Source: a virus
Taxonomy: Duplodnaviria; Caudoviricetes
Direction: 5' to 3' (one strand)
Length of the DNA: 61,718 nt
Virus record (IMG/VR): IMGVR_UViG_3300021180_000012
Location: 1 to 61,718 of that record
Shown: piece by piece, positions 1 through 61,718 of the stretch
Position numbering within the stretch: position 1 is the stretch's first letter
Layout: every line of letters starts with the position of its first letter
Notes under the pieces: model-generated
Database searches by the model: none
What the model was told of the DNA's origin: nothing
The model's input: the letters and a program-made list of their open reading frames with translations, nothing else
Translations under genes and position numbers: made by a program

Positions 1-176
1 GGGGATTTACCACCGTGCTTCCTGCACCTACCGTTACTCATCGTCTGTGTAGCCATACAACGTAGCTTGCTGCCAGGACGCTTCGAGTAACACACCGGCG
101 TCCCTTTGTCGTTGTACCCGAAGATCCGCTTGCCCTCGGGAGTTACGGCTATTACCTTGTCTCTTAATCTTGATGG
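1..176. repeat. Terminal direct repeat (circular assembly overlap), copy 1
   Basis: 1-176 matches 61543-61718 with 3 mismatches (positions 3, 6, 132). Confidence 0.95.
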
Positions 177-185
177 AGCCACCAT
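1..185 (-). CDS. terS: 5' part of terminase small subunit, crossing the assembly junction; true ATG at 185
   Basis: AAGGAGG RBS at 194-200, then ATG GTG GCT CCA... in frame with 60873..61637 (MVAPSRLRDKVIAVTPEGKRIFGYNDKGTPVCYSKR...). Confidence 0.75.
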   Translation of the reverse strand, partial: MVAPSRLRDKVIAVTPEGKRIFGYNDKGTPVCYSKRPGSKLRCMATQTMSNGRCRKHGGKS

Positions 186-204
186 GACTGAGACCTCCTT
201 CTAT

Positions 205-278
205 ACTGTAGGTCGGATTTGAACCAGCGACCTCCCCAATGGTGTTAGGGGCGCTCTACCAGACTGAGCTACTACAGT
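205..278 (-). tRNA. tRNA-like element or pseudo-tRNA, anticodon undetermined
   Basis: Perfect 7-bp acceptor ACTGTAG/CTACAGT, D arm GCTC-AGTCTGGTA-GAGC, T loop GGTTCAAATCC; the 18-nt anticodon arm lacks U33 and the T stem has a mismatch. Confidence 0.7.
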
Positions 279-282
279 GAGC

Positions 283-324
283 GCAGGGACTGAGCCAGAA
301 AGGCCCTAAGAACTCAGTCCCTGC
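283..324. other. Strong stem-loop upstream of the tRNA-like element
   Basis: GCAGGGACTGAG...CTCAGTCCCTGC 12-bp perfect stem; no U tract. Confidence 0.6.
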
Positions 325-390
325 AAGCCGAGCGCAACCCGGAGACAGGTATGGCGAACCGTTGCAGATCGCGCTCGACATCGTACGGAC

Positions 391-984
391 TTACGAGCGA
401 CCCCAGGCCAACACGTTGAGCGTGAAGGACTGACCGTGCGCCCCGCCGTCGACAATCACATAACGTACGCGTACGTAGTCGCACAACATAGTCGGACGAA
501 CCGCACCGGACGCGGCGTCAGCCGTTGTAGCAGTCACCGAGGTACCCGCAGACGCTGATGGGGCTAATGTCGCCTGAAACGACTTCGCCCCGCCGTTGCC
601 TAAAACGGTTGTGAAGTGTATCGCGTTAAACCAAGTCGTTCCGGCGTTGGGCGAAGTGTCAATATACACGTCCAACGTATCGCCAGCAGCAGCCGCAGCC
701 GCTGTGACCGAACAAAAGACTTGGAGTTCCTTGTACTTGCCCAGGCCGGAGACGGCGGTGCCGTTCACTGTATGGGCTACGGCGTCGGTGGTCGACGCGA
801 GCAGGGTTACGGCGCTGTTGGCATTCGTTGTGTACGTGTTGCCGGTCAGGTCGCCGCGTGTCGTGTGTAGTGCGCCGTTGTCGTCACGGACTGCTGTGGG
901 TGTCGCTGCCGAAAGCGGCGGTCCCAACCAACAGAGCGCGAGAATGGCCGAGAGAGCGCCGATAGCGCCAATCTTTCGGATCAT
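391..984 (-). CDS. Hypothetical beta-rich protein with N-terminal signal peptide
   Basis: MIRKIG + hydrophobic stretch + LSA; AAGGAG RBS; Thr/Ala-rich beta strands. Confidence 0.8.
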   Translation of the reverse strand: MIRKIGAIGALSAILALCWLGPPLSAATPTAVRDDNGALHTTRGDLTGNTYTTNANSAVTLLASTTDAVAHTVNGTAVSGLGKYKELQVFCSVTAAAAAAGDTLDVYIDTSPNAGTTWFNAIHFTTVLGNGGAKSFQATLAPSASAGTSVTATTADAASGAVRPTMLCDYVRVRYVIVDGGAHGQSFTLNVLAWGRS

Positions 985-1044
985 TGTTGCTCCTTAGTTC
1001 GTAGTGTTTGTGGGCTAGGTAGTACAGTTAAAGCGGCTGAGTAG

Positions 1045-1491
1045 TCAGCCTACGGTCGACGGGCTGACGCCGGTTCCGTTCCCGGCATCGGCACTCGGAG
1101 TGGCTGATACCGCTCCAATGCCGGAAGTGTTGTCGAGCGGTAGGCCGTCGACGGGGGCCGGGTCGGTCACTGCCGTTGGATCGGGTGCATCGGCCTGAGC
1201 GGTCACGTCACCGGCGCTGCCGCCGTCCTCGACGACCGGAGCGGGTTCGGGAGCGGCGTTCGGGTCGACGTAGGCCGGGATCGTGGCGAGAACAGCCTTT
1301 GCGTCGTCGATGTGGTAGACCTGGCGAAGATCGAGGTAGGCGTCACTGTTTGAGATCTGTGCAAGACGCCCATTGCAAGCGTCGATGCCGGGAATGGCAT
1401 CGTAGAGTAGTCCGGTCAGAACCTTGCCGTCCGACGAGACCATGATTACCTTGTCGCCGTTCTGTGCGGGGCGACCGTTGCCGTAATGCAT
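1045..1491 (-). CDS. Conserved phage hypothetical (MHYxNGRxAxNGD type) with acidic disordered tail
   Basis: N-terminal motif common in phages; AAAGGA RBS; high GC3. Confidence 0.8.
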   Translation of the reverse strand: MHYGNGRPAQNGDKVIMVSSDGKVLTGLLYDAIPGIDACNGRLAQISNSDAYLDLRQVYHIDDAKAVLATIPAYVDPNAAPEPAPVVEDGGSAGDVTAQADAPDPTAVTDPAPVDGLPLDNTSGIGAVSATPSADAGNGTGVSPSTVG

Positions 1492-1591
1492 CTTCGTATC
1501 CTTTGTGGAGTAGTTGCAGTTTTGCGAGGGCTGCTAACCTCTCTGGAAGTAGTATCTACTGGTCTATTCGATCTGAGCCGTTAGGCGAGGA

Positions 1592-2350
1592 TCATTTTAT
1601 CGTATGATCGGATCGGAGCTTGCTGAACGGCCCGAAGAACACGTCCAAGTCGAAGTTCTGCTTTACCGACTGACCCTGCATCCTGCCAGTCCCTGTGTAC
1701 TGCTGGAATGAGCAGTAGGCCGCTGCCGGGATGACCGCAGGGTCCGGGTTGGGTGCTGGATCGGAGGTTGCGTACCTCGCTATGCAGAGAGTGTACATGT
1801 GAGAGGGGAACGCTGTTGCGTACCGCTCGCGGTAGTCGCTGTCGTTGCAGTAGATGATCGGGTAGTAGCCACTGAGACGCTTCAGTTCCTGCGCTACGGT
1901 GAGCGCCATCTCCGCAGACGGATAGTGTTTGGTGCCATCCTGGTCGACGGTGGGTTCCACGTCCAGCATGTGAACCAGGCTGACGCCACGAACGATGTTA
2001 GGCTCCCAGACTTCCCAGAAGTTCTCGGCCTGAGCAACCGCAGGAGCGAATGGATCGAGCCAATGGTACGCAGAGGGGGCGAACCCGTTGTTCGGATTGT
2101 CCTTTTCACCGGGGAGCAGGTTCTTCGCAACCGTGTTGCCCCTCGTGATGTGATCGAGGAAGTGTGGATCGCGTCCGTTCGCAGCAGTTGATGCTTTCGC
2201 CCAAAAGAACTTACGTGGGGGATACCCAGTTTGTGGTTGGTTGGCGAGACCGAACTGAATTGCCCCGTTGTCGTCGTCACCGTGGTAAATGTCGAACCCG
2301 TACGCGACCTTCGTAGGGTCTGTGCCCCACAATTGTGATGCTTTTGCCAT
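1592..2350 (-). CDS. Endolysin, GH25 muramidase
   Basis: GFDIYH (DxSxxQ-like), KAS, YH, LDVE (DxE), PIIY, LCIARY, QQYT, FDLD motifs. Confidence 0.85.
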   Translation of the reverse strand: MAKASQLWGTDPTKVAYGFDIYHGDDDNGAIQFGLANQPQTGYPPRKFFWAKASTAANGRDPHFLDHITRGNTVAKNLLPGEKDNPNNGFAPSAYHWLDPFAPAVAQAENFWEVWEPNIVRGVSLVHMLDVEPTVDQDGTKHYPSAEMALTVAQELKRLSGYYPIIYCNDSDYRERYATAFPSHMYTLCIARYATSDPAPNPDPAVIPAAAYCSFQQYTGTGRMQGQSVKQNFDLDVFFGPFSKLRSDHTIK

Positions 2351-3210
2351 GTTTTTGCTCCATCTCGATAGATTTGGTAGGGTATCAGCCTCTGATAGTA
2401 GTGTTTTCGTGAATACGTTTGCAGAGTATGAGTGCCAGCGGCCAGCGCCCCCTTCATATGAAAAGGGGGATGGGGGTACCCTACCATGCTTGTATGGCTC
2501 ACAGTCCCTGATAGCCGGTGTCGATGCACACTCCCCACCCTATAGGTGTCAGACGCTGTGAACCCTCACGTACAGCACGGTTAGGGACTGTGTACAGCGA
2601 GCTATCAGCGTGTGTGAGCCGGTGTTGCTCTGTGTGCGTGTGTGAGGGTGTCAGACGCTGATAGGGTGTGCTATGGGTACGTTCCGTACCACTAATAATG
2701 CCGTACCAGAGCACAATTCACCCTCTTGCACTTGCTTGCATACATCACATGGGTTGATACCTCGCAAGCTCACCACACCGTACCGACTGCCTAGCGTGCT
2801 ATTGATGTGAGCACAGCATACGGCCACATATAGAACCCTGTCAATCGACCATAGATCTAATCACAGTATTGACAGCTATTGACACAACATACCCCATCGA
2901 TAACGCCGTTTTAATGTCCCGCTCGCAAGCTCGCGAGACGAATAGACCAATTCGACCGTACCCGTTGCTCGCTAACAGCCATGTACCGCCGTCTGCTCTA
3001 CTCTGTACAGCTAATTCGCCCCTAGAATGGCCGGTTAAACCGTGACGCTTTCGCGTCTAGAATGCCCGCACAGCGTTCAGCAGGGTAAATCACCCCATGT
3101 GCACGGCTACAACGGCACACACGGCCACACAGCAAGCTTTAACCGTGCTTTGCGTCAATCGACCTAACCGCCATATGCACACAGCACAGCACCGTGCTAT
3201 AGTCCACACA

Positions 3211-3244
3211 ACAAAACAGAGCACATCAATCAAGGTGTGCTCTG
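3211..3244 (-). terminator. Rho-independent terminator ending the early transcript
   Basis: Minus strand CAGAGCACAC-loop-TGTGCTCTG followed by TTTTGTTG. Confidence 0.65.
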
Positions 3245-3289
3245 CTCTGTACTCAGTATTCGATTGTTCGCGGATCTAACCGCCGATTA

Positions 3290-3847
3290 TTACGTATCCT
3301 TCTTTCGGTTCACGTCGACGGAACCCGTATAGTGGGGTAATTCCATCTTGACGGTAACATTCCCTGATATCTCAATGGTTTGCTCTGTCAATTCGTACGT
3401 GTACACACCTTCCGACCATTCGCCGTAACTAGTTGTCGTGACAAACTGATAGATACCTTTGTGCTCGCGAACGTCGACAACTTGATAACCGCCGGAACCG
3501 TTATTAGCGTAAACGGTGCGACCTTCGCTAATCGCTTGCTTGACTTCCTCAATCGTGTACCGCTTGATAACCGGCTCAATTGCACAGTCAGAGCTAGTAC
3601 CTTGCTCACGGCCACGGTAATAGGCGCTGATTGCATCGTTCAGCGTGTTGTATGTGTCGTCTGCCGGTTGACCGTCGACGCCAATATACCACGGTTGGGT
3701 ATTGCGCTCGCCAAACGTATCAAACGGTATGTGCTTGACTTCGTATACCATGCCGAGCAGATTGACGCGGTATAGACCTGCGCAAACCTTGCGTTTACCT
3801 ATCGTGGCTAATCGACCGTCATTTAGTTGTACCTGTACGTTTTTCAT
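3290..3847 (-). CDS. Hypothetical early protein
   Basis: GGAAGG RBS before ATG 3847 (MKNVQVQL). Confidence 0.75.
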   Translation of the reverse strand: MKNVQVQLNDGRLATIGKRKVCAGLYRVNLLGMVYEVKHIPFDTFGERNTQPWYIGVDGQPADDTYNTLNDAISAYYRGREQGTSSDCAIEPVIKRYTIEEVKQAISEGRTVYANNGSGGYQVVDVREHKGIYQFVTTTSYGEWSEGVYTYELTEQTIEISGNVTVKMELPHYTGSVDVNRKKDT

Positions 3848-3863
3848 AGTCTGACACCTTCCT

Positions 3864-4118
3864 TTAAGCATTCAAGCACTTGCGCGAACATACCATCTTG
3901 CTGTGATACAAACCGCCGTCTGTCAATAGCCGGGTATTGTACTCTGCTTCCGTCTCATTGGCGTTATCGTGCTTCCATGATGATACCCGCTCAATTGCTT
4001 GCTTGTATTCGCTCGCGTCGACTGTGACTAACGCCGTACCATTCGGTTTGATGTGCTTTCCACATTCGTCACAGCCATCACCAATTGGCCGAACAACTTT
4101 TAATACCTTGTCTCTCAT
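3864..4118 (-). CDS. Hypothetical early protein with Zn-ribbon-like CxxC...CxxxC
   Basis: GGGAGGG RBS; directly downstream of the promoter at 4166-4194. Confidence 0.75.
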   Translation of the reverse strand: MRDKVLKVVRPIGDGCDECGKHIKPNGTALVTVDASEYKQAIERVSSWKHDNANETEAEYNTRLLTDGGLYHSKMVCSRKCLNA

Positions 4119-4165
4119 AGTCTGAACCCTCCCAGAAAAGTCAATTGATTGATTAGTACAGTGAT

Positions 4166-4194
4166 AGTATATCAGAGCTAACAGCGTCTGTCAA
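4166..4194 (-). promoter_or_regulatory. sigma70-type early promoter
   Basis: TTGACA-17-TATACT. Confidence 0.9.
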
Positions 4195-4560
4195 CCCTAT
4201 TATGGTTATTCTGCAAACTTTCTTTAATCCGTTCTCATCTTTCTGGGAATAGGTATAACCATAGGTCGCGAACCCGGCCAATTGAGCACAGCGAACATTC
4301 GATCTAATAGTGTCTGCGAACCGTAAAAATAGTAGAATACCCATTCTTGACCACAGAACGCACGCACAGCGATTGATACCCGGCTCACGACAATACACTC
4401 ATAAAATTGTCTGCGTGCGCTGTGCGTGCATCCCCATCGGGAAAAACGGCCAATTAACACACCCTAATATGCACATCCGACACACAGCCGGATTATCGAC
4501 AGTAGACAGAGCTTGACAGCACAGACAGCGTAGTGTCAACGGTGTTGACTAGAGCAGACA

Positions 4561-4597
4561 CAAAAATACCCGCTCACCTTTGACAGCAAGCGGGTAT
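4561..4597 (-). terminator. Rho-independent terminator
   Basis: Minus strand ATACCCGCTTGC-loop-GTGAGCGGGTAT-TTTTG. Confidence 0.85.
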
Positions 4598-4622
4598 CGA
4601 TCGATATTAGGTTGACCGGCGA

Positions 4623-5792
4623 TTAGCGCGGTACAATCTTGACAGTCAAGGCCGGTGCCGACCTTTGCGGTTTGAATGCGAACGTATACCCGGTTCCTCC
4701 CTTAACCTTGACGTTCTGCGTACCCTTCCCGCTTTCGGAACCCTCAACATACTTCCAACCGGAACCGAGCACGCTGTACCCTTCCGGTGCACTCACAGTG
4801 TCTGTGAGCCCCTTTGCAATCAGGTACTCATAGGTGAGCTTGTAACCTTTGGGTAACGTCTGCTCACCTTCCGCAAGGATTTCAGCAAGACGGTATTCCG
4901 ACTGATAGCACCGTCGAACGCTCGCGAGGTACGTATCACGTGCAACCGGCGTGTGTCCGTGAGCACGGCCATACGTAACCGCGTAGTTACGGGATGCACG
5001 CGCGTTCGCCAATTGATCGATTGCAAGCTCAATCGCAGACACTGATAGCAACGGCCATGTATTCCAGCGCTCGCCGTACAGTTCCTCGCGTGACTTGCCG
5101 GGTTCCTTAACCTTCGCAACCTTTGCGACCTTCGCCGGTGCCGTGGCCTTGACGGTTCCAACCTTCGCCGTTTGCGTGCTCTTGCCGGTTGCCGTTGTCT
5201 GCGTCTGCGAACCCTTCGCCGGTGTTGTCGTGCTCGCCGTGGCCGTGATACCATTCGCACGGTTATACTGCATTTTGGCACGGCCATATGTGAACTTATG
5301 AGCAGTCAAGCGCTTTTTGTAAGCGTCTGCCGGTTCGTTCCGCTTTTTCGCGGGTTCCGGGTTCGTGAGTACCCATTGCTCATAGGTTGTGAACAGTTTG
5401 GGTGTCTTAACCTTCGCCGGTGCCGTGGCTGTGGCCGTCTTGCCGGTGCTCGCAGGTTTGGCCGGTGCGCTCGCCGTGGCCTTGACCGTGGCCTTAACGG
5501 GTTCCTTCGCCGTGGCCGGTGCAACACGAACGCGAGCAGTCACCTTGACCGGTGCGGAAGTCTGCGCAGGTTTGACCGGTGCCGTGGCCGGTTTGCTCGC
5601 CGGTTTGGTGCTCTGCTTGCTGTCGTGAAGTTCTGCAAGGTCGCGAGCAACGGTGAACCCTTTGACGCTATCAACCTTCTTGCCGGATAGTGTGATATCC
5701 CAATTCTTAGATGTGGGATTGAGAGTAAGCAGATACGAACCCGCTTTGCCCTTCGCCGTGTGCGTACCGTTTGCGTTCTTTAACCAGTTCAT
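4623..5792 (-). CDS. Basic Lys/Ala/Thr/Pro-rich (histone H1-like linker) early protein, putative DNA-binding
   Basis: PAK/TAK/VAK repeats between small globular segments; own promoter and terminator; GAAGGG RBS. Confidence 0.85.
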   Translation of the reverse strand: MNWLKNANGTHTAKGKAGSYLLTLNPTSKNWDITLSGKKVDSVKGFTVARDLAELHDSKQSTKPASKPATAPVKPAQTSAPVKVTARVRVAPATAKEPVKATVKATASAPAKPASTGKTATATAPAKVKTPKLFTTYEQWVLTNPEPAKKRNEPADAYKKRLTAHKFTYGRAKMQYNRANGITATASTTTPAKGSQTQTTATGKSTQTAKVGTVKATAPAKVAKVAKVKEPGKSREELYGERWNTWPLLSVSAIELAIDQLANARASRNYAVTYGRAHGHTPVARDTYLASVRRCYQSEYRLAEILAEGEQTLPKGYKLTYEYLIAKGLTDTVSAPEGYSVLGSGWKYVEGSESGKGTQNVKVKGGTGYTFAFKPQRSAPALTVKIVPR

Positions 5793-5865
5793 TGTCTATG
5801 TCCCTTCTGATTGTGTGGCCGGGTTGACCGGCCTAGTCGATATTCAAAAATGAGCGTGCGTATAG

Positions 5866-5895
5866 ATCATAGCACACTGTGTATAATCCTGTCAA
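5866..5895 (-). promoter_or_regulatory. sigma70-type early promoter (extended -10)
   Basis: TTGACA-18-TATGAT preceded by TGn. Confidence 0.8.
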
Positions 5896-6467
5896 GCCTT
5901 GATTAGTTCGGCATTATCATACGCCACGAACCCGGAACGTTTGCCGTTGATAAACAACTCAACGCCGTACAGGTTACGCCATTCGCGCAGACTGTTGCAC
6001 AGCACCGCATAGCTCGCAAACGGCACTTGACAATAGAACCGTACGCAGAGCAGTCTATGATAGTGCCATTCCACACGCAGAACACCGGAACCCTTCCAAG
6101 TGCTATTGTGATAGATCGATACCCGGCCTACCGTGCAACCGTCTTGCAACCGTGATACCCATTCACGCAAACCGCGCAAGTTCCGCGAACGCTTGACGGC
6201 AACACCGGTCAAACCGTCTATTAACCGTACCTCGCGAGCTTCGAACGCTTGCATGTTGACTGCTCGCCAACCTTCCGACTGTGCACCGCTCTCAATCCTG
6301 AAAGCATTTTTAAGGCCATACTTGACAGGGATTGAGTATTCCTGCTCGCGTGTTACCCATGTTTGGGTACGGCCATTCCTGCGAGCACGTACCGGTGTGC
6401 CGTCTGCGTTCGTGTTGCTCGCGTGCTCAAAGTCACCGGCGTTGACTGCTTCAAACTTACTTAACAT
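5892..6467 (-). CDS. Hypothetical early protein
   Basis: GGAGG RBS; RxNGxTxTWxT motif seen in phage early proteins. Confidence 0.8.
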   Translation of the reverse strand: MLSKFEAVNAGDFEHASNTNADGTPVRARRNGRTQTWVTREQEYSIPVKYGLKNAFRIESGAQSEGWRAVNMQAFEAREVRLIDGLTGVAVKRSRNLRGLREWVSRLQDGCTVGRVSIYHNSTWKGSGVLRVEWHYHRLLCVRFYCQVPFASYAVLCNSLREWRNLYGVELFINGKRSGFVAYDNAELIKA

Positions 6468-7008
6468 CGTTCGTTACCTCCGATAGTTCGCGTGCTGTGC
6501 GCTCATCTGCAAGTCTGCGCAGACGGGATATCACACCGTCTGACTTGACACCATAGCCAACCTTGCGTTTAGTGCGCTTTACCCGGCATATGTCCATATC
6601 GCCACGGTTCACGCCGTGCCATTCGAACCCGTCAAGGTAAAACCATACGTCTGTGCGCTGAACCCTTGACCAAACACCGGGTACGAACATATTGGACTGC
6701 TTGTAATACTCAACCCAGAGCGTGAAATCACTAGTCCAATTGGTTACGCACTTCGTACGGTTCGTACCCTCCGATACACCGCCGTCTGTGCGCTCATAGC
6801 GGTACGGTTTGTCACCTACCGACAGGTACAGCGTGTTGACACCCTTTGATACCATAAACTCAATGTCAACGATTGCTGCACACTGATAGCAGATTTTACG
6901 CTCTGTCGGTTCGCCGTGGTCAACCGTTGCGTACCCGGTTGTGCATGTGCCGTGCTCGCTCACGGTGTGGCCGCAAGACAGCAATTCGATTGTGTTACCA
7001 GTTTGCAC
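6457..7008 (-). CDS. Hypothetical early protein (Cys/His Zn-binding motifs); likely GTG start at 7008
   Basis: GGAGG 8 nt upstream of GTG; CGH...CxxC. Confidence 0.7.
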   Translation of the reverse strand: MQTGNTIELLSCGHTVSEHGTCTTGYATVDHGEPTERKICYQCAAIVDIEFMVSKGVNTLYLSVGDKPYRYERTDGGVSEGTNRTKCVTNWTSDFTLWVEYYKQSNMFVPGVWSRVQRTDVWFYLDGFEWHGVNRGDMDICRVKRTKRKVGYGVKSDGVISRLRRLADERTARELSEVTNDVK

Positions 7009-7429
7009 GGTTGACACCTCCGCACATTCCAGACAACGAACCGACAGGGAACCCGTATCGATCGAACGCAAGGTTGTGTAAATCTTCCTGCGAGCATGTG
7101 ACGTGCAGAGGGTACGCAAACGTTCCGGTGCTCTGCTGTGCTTGCTTAGCACACCACGTGAACGCCGTACCCTTTTGTTTCTGCGTAGTCACAGAAAAAC
7201 GTCTGTCAGTGACTGTAAGCGTACCGTACCGGTTGCTAGTCGATTTATCCTCATAGGTGTGGACACCGGAACCGGTATTTTCGTAAACAGCTATCAGAGT
7301 ACCATAGCTGTAAACGGCTATGTTGCCGTTCTCATCTTTCAATCCCCACAGAGCACCGGCATTGATGGCGAGCTTTTTGAAGCTCTGAACCTTGACCATT
7401 CGGCCACTTGTTAACTTTGCATCTAACAT
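6995..7429 (-). CDS. Hypothetical early protein
   Basis: AAGGAG RBS; YSYGTxIA...SxTTxKQ motif typical of a small phage family. Confidence 0.75.
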   Translation of the reverse strand: MLDAKLTSGRMVKVQSFKKLAINAGALWGLKDENGNIAVYSYGTLIAVYENTGSGVHTYEDKSTSNRYGTLTVTDRRFSVTTQKQKGTAFTWCAKQAQQSTGTFAYPLHVTCSQEDLHNLAFDRYGFPVGSLSGMCGGVNRANW

Positions 7430-7444
7430 AGGTTGGTTACTCCT

Positions 7445-7705
7445 TTAACCTTTGTTCGTCATATATCCGCACAACTCTAGTGTCATACGGGAATAGAATT
7501 GACCGTCGACTGTGTAAACGCCAATGTTATAGTCACTAACCGCCGATACCAGTATACAAGCACCGTTACGGTTTGTCAAGTTCACAACCTTTGTGACTTT
7601 CAATAATGCTCGCAAGGTGTCCATAGTGTACCTCTCTATCGACCGATTAACATGATAACCGCGTCTATCAGCACTGACATTGACGGAATAGCGATTAGCA
7701 ACCAT
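7445..7705 (-). CDS. Hypothetical early protein (first gene after the 7753-7782 promoter)
   Basis: AGGTGAG RBS; operon position. Confidence 0.65.
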   Translation of the reverse strand: MVANRYSVNVSADRRGYHVNRSIERYTMDTLRALLKVTKVVNLTNRNGACILVSAVSDYNIGVYTVDGQFYSRMTLELCGYMTNKG

Positions 7706-7752
7706 ACCATTGTACTCACCTACTTTCGATCTAACCTTATTGAACTGTGAAC

Positions 7753-7782
7753 ATCATATCACAACCTAGTACCGTCTGTCAA
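7753..7782 (-). promoter_or_regulatory. sigma70-type early promoter with AT-rich UP element
   Basis: TTGACA-18-TATGAT (TGn); A/T tracts at 7796-7820. Confidence 0.85.
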
Positions 7783-7916
7783 TCCCATTATCGGCATTTT
7801 TCGAAAATACTTCAAAAATAGTTCGCAGACACTGACAACCGTATCTATACCAGTTATCAGACGCTGTTAACCTGCAATAGCTGTGTTTTAGTTGTTAATA
7901 GCTATCAGAGACTGAC

Positions 7917-7945
7917 TTGACTATCAATAACTATCAAAGTACAAT
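7917..7945 (+). promoter_or_regulatory. Divergent plus-strand sigma70-type promoter into non-coding DNA
   Basis: TTGACT-17-TACAAT. Confidence 0.6.
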
Positions 7946-8217
7946 ATAGGTAGGGTGAACACCAATTCTATTCATATGAAGCCGATTTTCCGGCTTTAAC
8001 CGGACCCGCCCACCAACTACAGACCAACAGACCCCGAGACCTCTCGGAGACCCCACACATAGGCGGGGCAACTGACCTCAGCCGCCGCGAGGCTCCGTAG
8101 AACTTTGAAGTGAACCCCGAAAATAATTCCAGGTTCAAAACAGATGCCCCTAAGCCGACTTCCTTTTCTCAGACACTGAGACCCCAGAACCCCTTCTAGA
8201 ACCCCGATAGAGACCCC

Positions 8218-8378
8218 ATAATAAAAACGGTGATTTAGTACCCCCCAATATAGGTATAAGACCATATCTACTTTTACTTAAAACTATACTCATATGTACG
8301 TAAAATCTAGTATCTGTTCATATGAAATGTAAGCGAAAACATACATATTGGGGAGTACCGGAACGCCGTTTTTATTAT
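8218..8378. repeat. Inverted-repeat element A (34-bp arms, AT-rich spacer), origin-like
   Basis: Arms 8218-8251 and 8345-8378 are 28/34 complementary; homologous to 35197-35316. Confidence 0.8.
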
Positions 8379-8557
8379 TGCCCATCTGGAAACCGCCGAT
8401 CTAGCACACCCTAACACCCACATTGAGATGGGAATTGCCCATTTTCGTTCGCAGTCATTGAGAACCCTGAAAAACAAAAAAGCGACCCTCAACATGAAGG
8501 CCGCTTGCCATAACTTGGCATTTTCAAAAATGGTGCTACCACCCCTAACTCACCGTT

Positions 8558-8800
8558 TTAATTCTGAAATTGCTCGTGCCACCACTCCGTCTCAACACCC
8601 AATTCTCCGACCTCGGCACCGCGTTTTCGGTAGTATTTTATAACATCCTCTGCGAGCTTTCCGACCGTCCATTTAGCCACCGGTGCAGCCACCCTAACGA
8701 CGCCAAAAGCCGCCCCAAAGCTAAAGCAGAGAGGCAGCAGATCGACGTAGTAGTTAGTCAGGTGAACTCGACGCATCAGTGGTCTCGTTCGTACCACCAT
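8558..8800 (-). CDS. Small membrane protein
   Basis: GAGG RBS; hydrophobic LLPLCFSFGAAFGVV. Confidence 0.55.
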   Translation of the reverse strand: MVVRTRPLMRRVHLTNYYVDLLPLCFSFGAAFGVVRVAAPVAKWTVGKLAEDVIKYYRKRGAEVGELGVETEWWHEQFQN

Positions 8801-10643
8801 CAGCGTTTGCGTCCTCTCTGGGGGTAGGAGTAGGCATCATTGGGTCGTCGAAGATCAACCGCTCAATCTCGCCGTTGCGAACCTCAGCGCTAACCGACTG
8901 ACTGTCGCCGGTCGCCATGTCCCAACCACCTTCACTTTTGGCTGGTACTGAGGTATCATGGTCTCCGGACAAGCCGGGTTGTCTGTGCGTAGAAGTGCTA
9001 TCACTTCCAGAGAGATCGGTGTCCGAACTTCCCGAATAGGCCCCCAATTCTCCGCTATTGGCCCCCGACGTACCGGAAACGTCCCCCTGTACGAGATCGC
9101 CAATGTTACCGTCTTGATCGACTTCGTAGAGAGCGCCCCCGTTAACAGAGACTGTGCCACCACCTTTTGCCTGGCCCGACAGATCGATTGTCTGGATCTG
9201 GTTTTCGGGTAAGCTCTCAGCGATTGCGTCATCGTAGATCTGCAACGACTTCTGCAAAGCCGGTTCGATCTCATCAGGTCGCCAGCCGCGAGCTTGCAGG
9301 TACATGTTAAGCTCGTCGATCATGACCTGACGGCGTACGTGAACGCTGAGCTTCGGTAGCTCATTGCTGAGAAACCGTATGCAGTCCACAGCGATGTCGC
9401 CGCTGGTAATCATCAGACGCTGTGGGTCATACAGCATGGACTGTGGACCCTCCTTGTACCGTCCGATCATCGATCCCTGCACATCGTACACGGCCACCAC
9501 GCCGCCGCTGCCAAGCTCATCGAGCGTGCGTAGCTGTTGACCGCTCAGCTTGACTCGCATCTGCTGTAACAGCGCCTTGAGTGCCAGCGGTACACGGTTA
9601 GATCCATCTTCGACCATAAGCACCTCGCCGGGTCTGGCAGGTATAGAACCAGGGCTTACGTCTGGTCTGAGACCCATGCTAACATGGTCGTCGACCAGCG
9701 TCTTGAAGATCTTACCTCCGAGTTCACAGGCACTGAGAGCACACTTGTAGTAAGCTATGCCCATCAGCTTGTTATCAGGCCACCACAGTACGAGATGCGG
9801 CGATGAACACTCCTCGCACTTGTGTTCCCGCTCAACACGCCATCGCGTTGACCCATCTTCGAGAGTAGTGTCACCGGACTGCACGATCGATGCCGGGTTC
9901 TCGATGTACCGGCGCTCGCGGTTGTTGAGTTGTAGGTAATAGCCGCTTTCATCGAGGCCCAACATACCCTCAGCGACTGACCTGTCGCGGCAGACGCCTA
10001 CACACCTCGCACCGTTCTCGACCATCTCTTGCAGTACGGAGTTGTCGTCACCTTCGTCGTCGATATCAGCGATTGATAGCTCGTAGACGTAAACTTCATC
10101 CGTGTGGTCGCCGGGTTCTGTGGTGAAGCCCCCCAGTTTGAACGAATAGTGCTTATTGCCGTGCGCCACATCGAAGGCCACAGTCTCTGTGGATTGTGGT
10201 GCGGGAGCCGGGTGTGTCTCGTTCCATTCGTCTATGTCGCGAGCGTCCATGAGATCCAGCTTAGCTGCTTCGAGTTCTGCGAGCAGAATGGTATCCACAG
10301 CCTCTGACCACATCTTGAGTTGCACCATGAACGCAATCTGCCCTTGTTCGCCGCGTACGTTAGGATTGCGCAGGGGTCGTGGGTAGGTATGCAGGATCGA
10401 GAGCACACGCTGTAGGCTTTGGGCCGGTGAGAAGTTCTGCCGTCGATAATCTCTGGAAGAAGAATAGTTATCAACTTCCATTTGGTCGATAGTTGACACC
10501 TTGACGGTCCCGAAGTCTACACAGTGTCTGTTGTAGCATACCTCAGTGACTGCTACCATACCCGGTTGTGCCATTGGGCCGGGAGGGTTTGCGGACATCA
10601 AAAACGAAGGCACTCCGCATACTTCACATGTACGTAATTCCAT
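8754..10643 (-). CDS. Large acidic hypothetical protein with two Zn-ribbons
   Basis: Long ORF; CEVC...CxxxxC and CEEC...CxxxxC; likely start MELRTC. Confidence 0.8.
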   Translation of the reverse strand: MELRTCEVCGVPSFLMSANPPGPMAQPGMVAVTEVCYNRHCVDFGTVKVSTIDQMEVDNYSSSRDYRRQNFSPAQSLQRVLSILHTYPRPLRNPNVRGEQGQIAFMVQLKMWSEAVDTILLAELEAAKLDLMDARDIDEWNETHPAPAPQSTETVAFDVAHGNKHYSFKLGGFTTEPGDHTDEVYVYELSIADIDDEGDDNSVLQEMVENGARCVGVCRDRSVAEGMLGLDESGYYLQLNNRERRYIENPASIVQSGDTTLEDGSTRWRVEREHKCEECSSPHLVLWWPDNKLMGIAYYKCALSACELGGKIFKTLVDDHVSMGLRPDVSPGSIPARPGEVLMVEDGSNRVPLALKALLQQMRVKLSGQQLRTLDELGSGGVVAVYDVQGSMIGRYKEGPQSMLYDPQRLMITSGDIAVDCIRFLSNELPKLSVHVRRQVMIDELNMYLQARGWRPDEIEPALQKSLQIYDDAIAESLPENQIQTIDLSGQAKGGGTVSVNGGALYEVDQDGNIGDLVQGDVSGTSGANSGELGAYSGSSDTDLSGSDSTSTHRQPGLSGDHDTSVPAKSEGGWDMATGDSQSVSAEVRNGEIERLIFDDPMMPTPTPREDANADGGTNETTDASSSPD

Positions 10644-10644
10644 C

Positions 10645-10935
10645 TTAGGCTCGCTGTTCTCCGCAATGGTAGAGATGGAACACGAGGTCTCCATCCAGCA
10701 GTTGGAACGTGCCAACATACTTATCTGTGTCTGCTAGCTCGCGGATGTGGCCGGTGCCTAGCAGTTTGAACATCTGGTTAGATGCTGTGCCATATGGGTC
10801 TACCTCAGTCCACATTGTCGGGGTATCCTTTTGCAACTGCACACAAAGAGGCTTAGCACCCTTTGCCATGACAATCACAAACTGGTCCTGAATAGGTACT
10901 GGGTATTTCCATACGGCTTTGGGGATAGTTGTCAT
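10645..10935 (-). CDS. Conserved phage hypothetical (IWKY...GTGH...YVGT...VFHL family)
   Basis: Recognisable motif pattern; GGAG RBS. Confidence 0.8.
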   Translation of the reverse strand: MTTIPKAVWKYPVPIQDQFVIVMAKGAKPLCVQLQKDTPTMWTEVDPYGTASNQMFKLLGTGHIRELADTDKYVGTFQLLDGDLVFHLYHCGEQRA

Positions 10936-10952
10936 TTAGCAGTCTCCGATAA

Positions 10953-11180
10953 TTAAAGCATATCGTTCTCGATAGCTCGTCTTGCAACAACCGCAACCGC
11001 TGATAGGTACTTGGCTGCTGCAATGGTTGCCTGTGCGATGACCTTCAACGTGTTCTCGCCGTTGTCGTCCTGGTCGAGTTCCACGGCGATCTGCAAAGCG
11101 CTGTCAGCTTCGTCGAGACGTTCAATGATCTCGGATTTCACCTGCTCATCGAGCGGGTTAGGTTCAGGTGTTGGTGGCAA
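10953..11180 (-). CDS. Hypothetical protein
   Basis: GGGAGG RBS before TTG. Confidence 0.65.
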   Translation of the reverse strand: MPPTPEPNPLDEQVKSEIIERLDEADSALQIAVELDQDDNGENTLKVIAQATIAAAKYLSAVAVVARRAIENDML

Positions 11181-11496
11181 GAGCTTCCTCCCATTTCTTG
11201 GTTATCCAAACCATGAAAGCATCACAGCCATTGATAGCTGTGAGCAACGTCCACTTGCTTTCGCGAAGGTTGATCCACTGCTGAACAGTGGTCAGTGGTA
11301 TGTTCTGCATGGTGCGCCCTTGAAGCTTCTCGAAGATCCGCTCAGCGAGCTTTGCTTTCCATGCATCACGATTGGCGTCAGTGTCTGTGAACCTGCGCTT
11401 GACAGTTGCCGTGTAGTAGTACGATGCCTTGCCACAGTACGTGTCGATCGATTTCACAGACACATCCGGCTCACCGGAACAGCCGCGCATTTTCAT
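11164..11496 (-). CDS. Hypothetical protein
   Basis: GAGG RBS; operon packing. Confidence 0.7.
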   Translation of the reverse strand: MKMRGCSGEPDVSVKSIDTYCGKASYYYTATVKRRFTDTDANRDAWKAKLAERIFEKLQGRTMQNIPLTTVQQWINLRESKWTLLTAINGCDAFMVWITKKWEEALATNT

Positions 11497-11498
11497 GC

Positions 11499-12332
11499 TT
11501 AGTCCTCATCTTCGTCGAGGTCGGTGTCAACCTGCTTGCCTCGACCCTGGGCTGAATACTTGACCGCTGGTTGCCAGTGCTCGCGCCAATTGCATATGAA
11601 CTCATACCACTCATCCGGCCCCATATCAGGACACGCAAGGCCCCATAGCTCGTCAGTCAGCGAACGGGTCGTCGAGTTCATCGTCGACGGGGGGTCGGAA
11701 TAGCCCACAGCCTGTGTTGTGTTGCTCTGGTCTGACGCCACGTGGGGCATTGCAGGTGCACCCGCCTCGTTGACGCTTATACTCTGCGAGCCACCCCGGT
11801 ACTTGCTCAGAACCCCGTGGATATTGGCTACTGCCTGGGCGCAGTCCTTGAGGTACTTGCTGCGACCCTCCGTTCCCGGTCCCTGCTTCGGAATGTACTT
11901 GAGGATGTTCTCGATCTGCGTCATCGCGACCCACTTCGGCATTGATGTTGGGTTTTCCGGCGCGAACTCGTGCAGCATCTCCACTAAGGTTCTCAGCCTC
12001 TGTTCCCCGAGATCCCCGTTGCCCATCACTATACGAAGCTCCTGCAAAGCCCGTGTTGCTCGCTCGGGTTCCGGTCGTCGGCGTGCTTCCAGTCGATCGC
12101 TGATAGCCTTTAACCCCTCCGCTGCTTCCTCCGATCGAGCCTTGTCTAGAAGCTCTGCCATTGTAGCCTTTGCTTCGTATTCTAGCTCCTCCCTGTGCTC
12201 CGCTAGAACCGCTGCTCGCACCTGTCGAGCCAGTGTCACCCCGAACTTCCGGTCGTCCGGTAGTCGTGGTCCTATCAAAGCCGACAGCCCGTTCGCTAAC
12301 CGCTCGTCCCGTTCCCGCTGAATTGCGCTCAT
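11499..12332 (-). CDS. Hypothetical helical protein
   Basis: AGGAG RBS; coding-like composition. Confidence 0.75.
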   Translation of the reverse strand: MSAIQRERDERLANGLSALIGPRLPDDRKFGVTLARQVRAAVLAEHREELEYEAKATMAELLDKARSEEAAEGLKAISDRLEARRRPEPERATRALQELRIVMGNGDLGEQRLRTLVEMLHEFAPENPTSMPKWVAMTQIENILKYIPKQGPGTEGRSKYLKDCAQAVANIHGVLSKYRGGSQSISVNEAGAPAMPHVASDQSNTTQAVGYSDPPSTMNSTTRSLTDELWGLACPDMGPDEWYEFICNWREHWQPAVKYSAQGRGKQVDTDLDEDED

Positions 12333-12534
12333 GGTCTATTAACTCCTGTAGTCTAATGTATAGGTCGCCAAAATGTACTTCACAACCACTGGCAGTGATA
12401 TTACTATTCCCAGAGAGGCGGATCATCAGCCGACCGCCATAGCTATCGAACTCTATTACCCTATCCTCGCTCTCAATGCGTAGCGAATAGGTCTTTACCT
12501 GGGCAATTGGGTAGCCCTTACTATGGCCCTCCAT
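11653..12534 (-). CDS. Hypothetical protein; about 70-aa globular head with a long tail overlapping the next gene
   Basis: GGAGG RBS at ATG 12534; fills the 12332-12534 gap. Confidence 0.5.
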   Translation of the reverse strand: MEGHSKGYPIAQVKTYSLRIESEDRVIEFDSYGGRLMIRLSGNSNITASGCEVHFGDLYIRLQELIDHERNSAGTGRAVSERAVGFDRTTTTGRPEVRGDTGSTGASSGSSGAQGGARIRSKGYNGRASRQGSIGGSSGGVKGYQRSTGSTPTTGTRASNTGFAGASYSDGQRGSRGTEAENLSGDAARVRAGKPNINAEVGRDDADREHPQVHSEAGTGNGGSQQVPQGLRPGSSQYPRGSEQVPGWLAEYKRQRGGCTCNAPRGVRPEQHNTGCGLFRPPVDDELDDPFAD

Positions 12535-12739
12535 TACACGCCTCCGCGTAGCCTCCGTTAATCAGTGTCTTGGCTACGTCGGGTCGGATCTTGATAGATC
12601 CGTTGAACGCTGACACCTCGGCTATGCGGAGGTTAATGTCGAGTTCGCAAACATCCCCAACTTCCAGAGCACCGACTTTGTATCGTGTTTTAAGGATCTT
12701 AGTATCCTTTGTGATCTTTATGTATTCGATCTCTTTCAA
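12521..12739 (-). CDS. Hypothetical protein
   Basis: G-rich RBS; operon packing. Confidence 0.6.
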   Translation of the reverse strand: MKEIEYIKITKDTKILKTRYKVGALEVGDVCELDINLRIAEVSAFNGSIKIRPDVAKTLINGGYAEACNGGP

Positions 12740-12758
12740 GGGAAAGGCCCCCCCCTGT

Positions 12759-13043
12759 CTATATAAACCAGTAACGACCGTATCTCAGAGGATGCTCGTC
12801 AATGTCGAGTATGGGCAATGGCATTGGCTTAAACAACGGGTCGTCATAGACAGCCCCGTGTGTCAGAGCCTGATTAGCTATCATCATCTTGCCGTTGCCT
12901 TTGAAAACCCGAGGCCCATCTTCCGGCAGGTACTTGCTGTGTAGCTCCTCCATGCCTACGAAATCTGTGGCCTCTAGTTCCTTGATATCCTTCGCGAAGG
13001 GGCTACTATTCGCGGTGTCTCGTTCGGGCGTGTCTCCATCCAT
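12759..13043 (-). CDS. Hypothetical protein
   Basis: AAGGA RBS; operon packing. Confidence 0.55.
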   Translation of the reverse strand: MDGDTPERDTANSSPFAKDIKELEATDFVGMEELHSKYLPEDGPRVFKGNGKMMIANQALTHGAVYDDPLFKPMPLPILDIDEHPLRYGRYWFI

Positions 13044-13177
13044 TCCAATAGGTCCTTGTGGTAAGGTTGAAGTTTGATACCGAATGCTTCCACGAACATC
13101 TCAAAGTTCCATCTTGGTAGACAGACTATGTTAGGGCGGTGGATAGCCACCCAGATATCAACCTCTGTTAACTTCAT
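12974..13177 (-). CDS. Hypothetical protein
   Basis: AGGAG RBS; ATGA overlap with the upstream stop. Confidence 0.6.
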   Translation of the reverse strand: MKLTEVDIWVAIHRPNIVCLPRWNFEMFVEAFGIKLQPYHKDLLEWMETRPNETPRIVAPSRRISRN

Positions 13178-13587
13178 TTCTTGAAGTCTCCTATGCCTGG
13201 TATAAGACCGGGCGGTAGGTTGAGTGGCACAATGATACGCCGCTGGTCGCTGTCCTTGTCGACACGAGAACGTATCAACGCGTCGATCTCGCGGTGCGTG
13301 GTGACGAACACCTCATTCTCTGGGAAGTGAGGATTAATCACCAATTCAAGTTTGTACTTCTTGGCGACCCACCACGCAGGGACTGCATGTCGGCTATTGC
13401 ACACAACGGCGTCGGACGGAAGCCCGATCTCGCTGCGTGCCTTCATGATAGGCCCGACTATGTTATCAATCCCTACGATGAGGTCGTCAATCATGTACTC
13501 TTTGCGGAACTCTGCCATCTCAGCTTCGAGATCCGCTAACTCACCCTCGCGTCGATCGCGCTCTTTTTGGCTCTCATCGAGTGGCAT
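13174..13587 (-). CDS. Hypothetical protein
   Basis: AGGAG RBS. Confidence 0.75.
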   Translation of the reverse strand: MPLDESQKERDRREGELADLEAEMAEFRKEYMIDDLIVGIDNIVGPIMKARSEIGLPSDAVVCNSRHAVPAWWVAKKYKLELVINPHFPENEVFVTTHREIDALIRSRVDKDSDQRRIIVPLNLPPGLIPGIGDFKK

Positions 13588-13813
13588 GGTTGACGCTCCT
13601 GAAACTAGCGGGACCAGCCCATGCGTAGGTAGTGTCGCCGTAGGGTCTGTGAACCCCTATATACCAGTTGGCATCCGGCCTTGCTTCGCAGTAGAAGTGG
13701 GTGTCAACCTTTATGGGGCAGTAATTGCTGCCGAACCGCACCGGCTTAACTGTATGGTGTGTACAGCGGATAGTACCGTATGACGGTTCGGAGGTTGTTG
13801 GAGGTCCGTTCAT
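13574..13813 (-). CDS. Hypothetical protein (likely start MNGPP)
   Basis: GGAGGGG RBS; ATGA overlap at 13810-13813. Confidence 0.55.
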   Translation of the reverse strand: MNGPPTTSEPSYGTIRCTHHTVKPVRFGSNYCPIKVDTHFYCEARPDANWYIGVHRPYGDTTYAWAGPASFRSVNHATR

Positions 13814-14190
13814 CTCCCCTCCTTCGCACATCGGATAGGTTCCGTCAGACAATTGAAGAAGCAGTTACGAGGGCAACCGCACACACCGTCTACACCGTGG
13901 TTGCGGACATACGACGGGCAACTGTCGCCGGTGTACGGCCTGTAGCCTTTGCGACGACGCAAGATCATGCACAGAGGGTTGCTGTTGATCTGTACGAACT
14001 CCCATCCGTACAGCGCCATCTCGATACAGACACCGGCAATCGGTTCGCCGGGGTGTGTGTTGTAGTGGGCTAAGGCCATGTAATCGTACTGGATGCTGCC
14101 AACAGCCTCTACGACCGCTGCCTTGAACTGTTTGCTGTCCACAGTGGCAAGGAGTAACTGGGCCATCTTGCGCCAGAAGTAGTTAAACAC
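13810..14190 (-). CDS. Hypothetical Cys-rich protein
   Basis: AGGAGG RBS before GTG. Confidence 0.7.
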   Translation of the reverse strand: MFNYFWRKMAQLLLATVDSKQFKAAVVEAVGSIQYDYMALAHYNTHPGEPIAGVCIEMALYGWEFVQINSNPLCMILRRRKGYRPYTGDSCPSYVRNHGVDGVCGCPRNCFFNCLTEPIRCAKEGR

Positions 14191-14199
14191 TGTGTCCTC

Positions 14200-14853
14200 C
14201 TAGAAGTTCTCGGCTTCGAGAACTCCCTCCATGATGCGAATGCCCATTACGGCAAGCTGCTTAGCCTCTGTGTAGAGATCGCTAGCGTTGCCGTCATTGG
14301 CTGCACCGTTGATGACTGTGTTCAGATGCGCCTGACAGCACTCGCCGTACTCTTCACCGGCTGCGAGGATCAACTGAGGCACAGGCTGGTTAGGAAACTT
14401 AGTAGTAGCCTTTATGTACTCGGCTTTGACATCGTGGAGTAAGACACCGATCTCTGCCGGTCGCGTCGGTTGGCTAAGCATTTCAAGTAGCCGCGCCAGT
14501 GCAACATCAGCAGTATGCCCATCCCAGACATCAGCAAGCTCGCGCTCAGCTACTTTGAAGCTATCCCAGTGCTCGTGCTTGTAGTGGTTGCTGACCTGAC
14601 CCGTAGGCAGTTGCGCTACCACAATAAAATAGCGACCGCCAAAGCACGGCTCTCCGTCGTGATGCAGCTTAGACTTATGTATGCCATACAGCCCCTGCGA
14701 AGCCCACATGTTGAACAGCAGGGCATTGTAAACACGGCGGTACTCGTAGAGTTCCCCGAAGGTGTGAAAGCCATCAGAGATACTGTTGCGGTCCTCGTCG
14801 GTGTTGCAGTTCATAAGCAACTGATAGTTCTCGTTTGTCATGTCCGTAGCCAT
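14200..14853 (-). CDS. WDGH-family protein fused to a MazG-like NTP pyrophosphatase-type helical domain
   Basis: SDGFHTFGELY, QVSNHY and WDGHT motifs; C-terminal EEYGE...E..Q motif. Confidence 0.7.
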   Translation of the reverse strand: MATDMTNENYQLLMNCNTDEDRNSISDGFHTFGELYEYRRVYNALLFNMWASQGLYGIHKSKLHHDGEPCFGGRYFIVVAQLPTGQVSNHYKHEHWDSFKVAERELADVWDGHTADVALARLLEMLSQPTRPAEIGVLLHDVKAEYIKATTKFPNQPVPQLILAAGEEYGECCQAHLNTVINGAANDGNASDLYTEAKQLAVMGIRIMEGVLEAENF

Positions 14854-14959
14854 TGTTAGTAAGCCTTTCTGTTCGCCATTTCGATCCTATAACAGTAGTA
14901 TCTAGAGGCATAGCCTCTGTGCAGTCTAACTGGTTTGACACGTATTGCTTATTTCAACG

Positions 14960-15091
14960 TTACCTCTTCATTCTGCGGTGTATGTCGCCTATCGCTCTGC
15001 CCAACCAGCGGCCACCGTAGACAATGACGACACCCGCTATGATAACCGCCGCGAAGATATCTTCGGGCGTGATCCTCATGTAGAAACGCAT
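14960..15091 (-). CDS. 43-aa membrane peptide (not in the ORF track)
   Basis: GGAGG RBS; MRFYMRITPEDIFAAVIIAGVVIVYGG... Confidence 0.55.
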   Translation of the reverse strand: MRFYMRITPEDIFAAVIIAGVVIVYGGRWLGRAIGDIHRRMKR

Positions 15092-15097
15092 ACTCTG

Positions 15098-15298
15098 TTA
15101 ACCCTCCATGTCTTTACATGTGCCGTTCTCGTTGAAGTTCTGAGGAAAGATAATGCGTAATCTAGCATTGAGGATGCCCATAGACACTGCCACTCTGTGT
15201 GGCTTGCCGTCAGGATCATGTGTTGAGTTAAGTGCAGCAATGTAGCCCATAGAGGCTGCTGCCACAGCTAGCACATCCTTCTGCTGTTTCTCGGTCAT
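15098..15298 (-). CDS. Hypothetical protein
   Basis: GAGGAG RBS. Confidence 0.65.
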   Translation of the reverse strand: MTEKQQKDVLAVAAASMGYIAALNSTHDPDGKPHRVAVSMGILNARLRIIFPQNFNENGTCKDMEG

Positions 15299-15299
15299 G

Positions 15300-17417
15300 C
15301 TATCTCCTCATTCGTCGGACCATGCGAACCTTGAGCGTCTTGCGCTCTCTGGAAAGAGATCTAACTACGCCGTTTTCTCGGGTTAAGCCAGCCTCTCCCC
15401 ACAATTCGCGTAGGTGATTGGATATGTAGTAGCGATTGACAGGTCTGCCAGGGCCTGTGACAACCCCCTTGTCGACCTCAACACGTATAGCTCCTAGCTC
15501 TCGAAGGTCATCTACCTGGTCTCGCAGTGTGTTCTTAGCTAGGTTACAGTCCGCACTAAGCTCGTCCATAGTTTGACCTGGGTTATCAGACAATGAGGCT
15601 ATGGCTTCGAGATTGAAACCAACGCAGGTGTCGATGGCAATCCTTGCAAGTATCCGGTATTCGTCATCACCTATGGACGCCGGTGTGTTAACAAGCCCTA
15701 AGCCCATGAGCAGTTTGGTAAACTGGGCTGCAAGGCGAGTAGCCACCTCGTGTTGCGGTCGGTACAGCAACTTCCGTTCGCCGCGTGGATCTCGCTCGAC
15801 GCTAGCACGAAGCATAGCCACGAGTTCTGCAAGAGCGATAACCCGCTCCACCGTCCATTCGTCGAGTTGAGGTATGGCGTCCTCGTTTACTGCCACATCA
15901 AGGAAGGACTTCGCGGCCTCCGTTAACTCAGCAGCTATCTCTACTTCCTTGCCGACGTTTCGGATCGATGCACGTATCTGGTCCTTGTGTCTTGCGGCCA
16001 CACCCTTTACGATGTGCATCATGAGGAACCTTTCACCCAGAGAAGCAGAACGCTCTCCGTAGATCTGTTGGGTGACACCGGTTATCATGTTGAACACGCT
16101 CTCGTACTGTCTGAGAACACCGTTGCCGAACTCCTTAGCTGCGTTGCCGTCGTAGGCATCTCGCAGTACGCCTAGAAGTTCGTCCTTGTGCACTCGCGGC
16201 ATCGAGAGGATTGTGGTGAAGTCCTTGACCGCCAAGATCTTGTGATGAAGCTTTGGCAAGAGACTGGGGTCCTCGCCACCGCCCTTCACAAACCCTGAGA
16301 TCAACGAGTGCGGCGTAAGCGTTGACCGCATTATAACGTTGAGGCACTTCATAACAGAGGATATGAGTAACGTTTTGCCGCCACCGGGAGGTGCTACCAG
16401 ATGCATCCACAGCGGCGGTCCTGGTATCCTCACGGAGAGCACGACGGCGCATATGACCCTCAACGCGTCCTCAAGATCCTGCGTCATGTGTATATGCTTG
16501 CGATAGACTGCGAGCACGTCAGACCACTTGGGCCTCAGCGATGACGTTATAGGTATCCGGCTTTCCTTCTCCTTCTTCTGCTCATCTCGCTCATCGGGAG
16601 ATAGATACACATCTACGAGGTCATCAATCTCTGCAAACGTGCAGTCTTTTGTTACAAGGTCGCGAACGTCAGTACCTTCCGGTAGCTCCGTGGGCCATGC
16701 CAGGTGATAGACCTTCTTAGCCCGTTCCTTGATCTTGTAGTAGAGCCGTTCCTTGCCCTTCTCACCGGCTGTGTCGTGATCGTAGCACATGACAACATCA
16801 CGACCATCGATGAAGTCAAGCCACGCATCCTTGAAGATAGTACCCGGCGTACCGAGAACCATTCCTTCTTGGGTCTCTTTCTCTATGAGCCACCGGAGAG
16901 CTATGCAGTCCCAACCACCCTCCACGATATACACACGGTCGTCTGCGTGTCCTTTCTGGGAAGTGAAGTATTCAACGCCGAAAAGTTGTGCGTCGATCGT
17001 CGGCAGACCTTTTAGCTTGTCGCCAATCCGGTACATGTAGAGGTTGATGATCGCTCCCCGTGAATTGTACACAGGCATTGCGAACCTCTGACCATCGTAC
17101 ACGATACCAGCTTCCTTGAGGATGTCAGGTGGTAGCTGCCGGTCGTTAGCAAGGGATATGAACTCCTGCTGGTAGCTGTCCTGTTCCTCAAGGTATCTGG
17201 CATACCAGAGCTTCATGTACGAGTACACGTTACCCTTCTTGCCACATGACTTGCAGTCCCATTGGCCGGTGTCGATGTTTGCGTACAGGTGGTTCGGTTT
17301 AAAGCAGAATGGACAGGCCCCGTACGCCTCACGTCCTGTCATCCTGCGTTCGTCATAGTCAAACCCGAGTTCTACTAAGGGTCGTAGCTTCTCGGGTGCT
17401 TGTTGTTTTGCTGCCAT
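15300..17417 (-). CDS. Primase-helicase: Zn finger + TOPRIM + AAA+/MCM-like NTPase + winged helix
   Basis: CPFC...CKSC; VEGGWD and YDHD (TOPRIM); APPGGGKT Walker A; KDFTT; LRDAYDG; ERF arginine finger. Confidence 0.9.
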   Translation of the reverse strand: MAAKQQAPEKLRPLVELGFDYDERRMTGREAYGACPFCFKPNHLYANIDTGQWDCKSCGKKGNVYSYMKLWYARYLEEQDSYQQEFISLANDRQLPPDILKEAGIVYDGQRFAMPVYNSRGAIINLYMYRIGDKLKGLPTIDAQLFGVEYFTSQKGHADDRVYIVEGGWDCIALRWLIEKETQEGMVLGTPGTIFKDAWLDFIDGRDVVMCYDHDTAGEKGKERLYYKIKERAKKVYHLAWPTELPEGTDVRDLVTKDCTFAEIDDLVDVYLSPDERDEQKKEKESRIPITSSLRPKWSDVLAVYRKHIHMTQDLEDALRVICAVVLSVRIPGPPLWMHLVAPPGGGKTLLISSVMKCLNVIMRSTLTPHSLISGFVKGGGEDPSLLPKLHHKILAVKDFTTILSMPRVHKDELLGVLRDAYDGNAAKEFGNGVLRQYESVFNMITGVTQQIYGERSASLGERFLMMHIVKGVAARHKDQIRASIRNVGKEVEIAAELTEAAKSFLDVAVNEDAIPQLDEWTVERVIALAELVAMLRASVERDPRGERKLLYRPQHEVATRLAAQFTKLLMGLGLVNTPASIGDDEYRILARIAIDTCVGFNLEAIASLSDNPGQTMDELSADCNLAKNTLRDQVDDLRELGAIRVEVDKGVVTGPGRPVNRYYISNHLRELWGEAGLTRENGVVRSLSRERKTLKVRMVRRMRR

Positions 17418-17446
17418 AATTTATCAGCCCCTGATAGCTTACTCCC

Positions 17447-18007
17447 CTACTCAAAAAGCAATATGTTGAACACGGATTGGAGATAGTAGTACACAGGCAC
17501 TTCAAGCCACTTCTTACCGTTCCCTGCTATGTTCAACACCTCGATACCATTCGAGACTATCCAGTAGGCGACTTCGTAGGGATCGATCTGCTTCTCCCAA
17601 TTGCCGCCCCCTGCATACCACTCGTTCTCCATGAAGATATCGAGATGAGGTTTTTTGTAGTGTCTGATAGCTGCCAGTGTGCAGTATTCGCCAGGAGTGT
17701 TGAAGTCGACACATAGACGGATCGTAGCGTCTGCGGCTTGAACATTCCTGTGTGTGCGGGTACGGTAGTCTGGGCAATCGTCCCGCATCTGGTACATCCA
17801 CGCGTATCCTGGTTTCTTCCCTCGTTGGGTAAGAAAGCCTGTGGGCATATGACCGCCGGTCTTGAAACCCATTTCCTTAGCGATTGCAACACCGGCAATA
17901 TCTGCCCCTACTTGCCCTCCCGAGATAACCTTACGCAACGTCGTAGGGTTTGGCACAGGGGGCGTCAGGATACGTCTTTGTTGGTATCCTTTGACTATTA
18001 CTCCCAT
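17447..18007 (-). CDS. SLOG-superfamily (MoCo-carrier/YpsA-like) protein
   Basis: KVISGGQVGAD, RTxxNV..ADAT, VLNIAGN. Confidence 0.85.
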   Translation of the reverse strand: MGVIVKGYQQRRILTPPVPNPTTLRKVISGGQVGADIAGVAIAKEMGFKTGGHMPTGFLTQRGKKPGYAWMYQMRDDCPDYRTRTHRNVQAADATIRLCVDFNTPGEYCTLAAIRHYKKPHLDIFMENEWYAGGGNWEKQIDPYEVAYWIVSNGIEVLNIAGNGKKWLEVPVYYYLQSVFNILLFE

Positions 18008-18015
18008 GCCATCCC

Positions 18016-18252
18016 CTATAGTTTCCGTTTAGCTTGACTGATGATCTCGGTTGCTGCGTGCTCGATATCGGCGTACTGTACTAAGGCACCCTCTTCTTCG
18101 TCGGACACCGTGTCTTTCTCAACACCGACACCGGGAGGAACACAGCGTCTGTGAGCGAAGTCATCACCATCGTCCATCTTGACGATTACACAATCCTCAA
18201 CGTCGTCTGTATCTTTGATCTTCTTTTTACAGAAGCGGCAAGTCTCAGTCAT
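18016..18252 (-). CDS. Small Zn-finger-like protein
   Basis: CRFC...HRRC; AGGAGG RBS. Confidence 0.7.
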   Translation of the reverse strand: MTETCRFCKKKIKDTDDVEDCVIVKMDDGDDFAHRRCVPPGVGVEKDTVSDEEEGALVQYADIEHAATEIISQAKRKL

Positions 18253-18262
18253 TGTTATCCTC

Positions 18263-20809
18263 CTATGCAGCTAACGCGTATTTACCGGGTTTCCATTTTT
18301 CTTCTTCTACACCCCATCGGTGCTTAGTCACTGTGCACTCGACGGGCATAGGAACACCAACCCGACCCTCCGTATCCTCCATACGGGCGATGATCGATTG
18401 GATGATATTGTCTGTTAGGTGCTTCTCTCTAATCTCGATCTTGAGTTCGTCATGGATCGTGATAATGAGATGGGCATCACAGTTCTTTAGCCGGGACAGG
18501 AAGGCATCAACCTTTACCAGCGCATTCTTCATCATGTCAGCGGCTGACCCCTGCACCATGTAGCTAACGGCTCGATATCGGAACTGTGGATCTACGCAGA
18601 GCTTGCGACCATACAGGTTTATGATGTACCGATCGCGGCCACCCTTCTTGCCTAGCCTGTCCATGAACTCCTTCATCTCAGGCATTGAGGCATTGTACTC
18701 TTCGTCAAACTCGCGTGTTTCGTCGAGCGTACAGTACAACAGATGGGTATAGCTCTCGGGACCACCCCCGAAGATCTTAGCGTATGTGATGTGCTTGCAA
18801 CGTTGTCGGCTACTCTCTTTACCCAGAGAAGCCTCAGCCGCTACTATGCTGTAGCCGTGCTTTGCAATCCAGTCCTGCGCAATATCGTAGACTGTGCTGT
18901 CGCTAGGCGAATGGCGAAGCGCCTTGACCTTGCTCCAACCTATCTCGTTCCAGTAGTCCTTGACGGCATCGTTCGCCGGGTCCCTGAACAGGTCTAGCGC
19001 CTGTACAACAGCCTTAGCGGTGTTCTTGTTGAGCTTGCCGCCCCATGCCTTGTCTGCCATAGCCTTGAACGGGTCAGCGCCCGTGCTGATGGCTTCCAGC
19101 ATGACCGGTACTTGCGCAAGGAATGCGAAGATCCTGACCTCTTGTTGCGAGTAGTCGAAACCCAACCACACGTAACCAGGTCGAGGTCCAAAGACCTTAG
19201 TGGAGCTATAAGTGGCTGATAGGCTTTTCTTGCCGCCAGCCGAGACTTGTTGAAGGTTGGGGTCGTTGCAAGAGAACCGGCCTGTCTTAGTTCCGCATTG
19301 GTTGAGGCCCGGATGGATGACCCAACAGTCCCTGACTATTAGGTCAGGCTTCATCAAACCTTCGAACTTATCGAAGAACAGCCCCTTCGTATGCTTTGCG
19401 GCCCTATACCCGGCAAGTTCCTGTACGAACGGCTCGTACATCAGGTCTCGCAGGGTATCTTTGTCGGCGGTCAGTTTCTCGCCTTTGCCAACACCCTTGC
19501 GCTTGAACTGATGCGGAATGCCGAGACCACCCTCACCCTTTGGTAAGTACAGCACACGCATTAGCTGAGGAGATGACGACGGATTGAACGGCGGCGGTTT
19601 CCATTCGATCTTTCGTGGGCGCTTAGTCTCCGGTGGTGCCATCTTCTCTGGGGGTAGATGTAACAAACCATGTTCTTCGATAATCGACTGCATGTTGGCG
19701 AGATGGCTGTGCGGTCCCTCGTGATCCTTTGGTTTGGCACAGCCCATGACTTCGCATAGCTCGGGGTTGTCATGGAAGTACCCCATAGCCTCTAAGCAGT
19801 TCTGCGTCTCGATGCGGTTCTCGTCGGGGAAGGCACGCATACCGCGTTCTTCCATCTTGTTGACGATAGGCCATATGCTGCGCATCTCGAAGTCGTACTT
19901 CTCACGAAGGTAGTCATCGTCTGACATCACATCATGGTAGAACAGGTGCAGTCCCATTGTACGGAACGTATCAAACCGGCAGTACCGCTTGCAGCCTTCG
20001 AGCCACAGTGTGTTAGGCTCCTGCTCTTGCTCAAGGTCTAGCTTTGCGAAGTATGCAGGTAGCCAGTAGTCCGTTTTGGGTTCCTCGGATGAGAGCATCA
20101 GAGGCATGTTGTTCTTGATCGCTCGAACGTTGTAGCTCTTTAGTCGCCGTCTCGCAGACACTACGGCCTCTTGCAACTGCTTCTCATCAATGTCATCAAT
20201 ATCGAGGATGCGCTTGCTCAGAGGCTTTAAGCCGTAGTCGAGTTCCAACGTGTTGCAGACGCGAGCCTGGAAAAGCGTATCATGAATGCGACCGCCAGCA
20301 AGCTTGACCAGGAACTCCACGAAGATGCCAACCTTTGCCAGCATCCGGCAGTCGAACTTGGAGTTGTGGAAGATTGCTTGTATGCCTGGGGTAGAAAGAA
20401 CTGAGATGATATACTCAACGTCTGCGGGGTTAGGTGTTACCTCTCGGGTGAACGGATTGACTTCCCATGCACAGTACCAGGTGTGACCCTCTTCGTCGCA
20501 CATAGAGACTGCGAATGGTTTATCGACACACATAACCCCGTCAACGTCGTGTGCGCCCCACACATCAACGCCAGTGGTCTCGGTGTCGATCGCTACTATC
20601 TTGCCGGGTTTGAATTGATCTCGCGGTAGCTGAAACCCCGGCGGTTCTGTCTCAGGTCGCGGTGTAGCTATGGCTTCGTCTAAAGAGCGCAAAAGCTCCT
20701 CTTCCCAGTCCGGTTCCTCTTCCAGACGTTTAAGGCGCTCATCTCTTGTAATCATCCTGCGCACGCTAGCAGGGTTTACCATCCTACGTACGCGAGTTTT
20801 TATCTTCAT
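18263..20809 (-). CDS. polA: DNA polymerase family A with 3'-5' exonuclease
   Basis: AIDTETTG, HNSKFD, YCRFD exonuclease motifs; TGRFS, DYSQQE, VQGSAAD, IHDE polymerase motifs. Confidence 0.95.
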   Translation of the reverse strand: MKIKTRVRRMVNPASVRRMITRDERLKRLEEEPDWEEELLRSLDEAIATPRPETEPPGFQLPRDQFKPGKIVAIDTETTGVDVWGAHDVDGVMCVDKPFAVSMCDEEGHTWYCAWEVNPFTREVTPNPADVEYIISVLSTPGIQAIFHNSKFDCRMLAKVGIFVEFLVKLAGGRIHDTLFQARVCNTLELDYGLKPLSKRILDIDDIDEKQLQEAVVSARRRLKSYNVRAIKNNMPLMLSSEEPKTDYWLPAYFAKLDLEQEQEPNTLWLEGCKRYCRFDTFRTMGLHLFYHDVMSDDDYLREKYDFEMRSIWPIVNKMEERGMRAFPDENRIETQNCLEAMGYFHDNPELCEVMGCAKPKDHEGPHSHLANMQSIIEEHGLLHLPPEKMAPPETKRPRKIEWKPPPFNPSSSPQLMRVLYLPKGEGGLGIPHQFKRKGVGKGEKLTADKDTLRDLMYEPFVQELAGYRAAKHTKGLFFDKFEGLMKPDLIVRDCWVIHPGLNQCGTKTGRFSCNDPNLQQVSAGGKKSLSATYSSTKVFGPRPGYVWLGFDYSQQEVRIFAFLAQVPVMLEAISTGADPFKAMADKAWGGKLNKNTAKAVVQALDLFRDPANDAVKDYWNEIGWSKVKALRHSPSDSTVYDIAQDWIAKHGYSIVAAEASLGKESSRQRCKHITYAKIFGGGPESYTHLLYCTLDETREFDEEYNASMPEMKEFMDRLGKKGGRDRYIINLYGRKLCVDPQFRYRAVSYMVQGSAADMMKNALVKVDAFLSRLKNCDAHLIITIHDELKIEIREKHLTDNIIQSIIARMEDTEGRVGVPMPVECTVTKHRWGVEEEKWKPGKYALAA

Positions 20810-20872
20810 GGCTGCTTCACCACATGTAGTTTAAGGGCGACCCAAAGTTGAGCCGCCCCGTATCAGGGTCCG

Positions 20873-21466
20873 TTACTCGGCTACCGGTTCAGCCGCTGCA
20901 ACTTCCCATACCAGCGGATCGAGACTTTCCAGCATTTTGATAATGGCGAGCGCTGCGTCTCGTTGGTCCGGTGTGCAGCCTTTATTCTCCCAGTCTTTGT
21001 ACGTACGATCGTAGAACTCCTGGTAGGTTCCAATGGCGCAACCACACCTCACTTTGCCAGGGCTGTAGTGGTTGATAGGCCACTTAACAAAGTATACGAC
21101 CATAGGGGCAAGCTTATTACCGATCGTGGCCTCTTCACCGATCGTGGCCTCTTCACCGATCGTGGCCCATGCACCGATCGTGGCCCTGTCACCGATCTTG
21201 GCCCATGCACCGATCGTGGCCTCTTCACCGATCTTGGCCCATGCACCGATCGTGGCCCTGTCACCGATCTTGGCCCATGCACCGATCTTGGCCCATGCAC
21301 CGATCTTGGCCCATGCACCGATCTTGGCCTCTTCACCGATCTTGGCCCATGCACCGATCTTGGCAGAGCTTGCCACAAGGCAAAACCATCCGTCAGTCGC
21401 TGTGTACTTACCATCTACGAGATCGTAGTTCTTGATGTCTTTCCACAACCTATATCTCTCAGCCAT
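20873..21466 (-). CDS. Hexapeptide-repeat (left-handed beta-helix) protein
   Basis: About 14 x A[KT]IG(AW/EE/DR); C-terminal VRCGC; AAGGAG RBS. Confidence 0.85.
   Translation of the reverse strand: MAERYRLWKDIKNYDLVDGKYTATDGWFCLVASSAKIGAWAKIGEEAKIGAWAKIGAWAKIGAWAKIGDRATIGAWAKIGEEATIGAWAKIGDRATIGAWATIGEEATIGEEATIGNKLAPMVVYFVKWPINHYSPGKVRCGCAIGTYQEFYDRTYKDWENKGCTPDQRDAALAIIKMLESLDPLVWEVAAAEPVAE
21119..21364. repeat. 18-bp tandem repeat, 13 full units plus a partial unit
   Basis: accgatc[t/g]tggc + ccatgc/ctcttc/cctgtc. Confidence 0.95.
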
Positions 21467-21502
21467 TGATATCTCCTTATTCCAAAAAGTCTTCGAGTAC
21501 GT

Positions 21503-23071
21503 CTACTCGGCTAGTTTGATGGTTTCGATCTTAATAGCCGTCTGTTTGGTCTTGTTCCCGATCCTGCGGAGCACACCGTACTCCATGTTCTTGCCGCACT
21601 TGTAGAGGCCGATGAACCTGCCTTCGATAACAGGGCTTGCGTCGTTGCCGCCGTCGTGGAACTTGCGTTCAGCGGTTACATCCTTGTTCATGTACTTCTT
21701 GGTGTCAGCATCCGATAGCCGAGTTGGTTGTTCTGGCTTCTGCGGCATAGTAGGAGGTACAGCAGTGCCAGCCTGGGCTTGTTGAACACCCTTAGCAATG
21801 CCGTCCTTTATCTGCTTATCAGCCTCCGCGATCGTAGGCCCCGAGTTGTCGAATGCAGCCTGGGCGCGATTTGCTGCACCCACCTTCGGATTGAGGTGTT
21901 CGGCCATACCATCGGCAGTGTCGACGTTCACCGGCTCCTCGTAGAGTTTGACACTATCCCACTTCACCATGAGAGGAGTTTTCGGCTTCTCTGGGCGAAG
22001 AATAAATGGGCCGCTCTTTCCGTCGCCAGTGCTCATAGAGCCTTCTTGCAGGATGCCGGTCACGCCCATTGTCTGACCTGGTACACGCTGTGCACGCTCG
22101 GCTGTGACCTTCTTGCCGACCATCGGCGCAAGGTACTCGGTAATCTCCTCGGGTGTCGGTGGCTCGCGGTTAACGCTCACGAGTTCAGCGGCAGGTTTGG
22201 GCGTCTGGGCTTTGTTCTCCTCAGTCCCTGAGAACCGCCCGGTCTTGGTTCCCTGCTGGTTTACCATCGGAGGGTTGGCTTCTTTCGGCCACAACGATAC
22301 CCGCCCATCAGCCCACGCCTCGATGCTCTCCTTGAAGTCCTCGAAGCTGAACGGGAACGCGAGCATCGACCACACGATACGCAACGAGGTCTCGCGGAAC
22401 TCGGGTGTCACCGTCCGATCTTCCGGCAGTTTGAATATCTGCCAGGTCTCCATCCAATCGGCCACAGCCGCTGTGAACTCCTCCGTCGACATCTCGGTGG
22501 TCAGACGGTCCCACAGGCCGACGATATGCTTCGGGACCGACCCGTCGATCTTGCGCCCTTTCATGCGCTCGCTTTCGCTGAACTTCTTAGCGACCGATGC
22601 GCGAGCTTCCGTGGAGATCGCCGGGTTGATTTCGAACAAGGTGCACAGCGTCTGAAACGGCTCGAAGTTAACGAGGTAGCCCGGTACGCTTTCGAAGTGC
22701 TCATCGCGGATCTGGATCAAGCACTCCTTGACCCGTCGAAGCTGATCGGGGAACACAGTACCGGGTACGTCGGACAGCGAGATGTTCACAGTGACTGGGG
22801 GCAGTACGCTTGCCATTAGGAACTTGAGGTGCTTTTCGGCTATGTCCTTTGCTTCATCAGCCGATAGCGCCCCCATGACAGCTACCTTCTCACGGCGCTG
22901 TGCCGGGGCATCAGGGAGGCCCGTAGCGCCTTCTCCGATCTCTTCGTAGCCGTGGTCGACATAACCCTGATGCTCATACCAGTCGGCGTACTTCATCACA
23001 GGGTCTTGCATAGCGTTCTGTTTGGCCGCGTATGTGCGGTACTCTTCAAGTCGGTCATTGGGGATTGCCAT
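21503..23071 (-). CDS. Multidomain hypothetical protein (contains a PolA-like GTKTGRFS peptide and two SH3-like C-terminal modules)
   Basis: GAGGAG RBS; high GC3; own promoter candidate. Confidence 0.85.
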   Translation of the reverse strand: MAIPNDRLEEYRTYAAKQNAMQDPVMKYADWYEHQGYVDHGYEEIGEGATGLPDAPAQRREKVAVMGALSADEAKDIAEKHLKFLMASVLPPVTVNISLSDVPGTVFPDQLRRVKECLIQIRDEHFESVPGYLVNFEPFQTLCTLFEINPAISTEARASVAKKFSESERMKGRKIDGSVPKHIVGLWDRLTTEMSTEEFTAAVADWMETWQIFKLPEDRTVTPEFRETSLRIVWSMLAFPFSFEDFKESIEAWADGRVSLWPKEANPPMVNQQGTKTGRFSGTEENKAQTPKPAAELVSVNREPPTPEEITEYLAPMVGKKVTAERAQRVPGQTMGVTGILQEGSMSTGDGKSGPFILRPEKPKTPLMVKWDSVKLYEEPVNVDTADGMAEHLNPKVGAANRAQAAFDNSGPTIAEADKQIKDGIAKGVQQAQAGTAVPPTMPQKPEQPTRLSDADTKKYMNKDVTAERKFHDGGNDASPVIEGRFIGLYKCGKNMEYGVLRRIGNKTKQTAIKIETIKLAE

Positions 23072-23096
23072 TTTATTCTCCTCGTAAACTCTGATT

Positions 23097-23127
23097 ACTA
23101 TACGGATCGCCGTTTTTATTACGGCAA
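23097..23127 (-). promoter_or_regulatory. Candidate promoter with 19-bp spacer containing a dyad
   Basis: TTGCCG-19-TATAGT; GCCGT-AATAAAA-ACGGC dyad. Confidence 0.45.
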
Positions 23128-23138
23128 AATGTTAGAGG

Positions 23139-23597
23139 CTAATTCTCATCAGCCTCTTCGGGGTCTAGTAGCTCTAACTTGCGCAGGAAAGCTTCGGCTC
23201 TGGGTTCGTCACCCTCAAGCTCTCCGAGGACAGCACGGGCGAACTGTCCAACAGACCAAAACGGTATGGTGCTCGCGACATGCCGACGAAGGATTGACAT
23301 CTCGTCAGCATCAAACGTCGTCAGGGTCTGTGAACCCTCCTGCTTCTCTGGGATAAGAGACACAGCTAGATGAGGGTAACGCAGATCCAGTTGGTGATGT
23401 CGCTCGCCGTCGTCGCCGTCCATGACCACGTAGAACTCGCTGCCACTAACAGGGTTCGGGTTCTGCCCAGGTTCGAACTCCCGTAGCTCACCTTGCACTG
23501 GTCGACCAAAGTTTATCGAGTGTCCTTTGACTTGCTTGCCGACCCAGAGCTTGAGAGTAGCCGGATCGTTACTCTTCGCGATGTCTGCGATTTCCAT
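23139..23597 (-). CDS. Hypothetical protein
   Basis: GAGG RBS. Confidence 0.75.
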   Translation of the reverse strand: MEIADIAKSNDPATLKLWVGKQVKGHSINFGRPVQGELREFEPGQNPNPVSGSEFYVVMDGDDGERHHQLDLRYPHLAVSLIPEKQEGSQTLTTFDADEMSILRRHVASTIPFWSVGQFARAVLGELEGDEPRAEAFLRKLELLDPEEADEN

Positions 23598-23676
23598 TAT
23601 ATCCTCTATCCCAGAAAGGGTAAAGGCCAGCCCCTGCTATCAGAGGCTGACCGATGTTACAGAAGCCGGTTAGGGC

Positions 23677-25077
23677 TTAGGGTTTGCGAAGCTGGTCGAA
23701 CGGTACCTCGCGGGACACGCGGCCCACCATGACCGTCGCGATCGAGGTGTCGGCGTTCAGGGACTGCACGGTACCGCGAAGATCCTCGGACGGTTTCTTC
23801 GGGTTCGCGAAGATCACTTCCTCACCGACGTTCACCTCGACATCGACAAGGACCTCGGAGAAGGCTACAGTGTAGACCTTCTTACCTACCTTGACTTCGA
23901 GGCTTTCACCCTCGTTGTCGATGCTCTCGCAGATGCCGGTGTATTCCTTGCCGTTCTGCTCGAAGGTCACTTCGTCGCCAATGTTGATGGTGATGCCGCC
24001 GCTCTCAGCGGCTGCGTCCTCGCCGGTCTTGGTGGCGTCGTCGAAGGCAACGGTGTAGCTCTTGCCGCCACAATCGACGCTGAGTTCCTGCTCGGCGGCG
24101 TCGACCTCGGTAACGGTGCCGGTGCGCTCCTTGCTGCCGACCTTCCAGGTGATTTCGTCACCCACGCTAAAAGGTGCGTCGTCCGGTGCTTCCTCACCTT
24201 CCTTCTTGAGATCGGAGAGGCTGACAGCGTACAGCTTCTTGCCGACCTTGACCTGGGCCTCGTCGCCGTCGATGCTGTCGATGGTACCGGCATACGTCTT
24301 GCCGCCCTGTTCGAACTCGACATCATCGCCTTCGGAGAAGTCGCTGCCCCCGGCGTCGTCCGGGTCCTCGTTCTTCGCAACCGCCTCGTAGGGAACCGTG
24401 TAGGTTTTCTTGCCTACAGTGACTGAGACCTCGCTCTCGGTCTCGTCCACGCTGTCGACGATGCCGACCATCTCCTTCGAACCCACAGTGATTGTGACCT
24501 CGTCGCCCTCGGCGCATGGAGCCGGTGGAGTTTCGGTCTTGGGTTTCGCCGCCGCGCCAGCTTTCGGTTTGGATGCCGTGGTACTCTTGGCGCTGCCGCC
24601 CTTCGCGAGTTCGGCGGGGAGCTTGTAGCCCTCCTCGCGCTCCTGCAAGTAGACGTTCTGGAAGCCGGTCTGCGTGTTGGTCTTGAGCTTGATGCGCCAA
24701 ACCTGCTTCTGCTTCACGGCGTCCTCAAACAGCTTCTCAAGCTGTGTGGGATCGAGTTCGGAGGCGTCATTCCCTGTGAGCGCTTCGAGGCGCTTGATGG
24801 TCTTGCTGCTGATGTCGCCCTCGTAGAACAGACCCTGCCACTCGTACTTGGTCTCGTTCACGCGGTCGCCTTCGAGGATGTACCAGCCGTGGAGCGAACC
24901 CCACGCCGGGGGGTTGTCCTTCGTACCCTGCGACATCTTGACTTCGACGCCGTTGTACAAGGCGACGTATTCGCCGTCATCCCAATTGCTTTCGCCGGAG
25001 GAGTGGGCCGTCTCGACGGACGAACCCCAGTTTTTCTTCGCGTTCTTCAACAATGCGTTGAGATCGTTAGCTGCCAT
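23677..25077 (-). CDS. DUF669-like ssDNA-binding protein with five tandem acidic SH3/Tudor-like repeats
   Basis: N-terminal DGEY.A...E.K.S...ILEG...FQNV pattern near AAA_24; repeats GD[ED]V...G...S[IV]D...V.VGKK.Y.V. Confidence 0.7.
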   Translation of the reverse strand: MAANDLNALLKNAKKNWGSSVETAHSSGESNWDDGEYVALYNGVEVKMSQGTKDNPPAWGSLHGWYILEGDRVNETKYEWQGLFYEGDISSKTIKRLEALTGNDASELDPTQLEKLFEDAVKQKQVWRIKLKTNTQTGFQNVYLQEREEGYKLPAELAKGGSAKSTTASKPKAGAAAKPKTETPPAPCAEGDEVTITVGSKEMVGIVDSVDETESEVSVTVGKKTYTVPYEAVAKNEDPDDAGGSDFSEGDDVEFEQGGKTYAGTIDSIDGDEAQVKVGKKLYAVSLSDLKKEGEEAPDDAPFSVGDEITWKVGSKERTGTVTEVDAAEQELSVDCGGKSYTVAFDDATKTGEDAAAESGGITINIGDEVTFEQNGKEYTGICESIDNEGESLEVKVGKKVYTVAFSEVLVDVEVNVGEEVIFANPKKPSEDLRGTVQSLNADTSIATVMVGRVSREVPFDQLRKP

Positions 25078-25209
25078 TGATACCTACCTTGTTTTGTTGT
25101 TGTAGTACTTCTCTGGGAATGAGATCTGCTAGTACACTGCGCTTTCTCGTTCGGAACGTTTCCCACGGCAGAGCCGGTCCTACTTGCCTACTTGCGCAGT
25201 GTACAGTGT

Positions 25210-25692
25210 TTACGAACGATCCAGCGTAGCCGCCGCGTTGGGTTGATCGGTGTTCGCTGTGTCGTCGTGAACATGGAGGATGACGGAGTATCGGTGAGCC
25301 GTCAGTGGATCGGGTTGAAGTTGACCAGAGGCCGTGTAACTGTGACCGCCGACCGCGTAGTTGCCGGTCATGACGCCAGCGTTTGTGATGCCGCCGACGA
25401 GATCGTGACCGATGCCGGATTGCCCGTTGAAGTCGATGGTGCCAGCGGTCATTGCGCCGGATGCGTTGATGGAGAAGTGGACATCGCCGCCGTGTGCGGT
25501 CGTATCGGCTGAGAACGTTCCGTTGTAGTTGCCCTGGTAGCTCGATGTTGTACCACCGCCGCCACCGCCCGGTGAGGAGGACCCGCCCCCGCCACCACCG
25601 CAACCCGTAACCGAGGCGAGAACCGCGAACACTGCTGCTGCCAGCATTCCCTTACCGTAGGGGCTGCCACTGATTGATGTGAATACCTTCAT
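25210..25692 (-). CDS. Lipoprotein
   Basis: Start MKVFTS (GAAGGG RBS); lipobox VTG-C followed by a poly-Gly/Ser linker and a beta domain. Confidence 0.8.
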   Translation of the reverse strand: MKVFTSISGSPYGKGMLAAAVFAVLASVTGCGGGGGGSSSPGGGGGGTTSSYQGNYNGTFSADTTAHGGDVHFSINASGAMTAGTIDFNGQSGIGHDLVGGITNAGVMTGNYAVGGHSYTASGQLQPDPLTAHRYSVILHVHDDTANTDQPNAAATLDRS

Positions 25693-25733
25693 TGCTTTGC
25701 CCTTCTTTCGAATGTGATATAGAGCAAACGCTG

Positions 25734-26216
25734 TTAGCGCTTGCGAAGAGTGTTGATGTAGCGGCGTCGTGGCCCGACTTCGGAGCCTTTGAGAACTCCC
25801 GTCCACTGCCCTGACTTGGCCGGTCGCGAGCGCTGCTGCGAGTAGAGTTGATCGGAGGTCATGAATGGCCGGTATCGGCCTTTGATTGTCTTGTTGTCCA
25901 TGGTTTCCCTTGCGTAGTATTCGAGACGTATTGTTCCGGCTAACACAGCGTCTGCAATCTGCCGTCGCTCGTTCTTAGTGGTTAGGCGCATCTGCCACTG
26001 CGTTTTGGATAGCTCTCCGTCTTGGAGTGCACAGTTCTGCGAGACCTCATCAGGGCGCTTGTATCGGGTTAGATTAAAGCCGTGACCGCCTTGTGACCAA
26101 TCGTTTGACGCCTGAGCAACTATGCCAAACTTAACCGCTCCACCGTTTACTGTATAGGCTACCTGCCTACCCGCAAACTCTGACACGTCACTCCATTTAG
26201 AGAGAACTTTCCACAT
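25734..26216 (-). CDS. Hypothetical protein
   Basis: AAAGG RBS; operon packing. Confidence 0.7.
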   Translation of the reverse strand: MWKVLSKWSDVSEFAGRQVAYTVNGGAVKFGIVAQASNDWSQGGHGFNLTRYKRPDEVSQNCALQDGELSKTQWQMRLTTKNERRQIADAVLAGTIRLEYYARETMDNKTIKGRYRPFMTSDQLYSQQRSRPAKSGQWTGVLKGSEVGPRRRYINTLRKR

Positions 26217-26229
26217 TGACCTTTGCTCC

Positions 26230-27165
26230 TTAGCGACGGCCCTTGACGGTGAACTTCGCCTTCACTTCGGAAAGCTCAGCCTTGCGTCGTAGCTCGCCGT
26301 CGTCCTTTTGTTTGTTTTCGTAGGCGTAGACGATGTTAGCGTATGCTTCTTCCGCACTATCGCCCATAGGGATTGATATGACTGGATCGCCGCCGGGTGT
26401 GTTGAAGTTGTTCTTCATTCGGCACTTCGCGTCAACGTTTTCGTCACCGCGAATTACCAGCTTACGTTCACCGCCGACATAACAGTAGCACGCGGTAATA
26501 TCGCAGAAGCCGTTCAGGAAGCGTCGCCCCTTCTCCTCGATGGATGCGATAAGCTTCATGTTCTTAACCCCTGTAGCCTTCTGCATTTCCTTTTCCAGAG
26601 TGTGGGAGATAAACACCACACCCCGGCCTGTTGCAGTCAGCCGCATTATCTGGTCCTTAAACTCTGCGAGCCGCCGATTGTTGCCCTTGTTGAAACCGAG
26701 AGACCCGCTGTTGATATCGTCAGGATCATCGTCGGCTTGCTCGATCACGAACTTACCGGCGAGATCCCATGCGAAGTCTGCGGTGTCAAAGGTGATGGTC
26801 TCGTACAGATCAGAGGCTACGATCTGGTCAATGACCTTCACGAACTGTTTCTTCCAACTCGTGAACTGCCCTTCCCGTGGAAGCCTAACAATCTCTAAGA
26901 AGTCACCACCTGGTTCGAAGAATAGCGAAAGGTTATCGGGGAACATTGAAGCAAGCTCCGTTTTCCCTATGCCTGGTTCGCCGTGGATGAAAAGCTTCGC
27001 AGATCGGAGATTTCCGCGTGGCTTCTCAGCCTTTGTAGGAAGAGATAGGTCGATCTCATTTGGTCTGACTATCGATCGTTTCGCCACCGTAGGGGCGCTA
27101 ACGACTGACCGCGTAACTGGTTTCGCGGCTGACCTACCTCCGATCCTCGCTGTTATTGTTGCCAT
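26230..27165 (-). CDS. AAA_24 / Sak4-like ATPase (single-strand annealing recombinase); likely start MATITAR
   Basis: HGEPGIGKT Walker A, TITFDT Walker B, VFISH, AKCR; GGAAGG RBS. Confidence 0.85.
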   Translation of the reverse strand: MATITARIGGRSAAKPVTRSVVSAPTVAKRSIVRPNEIDLSLPTKAEKPRGNLRSAKLFIHGEPGIGKTELASMFPDNLSLFFEPGGDFLEIVRLPREGQFTSWKKQFVKVIDQIVASDLYETITFDTADFAWDLAGKFVIEQADDDPDDINSGSLGFNKGNNRRLAEFKDQIMRLTATGRGVVFISHTLEKEMQKATGVKNMKLIASIEEKGRRFLNGFCDITACYCYVGGERKLVIRGDENVDAKCRMKNNFNTPGGDPVISIPMGDSAEEAYANIVYAYENKQKDDGELRRKAELSEVKAKFTVKGRR

Positions 27166-27342
27166 ATAGTAGCCACCTTCCGGTTTATCGTAGTGTCTGA
27201 GAGCCTTCGTTTCCTCGTCCGATGTTTCCAGCAATGGGAGAGGCTAACGTATTCAGAAAGCTCGATCTAACCGTACGGATGGCTGTTGTGAATGTTCAGC
27301 GGGATCGGCGGCTGCTTTGGCCGTGCTCGCCCGACAAGATAG

Positions 27343-27371
27343 ATTATACAGGTCATCCGCACAGTTGTCAA
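27343..27371 (-). promoter_or_regulatory. Perfect consensus sigma70 promoter with UP element
   Basis: TTGACA-17-TATAAT; AAATATTTTGAAAAATTTTGC upstream. Confidence 0.92.
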
Positions 27372-27420
27372 TAGGATTTCGAAAATATTTTGAAAAATTT
27401 TGCGCCCATCTGAAAATGCC

Positions 27421-27639
27421 CTAGCGAGAGCAGAGACAGGTGTAGCAGATGCCCTCGCTTTCATGCATTCTATCAGCCTCTGAGTACGTATCCATTTCTA
27501 GGCCACATAACGTCCGGTTTGGGTCCTCGACTTTGAACACATGCCATTCGTCCCAACCCGCAGGCTTTGCGAACCTCTTGCCTATAGGTGCGATGAGGAG
27601 TTCGTCGGCCTCATGCAGCGCATCGTTTTCGCGTGGCAT
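27421..27639 (-). CDS. Small Zn-binding protein
   Basis: WH...TLCG...CxxC; GAGGGAGG RBS. Confidence 0.7.
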   Translation of the reverse strand: MPRENDALHEADELLIAPIGKRFAKPAGWDEWHVFKVEDPNRTLCGLEMDTYSEADRMHESEGICYTCLCSR

Positions 27640-28763
27640 TAGTCGTCACCTCCCTCATCGTTTACCAGTTCGGGGAATACGTGCAGACGTTTGGTGTAGA
27701 GCTTGTGGGCGTCGTGCGAGCCACCGCAGATCGGCAGGAACTCACAGGGTTTGTTCCACTTCATACACGCACCGGAGTTGCGGTACGATACATAGCCCCC
27801 GAGAGACCATTCGTACATCCGCTCAATCTGGTAGTCGAGATCACGGTCTCTGTACGTCTGTATCTCAGCCTGTGACACGGAGATCTGGTTGCGACAGAAG
27901 TATTCGTCGCCCTTTTCCTCCATGTGCTTGTCGACACGCTCTAGGTACTGAGCTAGGCTTTCGGGCTTCTTGTAGTAAGTACCTGTGAACTTTTGCCCAG
28001 GTCGCTTGATGAGGTTGTAGTTGAAGCCCTCGGGCCACTCACCATAGTTGTGCAGGACACAGAGGCTGTAGATCATCATCTGCAAGTCGAATGCCATCTT
28101 CTCCGCTAGGTAGAAGTCCTCGATCTGCGATTTGGTCTTATGGTCTGTGATCCATAGCTTACCGTTGATGCGCTCGATCAAGTCGATCTTACACCATATG
28201 AGTATCGTCACCCCATTGCGCAGTTTGTAGGGGAACGACAGTACCTTCTCAACGGCTATGATCTGTCTCTTGGTATCGCGCACAGCCCACCGCTTGAAGT
28301 ATCGTTTGATGACAACCGCCGAAAGACCGGCTGTCACCTCCATAGCCTGTTCCTCGGCAGGGTCGAGATCCTTAGACTTCGCGGCTTTGGCATCGAGCGC
28401 CTTGTTTGCCAGCAGTGACCAATACTTAATCTCTTGCCCAGAGAGAACAGTCTTTGAGAGTTCCCCTACTCTCTGGGAGTAAGTCTTATCAAGTACGTCA
28501 TGGAAGTAGCTGCCAAACTCAAGAGGTCGATCATGGCTTGCTCCGTTCCGCTCCAACCCCTGCATGAGCCGTAGCTCGGCTTTCTTCGGGCAGAGGTTGA
28601 ACAGCCCTAGACCGGACTGCGTTATGCCGTCGCGCTCCATCATCCAAAAATGCTCATCGGAGATCCGGGTTGGTCCCTTCGAAGGTTTTAGCTTCGATAT
28701 GCTGTCAAGGGCTGTCATTACGGCTTGATTAGGCTTTGTACCAGCCCGTACACGTATCTTCAT
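27639..28763 (-). CDS. PD-(D/E)XK (RecB/Cas4-like) exonuclease
   Basis: FGSYFH, KIDL, TDHKT, QMMIY, C-terminal Cys cluster. Confidence 0.9.
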   Translation of the reverse strand: MKIRVRAGTKPNQAVMTALDSISKLKPSKGPTRISDEHFWMMERDGITQSGLGLFNLCPKKAELRLMQGLERNGASHDRPLEFGSYFHDVLDKTYSQRVGELSKTVLSGQEIKYWSLLANKALDAKAAKSKDLDPAEEQAMEVTAGLSAVVIKRYFKRWAVRDTKRQIIAVEKVLSFPYKLRNGVTILIWCKIDLIERINGKLWITDHKTKSQIEDFYLAEKMAFDLQMMIYSLCVLHNYGEWPEGFNYNLIKRPGQKFTGTYYKKPESLAQYLERVDKHMEEKGDEYFCRNQISVSQAEIQTYRDRDLDYQIERMYEWSLGGYVSYRNSGACMKWNKPCEFLPICGGSHDAHKLYTKRLHVFPELVNDEGGDD

Positions 28764-28824
28764 AGGGTTTGTTACCTTCCGACTGCGCCATACAGCTATG
28801 TCGCCGGGTGTTAACCTGCGCAGT

Positions 28825-29553
28825 CTAGTAAAGAGCTATTGATTGGTCGTACCTAAAGTTCTCCCAATACTGAGCGAATAGCCTGTCGATGCGCCGTGCG
28901 TAGTCCATGTGTTGTGCAGAACCTTCGCCTGTGCGCAGAACGAACGACGGGTGTTTTATTGTCTCATGGTGCACAACCATGCTGCCGAGTTCCGGCATTA
29001 CAGCCACCGGCCAAAAGCTATCAGCTACTCTTCCCACACTTACCACAGTGTTCGGGTTCAACACCTTAATAGTGTCTGTTAGTCTGGGTAGGCAGTTGTA
29101 GACCTCCGATGTCGCCGGTTCCCGATTGCCCGGTGCCAACGGTTTGCTCTTGTATGGTCGGCAAGCAAGCAGGTTGAGCAGAGCTATCGTGATACGCCCA
29201 TAGCCTCTGCAAGCCCAACAAGGCTCGCTAACTGTGCCGTCCTCTAGCCCCATGCCATCGCAGAACGGACAGGCATTATGGGGCGCGGCGTCTATCAGGT
29301 CTCGCAGAAGTTTCCCGGCAGGACCACAGAACGGGTAGCCTAACGTGTCCTCAGTCTCGCCGGGACCTTCGCCTATCATCACCATGTCAACATGCGAGCC
29401 GCCAAACGCAAGCACTGAGCGTGGCACAGTGTCTATGAACACATGATTGCGTACATGAGCGCCCATAACGCACTTTGTACACCCGCGCCATTGTGCATTG
29501 ATAGTTGGGATGGTCACAGGGTTTGAGGCTCGCTTGATCCTTATGGGGATCAT
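28825..29553 (-). CDS. Uracil-DNA glycosylase family 4 with an inserted CxxCxGxG Zn finger; start MIPIRIK
   Basis: CxxC, IGEGPG, PFCGPAG, CRP...NREP, HPS; GGAGG RBS and ATGA overlap. Confidence 0.88.
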   Translation of the reverse strand: MIPIRIKRASNPVTIPTINAQWRGCTKCVMGAHVRNHVFIDTVPRSVLAFGGSHVDMVMIGEGPGETEDTLGYPFCGPAGKLLRDLIDAAPHNACPFCDGMGLEDGTVSEPCWACRGYGRITIALLNLLACRPYKSKPLAPGNREPATSEVYNCLPRLTDTIKVLNPNTVVSVGRVADSFWPVAVMPELGSMVVHHETIKHPSFVLRTGEGSAQHMDYARRIDRLFAQYWENFRYDQSIALY

Positions 29554-29786
29554 ACAGTTTGCGCCTCCGTACGCCATGCGATCGGCTGACCGCTCTTGTG
29601 TAGTACGTAGACTTTGTGACCTGTGTCTAGGATTATCCACGCACCTTGACCGGACTTCGACAACAGGAAGTCAACCGCTGTTGCCGTTTCGGAACTTCCG
29701 TCTCGTATAGGGTACAGTTTGCCCAACCTCGTTGCCGCTACCTCGTGGGCCGGTCTGCGAGTATGAAGCTTTTTCTTTACTGTCAT
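29550..29786 (-). CDS. Hypothetical protein
   Basis: GGAG RBS. Confidence 0.65.
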   Translation of the reverse strand: MTVKKKLHTRRPAHEVAATRLGKLYPIRDGSSETATAVDFLLSKSGQGAWIILDTGHKVYVLHKSGQPIAWRTEAQTV

Positions 29787-29961
29787 CAGCTTTCTCCATA
29801 TTGTGCTGCCAAGTGTATAGCTGAGTTAGGATACGCTTCGCAGCCGGTGATACGTTCGCTTTGGTTATGGGACCGTGGACGTTAATTGCGTCCCTTAAAG
29901 CGCCTACGATAGCTCGCTCTAGCGATCCCCGATCCGGGCCTTTCTTGTGGTAGTTTGGCAT
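29671..29961 (-). CDS. Hypothetical protein
   Basis: GGGAG RBS. Confidence 0.6.
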   Translation of the reverse strand: MPNYHKKGPDRGSLERAIVGALRDAINVHGPITKANVSPAAKRILTQLYTWQHNMEKADDSKEKASYSQTGPRGSGNEVGQTVPYTRRKFRNGNSG

Positions 29962-30532
29962 TGGCCTTAAACACTCCCTTGATATGCAAACCGATACCCA
30001 CAGCGTCTATGGCATGTGACGAGATAACCGCCTCACCTCCTTTAACACGAACAAGCTTCGGGTCATCTTGTCGACCCTCAGCCTTTAATCCAAGTCGATC
30101 GGCTATCCGGTGGGCAACAACCATCTTACCCATGCCTGTGCCTTTCCACCCGCCAGCCCCGTTGATACGTACAGTAGTGACAGGCACTTGCCACATATAG
30201 AACATGCCAGCTATACGCCCCACAAGGTATGATAGCTTAACGAGATCGCTGTCGTCGCCATCTTTGCCAGTAGCGCATGTCAGACCTTTCTCGTTTTGAA
30301 AGAACGTCGGCAGTTCGATATAAGCCGCTGCTAGCATTCGCACATCGCATATCTCGGAGTAGTTAAGCATGTGCTCCATAGTGATGCAGATGTTCTCGGC
30401 TCGCTGCTGCCAGGTTCCCTTACCTGACCGGATGACCCCCGTTCTCTCTGGGATAAGACTATCATCATTAAACACCGCCCAACCGGTGCCACCGCTGCCC
30501 ATAGATAGGCCGGGGTCCACACATAGTATCAT
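29882..30532 (-). CDS. RuvC-like Holliday junction resolvase
   Basis: ILCVDPG...GWA, IE, WK, HAIDAVGIG. Confidence 0.8.
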   Translation of the reverse strand: MILCVDPGLSMGSGGTGWAVFNDDSLIPERTGVIRSGKGTWQQRAENICITMEHMLNYSEICDVRMLAAAYIELPTFFQNEKGLTCATGKDGDDSDLVKLSYLVGRIAGMFYMWQVPVTTVRINGAGGWKGTGMGKMVVAHRIADRLGLKAEGRQDDPKLVRVKGGEAVISSHAIDAVGIGLHIKGVFKANAKLPQERPGSGIARASYRRRFKGRN

Positions 30533-30535
30533 CCT

Positions 30536-30712
30536 TTACCATCCTTGTTCGTAGTGCTCGTAGTACCGCATAGCCTCTTCTTTGTTGTGCTGGTCGCTCT
30601 TGCACTGTGCGTAGCCTTCGACAGCACCATCTTTAAAGCCCATGCGATAGCCAACGCCGCTAGTTACCGCACAGATGAGCACAATGCAGATTAGTATGAT
30701 GCGGTTTTGCAT
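30536..30712 (-). CDS. 58-aa membrane-anchored peptide (not in the ORF track)
   Basis: TAATG coupling; MQNRIILICIVLICAVTSGVGYRMGFKDG. Confidence 0.55.
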   Translation of the reverse strand: MQNRIILICIVLICAVTSGVGYRMGFKDGAVEGYAQCKSDQHNKEEAMRYYEHYEQGW

Positions 30713-32160
30713 TACACAGCCTTTCTTAGCCCTATCTTAGCACGGCGAGCCAAGAACCTCTCCTTGAACTTCGCCGCGAATAGTTTGCTGTCGAGGATCT
30801 TGTCTCCCACAGCGTCTATGGTGTCCTCGTCTGTTGTGTCCATAGCGGCTAGGAAGATGTACAACAATGCCGCCTTCTTGTCCGGGTGCTCTATGCGATC
30901 CATGAACTGCGCCATGTCTTTGCACGAGTGTATGATCGAGTACAGTATCATAGTATCAGAGATTGATAGGTCAATACCGAACTGAGCAACCTTGATCTGT
31001 ATTAGTATGACACGACCTGGGATCTGCGAGGTACGGAACCAGTTGAACTTGCGAACTCGGCTATCGCGGTTGTCCTCCCCTGTCACCATCTCGCAGACGA
31101 TACCAGCCTTGCGCAGAGCGCCATAGATAGCCTCGACCTCGGCATTGAACCTGAACCCGACAACCACCGGTTGCTCGGATAACTCACCCTTGAGTAAGCT
31201 TATGAGTTCTTTAGTCTTTGAGGCCCATCGGTACGTTGGCTTAGGGTCACAGCCCCCGGCAATCCTTGCACACCACGTACGCTGTACAATGAGATGGTCT
31301 GTCTCGATCTTCTCGAAGCCATCGCCATTGTTGACTACTGCTTCGAACTTATCCTCAGCCGTTGAGTACATCTTGGCTTGCTCAAGGCACATGCGGACGA
31401 ACCGAGTTTCCTTGATCTTCTTGTTGCCGAGACCGGCTTGATGGCGGGTGAGAACAAACGCTCTGCGATGCACGTAGTCTTTGATAGCCTCTTTCATTCC
31501 ACGCTTAGGTTGCCAGCCATTCCATCGAAGCTCGAAGTACCTAGCTCGGTACTCCCAGTACGAGTAGCATCCCATGAAGTGTCCGTCAAGGAACTGGAAT
31601 TGACAGAACAGGTCTAGCGGTCCCTCGGGGGCAGCAAGCCCGGTCAGGATAGCCCGGTGCTCGACATCGCGGAAACCCTTAGTACAAAGCTCAGTGATCT
31701 TCGCTTGCGGGTTCTTAATCGCTGTGCTCTCATCTAGACCAACGAAGTACCACGGCAAGAACGCCAGCCCCGGTGTCTCTCGAAGGCTATCATAGTTTAT
31801 AAGTACGTACGTTATGCCATCCTTGCCGAAAGCCTCATTGACTGTTAGCTCAGTACGCTTGTCGAACGACTTACCGTGTACTACGATGTACCGCTCACCC
31901 TCAAGCCGTAGTTCTTTCTCCCATGCTTCGAGAACGCTGATAGGGGCTACTATCAGACAGGGAAAAGGTCGGCCCCGAAAGGAGCCAACCTCTTTTTCGA
32001 TCCACCGGCGTAGCAGTCGAATGCTCGCCAGTGTCTTACCCAGTCTCATCTCCATCAGACACGCTACATGCTTTAGCAGTTCGCCGTAGGCTATGTAGCT
32101 GTCTTGATGCTTCATGTTCTGCCTATAGTGTCTGTGAACTGCACGCAGCTTGATCTTCAT
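30712..32160 (-). CDS. SNF2-family helicase
   Basis: MRLGKT, LINYD, LDEST, LTG, GIDL, QFMDRIEH. Confidence 0.9.
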   Translation of the reverse strand: MKIKLRAVHRHYRQNMKHQDSYIAYGELLKHVACLMEMRLGKTLASIRLLRRWIEKEVGSFRGRPFPCLIVAPISVLEAWEKELRLEGERYIVVHGKSFDKRTELTVNEAFGKDGITYVLINYDSLRETPGLAFLPWYFVGLDESTAIKNPQAKITELCTKGFRDVEHRAILTGLAAPEGPLDLFCQFQFLDGHFMGCYSYWEYRARYFELRWNGWQPKRGMKEAIKDYVHRRAFVLTRHQAGLGNKKIKETRFVRMCLEQAKMYSTAEDKFEAVVNNGDGFEKIETDHLIVQRTWCARIAGGCDPKPTYRWASKTKELISLLKGELSEQPVVVGFRFNAEVEAIYGALRKAGIVCEMVTGEDNRDSRVRKFNWFRTSQIPGRVILIQIKVAQFGIDLSISDTMILYSIIHSCKDMAQFMDRIEHPDKKAALLYIFLAAMDTTDEDTIDAVGDKILDSKLFAAKFKERFLARRAKIGLRKAV

Positions 32161-32417
32161 GACCTCACCGTCAACAGCATCCAGTTAGTGATGCCATAGT
32201 GAGCGGCCATAGTCTGTGCCAGCCACTCGGGACCGTACTCTGGGTTCTGCGGTGCATCCTTGCCGTACGACATGTCCCATGCCTTAGTAACATCGTTCGT
32301 GAACTTAGCAGGTTTAGCCGCTGGTCCTCTTCGACCCCTGCTAGAGTGAGGGTCAGGCTGGTATGACTGAGCTAAGAAAGCCTGAGAACCGTTCGCTATA
32401 ACAAGCATTACTATCAT
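32157..32417 (-). CDS. Hypothetical protein
   Basis: ATGA coupling at both ends. Confidence 0.65.
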   Translation of the reverse strand: MIVMLVIANGSQAFLAQSYQPDPHSSRGRRGPAAKPAKFTNDVTKAWDMSYGKDAPQNPEYGPEWLAQTMAAHYGITNWMLLTVRS

Positions 32418-32638
32418 AGTTGCTTCCTTCCGTTCGGGTACATCTCGCGGAACTGCCTCAAGGTAAAGTGACCACTAGCAGCCCTTGCGGGTTTCCATCT
32501 CTTAGCCTCGATCGAGGCTACGTACTGTTGGCCGGATGCACGCTGCACATACCGGACCATCGTAACACTAACCCTCAAGTTGTCAGCGTACTTGAAATTG
32601 ACAAGCTGTGTTAACGCGTCTGCATACTTGATAGCCAT
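32414..32638 (-). CDS. Hypothetical protein
   Basis: TAATG coupling. Confidence 0.65.
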   Translation of the reverse strand: MAIKYADALTQLVNFKYADNLRVSVTMVRYVQRASGQQYVASIEAKRWKPARAASGHFTLRQFREMYPNGRKQL

Positions 32639-33354
32639 TAGTAACCCTTGACCTCCTGACGCGCATAGAAGAGGTGACAGGCACAGTCAGACTTGCAGTA
32701 GCCTTGAACCCCTGTGATCGGACAGTACACACCATCCCAGACAGCTTCGCAGTTCATGCACTTGAACCAGCGGCTATCAGGATACTTAGGGTTTGAGGCC
32801 CCGCAAGTTGGGCAGACAGGTACGGGGCGTTCCTCCCAGATGTGCACCCACCTACCTTCATTGTAGACCTCTACTTCCAGAGAATGATCGAAGGCTGTGA
32901 CCTCGAAGTCTATCACGTCCATCATATGCTCTGTCAGCTTATTGTGCATCTCAACGCAAGAGCGTACAAACTCGTTCGCGTCAGTCCTTGTGAAGAAGTG
33001 AGCTAGCCCTTGCTCGGGCATCTCCGACATCGGATACCAGAAGCCCATGCCCAGACAATCGCCCTGGAAGATGCCGAACTCCTTGTGCCGTACCATGTAG
33101 CCGCCAGGGGCTGAGGGTTTGAATACCTCAGCTACCCTGAACCGGATATCACGCGGTCGGTGCTTTAGACACTCCTTGACGAAATCGGGCAGACAATCAA
33201 AGTCCGGTGTCAACCCACCGTCAGGGTCTGCTAATGCCATGACAGCAAACACGTGGTTATCCAGTAGCTTATCCACGAGGCTATCTAGCTCCTGGTCGTA
33301 GCTTGATGCGTGCCTTGACGGTTGTTCGGGTCGTCGAGTTCTTCTTATCAACAT
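32638..33354 (-). CDS. Hypothetical protein with C-terminal Zn ribbon
   Basis: CPTC...CMNC; AAGGA RBS. Confidence 0.75.
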   Translation of the reverse strand: MLIRRTRRPEQPSRHASSYDQELDSLVDKLLDNHVFAVMALADPDGGLTPDFDCLPDFVKECLKHRPRDIRFRVAEVFKPSAPGGYMVRHKEFGIFQGDCLGMGFWYPMSEMPEQGLAHFFTRTDANEFVRSCVEMHNKLTEHMMDVIDFEVTAFDHSLEVEVYNEGRWVHIWEERPVPVCPTCGASNPKYPDSRWFKCMNCEAVWDGVYCPITGVQGYCKSDCACHLFYARQEVKGY

Positions 33355-34231
33355 TGTCCTTGTCTCCCATGATTACCTGAGACCATGCAGCAAGGCCCGA
33401 CACCTCACCTGTACCGTCGCAGCGGTCGCACACGTCGCCGCTAGGCAGTACACATTCACCCTTGCACCGTCCACATACCACAGTGTTGCGGTCGTCCTTC
33501 TTCACTGCTCGAATGCGGACCCGCTTCTCTGGGAGTGATGATACACTGGTCGACTTCTCGCCAGGTTCCTTACCGGTGCCTTCACAATGGCTGCACACAT
33601 CGCTAGCTTTGTCATCGTAGCCACTGCCAAAGCAGATGGTACAGTCGTCGGTCGGGTTCGACTTGACAAGCTCTTTGATGCGGCTAACAGCCTCTAAGCC
33701 TTTTTTGCTTAGACGAAAACGGACTACGTAATCCCCTCTCTCCTTTTGGCGCTCCATGTAGCCCATGAAATGCAGGGCTGATAGCGCCGGATGATTGTCG
33801 ATGCTATGCTCGTATCGAAGGCCCTTTGAGAACACTTCTAGTGAAGCCTCAAGGGCTGTGAACCACCCGTTGCCGATCGACTTCCACGCGACCATGATGT
33901 CAGTCAGGTTCCGTTTGATAGCAGTCTCCGAGAAGTCAAACGAGACGTTGATCTGGTGTGATCGCTCAAGAGTACGAGGTAGCGCGGCGTCGATCTCAGG
34001 GAGTTCTACGTGCATGTGTGGGCCGGGGTGTCCGGTGGGGAGCAGACAGACATCGTACGGACGGCCTTTGCCATCCATGCCGCCATAGCCGCAGATCGGG
34101 CTATTCGGATCTCGTGGGCATGTCTGTATCGAGTGGCGTAGTGCAGCCCGAAACTCGGGCATGTCTACCTTCTTGACCTTTGGGGTCTCAGGCTTTGATG
34201 GCGGGGTTGCCGTCTTGACCCGGATTTTCAT
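33281..34231 (-). CDS. Hypothetical protein with DnaJ-type CxxCxGxG Zn fingers and a possible winged helix; start MKIRVK
   Basis: Four CxxCxG motifs; GGAG RBS and ATGA overlap at 34228-34231. Confidence 0.75.
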   Translation of the reverse strand: MKIRVKTATPPSKPETPKVKKVDMPEFRAALRHSIQTCPRDPNSPICGYGGMDGKGRPYDVCLLPTGHPGPHMHVELPEIDAALPRTLERSHQINVSFDFSETAIKRNLTDIMVAWKSIGNGWFTALEASLEVFSKGLRYEHSIDNHPALSALHFMGYMERQKERGDYVVRFRLSKKGLEAVSRIKELVKSNPTDDCTICFGSGYDDKASDVCSHCEGTGKEPGEKSTSVSSLPEKRVRIRAVKKDDRNTVVCGRCKGECVLPSGDVCDRCDGTGEVSGLAAWSQVIMGDKDNVDKKNSTTRTTVKARIKLRPGAR

Positions 34232-34464
34232 TGGGGTGCTCCGTTGCTTTGCAGTTCGGCTCTCAGTGTTTGTGCTTTGCCCTGCACCTTCAAAAAACAC
34301 GTAATCAAGAAGGTGAGCACAAAGGCTATGAAGATGACGTAGGCAATGATAGTTATGAGTTTGTGAGCACGTTTGTGCTTGCGCATGTTCTCAGTCTCTA
34401 CGCCAACCCAGGCATGACGAACTATGCCATTGTAGCGCCGTGGGTCTTTGTTAAGGTCGTTCAC
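34228..34464 (-). CDS. Small single-pass membrane protein
   Basis: LITIIAYVIFIAFVLTFLITCF. Confidence 0.7.
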   Translation of the reverse strand: MNDLNKDPRRYNGIVRHAWVGVETENMRKHKRAHKLITIIAYVIFIAFVLTFLITCFLKVQGKAQTLRAELQSNGAPQ

Positions 34465-34709
34465 TCCGTTACCTCTCTTTCGTAGACGGTGTTGTACACG
34501 TCGAGAGCGCGGATAGCGCGGCTGTTCTCCATTGTGGCCTTGCGGTCACAATCCTTGCAACGTAGTTCAATGAGCTTGCGCTCGTGCTGTGAATGAGCTT
34601 CGACCCCGTTGCTAAGGTCGATCTCAGTTGAGTAGGTCACAAGGAATGACCACTTCGCAGACCCACAGTTACGACAGGTCAGCGGATCAGTCTCTGCTGT
34701 GTCAGGCAT
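34461..34709 (-). CDS. Zn-ribbon protein
   Basis: CRNC...CKDC. Confidence 0.7.
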   Translation of the reverse strand: MPDTAETDPLTCRNCGSAKWSFLVTYSTEIDLSNGVEAHSQHERKLIELRCKDCDRKATMENSRAIRALDVYNTVYEREVTE

Positions 34710-34711
34710 TG

Positions 34712-35116
34712 CTAACCCTTTCTAAATTGCATCCGAATGGTAACTTTCGTGGTGACAGGGACTGCGAAGTAGGCCCTTATTATGCACCTCGGTCTTGCGT
34801 CGAAGAGTGTGTCGATGTAGGCTTTCGCAGCGTCTAAGCCTCTACGATGGGCAACCGGTTCCCCGGCTCCGTCGTATATGTGGCAGGAATGACCGGCATC
34901 CTTTACAAGCTCCTCGTAGACCCTGATATGGTAGCCCTTGTAGTCCTCTGCCTTGTACGTACGTCGCACAACCAACGGCCTGTTGGACGCACGCAGATCT
35001 GCATAGACCTTCTGAGCTATCTTCGTCTTGGGTCCGTGTGACGGCTTGCCTAGCTGACCGTACAACTTCAACATATCAGACGCTGATACCACCTTAGTAG
35101 CCACTCGAACCTCCAT
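34712..35116 (-). CDS. Basic hypothetical protein, first gene of the middle operon
   Basis: Directly downstream of the promoter at 35142-35171. Confidence 0.75.
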   Translation of the reverse strand: MEVRVATKVVSASDMLKLYGQLGKPSHGPKTKIAQKVYADLRASNRPLVVRRTYKAEDYKGYHIRVYEELVKDAGHSCHIYDGAGEPVAHRRGLDAAKAYIDTLFDARPRCIIRAYFAVPVTTKVTIRMQFRKG

Positions 35117-35141
35117 TTAGACACACTTCCGGCGCTGACCC

Positions 35142-35171
35142 ATTATATCATGAGGTCCGCAGATCTGTCAA
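35142..35171 (-). promoter_or_regulatory. sigma70 promoter of the replication module with UP element
   Basis: TTGACA-18-TATAAT (TGn); AAATATTTTCAAAAATCTTGC upstream, near-identical to the one at 27383. Confidence 0.88.
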
Positions 35172-35196
35172 GAAATATTTTCAAAAATCTTGCCGG

Positions 35197-35316
35197 AATT
35201 AAAACGGCGGTTTCGTACCCCCTAATATGGTTCTTAACTTGTAAATTATTGATAACTATACTCATATGTCAATACCTAAAATACATATTGGGGGGTAGCG
35301 GACCACCGTTTTTATT
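35197..35316. repeat. Inverted-repeat element B, homologous to element A
   Basis: Arms 35197-35228 and 35285-35316; shared core AACTATACTCATATGT. Confidence 0.8.
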
Positions 35317-35334
35317 ATCGAGGCCATTTTCAGC

Positions 35335-35381
35335 AATAAAAAGAGCCGGCTCTCAGACCCTGTGAAGGGCGAAAACCGGCT
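35335..35381 (-). terminator. Rho-independent terminator ending the late operon
   Basis: AGCCGG...CCGGCT stem followed by CTTTTTATT. Confidence 0.8.
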
Positions 35382-35403
35382 GGAAAGGAGTTCAATTGAG
35401 CGG

Positions 35404-35973
35404 CTATTGCTGCTCGGGTTGCGGCGTTTCGGTGCCAGTACCGGTTCCCGATCCTTCCTGGGATGAGGAATTATCCTGCTGAACTGGCGTTGGTGCCGGG
35501 GCGGGAGTGGGCGCGGGAACCGGGGTTGACGGCGTTGGGGCGACTACCGGCGTCGGCTCGGGCTGTGCTTCGACAGGTGCTGCGGTCGGTGTAGCAGAGA
35601 CTGCGATTGTGCTCGGGTCGGTCGGCGGGGCAAGCGGCGGTACCGAGGCCGGGGAGCTTCCATCGGTCGGCGGCGGTGCGAGCGCGGCGGCAAGGTCGAC
35701 AAGTCCGATCGACTTCACGGACACCATATCCGCTTGAACGGTGTCAAAGGTTGCGAGTATCTGGTCCTGTGTGATCTCGCCACTGTTGGCCGCGTTACGC
35801 GTGTCCTCGAAGTGGCCCATCCACTTGTCGAGCATCTGACCGAACGATGCTTGCTGGTTCTGCAAGGCATCCTGACGACGGGCGCACATGACTTTCAGCG
35901 CGGCTATCGTCTGATTGGCGATACCGAGTTGACCTTGTAGCTGGTCGACTGTCGGCGTCTGATCTTGATCCAT
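35404..35973 (-). CDS. Coiled-coil protein with Pro/Thr-rich tail
   Basis: GGAAGG RBS; high GC3. Confidence 0.75.
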   Translation of the reverse strand: MDQDQTPTVDQLQGQLGIANQTIAALKVMCARRQDALQNQQASFGQMLDKWMGHFEDTRNAANSGEITQDQILATFDTVQADMVSVKSIGLVDLAAALAPPPTDGSSPASVPPLAPPTDPSTIAVSATPTAAPVEAQPEPTPVVAPTPSTPVPAPTPAPAPTPVQQDNSSSQEGSGTGTGTETPQPEQQ

Positions 35974-36012
35974 AGACTATATACCATCCTTCCAGAGAAG
36001 TGACAGCCGCTG

Positions 36013-36246
36013 CTACTGCTTTGGCTCGTTGTTGTTGACAGTGATCGGCTGCGGTTGCTGCTGTGACTGAGCAGCGGCGGCGTTGTCGAGGATCTTGTTC
36101 GTAACGTCGCTAGGCGTACTGTCTGCCGCCTTGTTGCTCATTTCTGAGTTGTGCTTTAGAAGCTTGACGAGTGTCACTGCCCCGCCAATGACCAGGCCGA
36201 GTTGGGTAACAAGGTTTGTGATCTGGTCAGGTGTCCACGCTGCCAT
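36013..36246 (-). CDS. Small membrane protein, holin-like
   Basis: One TM segment; position at the end of the tail operon. Confidence 0.55.
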   Translation of the reverse strand: MAAWTPDQITNLVTQLGLVIGGAVTLVKLLKHNSEMSNKAADSTPSDVTNKILDNAAAAQSQQQPQPITVNNNEPKQ

Positions 36247-36264
36247 TGGCCTTTCCTTTCCTGA

Positions 36265-36789
36265 CTACGCGTCTCTGATAGTCTCCGACATCGACTTGCC
36301 GGTAGAGTTGTCGCTGCTGTTACGGTGCGCAGGGTGTGAGGATGTATGGATTAGTATAACCCTCGTACGTTCTGCCCACTCTTGGTTTGCCTCGTTGGAT
36401 GTCCTGCGGAACTCACGTAGCTCTGCAAGACGCCCTGCAATGTTGTCGGTGATGGTCTTAGCCTCTACGCTCTTGTTGACTTTCAACAGCCCTGTGAAGG
36501 CCATCTCAACAGTCTCTTCGAGGATCTGTATCTCCTTCTGTCGGTCGTGAAGCAGACGAGTCTTTTCCTCGTTGTCAACTTCGAGCTTGAGTATCCTGTC
36601 AGCTTGAAACGAAACACTTTCCATCAACGAAGTTATGCGGTCGTGTTGTGTCTTGACTACGATCTGCAAGGCTTCGTTAGCTTGTTTGAGCATCTGTAAC
36701 ATGCCCCATTTCAACAGCCCGAAGGCCATGACAGCTATGACCACAAACTCTACCCCGAACTCCAAACTCGGAACCAAACCATGTTGCAT
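36265..36789 (-). CDS. N-terminal TM + coiled coil, holin/lysis-associated candidate
   Basis: FGVEFVVIAVMAFGLL followed by heptads. Confidence 0.55.
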   Translation of the reverse strand: MQHGLVPSLEFGVEFVVIAVMAFGLLKWGMLQMLKQANEALQIVVKTQHDRITSLMESVSFQADRILKLEVDNEEKTRLLHDRQKEIQILEETVEMAFTGLLKVNKSVEAKTITDNIAGRLAELREFRRTSNEANQEWAERTRVILIHTSSHPAHRNSSDNSTGKSMSETIRDA

Positions 36790-36806
36790 AGTCTATGCTA
36801 ACCCCC

Positions 36807-39491
36807 TTACTTACCTGCGTCTAACCAGGTAAGCCCTTTCTTCAATGCGTTGGTTGCGAACATTGCTGTGCCTGGGTTATTACTTGGGTCAAAGTTTGCG
36901 TTGCCACCGTTATATCCATTGCGGTAGAATATCTCAACAAGTACGGTAGATCCGGCAGTAACAGACACTGTGCCTGTTGTATCCCATGCACCACTACTGT
37001 ATATAACACTTCCCCCTACCCTTATCTTGAGTAGGTCATCCCATATACCTACGTACCAGTCAAACGTGATCGTAGACCCTGTGGTATTCTTCAAGTTCAT
37101 TCGAAGATATAGCGTGTCTAGGACGCCAGGAGTTGAATACCTCCAACACATATCAATGGGTGATAGGCTGGCTTCTTCCCAATAGAACGGGTTAACAGTT
37201 CCGGGTTGGTTGGTTCCCGGTGTCCCGGTCGCATCTGGGAAGTAGCTGTCATCCAATGCGCTCGATATGGTGTTACCCTCGGCTAGATAGCCGCGTACTC
37301 GCCACACCGGGGTTCGTGCAGCATCTGCGAGTGCACCGGCCCCGCCAGTAGTAGCGTACGGTGCTGTCGGCGCTGCAATCAAAACATCTTGTTCCGTTAC
37401 GGTCGTAGGGTCTATGTACGGCGATACACACTTGATCTTAACCACAGTACCTACCAGCGTCGACGCCACAGCGAACCTTCCCAGAGCTTGCGTCAAGTTG
37501 ACAAACACGTCAGTATTGGTATGCCCCGTAGCTAGCGTACTTCTCTGGGAACGAAGCATATCAGAGACAGTGTAGTGATTAGTCGTTACCAACGTTGCCG
37601 TGGCCCAACCCATAATCTCATAGTTTGCAGCGTTGCTCACCGACTGGTCAGCCTGGGTCAGTAGGCCGTAATTGCCTTGACCGGTTAGCACTGAGTTCTC
37701 AGAGGTTGTGGATAGTGCATTGTTCGTAGCAACGTTGAAGGTCTCGGTAGCGTCGAACCCGTTGCCGTTCGGAGTGTATGTACTGCCCAGAGCGGTTGAG
37801 GCAACCCCGAAGATCGACCTTGCAGAGATAGTGCCGATCGGATCGTACGTAACGCCTCCGTCTGTGGACATCATGACTGTGCAACCCTGCCAGCCCACAG
37901 CCCCTGTCGCCGCTACGTAGACACCGGCATTCGTGCCGTCCGTGTCTCGTAGCTCCTTGCCTGACCACGCAAAGAAGTCAGTGGCTATCGGAGTGCCGTT
38001 GGTAGTCCCGCCTGTCGGCGTCGTGCCGGTCGTAGTCTGTGTGATTACGCCGTCGTCATCGGCTACAAACTTACACCTCATCTCGCCTCGTGGGGCGCAT
38101 TCCATCTCCACGATGCGAACACGTCTTAGGGTTCCTGAGCTATCAGTCTGTAACATGATGACATCAGCACAACAGAGCTTAGTCCATCTCGGGCTTACTT
38201 GTGCTGCGTAGGTGTCACGCTCTACCCACTGCAAGTACATTAGGCGCTCTGCCATCTGCCTTGCTTCATTGTCGCCCAGTGTCAAAGGATATGACTGTGT
38301 GATGTAGTTGTTGCACCGGGCTGACTGCCGTATAGCTCCTTGCGTAGCTTGCTGCATATCGATAGAGGTAGAGTAGTAACCTACGTCGATGCGTTTTGGT
38401 AGGGTCACATCCTCTGCACGACTTTTCACAACTCTCTGGATAGGAGGAGCAGTACCGCTGTCTACAGTCTGAACACCGAGATCGTCATTCGCCCAGGTCA
38501 AGGTAGCCACGGGAGCGCCACCACGCGGTATACCCTTAACCTTGCCATCGACATCTACCAGATCGAACGAGTAGGCATCGAGCAGCGGCTGTATAGCAGA
38601 CTTGACATCGGTTCTTGACGCCATCACAATCCCTGTGACCTGCGTAGTCGACAGAAGCGACAAGTCCATTTCGGTAGAGGGGTCTATGTCTACCTGAGCC
38701 ATCATGTCGCTCAGAACCTCGTCGAGCATCGAGGCCCCGGTGTCGATCTCCACGCTAAAGTTCGGCAGACGGTTTCCGAAGTTAGTGACAGCGAAGTTCT
38801 CAAAGACTATGTAGCACGTTCCACGGAACGCCGGGTTGTCAGATCCAGCCGGGAGCACGGTGTTGCTAGCGCTAGTGATAATCAGCGGGTCGGCTAACTG
38901 GGTCTCTGTACCGTAGTACAGGCGCACATGCGAGCCGTCTGATAGCGTCCAGCTATCCCCGACCTGGTTGCTCAGACCATCGAAGATAGCAGCGTGTGTT
39001 ACTGTACCGTACTGCGATGTAGGTGTGCCGGGGGTAGTTAAGTTGTCAAGAATTACGATGTCATCAGCAAAGATCTTGATATGCCCAGACCCGATCCTGT
39101 TACCACGGCACAACGCCAGTGCACACGACAAGGTGTAGGTGTAGTTCCTAGTAGTGACTGTTGGGCCACCACCGAATGACTTACCGCCACCGCCGCTGTT
39201 GATGTCCTGCTCGTGCTCTACGAGGTCGGTTCCCCAGATGATGATACCAGGGATGCGGACCTTACCCCAACACTGTGGGATCGAGGTGCCGTACGAAGCT
39301 ACCGTAATTCGTAGGTCGCTTACACGGCCCATATCGGCTGTGAAGTAGTGTTGCCGAGAGCTATCTATGTATGATCCTACTGTAGTGCCTATCGACCACC
39401 CTAGCATTGCGCCAGCTATCGAGAACGCTAGACCCGGTGCAGCTATGCCGCCGACAACCCCACCGATAACTCCTAGTATCAATGTAGCCAT
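36807..39491 (-). CDS. Tail tip / central fibre protein (GTA megatron/Phage-tail_3-like)
   Basis: SYGTSIP..WG..RI.G.IIW, PAFRG.CYIVFE...FGNRLPN motifs; follows NlpC/P60. Confidence 0.88.
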   Translation of the reverse strand: MATLILGVIGGVVGGIAAPGLAFSIAGAMLGWSIGTTVGSYIDSSRQHYFTADMGRVSDLRITVASYGTSIPQCWGKVRIPGIIIWGTDLVEHEQDINSGGGGKSFGGGPTVTTRNYTYTLSCALALCRGNRIGSGHIKIFADDIVILDNLTTPGTPTSQYGTVTHAAIFDGLSNQVGDSWTLSDGSHVRLYYGTETQLADPLIITSASNTVLPAGSDNPAFRGTCYIVFENFAVTNFGNRLPNFSVEIDTGASMLDEVLSDMMAQVDIDPSTEMDLSLLSTTQVTGIVMASRTDVKSAIQPLLDAYSFDLVDVDGKVKGIPRGGAPVATLTWANDDLGVQTVDSGTAPPIQRVVKSRAEDVTLPKRIDVGYYSTSIDMQQATQGAIRQSARCNNYITQSYPLTLGDNEARQMAERLMYLQWVERDTYAAQVSPRWTKLCCADVIMLQTDSSGTLRRVRIVEMECAPRGEMRCKFVADDDGVITQTTTGTTPTGGTTNGTPIATDFFAWSGKELRDTDGTNAGVYVAATGAVGWQGCTVMMSTDGGVTYDPIGTISARSIFGVASTALGSTYTPNGNGFDATETFNVATNNALSTTSENSVLTGQGNYGLLTQADQSVSNAANYEIMGWATATLVTTNHYTVSDMLRSQRSTLATGHTNTDVFVNLTQALGRFAVASTLVGTVVKIKCVSPYIDPTTVTEQDVLIAAPTAPYATTGGAGALADAARTPVWRVRGYLAEGNTISSALDDSYFPDATGTPGTNQPGTVNPFYWEEASLSPIDMCWRYSTPGVLDTLYLRMNLKNTTGSTITFDWYVGIWDDLLKIRVGGSVIYSSGAWDTTGTVSVTAGSTVLVEIFYRNGYNGGNANFDPSNNPGTAMFATNALKKGLTWLDAGK

Positions 39492-39495
39492 TGAA

Positions 39496-39927
39496 CTACT
39501 CCAATCGATTAAAACGCCAGACTGAGTGTATCTGGTTATGCCAGGTGGAGAACGGAACCTCTGTGACCCTAGATGCCAACCCCATGAACCAGGAGTGGAT
39601 TATGGTCTTATCCTCTGTGTAGTACACTAGATGGTGGAACATCTGGTATGGGTGTTCTACTCGCAACAGGATAACGTCGCCAGGTTCGAAGTCCTTCGTC
39701 TCTTTCTGGGTAAAGGATGATCCAAGACACTCGATCATTTCGAGCAGCTTATCAGCCTTCTTGTCGTACTTTGGTCGGTCCTCAATGACTGTGCCATCCA
39801 TCAGGTTAAGCCCGATAGACAGCATACCGTAGCAGTCAAGGCCATGCCCCAACACTCGTCCTCCGTGGTGGAATGGAGTGCCTAGCGTTCTACGTATCGC
39901 CGTGGTCATCTCAGCGACTGTTACGAT
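39496..39927 (-). CDS. NlpC/P60 tail-associated peptidase (start uncertain: ATC 39927 or ATG 39909)
   Basis: LGTPFHHGGR...GLDCYG...PGD...HH...IIHS. Confidence 0.85.
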   Translation of the reverse strand: MVTVAEMTTAIRRTLGTPFHHGGRVLGHGLDCYGMLSIGLNLMDGTVIEDRPKYDKKADKLLEMIECLGSSFTQKETKDFEPGDVILLRVEHPYQMFHHLVYYTEDKTIIHSWFMGLASRVTEVPFSTWHNQIHSVWRFNRLE

Positions 39928-40793
39928 GGTGGCCTTCCCGTCGTAGCTAGGTAGTCGTTGCCCGGTACGTACGGCTCCGAGTGGATGTTCACTAAGTTGT
40001 TGAACTTGCTCCTGCATGTTAGTGGGTTCCTATCACAGCCAGCTTCGAGCACGACTGCATCGCCCACAATCACTGTGAACTTTGTCGGCTCTTGCAGCAC
40101 GATCGTCATGTTACCGTGGCCGTCAGAGGTTGAGGTTTTGACTTCCATGCTAATGTCATGGTTCAAACCACCGCCGCCACCAATGGTGCCAAACCTAACC
40201 ATGCCGTAGTCGTAGTACCCGGTAATGTTGCTATCGGAGAATATCAGGGTACGCACGTCGACCACTGTAGCCACTGTTGCCGAGTGACGAAAGCCCGTCA
40301 TGTTAACCTTACATTGGCTGTCACCCAACTGGTTAACTCGGCACAGCGGAGTGATGACATCGCCTATCTGTTGGTTAAGCTTCTGTCCCAGAGAGTTAAT
40401 TGCCAACTGAGCCTGACCGTCGCCGTAGTCGGCTTGCCCGGTAGTGCCTTTGATATCCGTTATGTGCAGCATCGTTAGGTCGTTGGGGTTGACACGCATG
40501 ATCGTAATGTCTGCGTAGTCATAGCGCCCACCGTCCAGATCCTCTTCGAGAATGTACGTGCTGTCGATCGCGAATGTCATGTCGGTCTGGTCTGTAGTCA
40601 GGTCAGCATTGGTCTTAGGGGCTGCGGGTGTCACACTGTTGGGCTGATACTCTAACCCGCTGTATGTTATCGGGAGATCCCAATCGGTGAACCCCATTGT
40701 CACGCCATCGACCCTACTAACCTTTATGAGCACAGCTACTGGGGATGGCGGTGACTGTAGATAATCGTCGAGGGCCACGCTTATGTTTCTCAT
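39921..40793 (-). CDS. Baseplate hub protein (DUF2163/BR0599, GTA-like)
   Basis: R.DG..GFTD, GRYDYA, CR..LGD..C, GCD....C..KFNN..N...EP.VPG. Confidence 0.9.
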   Translation of the reverse strand: MRNISVALDDYLQSPPSPVAVLIKVSRVDGVTMGFTDWDLPITYSGLEYQPNSVTPAAPKTNADLTTDQTDMTFAIDSTYILEEDLDGGRYDYADITIMRVNPNDLTMLHITDIKGTTGQADYGDGQAQLAINSLGQKLNQQIGDVITPLCRVNQLGDSQCKVNMTGFRHSATVATVVDVRTLIFSDSNITGYYDYGMVRFGTIGGGGGLNHDISMEVKTSTSDGHGNMTIVLQEPTKFTVIVGDAVVLEAGCDRNPLTCRSKFNNLVNIHSEPYVPGNDYLATTGRPPS

Positions 40794-41464
40794 ACCGGGA
40801 CCTCCAATATATTGATGCTATCCCAGTCCATGACATCGAAGTCGCTCCATGCCGCTGTCTGGTCATCGACATCGAAGCGCATAGGCGTGTCCCAATAGCC
40901 GTCCCACGCGAATGTATGCCCGACTTGGTTTGTGTTGAAGGTAACAATCCCTGTGGTCACATCCAAACTCCAATTACCAGAGCTAGGCCACGGCGTTGAA
41001 CTGCCGTCTCGGTATAGGTGGAATGGAGTTGCACCGGTGCCGGTCGTACCGCCAGCGCTGTTCATGTCCGGTTTGCGGATAGGCACAGTCTCTGTTCTCC
41101 CGGCGTATACTCTCTGGTGATAGAGTTGCATAGTGGTGCCGGAAGTGTACAGAGGTAGACTTTCCGAGGCAAACGTTTGCCCGTTATCAGTGCTTGTGAA
41201 GTATTCGCGAAGATTGCGAAACCGCCAACCCCAGGCTTTACCCTGAGCAGCGGCAAAGTGAGCCGAGATTACCTTCATCGCATTCTTTGACTTGGTAGTC
41301 AGGTTGATCGATAGTTTCCAGTAACCTCGGCTCTGCATCGGGAAGCGGCTTTCGGGTCCGTGCGCAATCCCTGCTACAACCGTGGTGTTGTAACTGAGAC
41401 CACCTTTAGTTCCCCAATCGAGTAGAGGGTCTAATTGTATCTCAAGAAACCCAGGTGTAGACAT
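40790..41464 (-). CDS. Distal tail protein (DUF2460, GTA-like)
   Basis: GG..YNT.V, F....G.A.G.RF, PMRFD.D. Confidence 0.88.
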   Translation of the reverse strand: MSTPGFLEIQLDPLLDWGTKGGLSYNTTVVAGIAHGPESRFPMQSRGYWKLSINLTTKSKNAMKVISAHFAAAQGKAWGWRFRNLREYFTSTDNGQTFASESLPLYTSGTTMQLYHQRVYAGRTETVPIRKPDMNSAGGTTGTGATPFHLYRDGSSTPWPSSGNWSLDVTTGIVTFNTNQVGHTFAWDGYWDTPMRFDVDDQTAAWSDFDVMDWDSINILEVPV

Positions 41465-41474
41465 GGACTGATAC

Positions 41475-44400
41475 CTACCTTATCGTTTTCATCGCACGTC
41501 GAGCATCCTGCATCATGGATGCTTTGGACTGTCGGAAACCGCGAACGTCGGGTGTCGTAATATGGAAGTTCTGGTTGATCACAGTCTGTGACCCTCCACT
41601 CTCACCTGTCCACGCCCCGCCGCCGTTCTTGTTCTTTAGTTTACCAAGAGGCACAATCATTCCGGGTCCGTCAGGGATTAGTACCTCATTGTCGTTTACG
41701 TAGGTCGGAACGCCTGGGATAGCGCGACCGCCTTCGGCTGCATAGTACACAACAGGTGCACTAGGGGCAGGTGTGGCGACGGGGGATTGGGTAGGGGCAG
41801 ACCCTCCCCCACCGCCGCCCCCTCCTTTCCCGAGGGAAAGGAAGCCTAGACCGGTGCTGATAATCCCTGTGAGTGTGCTAGCCCAGTTAGAGCCACCACT
41901 AGTGAAACCAGAGCCGGTACCTATCTGTCGCGAAAGGTACTTCAATATCTGTGATTGAAGGTACTCTTCTGCCATCTTTGTCAGCGTCTGAGTGAAGCTG
42001 TCATAGATGCTCTTGAACAACCGAGTGAATACATTGGAAAGGTTGTTACCCATTCCACTGATTTTCTTGTTGGTCTGGTCGATCTGCTGTTGTATCTGCT
42101 GTAGCCGTTGGATGTATGGGTCGTTAGGATCGTTAGGGTACTGGTTCTTGAACTGTTGCTCAGCTACTTGGTACTGCATGTATTCGTTCTGCTGTTCAAG
42201 TTTCTGTTGCTGCAAGCTCCCTCTCTGCTGTGGGTCAGGATTGAACGCACTGTTAAGCCCATTCATAAACCCCTGTGCCAAAGCCTGTGTACCCTGCGAC
42301 ATCATGTCGGAGATCTTCTTGCGAAGGTCTAGCTGCTTCTGTAGCTGGAAATTAGCCTTTGCTAAGTCCGTGTCAAACCCAGGTGGCAGAACGAAGTCGA
42401 ACACCGGTCGGCCTTGTTCGTCGACGCCGATCTGCTGTAGCTGCTTGAAACTGTCAATGTATGCTTGCAAGCTGTTAGGCTTATCACTAGCATCCATCAA
42501 CTGCTTAGCAGTGTTTGCGTAGTCCTCGATCTGCTTCTGCCTTGTTGCCTGGGCTTGCTGCTGAACAGTCTGAGCTTTCAGTTCATCCTCGTAAGCCTTG
42601 ATAGCCGCTTGACCGACATCTCCCCAATCTGCTCGTATACGTGCCAGGGCTTCTGCGTTTGCAGCTTCCCAGTCGTGCACAGCTTTCATGGGTGCGTTGT
42701 ACATGTCAGCGATTGCGTTCTGGCTTTCCAACGACTTGGCCTGTAGCTGTCGTCGCTGGTCGACTAGGAACTGTGCGCTCTCAGCGTTCTCTTCGTCCTG
42801 AGCCTCTTTCTTGATGCGATCTTCAAAGACGTTGAGCTTTTCCTTCTCAGCGTCTGTGCCATGTTGCAGTATGTTGTCTATCGCATCGAAGTTATCCTTC
42901 TTCCACTTATCAAGGGCTGCTTGCCGCGCATTAGCGAAACTCGGGAAATACTTCTCAGAGATCTTCTGCTGGTACTGCTCCCACTTATCGTCAAGTGAGC
43001 GTCCTTGAGCTTTCAAGAACGTATCGGCATCACCCTGGTCAGCTTGACCAGCCGCCTTCATTGCCTGATTAGTCTTGTCGAGATCGGCCTGGTCGTTGCG
43101 GCTTAGCGGTCCCATCTGATTTCTCAGTGTTGCCGGGTCCTTGATGATACCTTTACGTACTAGCTCGTTGATCTGTGCGATCGCAGAGGCTGTGTTGCTC
43201 TTAGGCTGCGTACTTTCGTCCGCTTTTCTCTGGAAGGAAGATACCATGCTGTCTAGTTGGCCCATTGCCAGCACTTGACGCTCGGTATCGAGGACTGTGC
43301 GTTTAGTGGCGTCATCCAGCAGACCCCACTTCTCCGCACCGCCCTCGGCTTCAACCGCTGCCTTCTTGACTTCATCGCCAGCGATCTTTTGAGCGAACGC
43401 CAGATCCTGTAAGTCTTTGACAGCCTTGAACCTTGCTGCCGTATCTTCCTGTGCCTGGATCGCACCCATGTAGGACTTCTGAGCACCGGGTACCGTTCCA
43501 AGAGCGTTCCATTTATCGAGACCGCCAACGTTCTGAATTGCACGCTGTTCCAGATAGCTCTTAGAGGCTACGGCTACCTGGTCGTTCATCTTGTCTACAA
43601 GAGCTTTGACGTACGCTGCGTGCTCAGCAACATCGGCCTGGGCTGCGAGCTTTAGTAGAGCTTCACGCTGCTTCGTATCCTTTATTAGACCTAGCTTTGT
43701 TGGCTCTGCTAGAAGCTGTCTAGCTTTCTCGACCTCGTTATTGGTGTCAAGATCCTCTTTCTTTGCCTTGAGACTGATAATCATGTGCAGACTATCGATC
43801 TCTTCTTTGTACCTCTTCTGAGCAGCCTTGCGCTCAGCCTCTTCCTGTTTGGCGGCTTCCTTAGCAGCTTTGGCCCTATCAGCCATTGTCTGCATATCGG
43901 CATGTGTTATTCCACCGTTGGTGGCAGTAGGTGGCATGTACGGTATTCCGTCATTACTACCTCCACCGCCCCCCGGCATGAACGCATGTGTGTAGCCGCC
44001 CCATGTCGCTGCTGCTATATCAGCCTTCGATAGCACCCTGTCATCCGACACATAGTCGGGGTTTCGAGTATTCCGGTGTTGCGGGTTCTCGATGTTGCTT
44101 TCTAGTCGATGGGCAGCCCCATTCTCATAGTGTACTGCCCAGAAATGCCCACGACCATACCTATCGCCAGGAGCCGCGTGCATCAAGGTACCTTCGGGGT
44201 AGTTGCCGGAAGCATCAGGGCCTACTCTGTTTGCACGTGTGTCAAACGATGAGACACTAGCTCCTAATACTTTGGTCAGTTCCCCCGCACAGTCCCTGCC
44301 TATGTACTTGCCGAGATCTTGCATCATCGACTGTACGTAAGTAGGAACTACCTTCGGGTCATAATGGCCGCTACCTACGGCTGCACGCCGCTGCTCGGCT

Positions 44401-47069
44401 GTTAGCTTAGCCTGATCGTGTAGGTAGTTAGTCAGAACAGGTAGAGAAGCCTCAAGGGCTGCTAACCTAGCTCGCATCCCGCTCTCTGTACTGTAGTTCG
44501 GGTTAGACGTATCGTAGCCCTGCGACTTGAGAGCATCGGAAGCGAAGATATCTCGGTTAGCTTGTCTTGCCTTGCCGCCTATGCCTGGGTTCCAATGGCC
44601 CCATGCATCCTGCAATGCCCCTTGTAGATCTGCAATCTCTGTGGATACCTTGAGCTTTGCAACGACCGCAGCCCCGCTAGCGCTGGACGCTGCTGCCTGG
44701 GCCTCAGCGTTTGCGAAGTTCTGTGCAGACTTAGCGGCCTGGTCCTGGGCAGAACGCATGTCATCATATGCGCCCTTGAGCTTGTACAGTTCGAACGCAA
44801 GTCCCGCTACAGCTAGCACGAGGATTGCGATAGGTCCTGTACCTGCCAGGGATAGCTCAGCCAACGATGCACCAAAGCCAGTACCGGCTCCTGCTGCACC
44901 TCGGAACGCCCACAGCAAGCCTTCGCCGGGTCCGAGGGCCTTAATCAAGAACCTCGCACCGTCTGTTACCTTAACTGTAGCCCCGAAGAACCTCAAGAAG
45001 TCGATGCCCAGTTTGGCTACGATAGATAGAGCACCAAACGCTGTGACCGCGGACTGTACAGGCTGAGGAAGCTTTTGGAATGCTTCCATAGCTGTTAGCA
45101 CAGCGTCTGCTATCCGCTTTATTGTCGGCATCCATGTGATGAACAGTTTCATCGCACGCTCGCCAACCGGCATGAACTCTACCTGGATCGTTCGAATGAA
45201 CTGCTTCCACTGGTTCTGTCCAGCTTGCATAGCTCGATCGAAGCGCTGGTCAACTGTAGTGTCTGCTAGCCCCTTCTGTGCTTTGGTTGTCAGCACAAGA
45301 GCGTCGTGGTAGTCCTTAGCGCCTGACTTCATCAAAGCCATAGCACCAATGCCGCCACGCATAGCTCCGATCAGCGAGTTGACAGCCTCTGCGTTACCAC
45401 CCGTAACCTGTTTGATATCCGACAGGACACCGTATAACCCACGACCAGCCAAACCTGATGACGAGAAGTCCTTAACGAGATCAATACCCATGCTGTTCGC
45501 ACGGGCTTGAAGTAGCTCGATGTTCTTTCGGGCTTCCGCTGTTGGATTGGCAATGTGGTTGAGCAGGTTAGTTACCTGCGTGTTGGCCTCAGAGGTTGAG
45601 AACTTCTGCTGTGTTAGAGCAGACAGAGCCGCTTCGACGTCTGCAAGCTGAACACCGTAGTTAGCCGCCATTCCTGTTGCTTTGCCGGTGTTGTCTGTCC
45701 ACTCCTGAATAGTCGAGTTGCCGCGAGCAGCAGCAATCGCTATCAGGTTCATAGTGTTTGCAGCCTCCCCACCCTTGATGTGAAAGACATGCATGGTTCC
45801 GGCAAGAGCGTTTGCGGTACTATCAACCTTTGACTGTGTAGAGATCGCTTCCTTAGATGCGACCATGAGAATGTTCTGAGCTTCCGCGCCCTTGTAGGCG
45901 TGGTTGGCAATCCTCATGTACCCGTCGGAAATGTCGTCAAGCTCAGCCCCTGTTGCTTTGCCAGTGGACAGAACTACTTGCTGCATCTCCTTCAACTGAG
46001 CGTTGGTCATCAACGTATTGTTGGCGACCGCAGTTGTTTTGGCTTCGAACCCGGCATACATACCAGCAGTAACAGCCTCTATGCCTGTTATAAGGGCTGC
46101 TGTGTTGCTAAGGGCGCTACCTACCGCTTGCCATCGAGCCGTCGTAGCTTCTGCCGCTGCTTGCTGTTCGGCTACGTACTCTTCCACGGACGCGCGATTG
46201 GCTGCTAGGCGCTTTGCATCCTCTTCTGCGAGGATTGCCGTCATCTCGCGCTCGATCGCTGCACGCTCGGCAAGAGCTTCCTTCACCTGTGCGTTTATCG
46301 AAGCTTCGTACTCAGCGTTCGCCGCCTCGCGCTCGGCAAGCATTCCCTTTTCAAGATTTACCAGTTCACGAGAGGAAACCTTCCACTCGTTTGTGTATAT
46401 GGCAAACGCTGACATCCTTCTCTGGAGAAAGACTTGATATGCTTCCGCACTGAGGTTGCCGTTCTCGTATTCGAACTTCGCAAGGTTTGCTAACGACTCC
46501 TGCTTCTGCTTGTTGGCAAGGTCGGTGGCCTTCGCATCATCTGCTCGGGCCTTCTCGACCGATCGCGCTGCTGCTTCCTCTTCCGCTAGCAGAGCCGTGT
46601 ACTCTTCCTGAAACTTACGTTCAGACGCTATGCGCTCGGCATCTGCCTGTCGCTTTGCCTCAGCCATCTCTCGGTTAGCCTGTTGGTCAGACCGTAGACG
46701 CTGAGAAGTAAGTTCTCTTTCCAGAGAGACCATCTGCGTAGCAGCAGCCTTCCACTCCGATGTGTAGGCTTCGAACGACTGCATACGCTGTTGCAAAAAC
46801 TTCTTGAAATCATCGGCTGACTTCTGCCCCATCTGGTACTCGTACTGCGTGCGGTTCATTGCTGCTCGCTGTGCACGGGCAGAACTTTCCTCGATGGTTC
46901 TGTTGGAAGCAGACGCAGCCCGTGTAAAGGCTCCGTTCATAGCCTCTGCGGATTTCTCCATCATGGCTTGCGTCTGCTTCATCTGAACTTCGACCTTAGA
47001 GAGACGTGCGTCTAAGGCTGCTGTGTCGGCGCTGATTACCGCCTTCAATTCTGCAATTGTGCTAGCCAT
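41475..47069 (-). CDS. Tape measure protein (TP901-type core) with an embedded Cys/His peptidase-like domain
   Basis: 1864 aa, Ala/Gln-rich helical; position after the chaperones. Confidence 0.92.
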   Translation of the reverse strand: MASTIAELKAVISADTAALDARLSKVEVQMKQTQAMMEKSAEAMNGAFTRAASASNRTIEESSARAQRAAMNRTQYEYQMGQKSADDFKKFLQQRMQSFEAYTSEWKAAATQMVSLERELTSQRLRSDQQANREMAEAKRQADAERIASERKFQEEYTALLAEEEAAARSVEKARADDAKATDLANKQKQESLANLAKFEYENGNLSAEAYQVFLQRRMSAFAIYTNEWKVSSRELVNLEKGMLAEREAANAEYEASINAQVKEALAERAAIEREMTAILAEEDAKRLAANRASVEEYVAEQQAAAEATTARWQAVGSALSNTAALITGIEAVTAGMYAGFEAKTTAVANNTLMTNAQLKEMQQVVLSTGKATGAELDDISDGYMRIANHAYKGAEAQNILMVASKEAISTQSKVDSTANALAGTMHVFHIKGGEAANTMNLIAIAAARGNSTIQEWTDNTGKATGMAANYGVQLADVEAALSALTQQKFSTSEANTQVTNLLNHIANPTAEARKNIELLQARANSMGIDLVKDFSSSGLAGRGLYGVLSDIKQVTGGNAEAVNSLIGAMRGGIGAMALMKSGAKDYHDALVLTTKAQKGLADTTVDQRFDRAMQAGQNQWKQFIRTIQVEFMPVGERAMKLFITWMPTIKRIADAVLTAMEAFQKLPQPVQSAVTAFGALSIVAKLGIDFLRFFGATVKVTDGARFLIKALGPGEGLLWAFRGAAGAGTGFGASLAELSLAGTGPIAILVLAVAGLAFELYKLKGAYDDMRSAQDQAAKSAQNFANAEAQAAASSASGAAVVAKLKVSTEIADLQGALQDAWGHWNPGIGGKARQANRDIFASDALKSQGYDTSNPNYSTESGMRARLAALEASLPVLTNYLHDQAKLTAEQRRAAVGSGHYDPKVVPTYVQSMMQDLGKYIGRDCAGELTKVLGASVSSFDTRANRVGPDASGNYPEGTLMHAAPGDRYGRGHFWAVHYENGAAHRLESNIENPQHRNTRNPDYVSDDRVLSKADIAAATWGGYTHAFMPGGGGGSNDGIPYMPPTATNGGITHADMQTMADRAKAAKEAAKQEEAERKAAQKRYKEEIDSLHMIISLKAKKEDLDTNNEVEKARQLLAEPTKLGLIKDTKQREALLKLAAQADVAEHAAYVKALVDKMNDQVAVASKSYLEQRAIQNVGGLDKWNALGTVPGAQKSYMGAIQAQEDTAARFKAVKDLQDLAFAQKIAGDEVKKAAVEAEGGAEKWGLLDDATKRTVLDTERQVLAMGQLDSMVSSFQRKADESTQPKSNTASAIAQINELVRKGIIKDPATLRNQMGPLSRNDQADLDKTNQAMKAAGQADQGDADTFLKAQGRSLDDKWEQYQQKISEKYFPSFANARQAALDKWKKDNFDAIDNILQHGTDAEKEKLNVFEDRIKKEAQDEENAESAQFLVDQRRQLQAKSLESQNAIADMYNAPMKAVHDWEAANAEALARIRADWGDVGQAAIKAYEDELKAQTVQQQAQATRQKQIEDYANTAKQLMDASDKPNSLQAYIDSFKQLQQIGVDEQGRPVFDFVLPPGFDTDLAKANFQLQKQLDLRKKISDMMSQGTQALAQGFMNGLNSAFNPDPQQRGSLQQQKLEQQNEYMQYQVAEQQFKNQYPNDPNDPYIQRLQQIQQQIDQTNKKISGMGNNLSNVFTRLFKSIYDSFTQTLTKMAEEYLQSQILKYLSRQIGTGSGFTSGGSNWASTLTGIISTGLGFLSLGKGGGGGGGGSAPTQSPVATPAPSAPVVYYAAEGGRAIPGVPTYVNDNEVLIPDGPGMIVPLGKLKNKNGGGAWTGESGGSQTVINQNFHITTPDVRGFRQSKASMMQDARRAMKTIR

Positions 47070-47101
47070 AGTTTTCTCTCCAAGGTCTCAGTCATTGCGA
47101 G

Positions 47102-47332
47102 CTATCTTCGGCCTCTTGGACGATCGAGCAAAGCTTTCTCGATTAGGTTGTTAGCCTTGTCGAAAATGATTGCCCAATCCCGCCAATACGAACCTCTCGG
47201 CGCTGCTTCAAGTTCCCACGGAGTGCAATTGAGAACCTGACAGGCTTTGATTATTCCGTACTCTCGGCAGTATCGTCCGTTGATACCTTTCGTGAGATAG
47301 AACTTCGCAATTTCTTTCTCACTTCCAAAGGG
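47102..47332 (-). CDS. -1 frameshift extension of the tail assembly chaperone (gpGT-like)
   Basis: Slippery C CCT TTG at 47332-47326; the -1 frame is open to TAG at 47102 (...LNCTPWEL...). Confidence 0.75.
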   Translation of the reverse strand, partial: PFGSEKEIAKFYLTKGINGRYCREYGIIKACQVLNCTPWELEAAPRGSYWRDWAIIFDKANNLIEKALLDRPRGRR

Positions 47333-47784
47333 GGCCGGTTCATATCATTGAAGCGCTCAATGATCCTCCATAGGACGCCAGCGTCCACACCGGCCGCGAT
47401 GATGGCCTCGACCTCAATCGGGATCGGGTTGCCATCGTTCGTCAGGTCCCAATCCGAGACGTACATCTCGCACTGTGTTGCGGCCCGTCGAAGCGTGGTC
47501 ATCTCGGGGCTGTTGTTCAGGTTGGCGAGAAGATCTTCGTTCTTCGGATTGAGGGTGTTCTTCCAGAAGTAGCAGTAGCAGAACGGATCGGCCTCGCGCT
47601 GCTGCCGCTCATCCTCTTCGCCCACATCGTTTATGTACGGCTCCATGATAAGCTCGCCGTCGTCGCCGCGAGCCTCCGTGTCGAGGTAGATAGGTACGGG
47701 TCCTACCTTCTCGACTGCGCGAGCCTTGACATCCCCGCGATTGTGCTTCGGGAATACCATAGTTGGTTTTGACTGTGTTTTCAT
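47251..47784 (-). CDS. Tail assembly chaperone (gpG-like)
   Basis: Between major tail and TMP; V.DWDL motif. Confidence 0.8.
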   Translation of the reverse strand: MKTQSKPTMVFPKHNRGDVKARAVEKVGPVPIYLDTEARGDDGELIMEPYINDVGEEDERQQREADPFCYCYFWKNTLNPKNEDLLANLNNSPEMTTLRRAATQCEMYVSDWDLTNDGNPIPIEVEAIIAAGVDAGVLWRIIERFNDMNRPPLEVRKKLRSSISRKVSTDDTAESTE

Positions 47785-47873
47785 TGGTTGCCCCTAATGT
47801 TACCTTTCATGGATAAAGACCACCCCCACAAGGTCTGTGAGGGTGGCCCGACTACTCTCTGGGAAGAGAGGTA

Positions 47874-48875
47874 TTACAGTGTTGCGAGACCACAGATGAC
47901 TTCGAGGTTGATGTCGTTGTTGGTCGTGTCCTCGCCGGTGTAGAAGTCGTAAGACCCTGCGAACAGTTCGTCGCTGTCGGTCTCGTCCTCGTTGCTCGTG
48001 AACAGTGAGAACCCATACTTGATCGAGTTGTACGTGTTCGGGGAACCCGATGCCAGGATAGGGCCGGTAGCCTGTAGCTGTAAGTAGCTCTGCGTGCTTG
48101 CTTCCAGGTTGTTGAGGAAGTAATCGCTCTCCGTACCCTCAGCGACTATTAGCTTGCAAGAGCAATCCGGGATCTTCTCAAGGATGCCGCCGATGCTGCT
48201 TGTGGCGTCGTCGATGAAGATCTGCGAGCGGTACTTCGCCTTGACGGAGAGTTCGATATCCTTCGCCGTCAGCAGCTTACCGCCTGACAGACCCGCATAG
48301 GTAGTCGCGTAGTTTACGCGGCAGTCCAGCATGTTGACCAGGACCGGCGAAATCATCGTCGGGCTGCTGGTCATTGTGATCGGCTTCGTTGGGTACTGCC
48401 CGAACCCTGCACAGTCGTAGTCAGCCATTGAGTCGCTGATATGGATTGTGAGGTCCGTCATTGTGCCGAAACCGAACTTGCTGTTCTCACCCTGGTTGTT
48501 GCCGTACTCAAACGAGATCGTTTGCGGCGTGTCAACCGTTGTCGGGAGCATTGCGTACGTGTACTTGTACGCACCGGTCGCAGGGTTTGTCGGTGCAGCC
48601 CCTGATGCGGCGTTGAAGAGAAAAGCCCCAAAGTACGCCATGATGTTGTAGCCGAGAGCGCCGGTCATCTTCCATTCCGACCAGCGCTTGCCTCGCTGCT
48701 GTCCGATAGCCGACTTGTGGCCCTCAGCGTCTGCCTTCTTGACGTTGTTCTGACGCTTGTTGGTGAAGGTGGCGTTCTTGAACGCCTTGTTAGCCGCTAC
48801 GATGGTCCCACCTGTGGTCTCAAGTCCAAACTGAAACCCACGTAGCTTCTTACCGATAAGCATGTTTGTTGCCAT
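47874..48875 (-). CDS. Major tail tube protein
   Basis: QFGLETT.GT N-terminus; position; AGGAG RBS. Confidence 0.85.
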   Translation of the reverse strand: MATNMLIGKKLRGFQFGLETTGGTIVAANKAFKNATFTNKRQNNVKKADAEGHKSAIGQQRGKRWSEWKMTGALGYNIMAYFGAFLFNAASGAAPTNPATGAYKYTYAMLPTTVDTPQTISFEYGNNQGENSKFGFGTMTDLTIHISDSMADYDCAGFGQYPTKPITMTSSPTMISPVLVNMLDCRVNYATTYAGLSGGKLLTAKDIELSVKAKYRSQIFIDDATSSIGGILEKIPDCSCKLIVAEGTESDYFLNNLEASTQSYLQLQATGPILASGSPNTYNSIKYGFSLFTSNEDETDSDELFAGSYDFYTGEDTTNNDINLEVICGLATL

Positions 48876-48919
48876 CGATCCAAGTTCTCCTGTTCTTAGA
48901 GGTTGATAGCTGCTTTGGG

Positions 48920-50755
48920 CTACGTGGTAGTAATGGTGCTACCAGGGCCGGTCAGCGGACTTTCGAGCGTTAAGCCGCCCAAAGTGGCTACGGTCGCCAC
49001 ATAGTAGTTGTACGTCATACCTGACACCATCGAGTTGTCATCGAATGACGTTGTACCCCACGCTACGTACGCGAATGGCTGCGCGTTTTTGCGTTGAGCT
49101 ACCCCGTTGTGGCTTGTCGAGTTAAGCCGGTAGATGTTGTAGCCGAGGAATGGGCCACCGGACGGTGCAGTCCACGCCACAGTCACCTTAGTACCTACCT
49201 GAGTGTTTGTCACTCCGGTTGGCGGTGGGCTACCTACGTACTCAGCCCCCGAGGTGCTTGTGTTGGGGCCTTCGTTGCCAGCGCTGTTGATGCTGCTGAC
49301 TTCGTAGTAGTATGTATTGCCGTTCGTAGCCGTTGCATCCACAAACGTCTGCCCTACGAATGCAGCGCCAGCGCCTAGCGTGGTGTACGTACCGCCGATC
49401 GTTGCCGACCGCTTAACATTCACTGATACAGCACCGGTTGCGTTTGTCCACGTCAACGACACCTGGTTGTTACCGGGCGTAGCTACTAGGCTAGTTGGTG
49501 CTGCCGGTGGGGTCAGTGAGACACCCGTACCCTGCGCTGAGTTTGCCGACGCACCGGAACCGTTGGTGGCCTGAACCACGTAGTAGTAGTTCGTATTGGC
49601 GGCTAACCCGGTGTTGTCGGTGAAGCTGTTAGTAGCGCTGGTACCTATCTGCGAGTACCCCGATCCATTCGTGGTTGATCGAAGGATGTTGTACCCCGTC
49701 GCGCCCGTGGTCGATGTCCACGCTAACGACAGGTTCGCAGAGTTTGCTACGGCTGATGCTACCAACCCGGTCGGTGCGTTGCACAGTGTACGGATCGTCG
49801 CGGTTGCAGGACCATTTGTGGTACCGTTCGCATTGACCATCTGTGTACGTGCAATGTAGTCCGTACCGGCTGTCAGCCCCGTTAGGCTGTTCATGCTAGA
49901 TGCAGTAGCGCCCGTTAGGGTAGTTACGACAGAAGCAAACGTGGTGTCAGCGGCTGTGGTAACTTGGATGTTGCACGACGTAGCACCCGAGGTAAGCGCA
50001 CCGGGGTTGAACTGGATGCTAGTCGTAGCTACGGTACCAGCGGTAGGAGCGGCAGGAGCGGTCGGAGCAGACGCACCGACAAGGGCTACAGTCATTGCGA
50101 TGCCGGGGTTAGGTGTACCGCCCTCCGAAGTCCATCCGGGGGTTACAACAGTACCCGAACTTGAGGTTACAGCGTTTGCGTACTCAAGAGCAAGCACACC
50201 ATAGGTGCCAATAGCACCGGTACTGGCTGCGTCTAGGGTGTAACCTGCCCCTGCTGCCGGGGATGCAACCGGACCAGCGAAGAAGAATACCGACGATGCT
50301 ACGAAGTCGTTAGCCGCCCCGGTAGTTACAGACGGAGAACTTCCATTCTGTGCGTGCTGAACTGCTGAGGTAGGGGTCTCATTCGCTGTGGCATTCTGGA
50401 AACCCTGAACACGCATCACCCACTGTGAGGTGTTGGTGGGCATTGACGATATTGTTATGGTACCTGCCGCGAGAGCACCACCGGACCATGTGGTAGCCCA
50501 CAAGTCCATAGTGTATGTGCCATCAGCCTGGGTCTTGATCTTTGTCCAGCCGCCATTGTTGACAGTACCGCCGGTAAACCCGCTAGCACTTGGCGCTGTA
50601 GACCCGGACGCAGCCGCTGAGGAGTTGTTGTTCACGACCCATACAAGTAGCACGCCAGACGTTCCCGACATGGCGATGCTTCCGATGTTTCCTGAACCTG
50701 TACCAGATACAGCACTTACCATGCCGTATCCGTGGTCAAAGGCAACGTTAGACAT
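48920..50755 (-). CDS. Virion protein with about four fibronectin type III domains
   Basis: AP..L.A...L.W....GA.GYNI.RS...F.D...YYY.V.A.N..G.S repeats. Confidence 0.88.
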   Translation of the reverse strand: MSNVAFDHGYGMVSAVSGTGSGNIGSIAMSGTSGVLLVWVVNNNSSAAASGSTAPSASGFTGGTVNNGGWTKIKTQADGTYTMDLWATTWSGGALAAGTITISSMPTNTSQWVMRVQGFQNATANETPTSAVQHAQNGSSPSVTTGAANDFVASSVFFFAGPVASPAAGAGYTLDAASTGAIGTYGVLALEYANAVTSSSGTVVTPGWTSEGGTPNPGIAMTVALVGASAPTAPAAPTAGTVATTSIQFNPGALTSGATSCNIQVTTAADTTFASVVTTLTGATASSMNSLTGLTAGTDYIARTQMVNANGTTNGPATATIRTLCNAPTGLVASAVANSANLSLAWTSTTGATGYNILRSTTNGSGYSQIGTSATNSFTDNTGLAANTNYYYVVQATNGSGASANSAQGTGVSLTPPAAPTSLVATPGNNQVSLTWTNATGAVSVNVKRSATIGGTYTTLGAGAAFVGQTFVDATATNGNTYYYEVSSINSAGNEGPNTSTSGAEYVGSPPPTGVTNTQVGTKVTVAWTAPSGGPFLGYNIYRLNSTSHNGVAQRKNAQPFAYVAWGTTSFDDNSMVSGMTYNYYVATVATLGGLTLESPLTGPGSTITTT

Positions 50756-50769
50756 CTATAGGCTCCTTC

Positions 50770-51249
50770 CTACATTAAGTAGTAGCAGATTTCGTAATCT
50801 CCACCGAGATGACAGTAGTTAACAGCGTCTGCGAAAGTCGGATACTTGATCGGATTTTTACGGACGATGGACATTATCATCAGTTGAACTGTGTCATCAT
50901 CAGGGTCTATCCACACCTGCTGAGACTTCGGCCTACCGGCGCTCGGGTCGATCTGGTTCTGCCAATCGAATAGACGATCAATTGTGTTCGCCATGTCTGC
51001 GAGTAGGCTAAAGTCGCTGCCCTCGACCACGCCCTTTATCTGGTAAACCCCCTCACTGTAAAATCGGTACCCAAAGTTTCCTCTGTAGTCCGTGCTATGT
51101 ATCATCCTAAAGACACCCATAGGGGCTGTAACGCTAGTTCCTTCCGGTATGTTCTCCTCTCGGAAATTGGTACCGTAAGTCGCTGCCCAGTGAGTGTCAT
51201 CAATGCATTGGTGATAGATATACTTCGCCAATGTACTTAGCTCATTCAC
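50770..51249 (-). CDS. Tail terminator (DUF3168-like)
   Basis: Position; H.GG.Y C-terminus. Confidence 0.7.
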   Translation of the reverse strand: MNELSTLAKYIYHQCIDDTHWAATYGTNFREENIPEGTSVTAPMGVFRMIHSTDYRGNFGYRFYSEGVYQIKGVVEGSDFSLLADMANTIDRLFDWQNQIDPSAGRPKSQQVWIDPDDDTVQLMIMSIVRKNPIKYPTFADAVNYCHLGGDYEICYYLM

Positions 51250-51251
51250 TG

Positions 51252-51740
51252 CTACCTCCTTGTAATCTTGCCTTTAACAGATAGGCCGTCCATAGCCTTC
51301 CTGATTTTGTCTGTCAGCGTCCGCTTGTTGTCCATAACAGCGGGAGTTATGAAAGGCTGTGGGTTGGTCGCACTGTTCTCAATGTTGTTGCCGTACGCAA
51401 CCCCGCATATGACCCATGCTTCATCAGGGTCCTCGGGTCGCGTCTCCTCGATCATGTCCAACGTCTCGTTGGGTCCTATGCGGCGACCTTTGGGCGTCTT
51501 TCCGCTAGACCGGGCTGAGTTGAACTTGCTCTCGGCATTGCTTCGACATTGATTATAGTCAGAGCTAGCAGTGGTTGTTACGTATATGCTCTCAGCAAGG
51601 GCCTCCGTATCTCGTGGCGCTCGTGCCTTAGCATCCTCTCTGATTATCTCAGCGGTCTCGTACACTGCGGTCCTGATGGCCGTTTTGAGCTTAGCCCTCA
51701 TCTTCGTTAGACCATCGAGGTTGAGGGTTGTTCGGCTCAT
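51252..51740 (-). CDS. HK97 gp10-like tail completion protein
   Basis: AKARAPRDT.AL..SI; QPFITPA. Confidence 0.85.
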   Translation of the reverse strand: MSRTTLNLDGLTKMRAKLKTAIRTAVYETAEIIREDAKARAPRDTEALAESIYVTTTASSDYNQCRSNAESKFNSARSSGKTPKGRRIGPNETLDMIEETRPEDPDEAWVICGVAYGNNIENSATNPQPFITPAVMDNKRTLTDKIRKAMDGLSVKGKITRR

Positions 51741-52138
51741 ATTACAACCTCCACAAGCAAGGCGATGTCGGTCTCGTCTGTCTCAAGCGTGTTATCGAGC
51801 ACACGGTAGGTTATAGCAGTCCCTGATGGGTTGCCTCCTACTACCGAGACCTGATCGCCTATCGCTATTGCATAGGTCTTGGGTATGTAGATGGTACGCT
51901 CGATACGGTCAACGTCGATGTTGTCTTTCGAACGCTGAGGATACGGGCCATTGACTTCATCGTCGACCCTGCACGGTATACCAGTCCCTGCGACTGTCAA
52001 GGATACGCGGTCGCCGCCCTGTCCATTCGAGACCTTGCTCTGCCGGTACCAAGTCAAGGTATCATCGAATGAGAGCATGTTTAGCGCAGCCATGTCCGCG
52101 AGGAACCCTTCGGACCAGAAGCTGCTCATAGCTACCAC
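51737..52138 (-). CDS. Head closure/stopper protein
   Basis: GQGG...IPCR...I..GD.V...Y.V; position. Confidence 0.7.
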   Translation of the reverse strand: MVAMSSFWSEGFLADMAALNMLSFDDTLTWYRQSKVSNGQGGDRVSLTVAGTGIPCRVDDEVNGPYPQRSKDNIDVDRIERTIYIPKTYAIAIGDQVSVVGGNPSGTAITYRVLDNTLETDETDIALLVEVVI

Positions 52139-52935
52139 CCCCAGGTATCTTCTTGGTTGCCGTCAGGCGACCAGGGACCATTTCTGTACCCGTCGTAGCC
52201 CTGCATAGACCCTACGACCCATTCACCCTTCGGATGCAGGTTGCCGAATGCGTAATCACCTCGGGTCATTATTTCGTCACCCGAGCGATCCATTGCAGCG
52301 GCTCCCGCAATCTCTGGGATAAGGCTCTCCAATATAGACATGCCACGTTCCCACCACTGCTGCTCTAATGGGTAGCCAGCCTTTGCGCCCGATGTGCTGA
52401 ACTGGGTTGTAGTGGTGCCTTTTTTGTACAGGATGATTTCGCCGGTCGGACGTTTGCCGCCGATGTAGGGACGGAGCACAGAGGCTACTAGAAGAGACAT
52501 GCCCTGGTCTATCCCGGCCTGGTACGAAGTATTCAACGTGTAGTAGTCATTGATGGTCGCAAAGGTTTTGATCCATGTGTACACGTTGAAAAACTCGAAG
52601 TCGATCTTGGCATCGGGGAGAGAGGTAGGTGTCAAACCTAGCAAAGTCCTGATATTATCATAGACTGCTGTCCAGACAACCCAGAACTGAAATGGATACG
52701 AAAGCTGTACGGAACTGACAGTTGGTTGCCAGATACCTTTGTGTAAGCCACCGATAACCGGTGTGTACATTGCAGCGAGTAGCTGAGGATTAGCCGACCC
52801 TCCGGGGGTGACAGTGACCGCAGCATTGTTGACGACGCCATCCGGCCTCGTAATGTTGAGGTTAGCGCTGCTCACGGTAAACGCTGATCCGAGATCGAGC
52901 GAGTACGTCATGCGCTGGCTCATCGTAGCTTGCAT
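52132..52935 (-). CDS. Head-tail adaptor with N-terminal Ig-like domain
   Basis: Position; IRTLLG...LPD..I motif. Confidence 0.65.
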   Translation of the reverse strand: MQATMSQRMTYSLDLGSAFTVSSANLNITRPDGVVNNAAVTVTPGGSANPQLLAAMYTPVIGGLHKGIWQPTVSSVQLSYPFQFWVVWTAVYDNIRTLLGLTPTSLPDAKIDFEFFNVYTWIKTFATINDYYTLNTSYQAGIDQGMSLLVASVLRPYIGGKRPTGEIILYKKGTTTTQFSTSGAKAGYPLEQQWWERGMSILESLIPEIAGAAAMDRSGDEIMTRGDYAFGNLHPKGEWVVGSMQGYDGYRNGPWSPDGNQEDTWGW

Positions 52936-52968
52936 TGTCTACCCCCAGAAAGTGTCAGCGACTGAGAA

Positions 52969-53325
52969 CTAGCCGTACAGACTGTCCTCACTGTCGTATT
53001 TGTCGGGATCGATGACCCGACCGTTCTCGTCGATCGGACGGCCCTTATGGTTGACGACAGTGCCTTCGAGGGTCTGAATTGCGGCTCCTCGATGCGGCGA
53101 CTTGTCGTACTGCGGTCGTCCATCGACGCCAACAGTCCCTGAGTGCGGTACATCCCAGTCATCCTTCGGGTCGTAGCCACCGACCTGTAGGAGCCGTTCA
53201 AGGCCGCGAAGCGCTTTGGCCGGTCTGCGAAACCGAACGCTCGTTGGAGACGACGGCATCGGAGACTGACCGTCATCCTGTGTTTCGTCAGGGCTTGTCG
53301 ATCCCTGTTGGGCTTTTGCTGCCAT
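52969..53325 (-). CDS. Hypothetical protein after the major capsid gene
   Basis: AAGGA RBS; VNHKGRPIDENG. Confidence 0.75.
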   Translation of the reverse strand: MAAKAQQGSTSPDETQDDGQSPMPSSPTSVRFRRPAKALRGLERLLQVGGYDPKDDWDVPHSGTVGVDGRPQYDKSPHRGAAIQTLEGTVVNHKGRPIDENGRVIDPDKYDSEDSLYG

Positions 53326-53409
53326 GTAAGTTTCCTTATCTCTCTGGAAATGAGATTGGCCCCGTTACCCCTAGCAGGGCCTATCTCGTAGAGGTTAAGT
53401 AGGTAACGG

Positions 53410-54528
53410 TTAGCTGCCGATCGCAGGGATCGTGGGCTGCACGTACTTGCTTCCGTCGCCGCCGATGTAGCCGACAGCGCCGTTCGCTCGATTGTATACC
53501 GACATGCCGAACTCGCGCTCGTAGCCGCGTGCCCGCAAAGGATGACGCTCGTCCTCGTAGGTGATAACGAAGTCTCCCGCGCCATCGAGAGCGTTGCCTC
53601 CGTCGGGCTGGTCGCCACGGATACGCATTGCCACCGGCTTGTCGGGACCGTTCGCCATGTATGCGAACACGTAGTTCGCGATCATCCACGGCTTGACCCA
53701 AACCTGCGCACCACGGAACCATCCGATCTGCCGGTTGTACAGCTTGAGCGGATCGATGTTGCCGACGCCGTATTCCTGCGTCTCCGAGAGCCGGGTCTGA
53801 ACGTATGTGAGCGGCTTGAAGTCCTCAAGGGCCTCCACGTTGCTCTCATCCGCTCGGTTGATGACTATCATCGGCTGACCTTCATTGAAGTGCTCGATGA
53901 CGGTCTCCAACAGACCCTGCAACCAAGAGTTTGTCCACACAGCGGTTGCGAGGTAGTGAGTGTGGGTGTGCGGGTCGAATGTCTCGCCGTTGGGTCCCGG
54001 CGGGATCACTGCACCATCAGCGTTTAACAGCGCCTTGAGGGGGATCGGCAACATACTGGATACCTGGTCGACCCGGTAGTCCACGAAGTTGCTGTTGACC
54101 CCCATGAAGATTGCCATCTTGAACTCACGGAGCATGTTCTGGATGTCGCCCGTCATCAGGTTCTGGATCTGGGCGGCGAACTCGTTGGTTCGGCGGTTGA
54201 GAACGTACAGACGGTTCCAGCCGAGAGCTTCACCCCATGCATGAAGCGGGAAGCCGACCGGCGAACCCTGTAGGGTTTTCTGCACGTTCGGCGTACCCAT
54301 TTCGTCCATGCGCTGCGGTCGGGACTTACCGCCGCCACCATAGCGAAGCATACGCTGTGTAGTCTTGTATACGAGATCGCCCATTACCTGGTCGACCTGT
54401 CGGTTCCATGCGTTCAGAGCGCTTGCGATCCCATCCCATGCGCGATCTTCCCCAAATTGCGCAATGGTCTGCGTGTTCGCTTTAAGGGTCTGAAACGATG
54501 TTAGTGTGCCAAACGTTGTTAAGGCCAT
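53410..54528 (-). CDS. Major capsid protein (HK97 fold)
   Basis: Size, position, high GC3; C-terminal REFG.SV.NR..G.V. Confidence 0.88.
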   Translation of the reverse strand: MALTTFGTLTSFQTLKANTQTIAQFGEDRAWDGIASALNAWNRQVDQVMGDLVYKTTQRMLRYGGGGKSRPQRMDEMGTPNVQKTLQGSPVGFPLHAWGEALGWNRLYVLNRRTNEFAAQIQNLMTGDIQNMLREFKMAIFMGVNSNFVDYRVDQVSSMLPIPLKALLNADGAVIPPGPNGETFDPHTHTHYLATAVWTNSWLQGLLETVIEHFNEGQPMIVINRADESNVEALEDFKPLTYVQTRLSETQEYGVGNIDPLKLYNRQIGWFRGAQVWVKPWMIANYVFAYMANGPDKPVAMRIRGDQPDGGNALDGAGDFVITYEDERHPLRARGYEREFGMSVYNRANGAVGYIGGDGSKYVQPTIPAIGS

Positions 54529-54596
54529 CGTCGATGTTACCTATACCTTCCTTAACCTCTACGGGTTATCAGTCTATGAGTAGCCGGGGTGAGCTA

Positions 54597-55379
54597 CTAA
54601 TTGATAGCGAACACGTAGAGCCGTTCGCTGTCCATCGCCATCGCGATCGGTTTCTGTCCGGTCAGTGTCGATGTGTCGGTGATGCCACCCGGAACAGTGG
54701 ATGACAGGTAGTAGTCGGTTCCCGGTACAAGCAACTGATCGCTGTAGCCGAAAATGACGGCATCGTACAGTGTAATCGGGTTGCCCTTGCGCACCTTGAT
54801 TGGTGCCCATCCGCGAACGCGGCTCTGCTTCTGCTCAGCGCCGGATGCGCCGACCGGCTGACCGACCGTTGTGTGCGTGATCTGCAACGGCAGGATTGTC
54901 GAAGGCTGAGCAGTGTTGAACAGTGACGACTGAACGCCGATCTGCTCAAGCTCCTTGCCAGCGAAGCTACCAGCGGCTGTGAACACGAAGTTCGGGAAGT
55001 TCCCGCTCACCGTCCAGGTCCCGGCCCCGGTTGTTGCCAGACCGGTAATGGCTGTCTGGACATCGGCGTTCGTGTTTGCCACCGTCAAAGGCGCTGTGAA
55101 CGCTCCGAGGTAGCTCAGTGTATACGAACCGTCGTTTGCCAGACCGTTCGGCTGTTCCGGTTGGCTCATCGTCTGAACGTCGTTAACAGCCGCTGTGGTG
55201 CCGGTCTGATCTTCGAGTGCACGCATGACGCGCGAACCCGCTGCCGTATTCATGATATAGCAAGCATCGGCTGCCTGAATGTCCTCACCGGCGATGAGGT
55301 CAGGGCCGATCATGTGGTTGGTCGAGGGCGTCGGTGTCGCCAACGAAGCCCCACCCGCAGACTTTACGATCTCTGCCAT
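54597..55379 (-). CDS. Capsid decoration protein with an inserted beta-sandwich domain
   Basis: AGEDI...DACYI...L.PG..YYLS...GG motif split by an NDVQT...GSYTLSY.G insert. Confidence 0.75.
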   Translation of the reverse strand: MAEIVKSAGGASLATPTPSTNHMIGPDLIAGEDIQAADACYIMNTAAGSRVMRALEDQTGTTAAVNDVQTMSQPEQPNGLANDGSYTLSYLGAFTAPLTVANTNADVQTAITGLATTGAGTWTVSGNFPNFVFTAAGSFAGKELEQIGVQSSLFNTAQPSTILPLQITHTTVGQPVGASGAEQKQSRVRGWAPIKVRKGNPITLYDAVIFGYSDQLLVPGTDYYLSSTVPGGITDTSTLTGQKPIAMAMDSERLYVFAIN

Positions 55380-55435
55380 GTAGTTGTCCTTCCTTTGCAG
55401 GTAGATTTTGAGGCGTTAGCCTCTGTTGGTCGGCA

Positions 55436-56107
55436 TTAGACCATGCTGGATGCGAAGCTGACCGCATCTTTCGCGGACTTCTCCTGTTCCTCCTTGGTGC
55501 CTTTGCCCTGGTTGCCCCCTTCCATGTTGGGACCCTGCGGAGTGGGCATTCCCTTCGCAAGTGAAGCGGCGTCGGCTTCCCACTCGGCTTCATTGGTCCC
55601 TAACATACGCTGATGCCAGCCGTCGGGAAGCTTGTGTTTGGCGGCAATCCGCATCTTCGTGGCCTCATCCTTTGTGGCCTGGGCCTCGGCTTTGACGCGG
55701 TTGGCTTCGTCGATTGCCGCTTGCTTCTCTTCGTTTGCGAGCCGTAGGGTTTCGGCAGTGTTGCCCTCTTCCTCGGCCTTCTTCTTCGCCGCCGCTCGAT
55801 CCGCAGCAGCCTTTTCCTTCTTCTGCTGATCGGCAAACTCCAACTTGGCTTTGGCGACCGCTTCCTCGGTAGCTTTGGCCGTAGCCTCTGCTATCTTGGC
55901 ATCGAGCGCGGCCTTCCCCTTCTCGTCGAGACCGGCGAGCGGGTCTGTGTCGCCGCCGCCAGCGCCTCCACCGGTGCCGGAACCATCGCCTGTTCCACCG
56001 CCGCCTTCGCCACCGCCCCCGCCAGCACCACCAGAGCCTCCACCGTCCTCGGGCTTGCGGTAGATGCCATAGTTACAGTCACCGATACCTGTTCGAAAGT
56101 GTCTCAT
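55436..56107 (-). CDS. Scaffolding protein
   Basis: Gly-rich N-terminus, Ala/Glu/Lys coiled coil, L.G....E.EADA. Confidence 0.85.
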   Translation of the reverse strand: MRHFRTGIGDCNYGIYRKPEDGGGSGGAGGGGGEGGGGTGDGSGTGGGAGGGDTDPLAGLDEKGKAALDAKIAEATAKATEEAVAKAKLEFADQQKKEKAAADRAAAKKKAEEEGNTAETLRLANEEKQAAIDEANRVKAEAQATKDEATKMRIAAKHKLPDGWHQRMLGTNEAEWEADAASLAKGMPTPQGPNMEGGNQGKGTKEEQEKSAKDAVSFASSMV

Positions 56108-56120
56108 TGTCTTTGCTCCT

Positions 56121-56759
56121 TTAATCGATCGCAGACCCTAATTGGTCATTAGGGCCTTCGCGGTAAATAATGGTACAACGGCATCTGCTGACGCAGGATC
56201 GAGCACCCATAGGTATTAAGCTATTGATCGGAACCCAACCTGCCAGTGTCTGTTCAACACAGTCAGGGCAGTGGTCAGACCCTCCGAGCAGGTTTTTCTC
56301 CTCGGTAGACCCCGACTTCACTTCGAGTATCCGGCGCTCGTTCTCGTAGGTAACGCGAGCCGCGTCTGCATATAATGTGGCCCTCACAGCCATTGTGCCA
56401 TTCGACGCCTGTGCGCCAGTGTATATGTCCTCAGCAAAGCCTTGAAGGTAGCCATACTGTTCCGATACGTAGTCGCTGACCCTCCCCCAATCATCCGATG
56501 TCATCTGGTCCCACCCGCCATTCGCGGCGGCTGCGAAAGACATGTGCAGCATCTTGATTTCTGCTGCCATCAGTTCCTGCCACTTGGGTATTGACATCTG
56601 ACTTGATCGTAGGCTATCAGTCCACGACTTCATTCGGTCTGCTGAGTGATCGGTTATGTCATCCAGCATGTTCCGTACAGCTACCCTGCCGATAAACCTT
56701 CCTGTGACATCATCGTGGTAGCGTTTGCTAGCCGTACTGTACGAGAACCGGGGCATCAC
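56121..56759 (-). CDS. Minor head morphogenesis (MuF-like) protein
   Basis: TGRFI; QY.YL.GF; HCPDC...C.SRCRC. Confidence 0.75.
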   Translation of the reverse strand: MMPRFSYSTASKRYHDDVTGRFIGRVAVRNMLDDITDHSADRMKSWTDSLRSSQMSIPKWQELMAAEIKMLHMSFAAAANGGWDQMTSDDWGRVSDYVSEQYGYLQGFAEDIYTGAQASNGTMAVRATLYADAARVTYENERRILEVKSGSTEEKNLLGGSDHCPDCVEQTLAGWVPINSLIPMGARSCVSRCRCTIIYREGPNDQLGSAID

Positions 56760-57013
56760 TTCACCTCCGCGTCAAGGAGGGTCTTTGAGCCTCGTGGAGC
56801 AATGTCCCGGTAGAATTGCTTCGCAGTAACTATGTCCTGGTCATCTATCGAAGCCAAGAACTGTTTATCAGTGTCTGACCACTGTAACGGCCTACCCTTG
56901 CTTACGCGCTTTCGAGACTGCTGCCGGGGAAGGCTTTGTTGGGTTTGGGGTTCTTGGCTGAGGGTCTGTTGGCCCGGTTGGTGTGTCTGTAGGCTGATTA
57001 CCACTACCAGCAC
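56756..57013 (-). CDS. Small hypothetical protein (start uncertain)
   Basis: Fills the gap between portal and MuF-like genes; ATGA coupling. Confidence 0.4.
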   Translation of the reverse strand: MLVVVISLQTHQPGQQTLSQEPQTQQSLPRQQSRKRVSKGRPLQWSDTDKQFLASIDDQDIVTAKQFYRDIAPRGSKTLLDAEVK

Positions 57014-58547
57014 CTCCTGTAGCTAACAAGTCAGCCTGTCGACGTTTGATATCATTAGCGATGTCAGTCGACAGACCCTTTATCTGATCCTCGCCCCATC
57101 CGCTCTCGCGCATGTAGGTCTCAAGTGGCATACCCGCAGCGACTGCGGCCTCAGCAGCTTGCCAGAACGACAGGTTAGCCATTTCAACCGTCAGCGGATC
57201 GCGGTCGCCAGCATCCGCGTAGACTGCGGTGAGCATTGCTTGTTCGTCAAGCGCCTCTCTCTGGAAAAGATTAGCAATCTCTATACACCGATGAACGACC
57301 TCAACCCAACACGGTGCGAACCGCTTCTGCCGAGACTTAGTTCGGTTGCGTATCGGGGTCTCGATCTTGTAGACGGCCTCGCCACTGGGCCAATTGCCAG
57401 TGATTGAGTGTAGCGGAGTGCCTGTGGCCCGACAGAAGCTCTCAACCTTCATTTTGTAGACGCCGATCAAGCTGTCAGTATTGCCAGGGGCTAACACCCC
57501 CCACTCCGCTGTCGGTTCCTCTGCATGGTAGAACACGCCGGGACCGGTCTTTGGTTTGACCGTCTTGTTGTTGATCTTTTGGAGCTTGTATCCTCGACCC
57601 CACGTACGCTGATAGCCCGTCATGCGAGCAGCAGCTTGAATATCGTACTGGATGTCGTTGATCTGATCCTGAGCGCCGATTAACCCGCCGTCGAGTATCG
57701 AGGAACCGTAGTTCTCAAACTCGTCAGACAGGTTGGGGAAATGGATGAACGGGATGTGCATTGGGTTGCCATCCATGTCCGTGTAAGGGATTGTCAGAGG
57801 CTCTGACCCTGGAGCCTGGGGGCCTGGTTCAAGGCCCTGTATCGGGTCGGTCGGTAACAAGAACGGAACCCACAGGTCGCTCCCGTTAGCTCCTGCATAA
57901 CGTTCAAGAGCGCCGTCATAGTAGACGACGCGACGTTTCCCGAATAGCGGGTCATCCCACTCCTTGACGGCGTACAGCATGTTACCGTAGGTGTCATACC
58001 CTATGAATACACCACGGTACCCGTCCCACCATTGCTCTCGATGGATGACAATCTTCTTGTTGTCGGGGTCCCAGTCGACCATCAGACAGTAATTACCGTC
58101 GCGGATGGAATTATGGTGGGTGCGCTGCTGTATGTCGTCCATCTTGATCCGCTGCCAGAAGTCATCGATCCACTTCTGCACGGTGTCATCCTCGCAGGTT
58201 ATCCGTTCAAGCTCCAACCTACCCGCGTGCTCTGTGAGCACCTGACCGCAAACGTTGTCGCAGTAATCGTTGCCGATGACGCCAGCTAGCATACCCTGTT
58301 GGTCTAGCGTCAAAGTCGTTTCCTGCCGACCCATTGCATAGTCTCTGAATAGTCGGATGTTCTTAAACGAAGCTACTGCTTCGCGACGATCGATTGATAT
58401 CTGCTCGTGGATATCCTTTACGCCTGATCGTAGCCGACTGAGCAGCCTGTCTCTGGCTGTGGGTTGGGAGCCTAGAGATGTCGGGGGCTGAGCGACTATT
58501 ACGCGTCGTCGAGCTTGAATACGACGGCTCCTTTGTGCGACTGCCAT
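56892..58547 (-). CDS. Portal protein (SPP1 gp6-like)
   Basis: Follows terL; IPFIHF.N, G.S.L, SGEA; GAAGGGAG RBS. Confidence 0.9.
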   Translation of the reverse strand: MAVAQRSRRIQARRRVIVAQPPTSLGSQPTARDRLLSRLRSGVKDIHEQISIDRREAVASFKNIRLFRDYAMGRQETTLTLDQQGMLAGVIGNDYCDNVCGQVLTEHAGRLELERITCEDDTVQKWIDDFWQRIKMDDIQQRTHHNSIRDGNYCLMVDWDPDNKKIVIHREQWWDGYRGVFIGYDTYGNMLYAVKEWDDPLFGKRRVVYYDGALERYAGANGSDLWVPFLLPTDPIQGLEPGPQAPGSEPLTIPYTDMDGNPMHIPFIHFPNLSDEFENYGSSILDGGLIGAQDQINDIQYDIQAAARMTGYQRTWGRGYKLQKINNKTVKPKTGPGVFYHAEEPTAEWGVLAPGNTDSLIGVYKMKVESFCRATGTPLHSITGNWPSGEAVYKIETPIRNRTKSRQKRFAPCWVEVVHRCIEIANLFQREALDEQAMLTAVYADAGDRDPLTVEMANLSFWQAAEAAVAAGMPLETYMRESGWGEDQIKGLSTDIANDIKRRQADLLATGGAGSGNQPTDTPTGPTDPQPRTPNPTKPSPAAVSKARKQG

Positions 58548-60249
58548 CTACATAAACTCCCTTCGGATAAGCGCCTAGCGGGATCGGTGACATTGCATCG
58601 ATACCGTAAGCCTCTGCGATCAATTGAGCTTCACTTTCGTACTCGGCATCGACCAGTGCCTGAGCAGCATCACTTTCTCCAGAGAAGCCCATAGTGTCTA
58701 TGTCCTGACCAGGTTCGGTTTCGATATCCAACGCAACCTCTGAGTATGCATCGCTAGACGCGTCTACCTGGTCTTTCTTGCCTGAGTTCGGGAATTGCCG
58801 TAGTTCTTCGAGGTACGGTGTGACCCAATCGTCGGGATCGTCAGGTCGCCCAATTACACCATCGAAAACGATCGACACGAGACCGGCATTCAGGTACTGG
58901 GAGTACGGATCTGCACGCTTCTCTTTATCGCCACTGACTAGCTTGATCTCGACATCATAGCCTTTGAGAAGCTTGCGGAAGGAAAGCGCCATGTCCTTGC
59001 CAGCCGCTGCCGGGTCCTGCGGAAGCCGGAACTTCAAGATATCGCGGTAGCGAAGCCAGTCTAGCTTTGCAGTAGCCTTGATCTGCTTGTTCCGTTCGTC
59101 CGTGTCCTCTCGGAAGCGTACAATGTTCAGGATATAGATGCGCTCATCCTCTCCTAGCCCCATCAACACTCCTACAGTGTAGTCGCCATCCTCAGACGAC
59201 GCGATGTCCCATGCACGGCAGATCTTGACAAGCTTTACAGGTAGCCGGGGAACGATATCTATACGACTGATCTTGAAGAAGGAGCCATCAACCTTTGAGG
59301 GCTTACCCTGGAACTGGCTATTCCAGATCGACAGGTTCTTCTTCTGTTCCTTGTAGTACCCAGGCTGTGCAGCAAGACGCGGCGACAGATACTGACCCTT
59401 ACTTCTTCCCAGAGGGTCAGGACCCCCTACCTCGGGTCGTTCGTCGCAGTCCCATTCAGCCCGATACGAAATCAGTTCCCACTTACCGCCGAACTGTACA
59501 AGGCCCTCTTCCTTTATTAGCTGTCCTGCGAAGTCCTCTTCGTTGTAGCGGTGGAACATGACAATGACGTTGGTGTTGGAGTTGATACGCACCTTTGCAC
59601 TACCAACCCAGAACCCCCAGGTACGTTCCCTGATAGCCTTTGACATCGCATCTTGCGGAGAGGCGTACGGGTCGTCGATGATTAGGTAGTCCGCACCTTG
59701 ACCGACAAACCCTGTTGCCATGCCTAGCGCTTTGAATGATGCCTGGGCGTCTCGCGCACCCGAGCGTATCTTTGTAGAGAACTCTTCATCACTGGCTCTC
59801 TTGGGGATGTACAGTTCGTCCTTATGGTCTGAGAACATGTTCAGGTAGGTACCCGACAACATGATCTCCTTGTTGACCTTACCGAACTTCGTGCTATGCT
59901 CGATGTTATACCCTGCGACCCTGACCCTTGCTCCCGGTTGGTTCGCCAACAGGTAGGCCGGTAATCTCTGGGAAACGATTATACTTCCTCCGTGCTGAGG
60001 TGGCTTGTGTATCATTATACGCTGACCCTTTTGATGGGTGAGCTTTTCAAGACGCTCGCACAGGTGGACTTGCCAGGGTTCGAGAATGATGTTGCTAGAG
60101 GTCTCAACGAATGAGCCTAGCGAAACACGATCGGAGATGCCATAGTTCTTGTTTACATGACCATCCCCGGTAAACTGCCTTTGGAGTTCGAGAATGGCCC
60201 CCTCATACAATGTATCCCCAGGCATGTATTCAGCCGTTGTGGAAACCAT
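58363..60249 (-). CDS. terL: Terminase large subunit
   Basis: PPQHGGS (variant Walker A), GQGADYLIIDDP, RAWDIA, DQVDA. Confidence 0.92.
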   Translation of the reverse strand: MVSTTAEYMPGDTLYEGAILELQRQFTGDGHVNKNYGISDRVSLGSFVETSSNIILEPWQVHLCERLEKLTHQKGQRIMIHKPPQHGGSIIVSQRLPAYLLANQPGARVRVAGYNIEHSTKFGKVNKEIMLSGTYLNMFSDHKDELYIPKRASDEEFSTKIRSGARDAQASFKALGMATGFVGQGADYLIIDDPYASPQDAMSKAIRERTWGFWVGSAKVRINSNTNVIVMFHRYNEEDFAGQLIKEEGLVQFGGKWELISYRAEWDCDERPEVGGPDPLGRSKGQYLSPRLAAQPGYYKEQKKNLSIWNSQFQGKPSKVDGSFFKISRIDIVPRLPVKLVKICRAWDIASSEDGDYTVGVLMGLGEDERIYILNIVRFREDTDERNKQIKATAKLDWLRYRDILKFRLPQDPAAAGKDMALSFRKLLKGYDVEIKLVSGDKEKRADPYSQYLNAGLVSIVFDGVIGRPDDPDDWVTPYLEELRQFPNSGKKDQVDASSDAYSEVALDIETEPGQDIDTMGFSGESDAAQALVDAEYESEAQLIAEAYGIDAMSPIPLGAYPKGVYVDGSRTKEPSYSSSTTRNSRSAPDISRLPTHSQRQAAQSATIRRKGYPRADINRSSRSSSFV

Positions 60250-60342
60250 TCTTCAACTCCAAAATAGAGACAGGCCGGGAGAGCGGAAGGGCTTCGCTCT
60301 CCACGGCTGTTTGTCGGGTAAAGGATCTCAAACCCCGACAGC

Positions 60343-60759
60343 TTAGGTCGGCTGTGTCTGACCCTGCGTACCCTGCAACGTCGGTGATGGCGTCGGCGGT
60401 GCCTGTGCTGCGGTCGGAGCCGCTGTAACCGGTGGCTTGACTGCCGCGAGCGAGGCGATCTTGGCCGCCGCCCATGCCATAAGGCCGTCGGAAAGCTTGC
60501 TCAGAACGCCGCCGAGCAGGTTCTTCAACATGGCCGTGACAAACGGGTTGCCGCCGTCGATCATGTTGATATAGGTTGTCAAGTGATCCTGCAACCAGGA
60601 CTGAACGGCTGCGACCGTCGGCGTTGCCTGGTTTGCGATGAACTTCTCAGCGGCTGTGGTGATTTCCTCCCACAACTTGTCCTGCCACTGTGATCCGAGA
60701 AGATCGGAGATCAACTGGTTCTCCCAGTGGTTAATCTTGATTGTTTTCAGCGGGTTCAT
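60343..60759 (-). CDS. Hypothetical protein
   Basis: AAAGGA RBS; high GC3. Confidence 0.75.
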   Translation of the reverse strand: MNPLKTIKINHWENQLISDLLGSQWQDKLWEEITTAAEKFIANQATPTVAAVQSWLQDHLTTYINMIDGGNPFVTAMLKNLLGGVLSKLSDGLMAWAAAKIASLAAVKPPVTAAPTAAQAPPTPSPTLQGTQGQTQPT

Positions 60760-60788
60760 AGCCCCTATGTCCTTTCTGCGTGTGTGAT

Positions 60789-60855
60789 GGGTGAACCGGA
60801 GGTTAGGAATGTGCTCAGATCGCTTTGATTAGCTTTTCTATTCCCCGGTTCACCC
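60789..60855. other. Long intergenic hairpin after terS
   Basis: GGGTGAACCGG / CCGGTTCACCC 11-bp perfect stem. Confidence 0.55.
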
Positions 60856-60872
60856 CGTAGGCCCACGAGAGC

Positions 60873-61718
60873 CTACATCTCAGCGTCTATCACGTCCGCA
60901 CCTTCCGGCACGGGCTGTAGATGGGCGCTGCTACGAGGTTGGCCGATCAGAGAGCCGAGCGCATGGTGGATGTCGCCCATGAAGTCTAAACGTATGGCGT
61001 CAGACACTGCGAGTACCTCTTCGCCGGTCGACTTGTCGATCAGCCGGTACCTTTTGTTTATCGCCGCCATCACTTTGACTATGCCCTCTTTGCACGCATG
61101 TCCGATAGAGGTTACGAGCGCGTAGACTTGCTCAGCCTTCATGAACTGTTTCAAATCCCTCTCTCGAAGGTGAACAGCAGTTGTTAGCCGTGAGCGATCC
61201 AACGCCAGCTTGCGGATCTCGTTGAATGTGTGCTTCTGACTGAGAGCACCACGGTAAGTGGTCACAATCTCTGTTAGGAACTCTTCATCTATCGACCCAC
61301 CATCCTCAAGCTTGTCGTTGAGTTCTGTGATAAGCCCTGCTAGCTTCTTCATTCCGTTTTCGGTAAGGCCGCAATCCAGTTCCTGCGTCAACTGCTTCTC
61401 ATAGAGGTCGAGGAGCTTGATCTCGTGTCTGTTGTCGAGCAAGTCAGGATCTTGACCGGCTAAGCGCATGTCGCCTTGCAGGTACTTCGGGAGAGCTTCG
61501 GAAGTTCGTAGGTGGGTAGCATTGTAGTGCATAATCCCTGACGGAGACTTACCACCGTGCTTCCTGCACCTACCGTTACTCATCGTCTGTGTAGCCATAC
61601 AACGTAGCTTGCTGCCAGGACGCTTCGAGTAACACACCGGCGTCCCTTTGTCGTTGTACCCGAAGATCCGCTTACCCTCGGGAGTTACGGCTATTACCTT
61701 GTCTCTTAATCTTGATGG
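60873..61718 (-). CDS. terS: Terminase small subunit (HGGxSTG-type N-terminus), continuing from ATG 185 across the junction
   Basis: C...NGRC..HGGKS motif; upstream of terL. Confidence 0.75.
   Translation of the reverse strand, partial: PSRLRDKVIAVTPEGKRIFGYNDKGTPVCYSKRPGSKLRCMATQTMSNGRCRKHGGKSPSGIMHYNATHLRTSEALPKYLQGDMRLAGQDPDLLDNRHEIKLLDLYEKQLTQELDCGLTENGMKKLAGLITELNDKLEDGGSIDEEFLTEIVTTYRGALSQKHTFNEIRKLALDRSRLTTAVHLRERDLKQFMKAEQVYALVTSIGHACKEGIVKVMAAINKRYRLIDKSTGEEVLAVSDAIRLDFMGDIHHALGSLIGQPRSSAHLQPVPEGADVIDAEM
61543..61718. repeat. Terminal direct repeat (circular assembly overlap), copy 2
   Basis: Matches 1-176 and lies within terS, so the genome is circularly closed. Confidence 0.95.

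Follow-up and report, generated by a model that had tools for sequence, protein, structure and literature searches.

Why should one 5.56-kb block of a phage genome be almost free of GCNGC, CCWGG and GGNCC, motifs that are common in the rest of it? Record IMGVR_UViG_3300021180_000012 represents the whole genome of an uncultured soil siphophage (61.7 kb, hereafter the window), which encodes a tape-measure protein and has all of its genes on the minus strand. The block, which we call the module, runs on that strand from 8001 to 2439, that is, from just after a GGNCC site at 8002 to just before a GCNGC site at 2438, and makes up about 9% of the genome (5.56 of 61.5 kb). It is flanked by replication genes on one side and by lysis and packaging genes on the other. 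The first gene past the module codes for a GH25 endolysin (1592-2350, minus strand); its site density is normal and it belongs to the surroundings. The GC content of the module is 50.8%, as compared to 54.1%, and the usage of many 4-mers and codons differs in it.

Depletion of restriction sites in the module

GCNGC occurs 380 times in the window and twice within 2445-8000, at 6875 and 6970; 376 sites lie outside the module. CCWGG (108 in the window) and GGNCC (167) are absent from 2445-8000, where CCGG and GGCC are found 49 and 26 times. The sites nearest to the module borders are at 2438 and 8081 for GCNGC, 1741 and 8002 for GGNCC, and 1975 and 8129 for CCWGG. These counts bear out an earlier account of this DNA (the sequence-only reading), which had claimed that GCNGC is missing from about 2445 to 6870 and then present only at 6875 and 6970, that CCWGG and GGNCC are lacking, that CCGG and GGCC are abundant, and that all three motifs return just outside the block; the flanking sites match to within one base. 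About 65 sites are expected for the three motifs together, and 2 are present. Other windows of 5563 bp hold 37.7 ± 9.2 GCNGC (minimum 23), 10.7 ± 3.9 CCWGG and 16.9 ± 3.8 GGNCC sites. The largest site-free gaps of the genome coincide at the module (4437 bp for GCNGC, 6261 bp for GGNCC and 6154 bp for CCWGG); the second-largest gaps measure, in the same order, 1111, 1611 and 2871 bp.

The depletion is specific. Among 32 short palindrome classes, the lowest observed/expected ratios in the module were those of GANTC (0), GGNCC (0), GCNGC (0.08) and CTNAG (0.22), followed by CATG (0.44). CCGG (2.76), GGCC (1.73) and CGNCG (1.02) are not depleted, and neither is CCSGG, with 12 sites. In the rest of the genome the ratios are 1.21 for GCNGC, 0.75 for GGNCC and 0.97 for CTNAG. 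The vocabulary of the module is also restricted: it has 1480 distinct 6-mers, against 1761.6 ± 28.4, about 280 six-mers found in any other window are missing from it, and so is much of a further set of 12 or more 5-mers, not palindromic, that show depletion.

The sequence-only reading had called for the site density to be corrected for composition, and the depletion withstood this correction. In Markov simulations trained on the module region itself (orders 1-3, 300 each), 26.9, 32.3 and 22.8 GCNGC sites were expected at orders 1, 2 and 3, and none of the 300 simulations came down to the observed 2. Depletion of GGNCC and CCWGG was significant at orders 1 and 2 but not at order 3 (0.063 and 0.333), because the 4-mer sub-words of these motifs are themselves depleted. 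We also shuffled the 3951 coding bases, either among synonymous codons or in codon order (1000 shuffles each). The expected numbers were 12.3 and 23.8 for GCNGC (none of 1000 reaching 2 in either case), 5.7 and 11.8 for GGNCC, and 3.8 and 6.1 for CCWGG, the last two motifs being absent from the actual sequence. Moreover, the non-coding DNA of the module (1750 bp) contains no GCNGC, against 11.8 expected at the rate of the rest of the genome. A footprint is seen in the proteins as well, as had been claimed: the 389-residue protein of the module has 56 alanines and not one Ala-Ala pair, with 7.9 expected, and the only Ala-Ala in all seven module proteins creates the GCNGC site at 6875. Homologues of the 389-residue protein tolerate Ala-Ala, with 8 (P0070), 11 (P0071), 6 (P0072) and 5 (P0067) pairs. 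We conclude that the purge is real and motif-specific, and that it acts at the DNA level.

Other sites are avoided across the whole genome, where GANTC occurs 4 times against 247 expected and 26 of the 56 testable six-base palindromes are avoided, a purge that the sequence-only reading had overlooked. The module shares this avoided set (5 sites against 35.2 expected for the 26 hexamers, P = 2.8e-10; 0 against 15.4 for GANTC), so that it has evolved under a host pressure common to it and to the remaining genome. Thus, the module carries a second, strictly local tier of avoidance on top of a genome-wide one.

Genes, transcription signals and relatives

Seven open reading frames, all on the minus strand, were found in the module. 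The first codes for a basic protein of 86 residues (7445-7705), or of 59 if the inner ATG at 7624 were used, and the second, preceded by an AAGGAG ribosome-binding site, for 144 residues (6995-7429). Both GCNGC sites that the module retains lie in a Cys-rich frame of 231 residues from the GTG at 7152 (6457-7152); translation of this frame probably begins at a second GTG, at 7008, which has GGAGG ahead of it and would yield 183 residues. It is followed by a protein of 191 residues with a pI of 9.8 (5892-6467), which had no usable Atlas match, and by the 389-residue protein (4623-5792, pI 10.1), in which three folded domains are separated by disordered linkers of Lys, Ala, Pro and Thr. The last two frames code for 84 residues (3864-4118), with four cysteines in two pairs that read as zinc-ribbon-like, and for 193 residues (3290-3871), or 185 with a pI of 5.4 from the likely start at ATG 3847. 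Searches of Pfam (E <= 0.1) and PHROGs assigned none of the seven proteins to a family, sub-threshold matches aside, and PADLOC returned no family for any of them, in line with the claim that the block holds only unknown genes. There was likewise no match to ArdA, KlcA/ArdB or Ocr (Pfam) or to A1/A2 (PHROGs), no Gam-, Ocr- or Ard-type domain (Pfam) and no nuclease domain (Pfam, PHROGs). None of the proteins is strongly acidic, 5.4 being the lowest pI. Apart from itself, the 193-residue protein had no homologue among 5.8 billion clustered proteins, within the limits of the tool. Among 1.84 billion representatives, 16 belong to the family of the 389-residue protein.

The sequence-only reading had also placed three strong host-type promoters in the block. 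Strong promoter-like sites are indeed there, in a different number: four intergenic and one intragenic on the coding strand. P1 (7753-7782) and P2 (5866-5895) both have TTGACA and TATGAT 18 nt apart with a TG extension, and P3 (4166-4194) has TTGACA and TATACT 17 nt apart, also with TG; all three match 11 of 12 positions. P4 (2844-2815, 10/12) lies within the non-coding tail described below, and the intragenic site (7579-7551, 11/12) lies inside the 86-residue frame; all five are on the minus strand. The module, 9% of the genome, holds 7 of its 13 sigma-70 matches (at least 10/12), 5 of the 7 on the coding strand. Perfect sigma-70 sites are found ahead of the replication module as well, at 35171 and 27371, so that the module studied here is not alone in having host-type promoters.

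Within the module, the sequence at 4565-4598 (minus strand) forms a hairpin followed by a T run, like an intrinsic terminator, and a second terminator-like hairpin, followed by TTTTG, was read from sequence and fold at 3211-3250 (minus strand). The module ends in an 850-nt non-coding tail (2440-3290, minus strand) that is rich in inverted repeats, with a terminal palindrome at 2442-2473 and, as single-stranded DNA, a folding z of -4.77. With one mismatch at most, 60 DnaA boxes (TTWTNCACA) occur genome-wide, against 66.1 expected, and none in 2440-3172. The non-coding region upstream of the module (8002-8506, minus strand), in which restriction sites are present, comprises the terminator of the preceding operon (8506-8480), an inverted repeat (8218-8251 and 8345-8378) and seven GGGGTY words at 8035-8217. 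In this phage (G000) and in two of its relatives, G001 and G003, TTATTGATAGTCAA (here at 7917-7930, minus strand) is conserved ahead of the first early promoter. Measured from 220 bp ahead of P1 to the last hairpin, the transcription units coincide with the purged span, which is no wider.

Three syntenic relatives, G001, G002 and G003, were compared with this phage by ranking the site-free gaps of 52-60 motifs per genome. In all four genomes the top-ranked gap fell inside the interval from a replication-side gene to a packaging-side gene for a 254-residue protein, an interval that covers 14-32% of each genome. The motif of the top gap differed: GCNGC in this phage (corrected P = 3.1e-8), AGCT in G003 (9.0e-3; CCWGG ranks third), GCWGC in G001 (2.6e-2) and TGCA in G002 (0.22, not significant). 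When broad, synteny-based module limits were used, neither G001 nor G002 had a motif that passed. By tblastn, 31-34 proteins of the window had matches in each relative, only one of them from the module; the 389-residue protein is the sole module protein with homologues in all three, and the 84-residue protein has a weak homologue in G003. The module is thus the hypervariable part of the genome. Site-free gaps at the same map position for other motifs are what would be expected of host-specific restriction avoidance in an early or leading region.

Possible reasons for a local purge

We consider it slightly better than an even chance (about 0.55) that the module is a leading, pre-early block, like the first-step-transfer DNA of T5 or the early region of T7-type phages. 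Upon infection by this virulent-type siphophage, the module, from 8001 to 2439, would act as pre-early leading DNA and would be transcribed at once by host RNA polymerase from the four strong sigma-70-type promoters. We infer that its products would neutralise restriction-modification systems of the Fnu4HI (GCNGC), Sau96I (GGNCC), EcoRII (CCWGG) and, with some probability, DdeI (CTNAG) types, at a time when the remaining DNA is still unexposed or when cuts in it are not yet lethal. Exposure of the remaining genome would then be staged or delayed, as in first-step transfer or the slow entry of T7-type phages. Since such a module must survive unprotected, selection would have removed frequent sites from it, through context-dependent codon choice, through a bias against Ala-Ala and further dipeptides, and through changes in non-coding DNA. 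The other 56 kb would keep these sites near random because the module products cover them, and sites beyond their cover (GANTC and the 26 six-base palindromes) would be avoided genome-wide.

Some observations narrow this reading. Because GGNCC, GCNGC and CCWGG occur at 8002-8129, 220-350 bp upstream of P1, the leading end would have to lie almost exactly at the module boundary. The two GCNGC sites that remain, at 6875 and 6970, are at odds with a leading module. No single-subunit RNA polymerase or Ocr family was found among 47 proteins scanned with Pfam or PHROGs; the missing polymerase, together with the internal terminators, argues against a simple T7-style entry pulled by transcription. Regarding the genome ends, this record and two relatives have near-identical terminal overlaps of 176, 236 and 181 bp, at non-syntenic places, an indication that the assembly graph is circular; packaging may thus be headful, with permuted ends, in which case no fixed end would lead. 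The sequence-only reading had further suggested a collapsed long terminal repeat. Word depth per contig was 3.2, 2.3 and 3.5 inside the module and 3.0, 3.3, 3.5 and 2.8 outside, and one contig bridges 2012-2687; depth is therefore not doubled and the repeat finds no support, although the sole public run with this phage, at about 3x and as contigs, is weak evidence. Of that earlier reading, the site purge in a promoter-rich block of unknown genes stands, with gaps in the relatives, and the collapsed terminal repeat lacks support.

A purge without staged entry is unlikely but has points in its favor. Only the module would have to stay uncut until transcribed, its products would inhibit restriction-modification and RecBCD, and phage recombination genes would rescue or rejoin cut molecules. 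No fixed genome end is needed, in keeping with a circular assembly graph; purge and transcription units have the same extent; and among the gene products are an AAA_24 (Sak4-like) ATPase, a PD-(D/E)XK nuclease and a SNF2 helicase that could support recombination repair. However, when a single phage infects, one Type II cut at any position normally kills it, so that the selection expected without staged entry is weaker than that observed (2 versus 37 sites), and the Gam-, Ocr- or Ard-type domains looked for were not found. The documented T5 and T7-like cases depend on staged entry.

It is highly unlikely that one or more module nucleases destroy host DNA at GCNGC, GGNCC or CCWGG and that the module is free of these sites owing to its presence in the cell during their action. 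The idea is already in print for T5, where Davison proposed it for A1, and there are several basic, Cys-rich proteins in the module that could bind DNA. Yet three or four specificities would have to be accommodated by seven small proteins that lack family matches and in which no nuclease domain was detected; the rest of the genome, with its 376 GCNGC sites, would still need protection; and the relatives avoid other motifs although they share the 389-residue protein.

Methylation acquired in a previous host might, with a similarly slim chance, expose the first-acting DNA to methyl-dependent (Type IV) restriction or disturb early transcription, and sites would have been lost there for that reason. 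The module-specific motifs are all short C-containing palindromes, which we take to be of the class methylated by Dcm-, Sau96I- and Fnu4HI-type enzymes and typical targets of cytosine-5 methyltransferases. No DNA methyltransferase domain was found with Pfam in 20 non-structural proteins from outside the module, so that phage-borne methylation is not in evidence. But CCGG and GGCC, likewise classic m5C targets, occur in the module more often than expected, and this explanation still needs the logic of a leading region, so that it is better seen as a version of the leading-module reading than as its rival. Recent import of a mosaic cassette from a phage of another host that avoids these motifs genome-wide is the least probable: it would account for the lower GC content, the differing 4-mers and codons, the restricted 6-mer vocabulary and the gene content not conserved in relatives, but the sites avoided in the rest of the genome are avoided in the module too, its borders fall on transcription signals, gaps lie at the same map position in relatives and the 389-residue gene is vertically shared.

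If the module is leading DNA, a host repertoire can be predicted from it: systems recognising GCNGC, GGNCC, CCWGG and CTNAG would be present in the host and neutralised, those recognising GANTC and many hexamers present and not neutralised. Local restriction-site avoidance would mark DNA that a phage must expose unprotected; with no more than a sequence to hand, it could indicate the polarity of entry and point out pre-early genes, also in phages that have not been grown. The case is unusually clean, falling from about 65 sites to 2, with a protein-level footprint and the genome-wide avoidance as an internal control. We know of no general phage-encoded protein inhibitor of Type II enzymes that cut 4-bp-equivalent sites; the seven genes without family matches, including the conserved 389-residue family, are candidate inhibitors of Type II restriction-modification systems. 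A bolder proposal, which we find possible but doubtful, is that this uncultured lineage of soil and environmental siphophages of about 61-68 kb delivers or exposes its genome in stages with machinery unrelated to that of T5 and that its hypervariable module encodes new inhibitors of this class of Type II enzymes; in this phage the purge would then reach well past four motifs, and the module could be read as a catalogue of host defence specificities.

Comparison with known systems

Phages with genome-wide restriction-site avoidance share with this one the avoidance of GANTC and hexamers; unlike them, it adds a local tier for motifs that are unconstrained elsewhere in the genome. In T5, EcoRI restriction is reported to occur only via sites in the first-step-transfer DNA. 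That region, 7.9% of the T5 genome, takes up a share similar to that of the module, and in both cases sites are missing from the region and tolerated elsewhere (here, for GCNGC, GGNCC and CCWGG, 2, 0 and 0 against 376, 167 and 108), transcription is by host polymerase (here from predicted promoters) and a large untranslated stretch with inverted repeats, to which the tail described here is analogous, lies at the end. Unlike T5, the module has no A1, A2 or dmp homologues, no DnaA-box cluster and no evidence of a long terminal repeat; the genome is half the size and its virion and replication genes are unrelated. With the leading region of T7-like phages the module shares strong, co-oriented host-type promoters, a one-strand genome and a hypervariable early region, but here the phage is a siphophage and terminators lie within the module.

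PMC12455610 reports that Murciavirus is restricted by a Type I system, Mme2I, only if the motif sits in the first-injected region, so that the position of the motif, not its presence, decides; there, one rare Type I motif is concerned, whereas four frequent Type II-like motifs are purged here, down to the protein level. The same paper describes the first-entering DNA of conjugative plasmids as depleted in restriction-modification targets and encoding anti-defence genes, although these are elements of another kind that enter as single-stranded DNA. With the module, the recent idea of sub-genomic selection by restriction-modification (PMC12455610) would come to include a new lineage of phages, and Type II-like motifs that occur frequently.

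A block cleared of short palindromes

The window is one complete virus record of 61,718 bp, listed as linear and with a CheckV completeness of 100%, and its minus strand carries all of the long ORFs. Gene identities, assigned from PHROGs and Pfam, include the large terminase (60249-58363), the portal (58547-56892), a major-tail-like protein with fn3 domains, a tape-measure protein of 1864 aa (47069-41475), tail proteins, a GH25 endolysin (2350-1592), and a replication block with a family-A DNA polymerase (20809-18263), a primase (17417-15300), a SNF2 helicase, a UDG-family protein, a PD-(D/E)XK nuclease and an AAA_24 ATPase, all on the minus strand. This gene set therefore identifies the phage as a siphophage. 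In transcriptional order, the genome passes from packaging through head, tail and replication genes to the gene for a 654-aa protein, for which an Atlas search gave no usable match, and then through a non-coding stretch (8506-8002), the block studied here (8001-2439) and the lysis genes to a tRNA-Gly. The latter (204-278, minus strand), located between the lysis and packaging genes, has the called anticodon ACC, which is uncommon in bacteria and phages. Also found among the replication genes, on the minus strand, are a cpYpsA SLOG-family protein (17447-18007), a hexapeptide-repeat transferase (20873-21466) and a WDGH-domain protein (14200-14853), which may have a role in DNA or nucleotide modification.

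The sequence-only reading had claimed that GCNGC, CCWGG and GGNCC are purged from positions 2445-8000. We found this to be so, and more strongly than was stated: only 2 of the 380 GCNGC sites of the window (6875 and 6970), none of its 108 CCWGG sites and none of its 167 GGNCC sites fall in this stretch, which is rich in CCGG (49) and GGCC (26). Sites border the block at 2438, 8002, 8081 and 8129, and the longest gap in the genome for each of the three motifs is at the block. Windows of 5563 bp placed elsewhere in the genome contain 37.7 ± 9.2 GCNGC (minimum 23), 10.7 ± 3.9 CCWGG and 16.9 ± 3.8 GGNCC sites. With Markov chains fitted to the block, 23-32 GCNGC sites are predicted, and a count of 2 was reached in none of 300 simulations at each of orders 1-3. 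Under the same null, depletion of GGNCC and CCWGG was significant at orders 1 and 2 but not at order 3, because sub-words of these motifs, among them CCAG, GGAC and GCCC, are depleted in their own right.

To define specificity, observed/expected ratios in the block were tabulated for every four-base palindrome (16) and for the 16 classes of the form XYNY'X'. The lowest values were those of GANTC (0), GGNCC (0), GCNGC (0.08) and CTNAG (0.22), the next being 0.44, whereas CCGG (2.76), GGCC (1.73) and CGNCG (1.02) were not depleted. All 12 CCNGG sites in the block are CCSGG. Outside the block, GCNGC (1.21), GGNCC (0.75), CCWGG (0.92) and CTNAG (0.97) are unconstrained; within it, the purge of CTNAG is less complete. 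ACNGT is over-represented in 2439-8001 (1.86x).

The purge acts at the level of the DNA and is not a product of the proteins or of general composition. Over 3951 coding bases (1000 runs for each null), shuffling synonymous codons within genes gave means of 12.3 GCNGC, 5.7 GGNCC and 3.8 CCWGG, and the observed counts of 2, 0 and 0 were reached in 0, 1 and 14 runs; shuffling codon order gave 23.8, 11.8 and 6.1, and the observed counts were reached in 0, 0 and 2 runs. Thus, about half of the GCNGC loss lies in codon choice and about half in amino-acid order. Codon usage has moved as expected, CCA making up 3% of the Pro codons in the block and 17% elsewhere. As had been noted from the sequence, the 389-aa protein (4623..5792, minus strand) has 56 Ala residues and no Ala-Ala pair (7.9 expected), and the sole Ala-Ala among the seven module proteins makes the GCNGC site at 6875. 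Four homologues of the 389-aa protein (P0070, P0071, P0072 and P0067) have 8, 11, 6 and 5 Ala-Ala pairs, and the absence of the pair is not a trait of the family. In its non-coding part (1750 bases), the block likewise has no GCNGC (11.8 expected), GGNCC (5.2) or CCWGG (3.3).

Genome-wide avoidance and word usage

A second tier of avoidance, unseen by the sequence-only reading, extends over the whole genome. Outside the block, there are 4 GANTC sites against 247 expected; inside it, there are none against 15.4 expected. Moreover, 26 of 56 six-base palindromes (each with an expected count of 8 or more) have whole-genome observed/expected ratios below 0.2, among them GCGCGC, CAGCTG, CTGCAG, GAGCTC, CTCGAG, GCATGC, GGATCC and GAATTC, as compared with only 135 of 3538 non-palindromic hexamers. 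Inside the block, the 26 avoided hexamers occur 5 times against 35.2 expected (P = 2.8e-10). Since it shares the avoided set, the block has been under the host pressure that acted on the remainder of the genome, and the loss of GCNGC, GGNCC, CCWGG and CTNAG is added on top of the genome-wide avoidance.

Word usage in the block is also restricted more generally. It has 1480 distinct 6-mers, against 1761.6 ± 28.4 in 101 other windows, and 17 five-mers depleted at P < 1e-3 relative to its own order-2 model, against an average of 2.8 and a maximum of 5 in 37 other windows. Low complexity was rejected as the cause, as the vocabulary is still restricted when the 389-aa gene is left out (1401 distinct 6-mers vs 1654.7 ± 35.3). 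Depletion also affects at least 12 additional non-palindromic 5-mers (GCTAC, ACGAG, CCACC, GACCC, CTACA, CAGGC and others), and several depleted 4-mers are low on both strands (GCCC, 0 vs 15.5 expected; GGGC, 5 vs 25.5). The 4-mers may be further, non-palindromic defence targets.

Relatives of the phage

Among 50,697 phage records, no cultured relative was matched by blastn of the module or of 20 kb, or by tblastn (E <= 1e-20) with the portal and the 389-aa protein as queries, and TerL and the DNA polymerase are only 22-33% identical to their matches. The phage belongs to a lineage with no cultured member in this set. Searches of IMG/VR with TerL, the 191-aa module protein and P0071 gave no close relative; portal homologues on metagenomic contigs are 52-72% identical. 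Thirteen IMG/VR loci were found and four full-length records fetched. Three are syntenic with the window: G001 (61.7 kb, 41% GC), G002 (68.1 kb, 38% GC) and G003 (63.9 kb, 36% GC), with tblastn matches to 34, 31 and 32 window proteins, respectively. The fourth has only 4 proteins in common with the window and was excluded from the synteny test. In each relative, tblastn matched a single module protein, and homologues of the 389-aa protein are present in all three syntenic relatives.

We then scanned the window's phage and the three syntenic relatives, without bias and with terminal overlaps trimmed, for the longest site-free gap of each of 52-60 short palindromic motifs. In all four, the top gap fell within the interval from the replication-side gene to a 254-aa packaging-side gene, which makes up 14%, 15%, 32% and 22% of the genomes. 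In the window's phage, the top gap was that of GCNGC (4437 bp, 27.3 sites expected, corrected P 3.1e-8); in G001, GCWGC (5245 bp, 12.6 expected, 2.6e-2); in G003, AGCT (6220 bp, 13.6 expected, 9.0e-3), with CCWGG third in the ranking and its gap likewise within the interval; and in G002, TGCA (1988 bp, 11.4 expected, 0.22), which is not significant. With broader, synteny-based limits, AGCT (4 vs 18-28 expected) and CCWGG (1 vs 10-12) were depleted in G003, and no motif passed both tests in G001 or G002. The local-gap pattern is therefore strongest in the window's phage, and clear, weak and absent in one relative each. The module of G001 avoids GCWGC, and its homologue of the 389-aa protein has 1 Ala-Ala pair against 5.3 expected. 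Of the four syntenic phages, all but G003 avoid GANTC genome-wide; the restricted vocabulary is absent from G001 and G003 and marginal in G002. Two wider metagenome loci (L042 and L046) were too distant (27-28% identity) and showed no significant gaps. A 14.8-kb gap free of CGNCG in G003 (21999-36842; 12.5 expected, corrected P = 0.01) covers structural genes, outside the early module.

Anatomy of the block and its likeness to known systems

Seven of the 13 sigma-70-type matches in the genome that score at least 10/12 are inside the block, and on its coding strand (minus) these are promoter-like sites P1 (7782), P2 (5895), P3 (4194) and P4 (2844) and an intragenic site (7579); three of the coding-strand sites have a TG extension. 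Terminator-like hairpins are found at 4598-4565 and about 3250-3211 (minus strand). Sigma-70 consensus sites also precede the replication module on the minus strand, at 35171 (12/12), 35272 (11/12) and 27371 (12/12), and since these are perfect or near-perfect, middle transcription is probably also begun by the host polymerase. The word CAGYGTCTG, counted with its complement, occurs 25 times in the genome, 8 of them within the module or at its edge (2558, 2660, 4182, 4796, 5044, 7834, 7866 and 8178); two of the eight adjoin or sit inside promoters, and the word may be an operator.

That the block holds only unknown genes, as stated before, is borne out: none of the seven ORFs (86, 144, 183/231, 191, 389, 84 and 185/193 aa) has a Pfam, PHROGs or PADLOC family above threshold. 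The products are mostly basic (pI 7.6-10.1, with one of 5.4), and two are Cys-rich. The 185-aa protein had no homologue except itself in a search of 5.8 billion clusters, and an Atlas search with the 191-aa protein gave no usable match. Among 1.84 billion representatives, 16 belong to the 389-aa family. In the AlphaFold2 model of the 389-aa protein (mean pLDDT 65.5), disordered Lys/Ala/Pro/Thr linkers join three domains of confident fold, at residues 1-60, 127-182 and 235-310; Foldseek gave no PDB fold match at E <= 0.001. The last 850 nt of the block are non-coding and full of inverted repeats, with a terminal palindrome (2442-2473), and fold far better than shuffled sequence (z = -4.77, 20 shuffles). 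Upstream of the block, 8002-8506 is non-coding; the word GGGGTY occurs there seven times, along with a 34-nt inverted repeat. TTATTGATAGTCAA (7917-7930) and AATAAAAACGG are found at the same place in relatives: TTATTGATAGTCAA and the inverted repeat 8218-8251 / 8345-8378, which holds AATAAAAACGG, lie upstream of the first early promoter, and also in the upstream regions of G001 and G003. Kept across relatives of 36-54% GC, these elements may serve as a packaging, terminal or origin site.

The first 176 bases of the window repeat its last 170-176 at 99.4% identity (1-176 and 61543-61718; 7-176 match the last 170), so that the map is circular as assembled, with a unit genome of about 61,542 bp. 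The end overlaps of G001 (236 bp) and G002 (181 bp) are at other map positions. Real short terminal repeats were rejected, as the positions in the three genomes are non-syntenic; because the assembly is self-closing and the overlaps differ in position, packaging may be headful. The sole public run with the phage is a soil metagenome (0.32 of words, contigs at about 3x), in which read bins with no cover (e.g. 7940-8406) are uninformative. In these thin data (about 3x), per-contig depth is equal inside and outside the block and one contig bridges 2012-2687, which does not favour the collapsed long terminal repeat proposed earlier.

A site-free block would be useful only if the rest of the genome gained protection later. 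The same logic has precedents. In T5, EcoRI sites are described as harmless in late DNA but lethal once placed in first-step-transfer DNA (10.1101/866236), and the report on a T7-like Murciavirus applies it to a first-injected region facing a Type I system and also names, in its Discussion, conjugative-plasmid leading regions (PMC12455610). Our reading is therefore that the block is a leading, pre-early module with products that would neutralise restriction-modification systems specific for the locally purged motifs, and we give this slightly better than even odds (about 0.55). Of the earlier proposal, the leading module has gained partial support from comparative evidence and precedent; the long terminal repeat is not favoured by the thin per-contig depth data. 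As rivals, we weighed priority of expression with no staged entry, self-avoidance of phage nuclease sites, acquisition as a foreign cassette and avoidance linked to methylation. Several observations weaken the leading-module reading: packaging may be headful; sites occur 1-130 bp past the upstream border, so that a leading end would need a near-exact position at a border; two GCNGC sites are left in the block; and perfect sigma-70 sites lie ahead of the replication genes as well.

By homology, the block is not a member of the T5 system. It has no homologues of T5 A1, A2 or dmp, a DnaA-box array of the type in the T5 injection stop was sought and is not present, no long terminal repeat is indicated, and the likeness of the inverted-repeat-rich untranslated tail to the injection stop region is analogy only. 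Nor is the block T7-like: searches gave neither a phage RNA polymerase nor an Ocr, terminators lie within the module, and the virion is that of a siphovirus. The kind of arrangement is thus already known, and the block would be a new and unusually clear variant of it, in a lineage with no cultured member.

Follow-up and report, generated by a model that had tools for sequence, protein, structure and literature searches.

A short basic N-terminal peptide shared by unrelated replication and repair enzymes of an uncultivated phage and its relatives

In an uncultivated phage and in related phages, a similar short basic peptide on a flexible tether forms the start of many unrelated replication and repair enzymes. 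This shared peptide is probably a handle that holds the enzymes on DNA or on a DNA-coating protein. The window, i.e., the whole stretch of 61,718 nucleotides that was analyzed (61.7 kb), is a complete phage genome without a close cultured relative. It was compared with four related genomes (G001, G002, G003 and G004) and, for the barrels of protein P0009 considered below, additionally with L010. In the closer clade the consensus of the tag is approximately M-[KR]-[IVF]-[KR]-[IVL]-[KR]; it lies directly after Met1 and is followed by a linker of variable length and then by the catalytic domain. The exact string MKI[KR]x[KR] is the window genome's own version of this looser consensus. The tag carriers of known function (PolA, PD-(D/E)XK nuclease, SNF2, UDG and Sak4) all act on DNA.

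Tagged proteins, their starts and their codons

The tagged N-termini of the window are the following:

20783..20809 (gene 18263..20809), minus strand: tag MKIKTRVRR of PolA; Pfam exonuclease domain from residue 71
28743..28763 (gene 27639..28763), minus strand: tag MKIRVRA of the PD-(D/E)XK nuclease; Pfam domain from residue 48
32140..32160 (gene 30712..32160), minus strand: tag MKIKLRA of the SNF2 helicase; start as in the public call P0010
34211..34231 (gene 33281..34231), minus strand: tag MKIRVKT of a Zn-finger protein; start chosen by the blind caller
29530..29553 (gene 28825..29553), minus strand: MIPIRIKR of UDG, a looser member; GGAGG upstream, Pfam UDG domain from residue 51
33331..33354 (gene 32638..33354), minus strand: N-terminus MLIRRTRR of a 238-aa protein; peptide present in the translation of the gene
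27133..27165 (gene 26230..27165), minus strand: N-terminus MATITARIGGR of the Sak4-like AAA_24 protein, with a basic linker of about 40 aa

All peptides quoted in an earlier sequence-only reading of this DNA were found at their genes. That reading had also placed the N-terminal ones at RBS-supported starts. A start caller that was blind to the peptide (SD match plus ATG) chose the tag start for all four MKI[KR]x[KR] genes, for MATITARI (27165) and for MIPIRIKR (29553); in gene 35116, however, it favored GTG 35104 (MATKVV), and the MEVRVAT tag of this gene is therefore doubtful. The start of the Zn-finger tag is the second one in frame (the first is GTG 34300) and has GGAG 8 nt upstream. Public gene calls begin at the tag for SNF2 (P0010) and PolA (P0118, 848 aa). 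The public call for the nuclease (P0001) begins 40 codons downstream of the tag, and homologues back the upstream start; since automatic calls can remove the tag in this way, the feature is easily missed in databases. No family match in Pfam or PHROG was found for the 238-aa protein (32638..33354).

The tags lie outside the catalytic domains, as the earlier reading held: Pfam domains begin at residues 37–71 after variable linkers, and in the AlphaFold model of SNF2 (mean pLDDT 88) residues 2–6 have pLDDT < 50 and fall outside the predicted fold.

It had further been claimed that the tags use different codons, and both synonymous and K/R codon changes were indeed revealed, which indicates selection on the peptide. 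Of the seven Arg codons found in the four tags, six are GC-rich (CGN), and K replaces R or vice versa between tags and between orthologues; hence the target of selection is charge and not an A/U-rich mRNA. These data speak against an improbable explanation, namely that the string acts via synthesis or turnover, either as an initiation or elongation ramp at codons 2–6 or as a degron for a host AAA+ protease such as ClpXP, whose activity would limit the lifetime of replication proteins. Strict location directly after Met1 is what such signals need, and ATGAARATH is enriched (7 observed vs 1.84 expected, four of the seven being tagged starts). However, no nucleotide similarity was found among tagged starts past the first 9 nt, and the tag is present in 0 of 24 structural genes, the class for which the highest expression would be expected to be needed. 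Besides, neither the basic C-tail of Sak4 nor the primase orthologues with a tail at the opposite end (see below) are explained by a ramp or degron. ClpX recognizes N-terminal degrons of three classes, and the lambda O replication protein carries one of them (PMC12723719). Like the tags, this is a short signal placed at the very N-terminus of a replication protein of a phage; however, the KKRK and C-terminal variants of the tags do not fit a degron.

Enrichment and conservation of basic termini

A six-frame search of the window with the pattern (ATG/GTG/TTG)-K-I-[KR]-x-[KR] revealed four matches, 20809 (PolA, 848 aa), 28763 (PD-(D/E)XK, 374 aa), 32160 (SNF2, 482 aa) and 34231 (Zn-finger, 316 aa), all of them starts of long replication genes. 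Dinucleotide shuffles of the window gave on average 0.077 and at most 2 matches, and 0 of 300 shuffles reached four. Position-specific frequencies of the 66 window proteins predict 0.049 matches (Poisson P(≥4) = 2e-7, for a motif defined post hoc). In an unsupervised test, pairwise BLOSUM62 similarity of residues 2–7 within each genome was compared with column shuffles; this test does not distinguish a class of basic N-termini from one specific sequence. Similarity exceeded the null in the window (P = 0.001), G003 (P = 0.0005) and G001 (P = 0.024), with no excess in G002 (P = 0.37) and G004 (P = 0.90).

With at least three K/R within residues 2–10 as the criterion, basic N-termini were found in 8 of 26 replication-module proteins vs 0 of 24 structural proteins of the window, in agreement with the claim that non-homologous enzymes of DNA metabolism bear the tags and head and tail proteins seldom do. 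The pooled counts for five related genomes were 33/93 vs 10/131 (Fisher p = 2e-7). Tagged proteins contain 3–5 K/R at residues 2–10, in line with the short core of about 3–4 Lys/Arg that is typical of molecular sleds (see below). The positive charge of the replication proteins is limited to about the first 10–20 residues, with a net charge per residue of 0.15 and 0.13 in the first two 5-residue bins and of -0.007 in the body. It should be mentioned that the N-terminus of the likely portal protein, which handles DNA outside the replisome, is basic too, both in the window (MAVAQRSRRIQARRRVIV) and in G001 (MATVKIKS).

Bacterial and phage proteins commonly have Lys-rich N-termini, and one could suppose that look-alikes were simply picked. 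The post hoc motif, the weakness of the looser MEVRVAT and MATITARI (one with a doubtful start), the lack of excess similarity in G002 and G004 and a non-significant clustering of N-termini in a reduced alphabet (window P = 0.63) would agree with this. Nevertheless, chance of this kind is very improbable in view of the shuffles, the pairwise similarity in the window, the contrast between modules and the conservation of tags in orthologues of four enzyme families.

A similar tag, with linkers of varying length, is retained in the nuclease, SNF2, PolA and Sak4 orthologues. Close PolA homologues begin with MKIRIKKTR, MKIRKATK, MQVKVKR and MKVKLL; nuclease homologues have MKIRTKIKK (at an internal Met), MKIKKKP or MATVKVKK, then a variable linker and the conserved core ERDGITQS. 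About 20 of the 35 sequences in the SNF2 alignment (window included) start similarly, and a basic N-terminal segment is present in 8/8 Sak4 orthologues. The UDG orthologues start with MAFKVRHK (G002) and MGKRKKKAY (G003), and the Zn-finger orthologue of G002 with MKFIRKTNITNSKPTP. In the closer clade the aliphatic positions 3 and 5 and the start at residue 2 are conserved; in more distant relatives, KKRK-type strings take their place, as in G003 (MGKRKKKAY, MGKRRRSKK, MATKKRKAR, MAAKKRKKD, MAKKLRKKK). Since orthologues of several enzyme families keep similar tags, the tags are old and clade-wide and were not acquired recently. They are not special to the window genome, and the earlier suggestion of convergent acquisition does not stand as written: each family keeps its tag across a wide clade at 40–70% identity, so convergence can mean ancient events only.

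The same pattern had been proposed for C-termini, among them the following:

26230..26262, minus strand: basic C-tail KAKFTVKGRR of the Sak4-like protein, conserved in 8/8 orthologues
15300..15338, minus strand: C-terminal tail TLKVRMVRRMRR of the primase-helicase, net charge +6 over the last 10 residues
30712..30744, minus strand: C-terminus RAKIGLRKAV of SNF2, within a long predicted alpha-helix 458–481 (AlphaFold model)

This half of the claim is mostly weak. It is supported by the Sak4 tail and by the net charge of the last 10 residues in the window (1.00 in the replication module vs -0.54, p = 0.015), but the charge contrast was not significant in G001–G004 (p = 0.34, 0.47, 0.051 and 0.6, respectively), and the SNF2 C-terminus was rejected as a strand tag on account of the predicted helix. 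Primase orthologues are basic at the N-terminus instead: MATKKRKAR (G003), MDQRRRRQVPVKRK (G004) and MVYIKKD (G001). As a separate observation, the SNF2 family alignment has an F..R(R) pattern family-wide at the C-terminus.

A proposed DNA tether and a candidate SSB hub

We favor, tentatively, the hypothesis that the tags are a polyanion tether that binds DNA. The cationic peptide after Met1 would serve as an arm that binds DNA weakly and irrespective of sequence or slides along it; a disordered linker, variable in length, connects it with the catalytic domain. As an extended strand it could expose its basic side chains on one face, with the free N-terminal amine as a further charge. Such a tether might concentrate the polymerase, nuclease, SNF2 translocase, glycosylase, annealase and other DNA enzymes on phage DNA. 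A basic tail at either terminus, as in the primase orthologues, is expected for a position-tolerant electrostatic arm, and the basic tails at both ends of Sak4 in 8/8 orthologues are counted in favor as well. So are the Lys/Arg-rich N-termini observed in a distantly related cultured phage whose module is similar. On the other hand, neither the conservation of aliphatic positions 3 and 5 nor an exact start at residue 2 is required for a purely electrostatic arm, and 3–5 charges give weak affinity only. Moreover, the resemblance of non-homologous N-termini within a genome (the window, G003 and G001) hints at a shared specific reader.

P0009 is a candidate for such a reader:

24604..25077, minus strand: residues 1–158, DUF669-like SSB domain (Atlas and structure comparison)
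23680..24522, minus strand: residues 186–466, five predicted acidic Tudor/KOW-like beta-barrels with acidic linkers (AlphaFold model)

We propose that it is a DUF669-type SSB whose acidic tail turned into five Tudor/KOW-like barrels. Comparison with DUF669 clusters gave an Atlas features score of 0.94 and a structure TM of 0.67. P0009 itself had no match to Pfam DUF669 (PF05037) at E ≤ 0.01, and one of six aligned homologues matched it at 1.3e-6. The protein is strongly acidic (net charge -8.2 per 100 aa). In the model the repeats are five-stranded small beta-barrels, an assignment of fold class only. Foldseek matches of the barrels include SPT5 KOW arrays (E = 1e-10) as well as SETDB1 Tudor (1e-6) and MBT repeats in complex with histone peptides. 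VIA-align gave Z 7–9 against Tudor, chromo and KOW domains, a range that the tool calls common (at Z 8–9, rmsd 1.1–3.2 over 49–58 residues). The Sak4-like AAA_24 gene (26230..27165) is located about 1.2 kb upstream of the P0009 gene in the same replication module, and this arrangement is syntenic in relatives. A P0009 match was absent from four of five further fragmentary records.

The tag might thus be a short linear motif read by this predicted acidic array, and a single SSB bound to ssDNA could keep several tagged enzymes in place at once, like the hubs of acidic SSB tails but with the charges inverted. The DUF669-like N-domain and acidity of P0009, the fold class shared by its five barrels with readers of basic histone tails, and the fixed N-terminal place and conserved aliphatic residues of the tags all fit this possibility, as does the distribution of the barrels, which occur in the genomes with alternating aliphatic/basic tags (the window, G001 and G002) but not in G003, G004 or L010. 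This correlation, however, is 3 vs 3 and wholly confounded with phylogeny, and the fold matches are in the common range. We regard docking on P0009 as rather unlikely. Still less likely is its fullest form, in which the tag would be a true targeting signal: six or more non-homologous replication and repair enzymes would bear an amphipathic cationic strand, read by five barrels that replaced the usual acidic tail. Direct DNA binding accounts for the data at least as well as one protein partner that reads the tag, and it agrees better than SSB docking with the basic N-terminus of the portal and with the KKRK tags of relatives whose SSB has no barrels.

Parallels with known systems

Mammalian base-excision-repair glycosylases and nucleases have basic disordered tails at the N- or C-terminus, which the minimal catalytic fold lacks. 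The phage tags are likewise basic and outside the minimal fold, but the mammalian tails are tens of residues long, eukaryotic and without a common hexapeptide.

Molecular sleds, namely adenovirus pVIc and NLS-type basic peptides, bind to and slide on DNA (PMC4740752; PMC4797294). Similarly to the phage tags, they are short peptides with 3–5 basic residues on an enzyme cargo, in which terminal position matters, and the KKRK-type tags of G003 resemble the KRRR core of the sled. Sleds provide sequence-independent DNA affinity, and the phage tags may do so too. Unlike sleds, the tags are encoded at the N-termini of many enzymes rather than in one diffusible peptide, and in the closer clade they have conserved alternating aliphatic residues.

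Acidic C-tails of SSBs recruit proteins: T7 gp2.5 interacts with basic patches of T7 DNA polymerase, the acidic tail of T4 gp32 is a hub with Dda (PMC11551737), and the E. coli SSB tail DDDIPF is mentioned in PMC13687109. By analogy, an acidic SSB element could contact basic elements on several enzymes in the putative P0009 hub. The arrangement would be reversed, however: in known hubs the SSB carries the linear motif and the partner a folded basic patch, whereas in the phage the partners would carry the linear motif and the SSB the predicted folded acidic barrels. A parallel in gene content is "Healer" (Gp63-Gp64), a DUF669 SSB with an AAA recombinase, like P0009 with the Sak4-like AAA_24 protein; an OB fold is predicted for Gp63, which is described as an SSB, and its C-terminal part is acidic, as in P0009, but flexible by description vs the five folded Tudor/KOW-like barrels predicted for P0009 (PMC13687109).

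No description of a terminal tag shared across phage replication proteins was found in the literature searched, which included few subscription journals. If the tags tether enzymes to DNA or to the SSB, an uncultivated 60-kb phage clade would organize its replication and repair enzymes via one reusable handle of 6–8 residues. Proteins would then be recruited to phage DNA by a simple and portable rule, and the handle might be of use as an engineering tag. If the barrels read the tags, the SSB would organize the whole DNA-metabolism toolkit multivalently or serve as its condensate scaffold, and would be a charge-inverted prokaryotic-virus counterpart of both histone-tail reading and SSB-tail hubs.

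The basic N-terminal peptide and its enrichment

The window (61,718 bases) covers the complete record, a single contig of a tailed phage in which the minus strand carries nearly all genes, and the finding concerns its replication and repair module. The enzyme names proposed for the module genes by the sequence-only reading were borne out by Pfam:

15300..17417, Toprim primase-helicase
18263..20809, family-A DNA polymerase (PolA)
26230..27165, AAA_24/Sak4-like protein
27639..28763, minus strand, PD-(D/E)XK nuclease
28825..29553, minus strand, UDG
30712..32160, SNF2 helicase

All terminal peptides quoted in that reading were found in the window. A six-frame search for (ATG/GTG/TTG)-K-I-[KR]-x-[KR], a short basic peptide straight after Met1 (the tag), gave exactly four matches, all of them at the start of frames 316-848 codons long: PolA (MKIKTR), the nuclease (MKIRVR), the SNF2 helicase (MKIKLR) and a Zn-finger protein (MKIRVK). 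Dinucleotide-preserving shuffles contained 0.077 matches on average, and four were reached in 0 of 300. From the window's own position-specific residue frequencies, which are inflated by the four tagged proteins themselves, 0.049 of 66 proteins were expected to match (Poisson P ~2e-7, for a motif defined post hoc and starts that are predicted). Because this figure is post hoc, an unsupervised test was added, in which BLOSUM62 similarity over residues 2-7 was summed for the six best protein pairs and compared with 2000 column shuffles. It gave P = 0.001 for the window and 0.0005, 0.024, 0.37 and 0.90 for the related IMG/VR genomes G003, G001, G002 and G004, respectively. This shows that mutually similar N-termini exist as a class; a requirement for one exact sequence is beyond the reach of the test. 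A reduced-alphabet test of the largest identical class was not significant (window P = 0.63) and is uninformative, because small-residue classes dominate it.

The enrichment on which the sequence-only reading had staked the motif was seen both in the shuffles and in the distribution of basic N-termini between modules. Main-strand ORFs of at least 60 aa were counted, except those that shared more than 30% or 150 nt with a longer ORF, and the module borders were set by us from homology and synteny.

Proteins with at least three K/R in residues 2-10, by genome and module
Genome; replication module; structural module
Window; 8/26; 0/24
G001; 5/17; 3/24
G002; 9/23; 0/28
G003; 8/13; 2/28
G004; 3/14; 5/27
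Pooled, five genomes; 33/93; 10/131

The pooled Fisher p is 2e-7, which overstates independence since the genomes are related; with the longest start taken for every gene the counts were 29/94 replication vs 11/132 structural (p = 1.4e-5). Taken in 5-residue bins, net charge per residue of the replication proteins starts at 0.15, is 0.13 in the second bin, falls to about 0 by residue 20 and is -0.007 in the body, and that of the structural proteins is 0.05 in the first bin and then about 0. Chance resemblance of the N-termini, against which the shuffles and the module contrast both speak, is very improbable.

The start caller, whose inputs are Shine-Dalgarno matches and codon identity only, places all four core genes at the tag start and also picks MATITARI for Sak4 and MIPIRIKR for UDG, while some of its starts are mis-placed (e.g., that of the window primase). 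For gene 34712..35116 it favours GTG 35104 over the tag start, and the tag MEVRVAT is therefore doubtful. Public gene calls open at the tag for SNF2 (482 aa) and PolA (848 aa). The public nuclease call (P0001, 334 aa) opens 40 codons downstream and so removes the tag; nuclease homologues retain the upstream frame together with the tag, which supports the upstream start. Two further protein calls, P0002 and P0121, seem instead to start too far upstream, leaving a Met-tag internal.

The tags indeed use different codons, as had been proposed: beyond ATG-AAR-ATH the codons of the four tags diverge (CGN makes up six of the seven Arg codons), and K and R swap between tags and between orthologues. 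ATGAARATH itself is enriched, with 7 observed vs 1.84 expected. Nothing common past ATGAARATH is present around the four starts, which rules out a shared element at the RNA or DNA level. That the tag acts in translation or as a degron is improbable.

The position of the tags outside the catalytic folds was likewise confirmed. Pfam domains of the tagged proteins open at residues 37-71, and in the AlphaFold model of SNF2 (35-sequence alignment, mean pLDDT 88) residues 2-6 are below 50 and residues 11-20 average 90. This model rules out that the SNF2 tag forms a strand within the fold, and variable linkers rule it out in the nuclease and PolA.

Conservation of the tag in related phages

Megablast of the 21-kb module gave no match among cultured phages, and the best tblastn identity of PolA was just 22.5%, the phage being without a close cultured relative. 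A viral-contig scan with PolA alone as the query confirmed no relative, and a metagenome scan with a narrower alignment (A2) revealed nothing closer than the relatives already identified. These comprise 13 IMG/VR loci with syntenic modules, located via the nuclease, and four of the records were taken whole (G001-G004). Among the 13 loci no real gene carries the strict string, whose sole matches are three copies of a 6-codon ORF; the exact string is thus specific to the window genome. A looser kind of tag is found everywhere in the relatives, as in the following genomes:

G001: MATVKVKK (nuclease), MKLVKVKYKK (SNF2), MKLKATKTIK
G002: MKFIRK (Zn-finger), MKFVYNPRVK (SNF2), MAFKVRHK (UDG), MRFLLKK (PolA), MKPVKFKPK (nuclease), MVTVKRSVVK (Sak4)
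G003: MGKRKKKAY (UDG), MGKRRRSKK (PolA), MATKKRKAR (primase), MAAKKRKKD, MAKKLRKKK, MAAVKKIEKKK (Sak4)

At least two K/R occur in the first 8 residues in five of seven non-self nuclease homologues (in one at an internal Met), and the linkers from tag to ERDGITQS differ greatly in length. In the remaining alignments counts were made by eye. For SNF2, which has at least 108 homologues, such a start is seen in about 20 of 35 sequences in the alignment, window included (e.g., MRIRCKIRK, MIVRCKRKI, MIRVRVKK, MPRIRKRS); 11 start no earlier than the Met in the R-x-L-M-P-H-Q motif, and three carry a non-basic extension. PolA is tagged in 6/11 (MKIRIKKTR, MKIRKATK, MQVKVKR, MKVKLL, MRVKLRKK and internal MKTRQFR), that is, in all five homologues at 55-61% identity and in one of six more distant ones, and the Sak4 tag is present in all eight orthologues. 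Lys/Arg-rich N-termini without the alternating pattern were also found at annotated starts of a distant cultured phage, the 62-kb Brevundimonas phage vB_BpoS-Strzyga (ON529867.1).

These series show an inherited tag in each enzyme family and, together with the N-termini of the Brevundimonas phage, tags that are ancient and clade-wide. The earlier proposal of convergent acquisition could thus hold only for separate gains of a tag by unrelated enzyme families in the distant past.

The same pattern had been claimed for the C-termini, and this was upheld only in part. In the window the charge of the last 10 residues is 1.00 for replication vs -0.54 for structural proteins (p = 0.015), and the basic C-tail of Sak4 is kept in 8/8 orthologues. 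However, the contrast is absent from G001, G002 and G004 (p = 0.34, 0.47 and 0.6) and marginal in G003 (0.051), and the SNF2 C-terminus lies within a predicted helix (residues 458-481 of the AlphaFold model). The basic tail of the primase is C-terminal in the window and N-terminal in G003, G004 and G001.

The overlap rule removed from the gene set the likely portal ORF of the window (56892..58547, minus strand). From its longest start, 58547, which a GGAG precedes by 9 nt, the ORF opens with a basic N-terminus, MAVAQRSRRIQARRRVIV, and shares 185 nt with the 3' end of the 628-aa gene that lies upstream, the likely terminase. The same overlapping arrangement was revealed in G001, with the N-terminus MATVKIKS.

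The SSB-like protein and the possible role of the tag

The proposed partner of the tag, the SSB-like protein P0009 (23677..25077, minus strand), lies in the GC-richest part of the genome (0.59) and consists of a conserved N-domain, a disordered basic Pro/Ala/Lys linker and five acidic beta-barrels. The N-domain is conserved in six syntenic homologues and resembles DUF669 (Atlas features score 0.94, structure TM 0.67; Pfam match in one of the six homologues, 1.3e-6), and the gene pair formed with Sak4 matches the known DUF669 gene pair. The barrels, of about 55 residues each, are Tudor/KOW-like and joined by acidic linkers. Foldseek matched them to KOW arrays, Tudor and MBT repeats, and individual barrels gave Z of 7-9 with Tudor, chromo and KOW domains, a range described by the tool as common. 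Only P0009 itself and its G001 and G002 homologues bear barrels; those of G003, G004 and a further locus, L010, have the N-domain without them. In five more fragmentary related records P0009 was matched just once, chiefly over its N-domain. No function was assigned by PHROGs to P0009 or to the 522-, 152-, 160-, 238- and 134-aa proteins.

We tentatively favour a role of the tag as a polyanion tether: a flexibly linked arm that would bind DNA, or slide on it, weakly and irrespective of sequence, and so concentrate DNA enzymes on the phage DNA. This reading is preferred because all carriers of known function are DNA enzymes, because the N-terminus of the likely portal is basic too, because a basic tail is tolerated at either terminus, and because the KKRK-type tags of the relatives resemble known DNA-sliding peptides (PMC4797294, PMC4740752). 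Electrostatics would require neither conserved aliphatic residues nor a tag placed strictly behind Met1, and both count against this reading.

Both features, as well as the co-occurrence with barrels, would be explained by docking of the tag on the predicted acidic barrel array of the SSB. Such docking, the main rival of the tether, is backed by a 3-vs-3 barrel correlation, fully confounded by phylogeny, and otherwise by the fold class, and we consider it rather unlikely. A complex prediction for P0009 186-466 with nuclease residues 1-40 scored 0.09 and 0.02 (mark 0.32) and weighs neither way on binding. By analogy, tether and docking need not exclude each other, since in T7 acidic SSB tails compete with DNA for basic sites. 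The remaining probability is assigned to functions beyond those considered here.

Basic disordered tails on DNA enzymes, like DNA-sliding peptides, are already known. What is new is a common N-terminal handle, systematic across at least six unrelated enzymes of one phage clade, and its setting next to an SSB whose barrel array is unusual. The literature searched, with incomplete coverage, contained no account of a shared N-terminal handle across phage enzymes beside a barrel-bearing SSB.

Other proteins of the replication module

The Zn-finger protein (33281..34231, minus strand; E = 0.002) and UDG (E = 0.008) gave sub-threshold matches to the DnaJ CXXCXGXG zinc-finger model, which are probably just CxxC zinc ribbons. 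The module also contains a lipoprotein-like ORF (25210..25692, minus strand), in which MKVFTSISGSPYGKGMLAAAVFAVLASVTGCGGGGG resembles a signal peptide and lipobox. An acidic 152-aa protein (23139..23597, minus strand; -8.6 net charge per 100 aa) has an acidic, SSB-tip-like C-terminus (...LDPEEADEN) and in structure resembles small barrels of the RimP-C/LSM type only weakly (TM below 0.5); its Atlas matches were not usable (score 0.76, TM below 0.5). A homologue of window gene 17447..18007, which contains GGQVGADIAG, occurs twice in G002 (L003, 2922 and 20470), and both copies may open tag-like (MVNFKIKR and MNFKVSR). The Brevundimonas phage (L041) has a comparable module at 12765..20774, with PolA, an endonuclease-like protein, a P-loop NTPase, a 337-aa protein and a helicase. 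Towards its C-terminus the 337-aa protein (MARRPSKKAAAKK...) is both acidic and Lys-rich in a mixed fashion, and it may be an SSB of the P0009 type.
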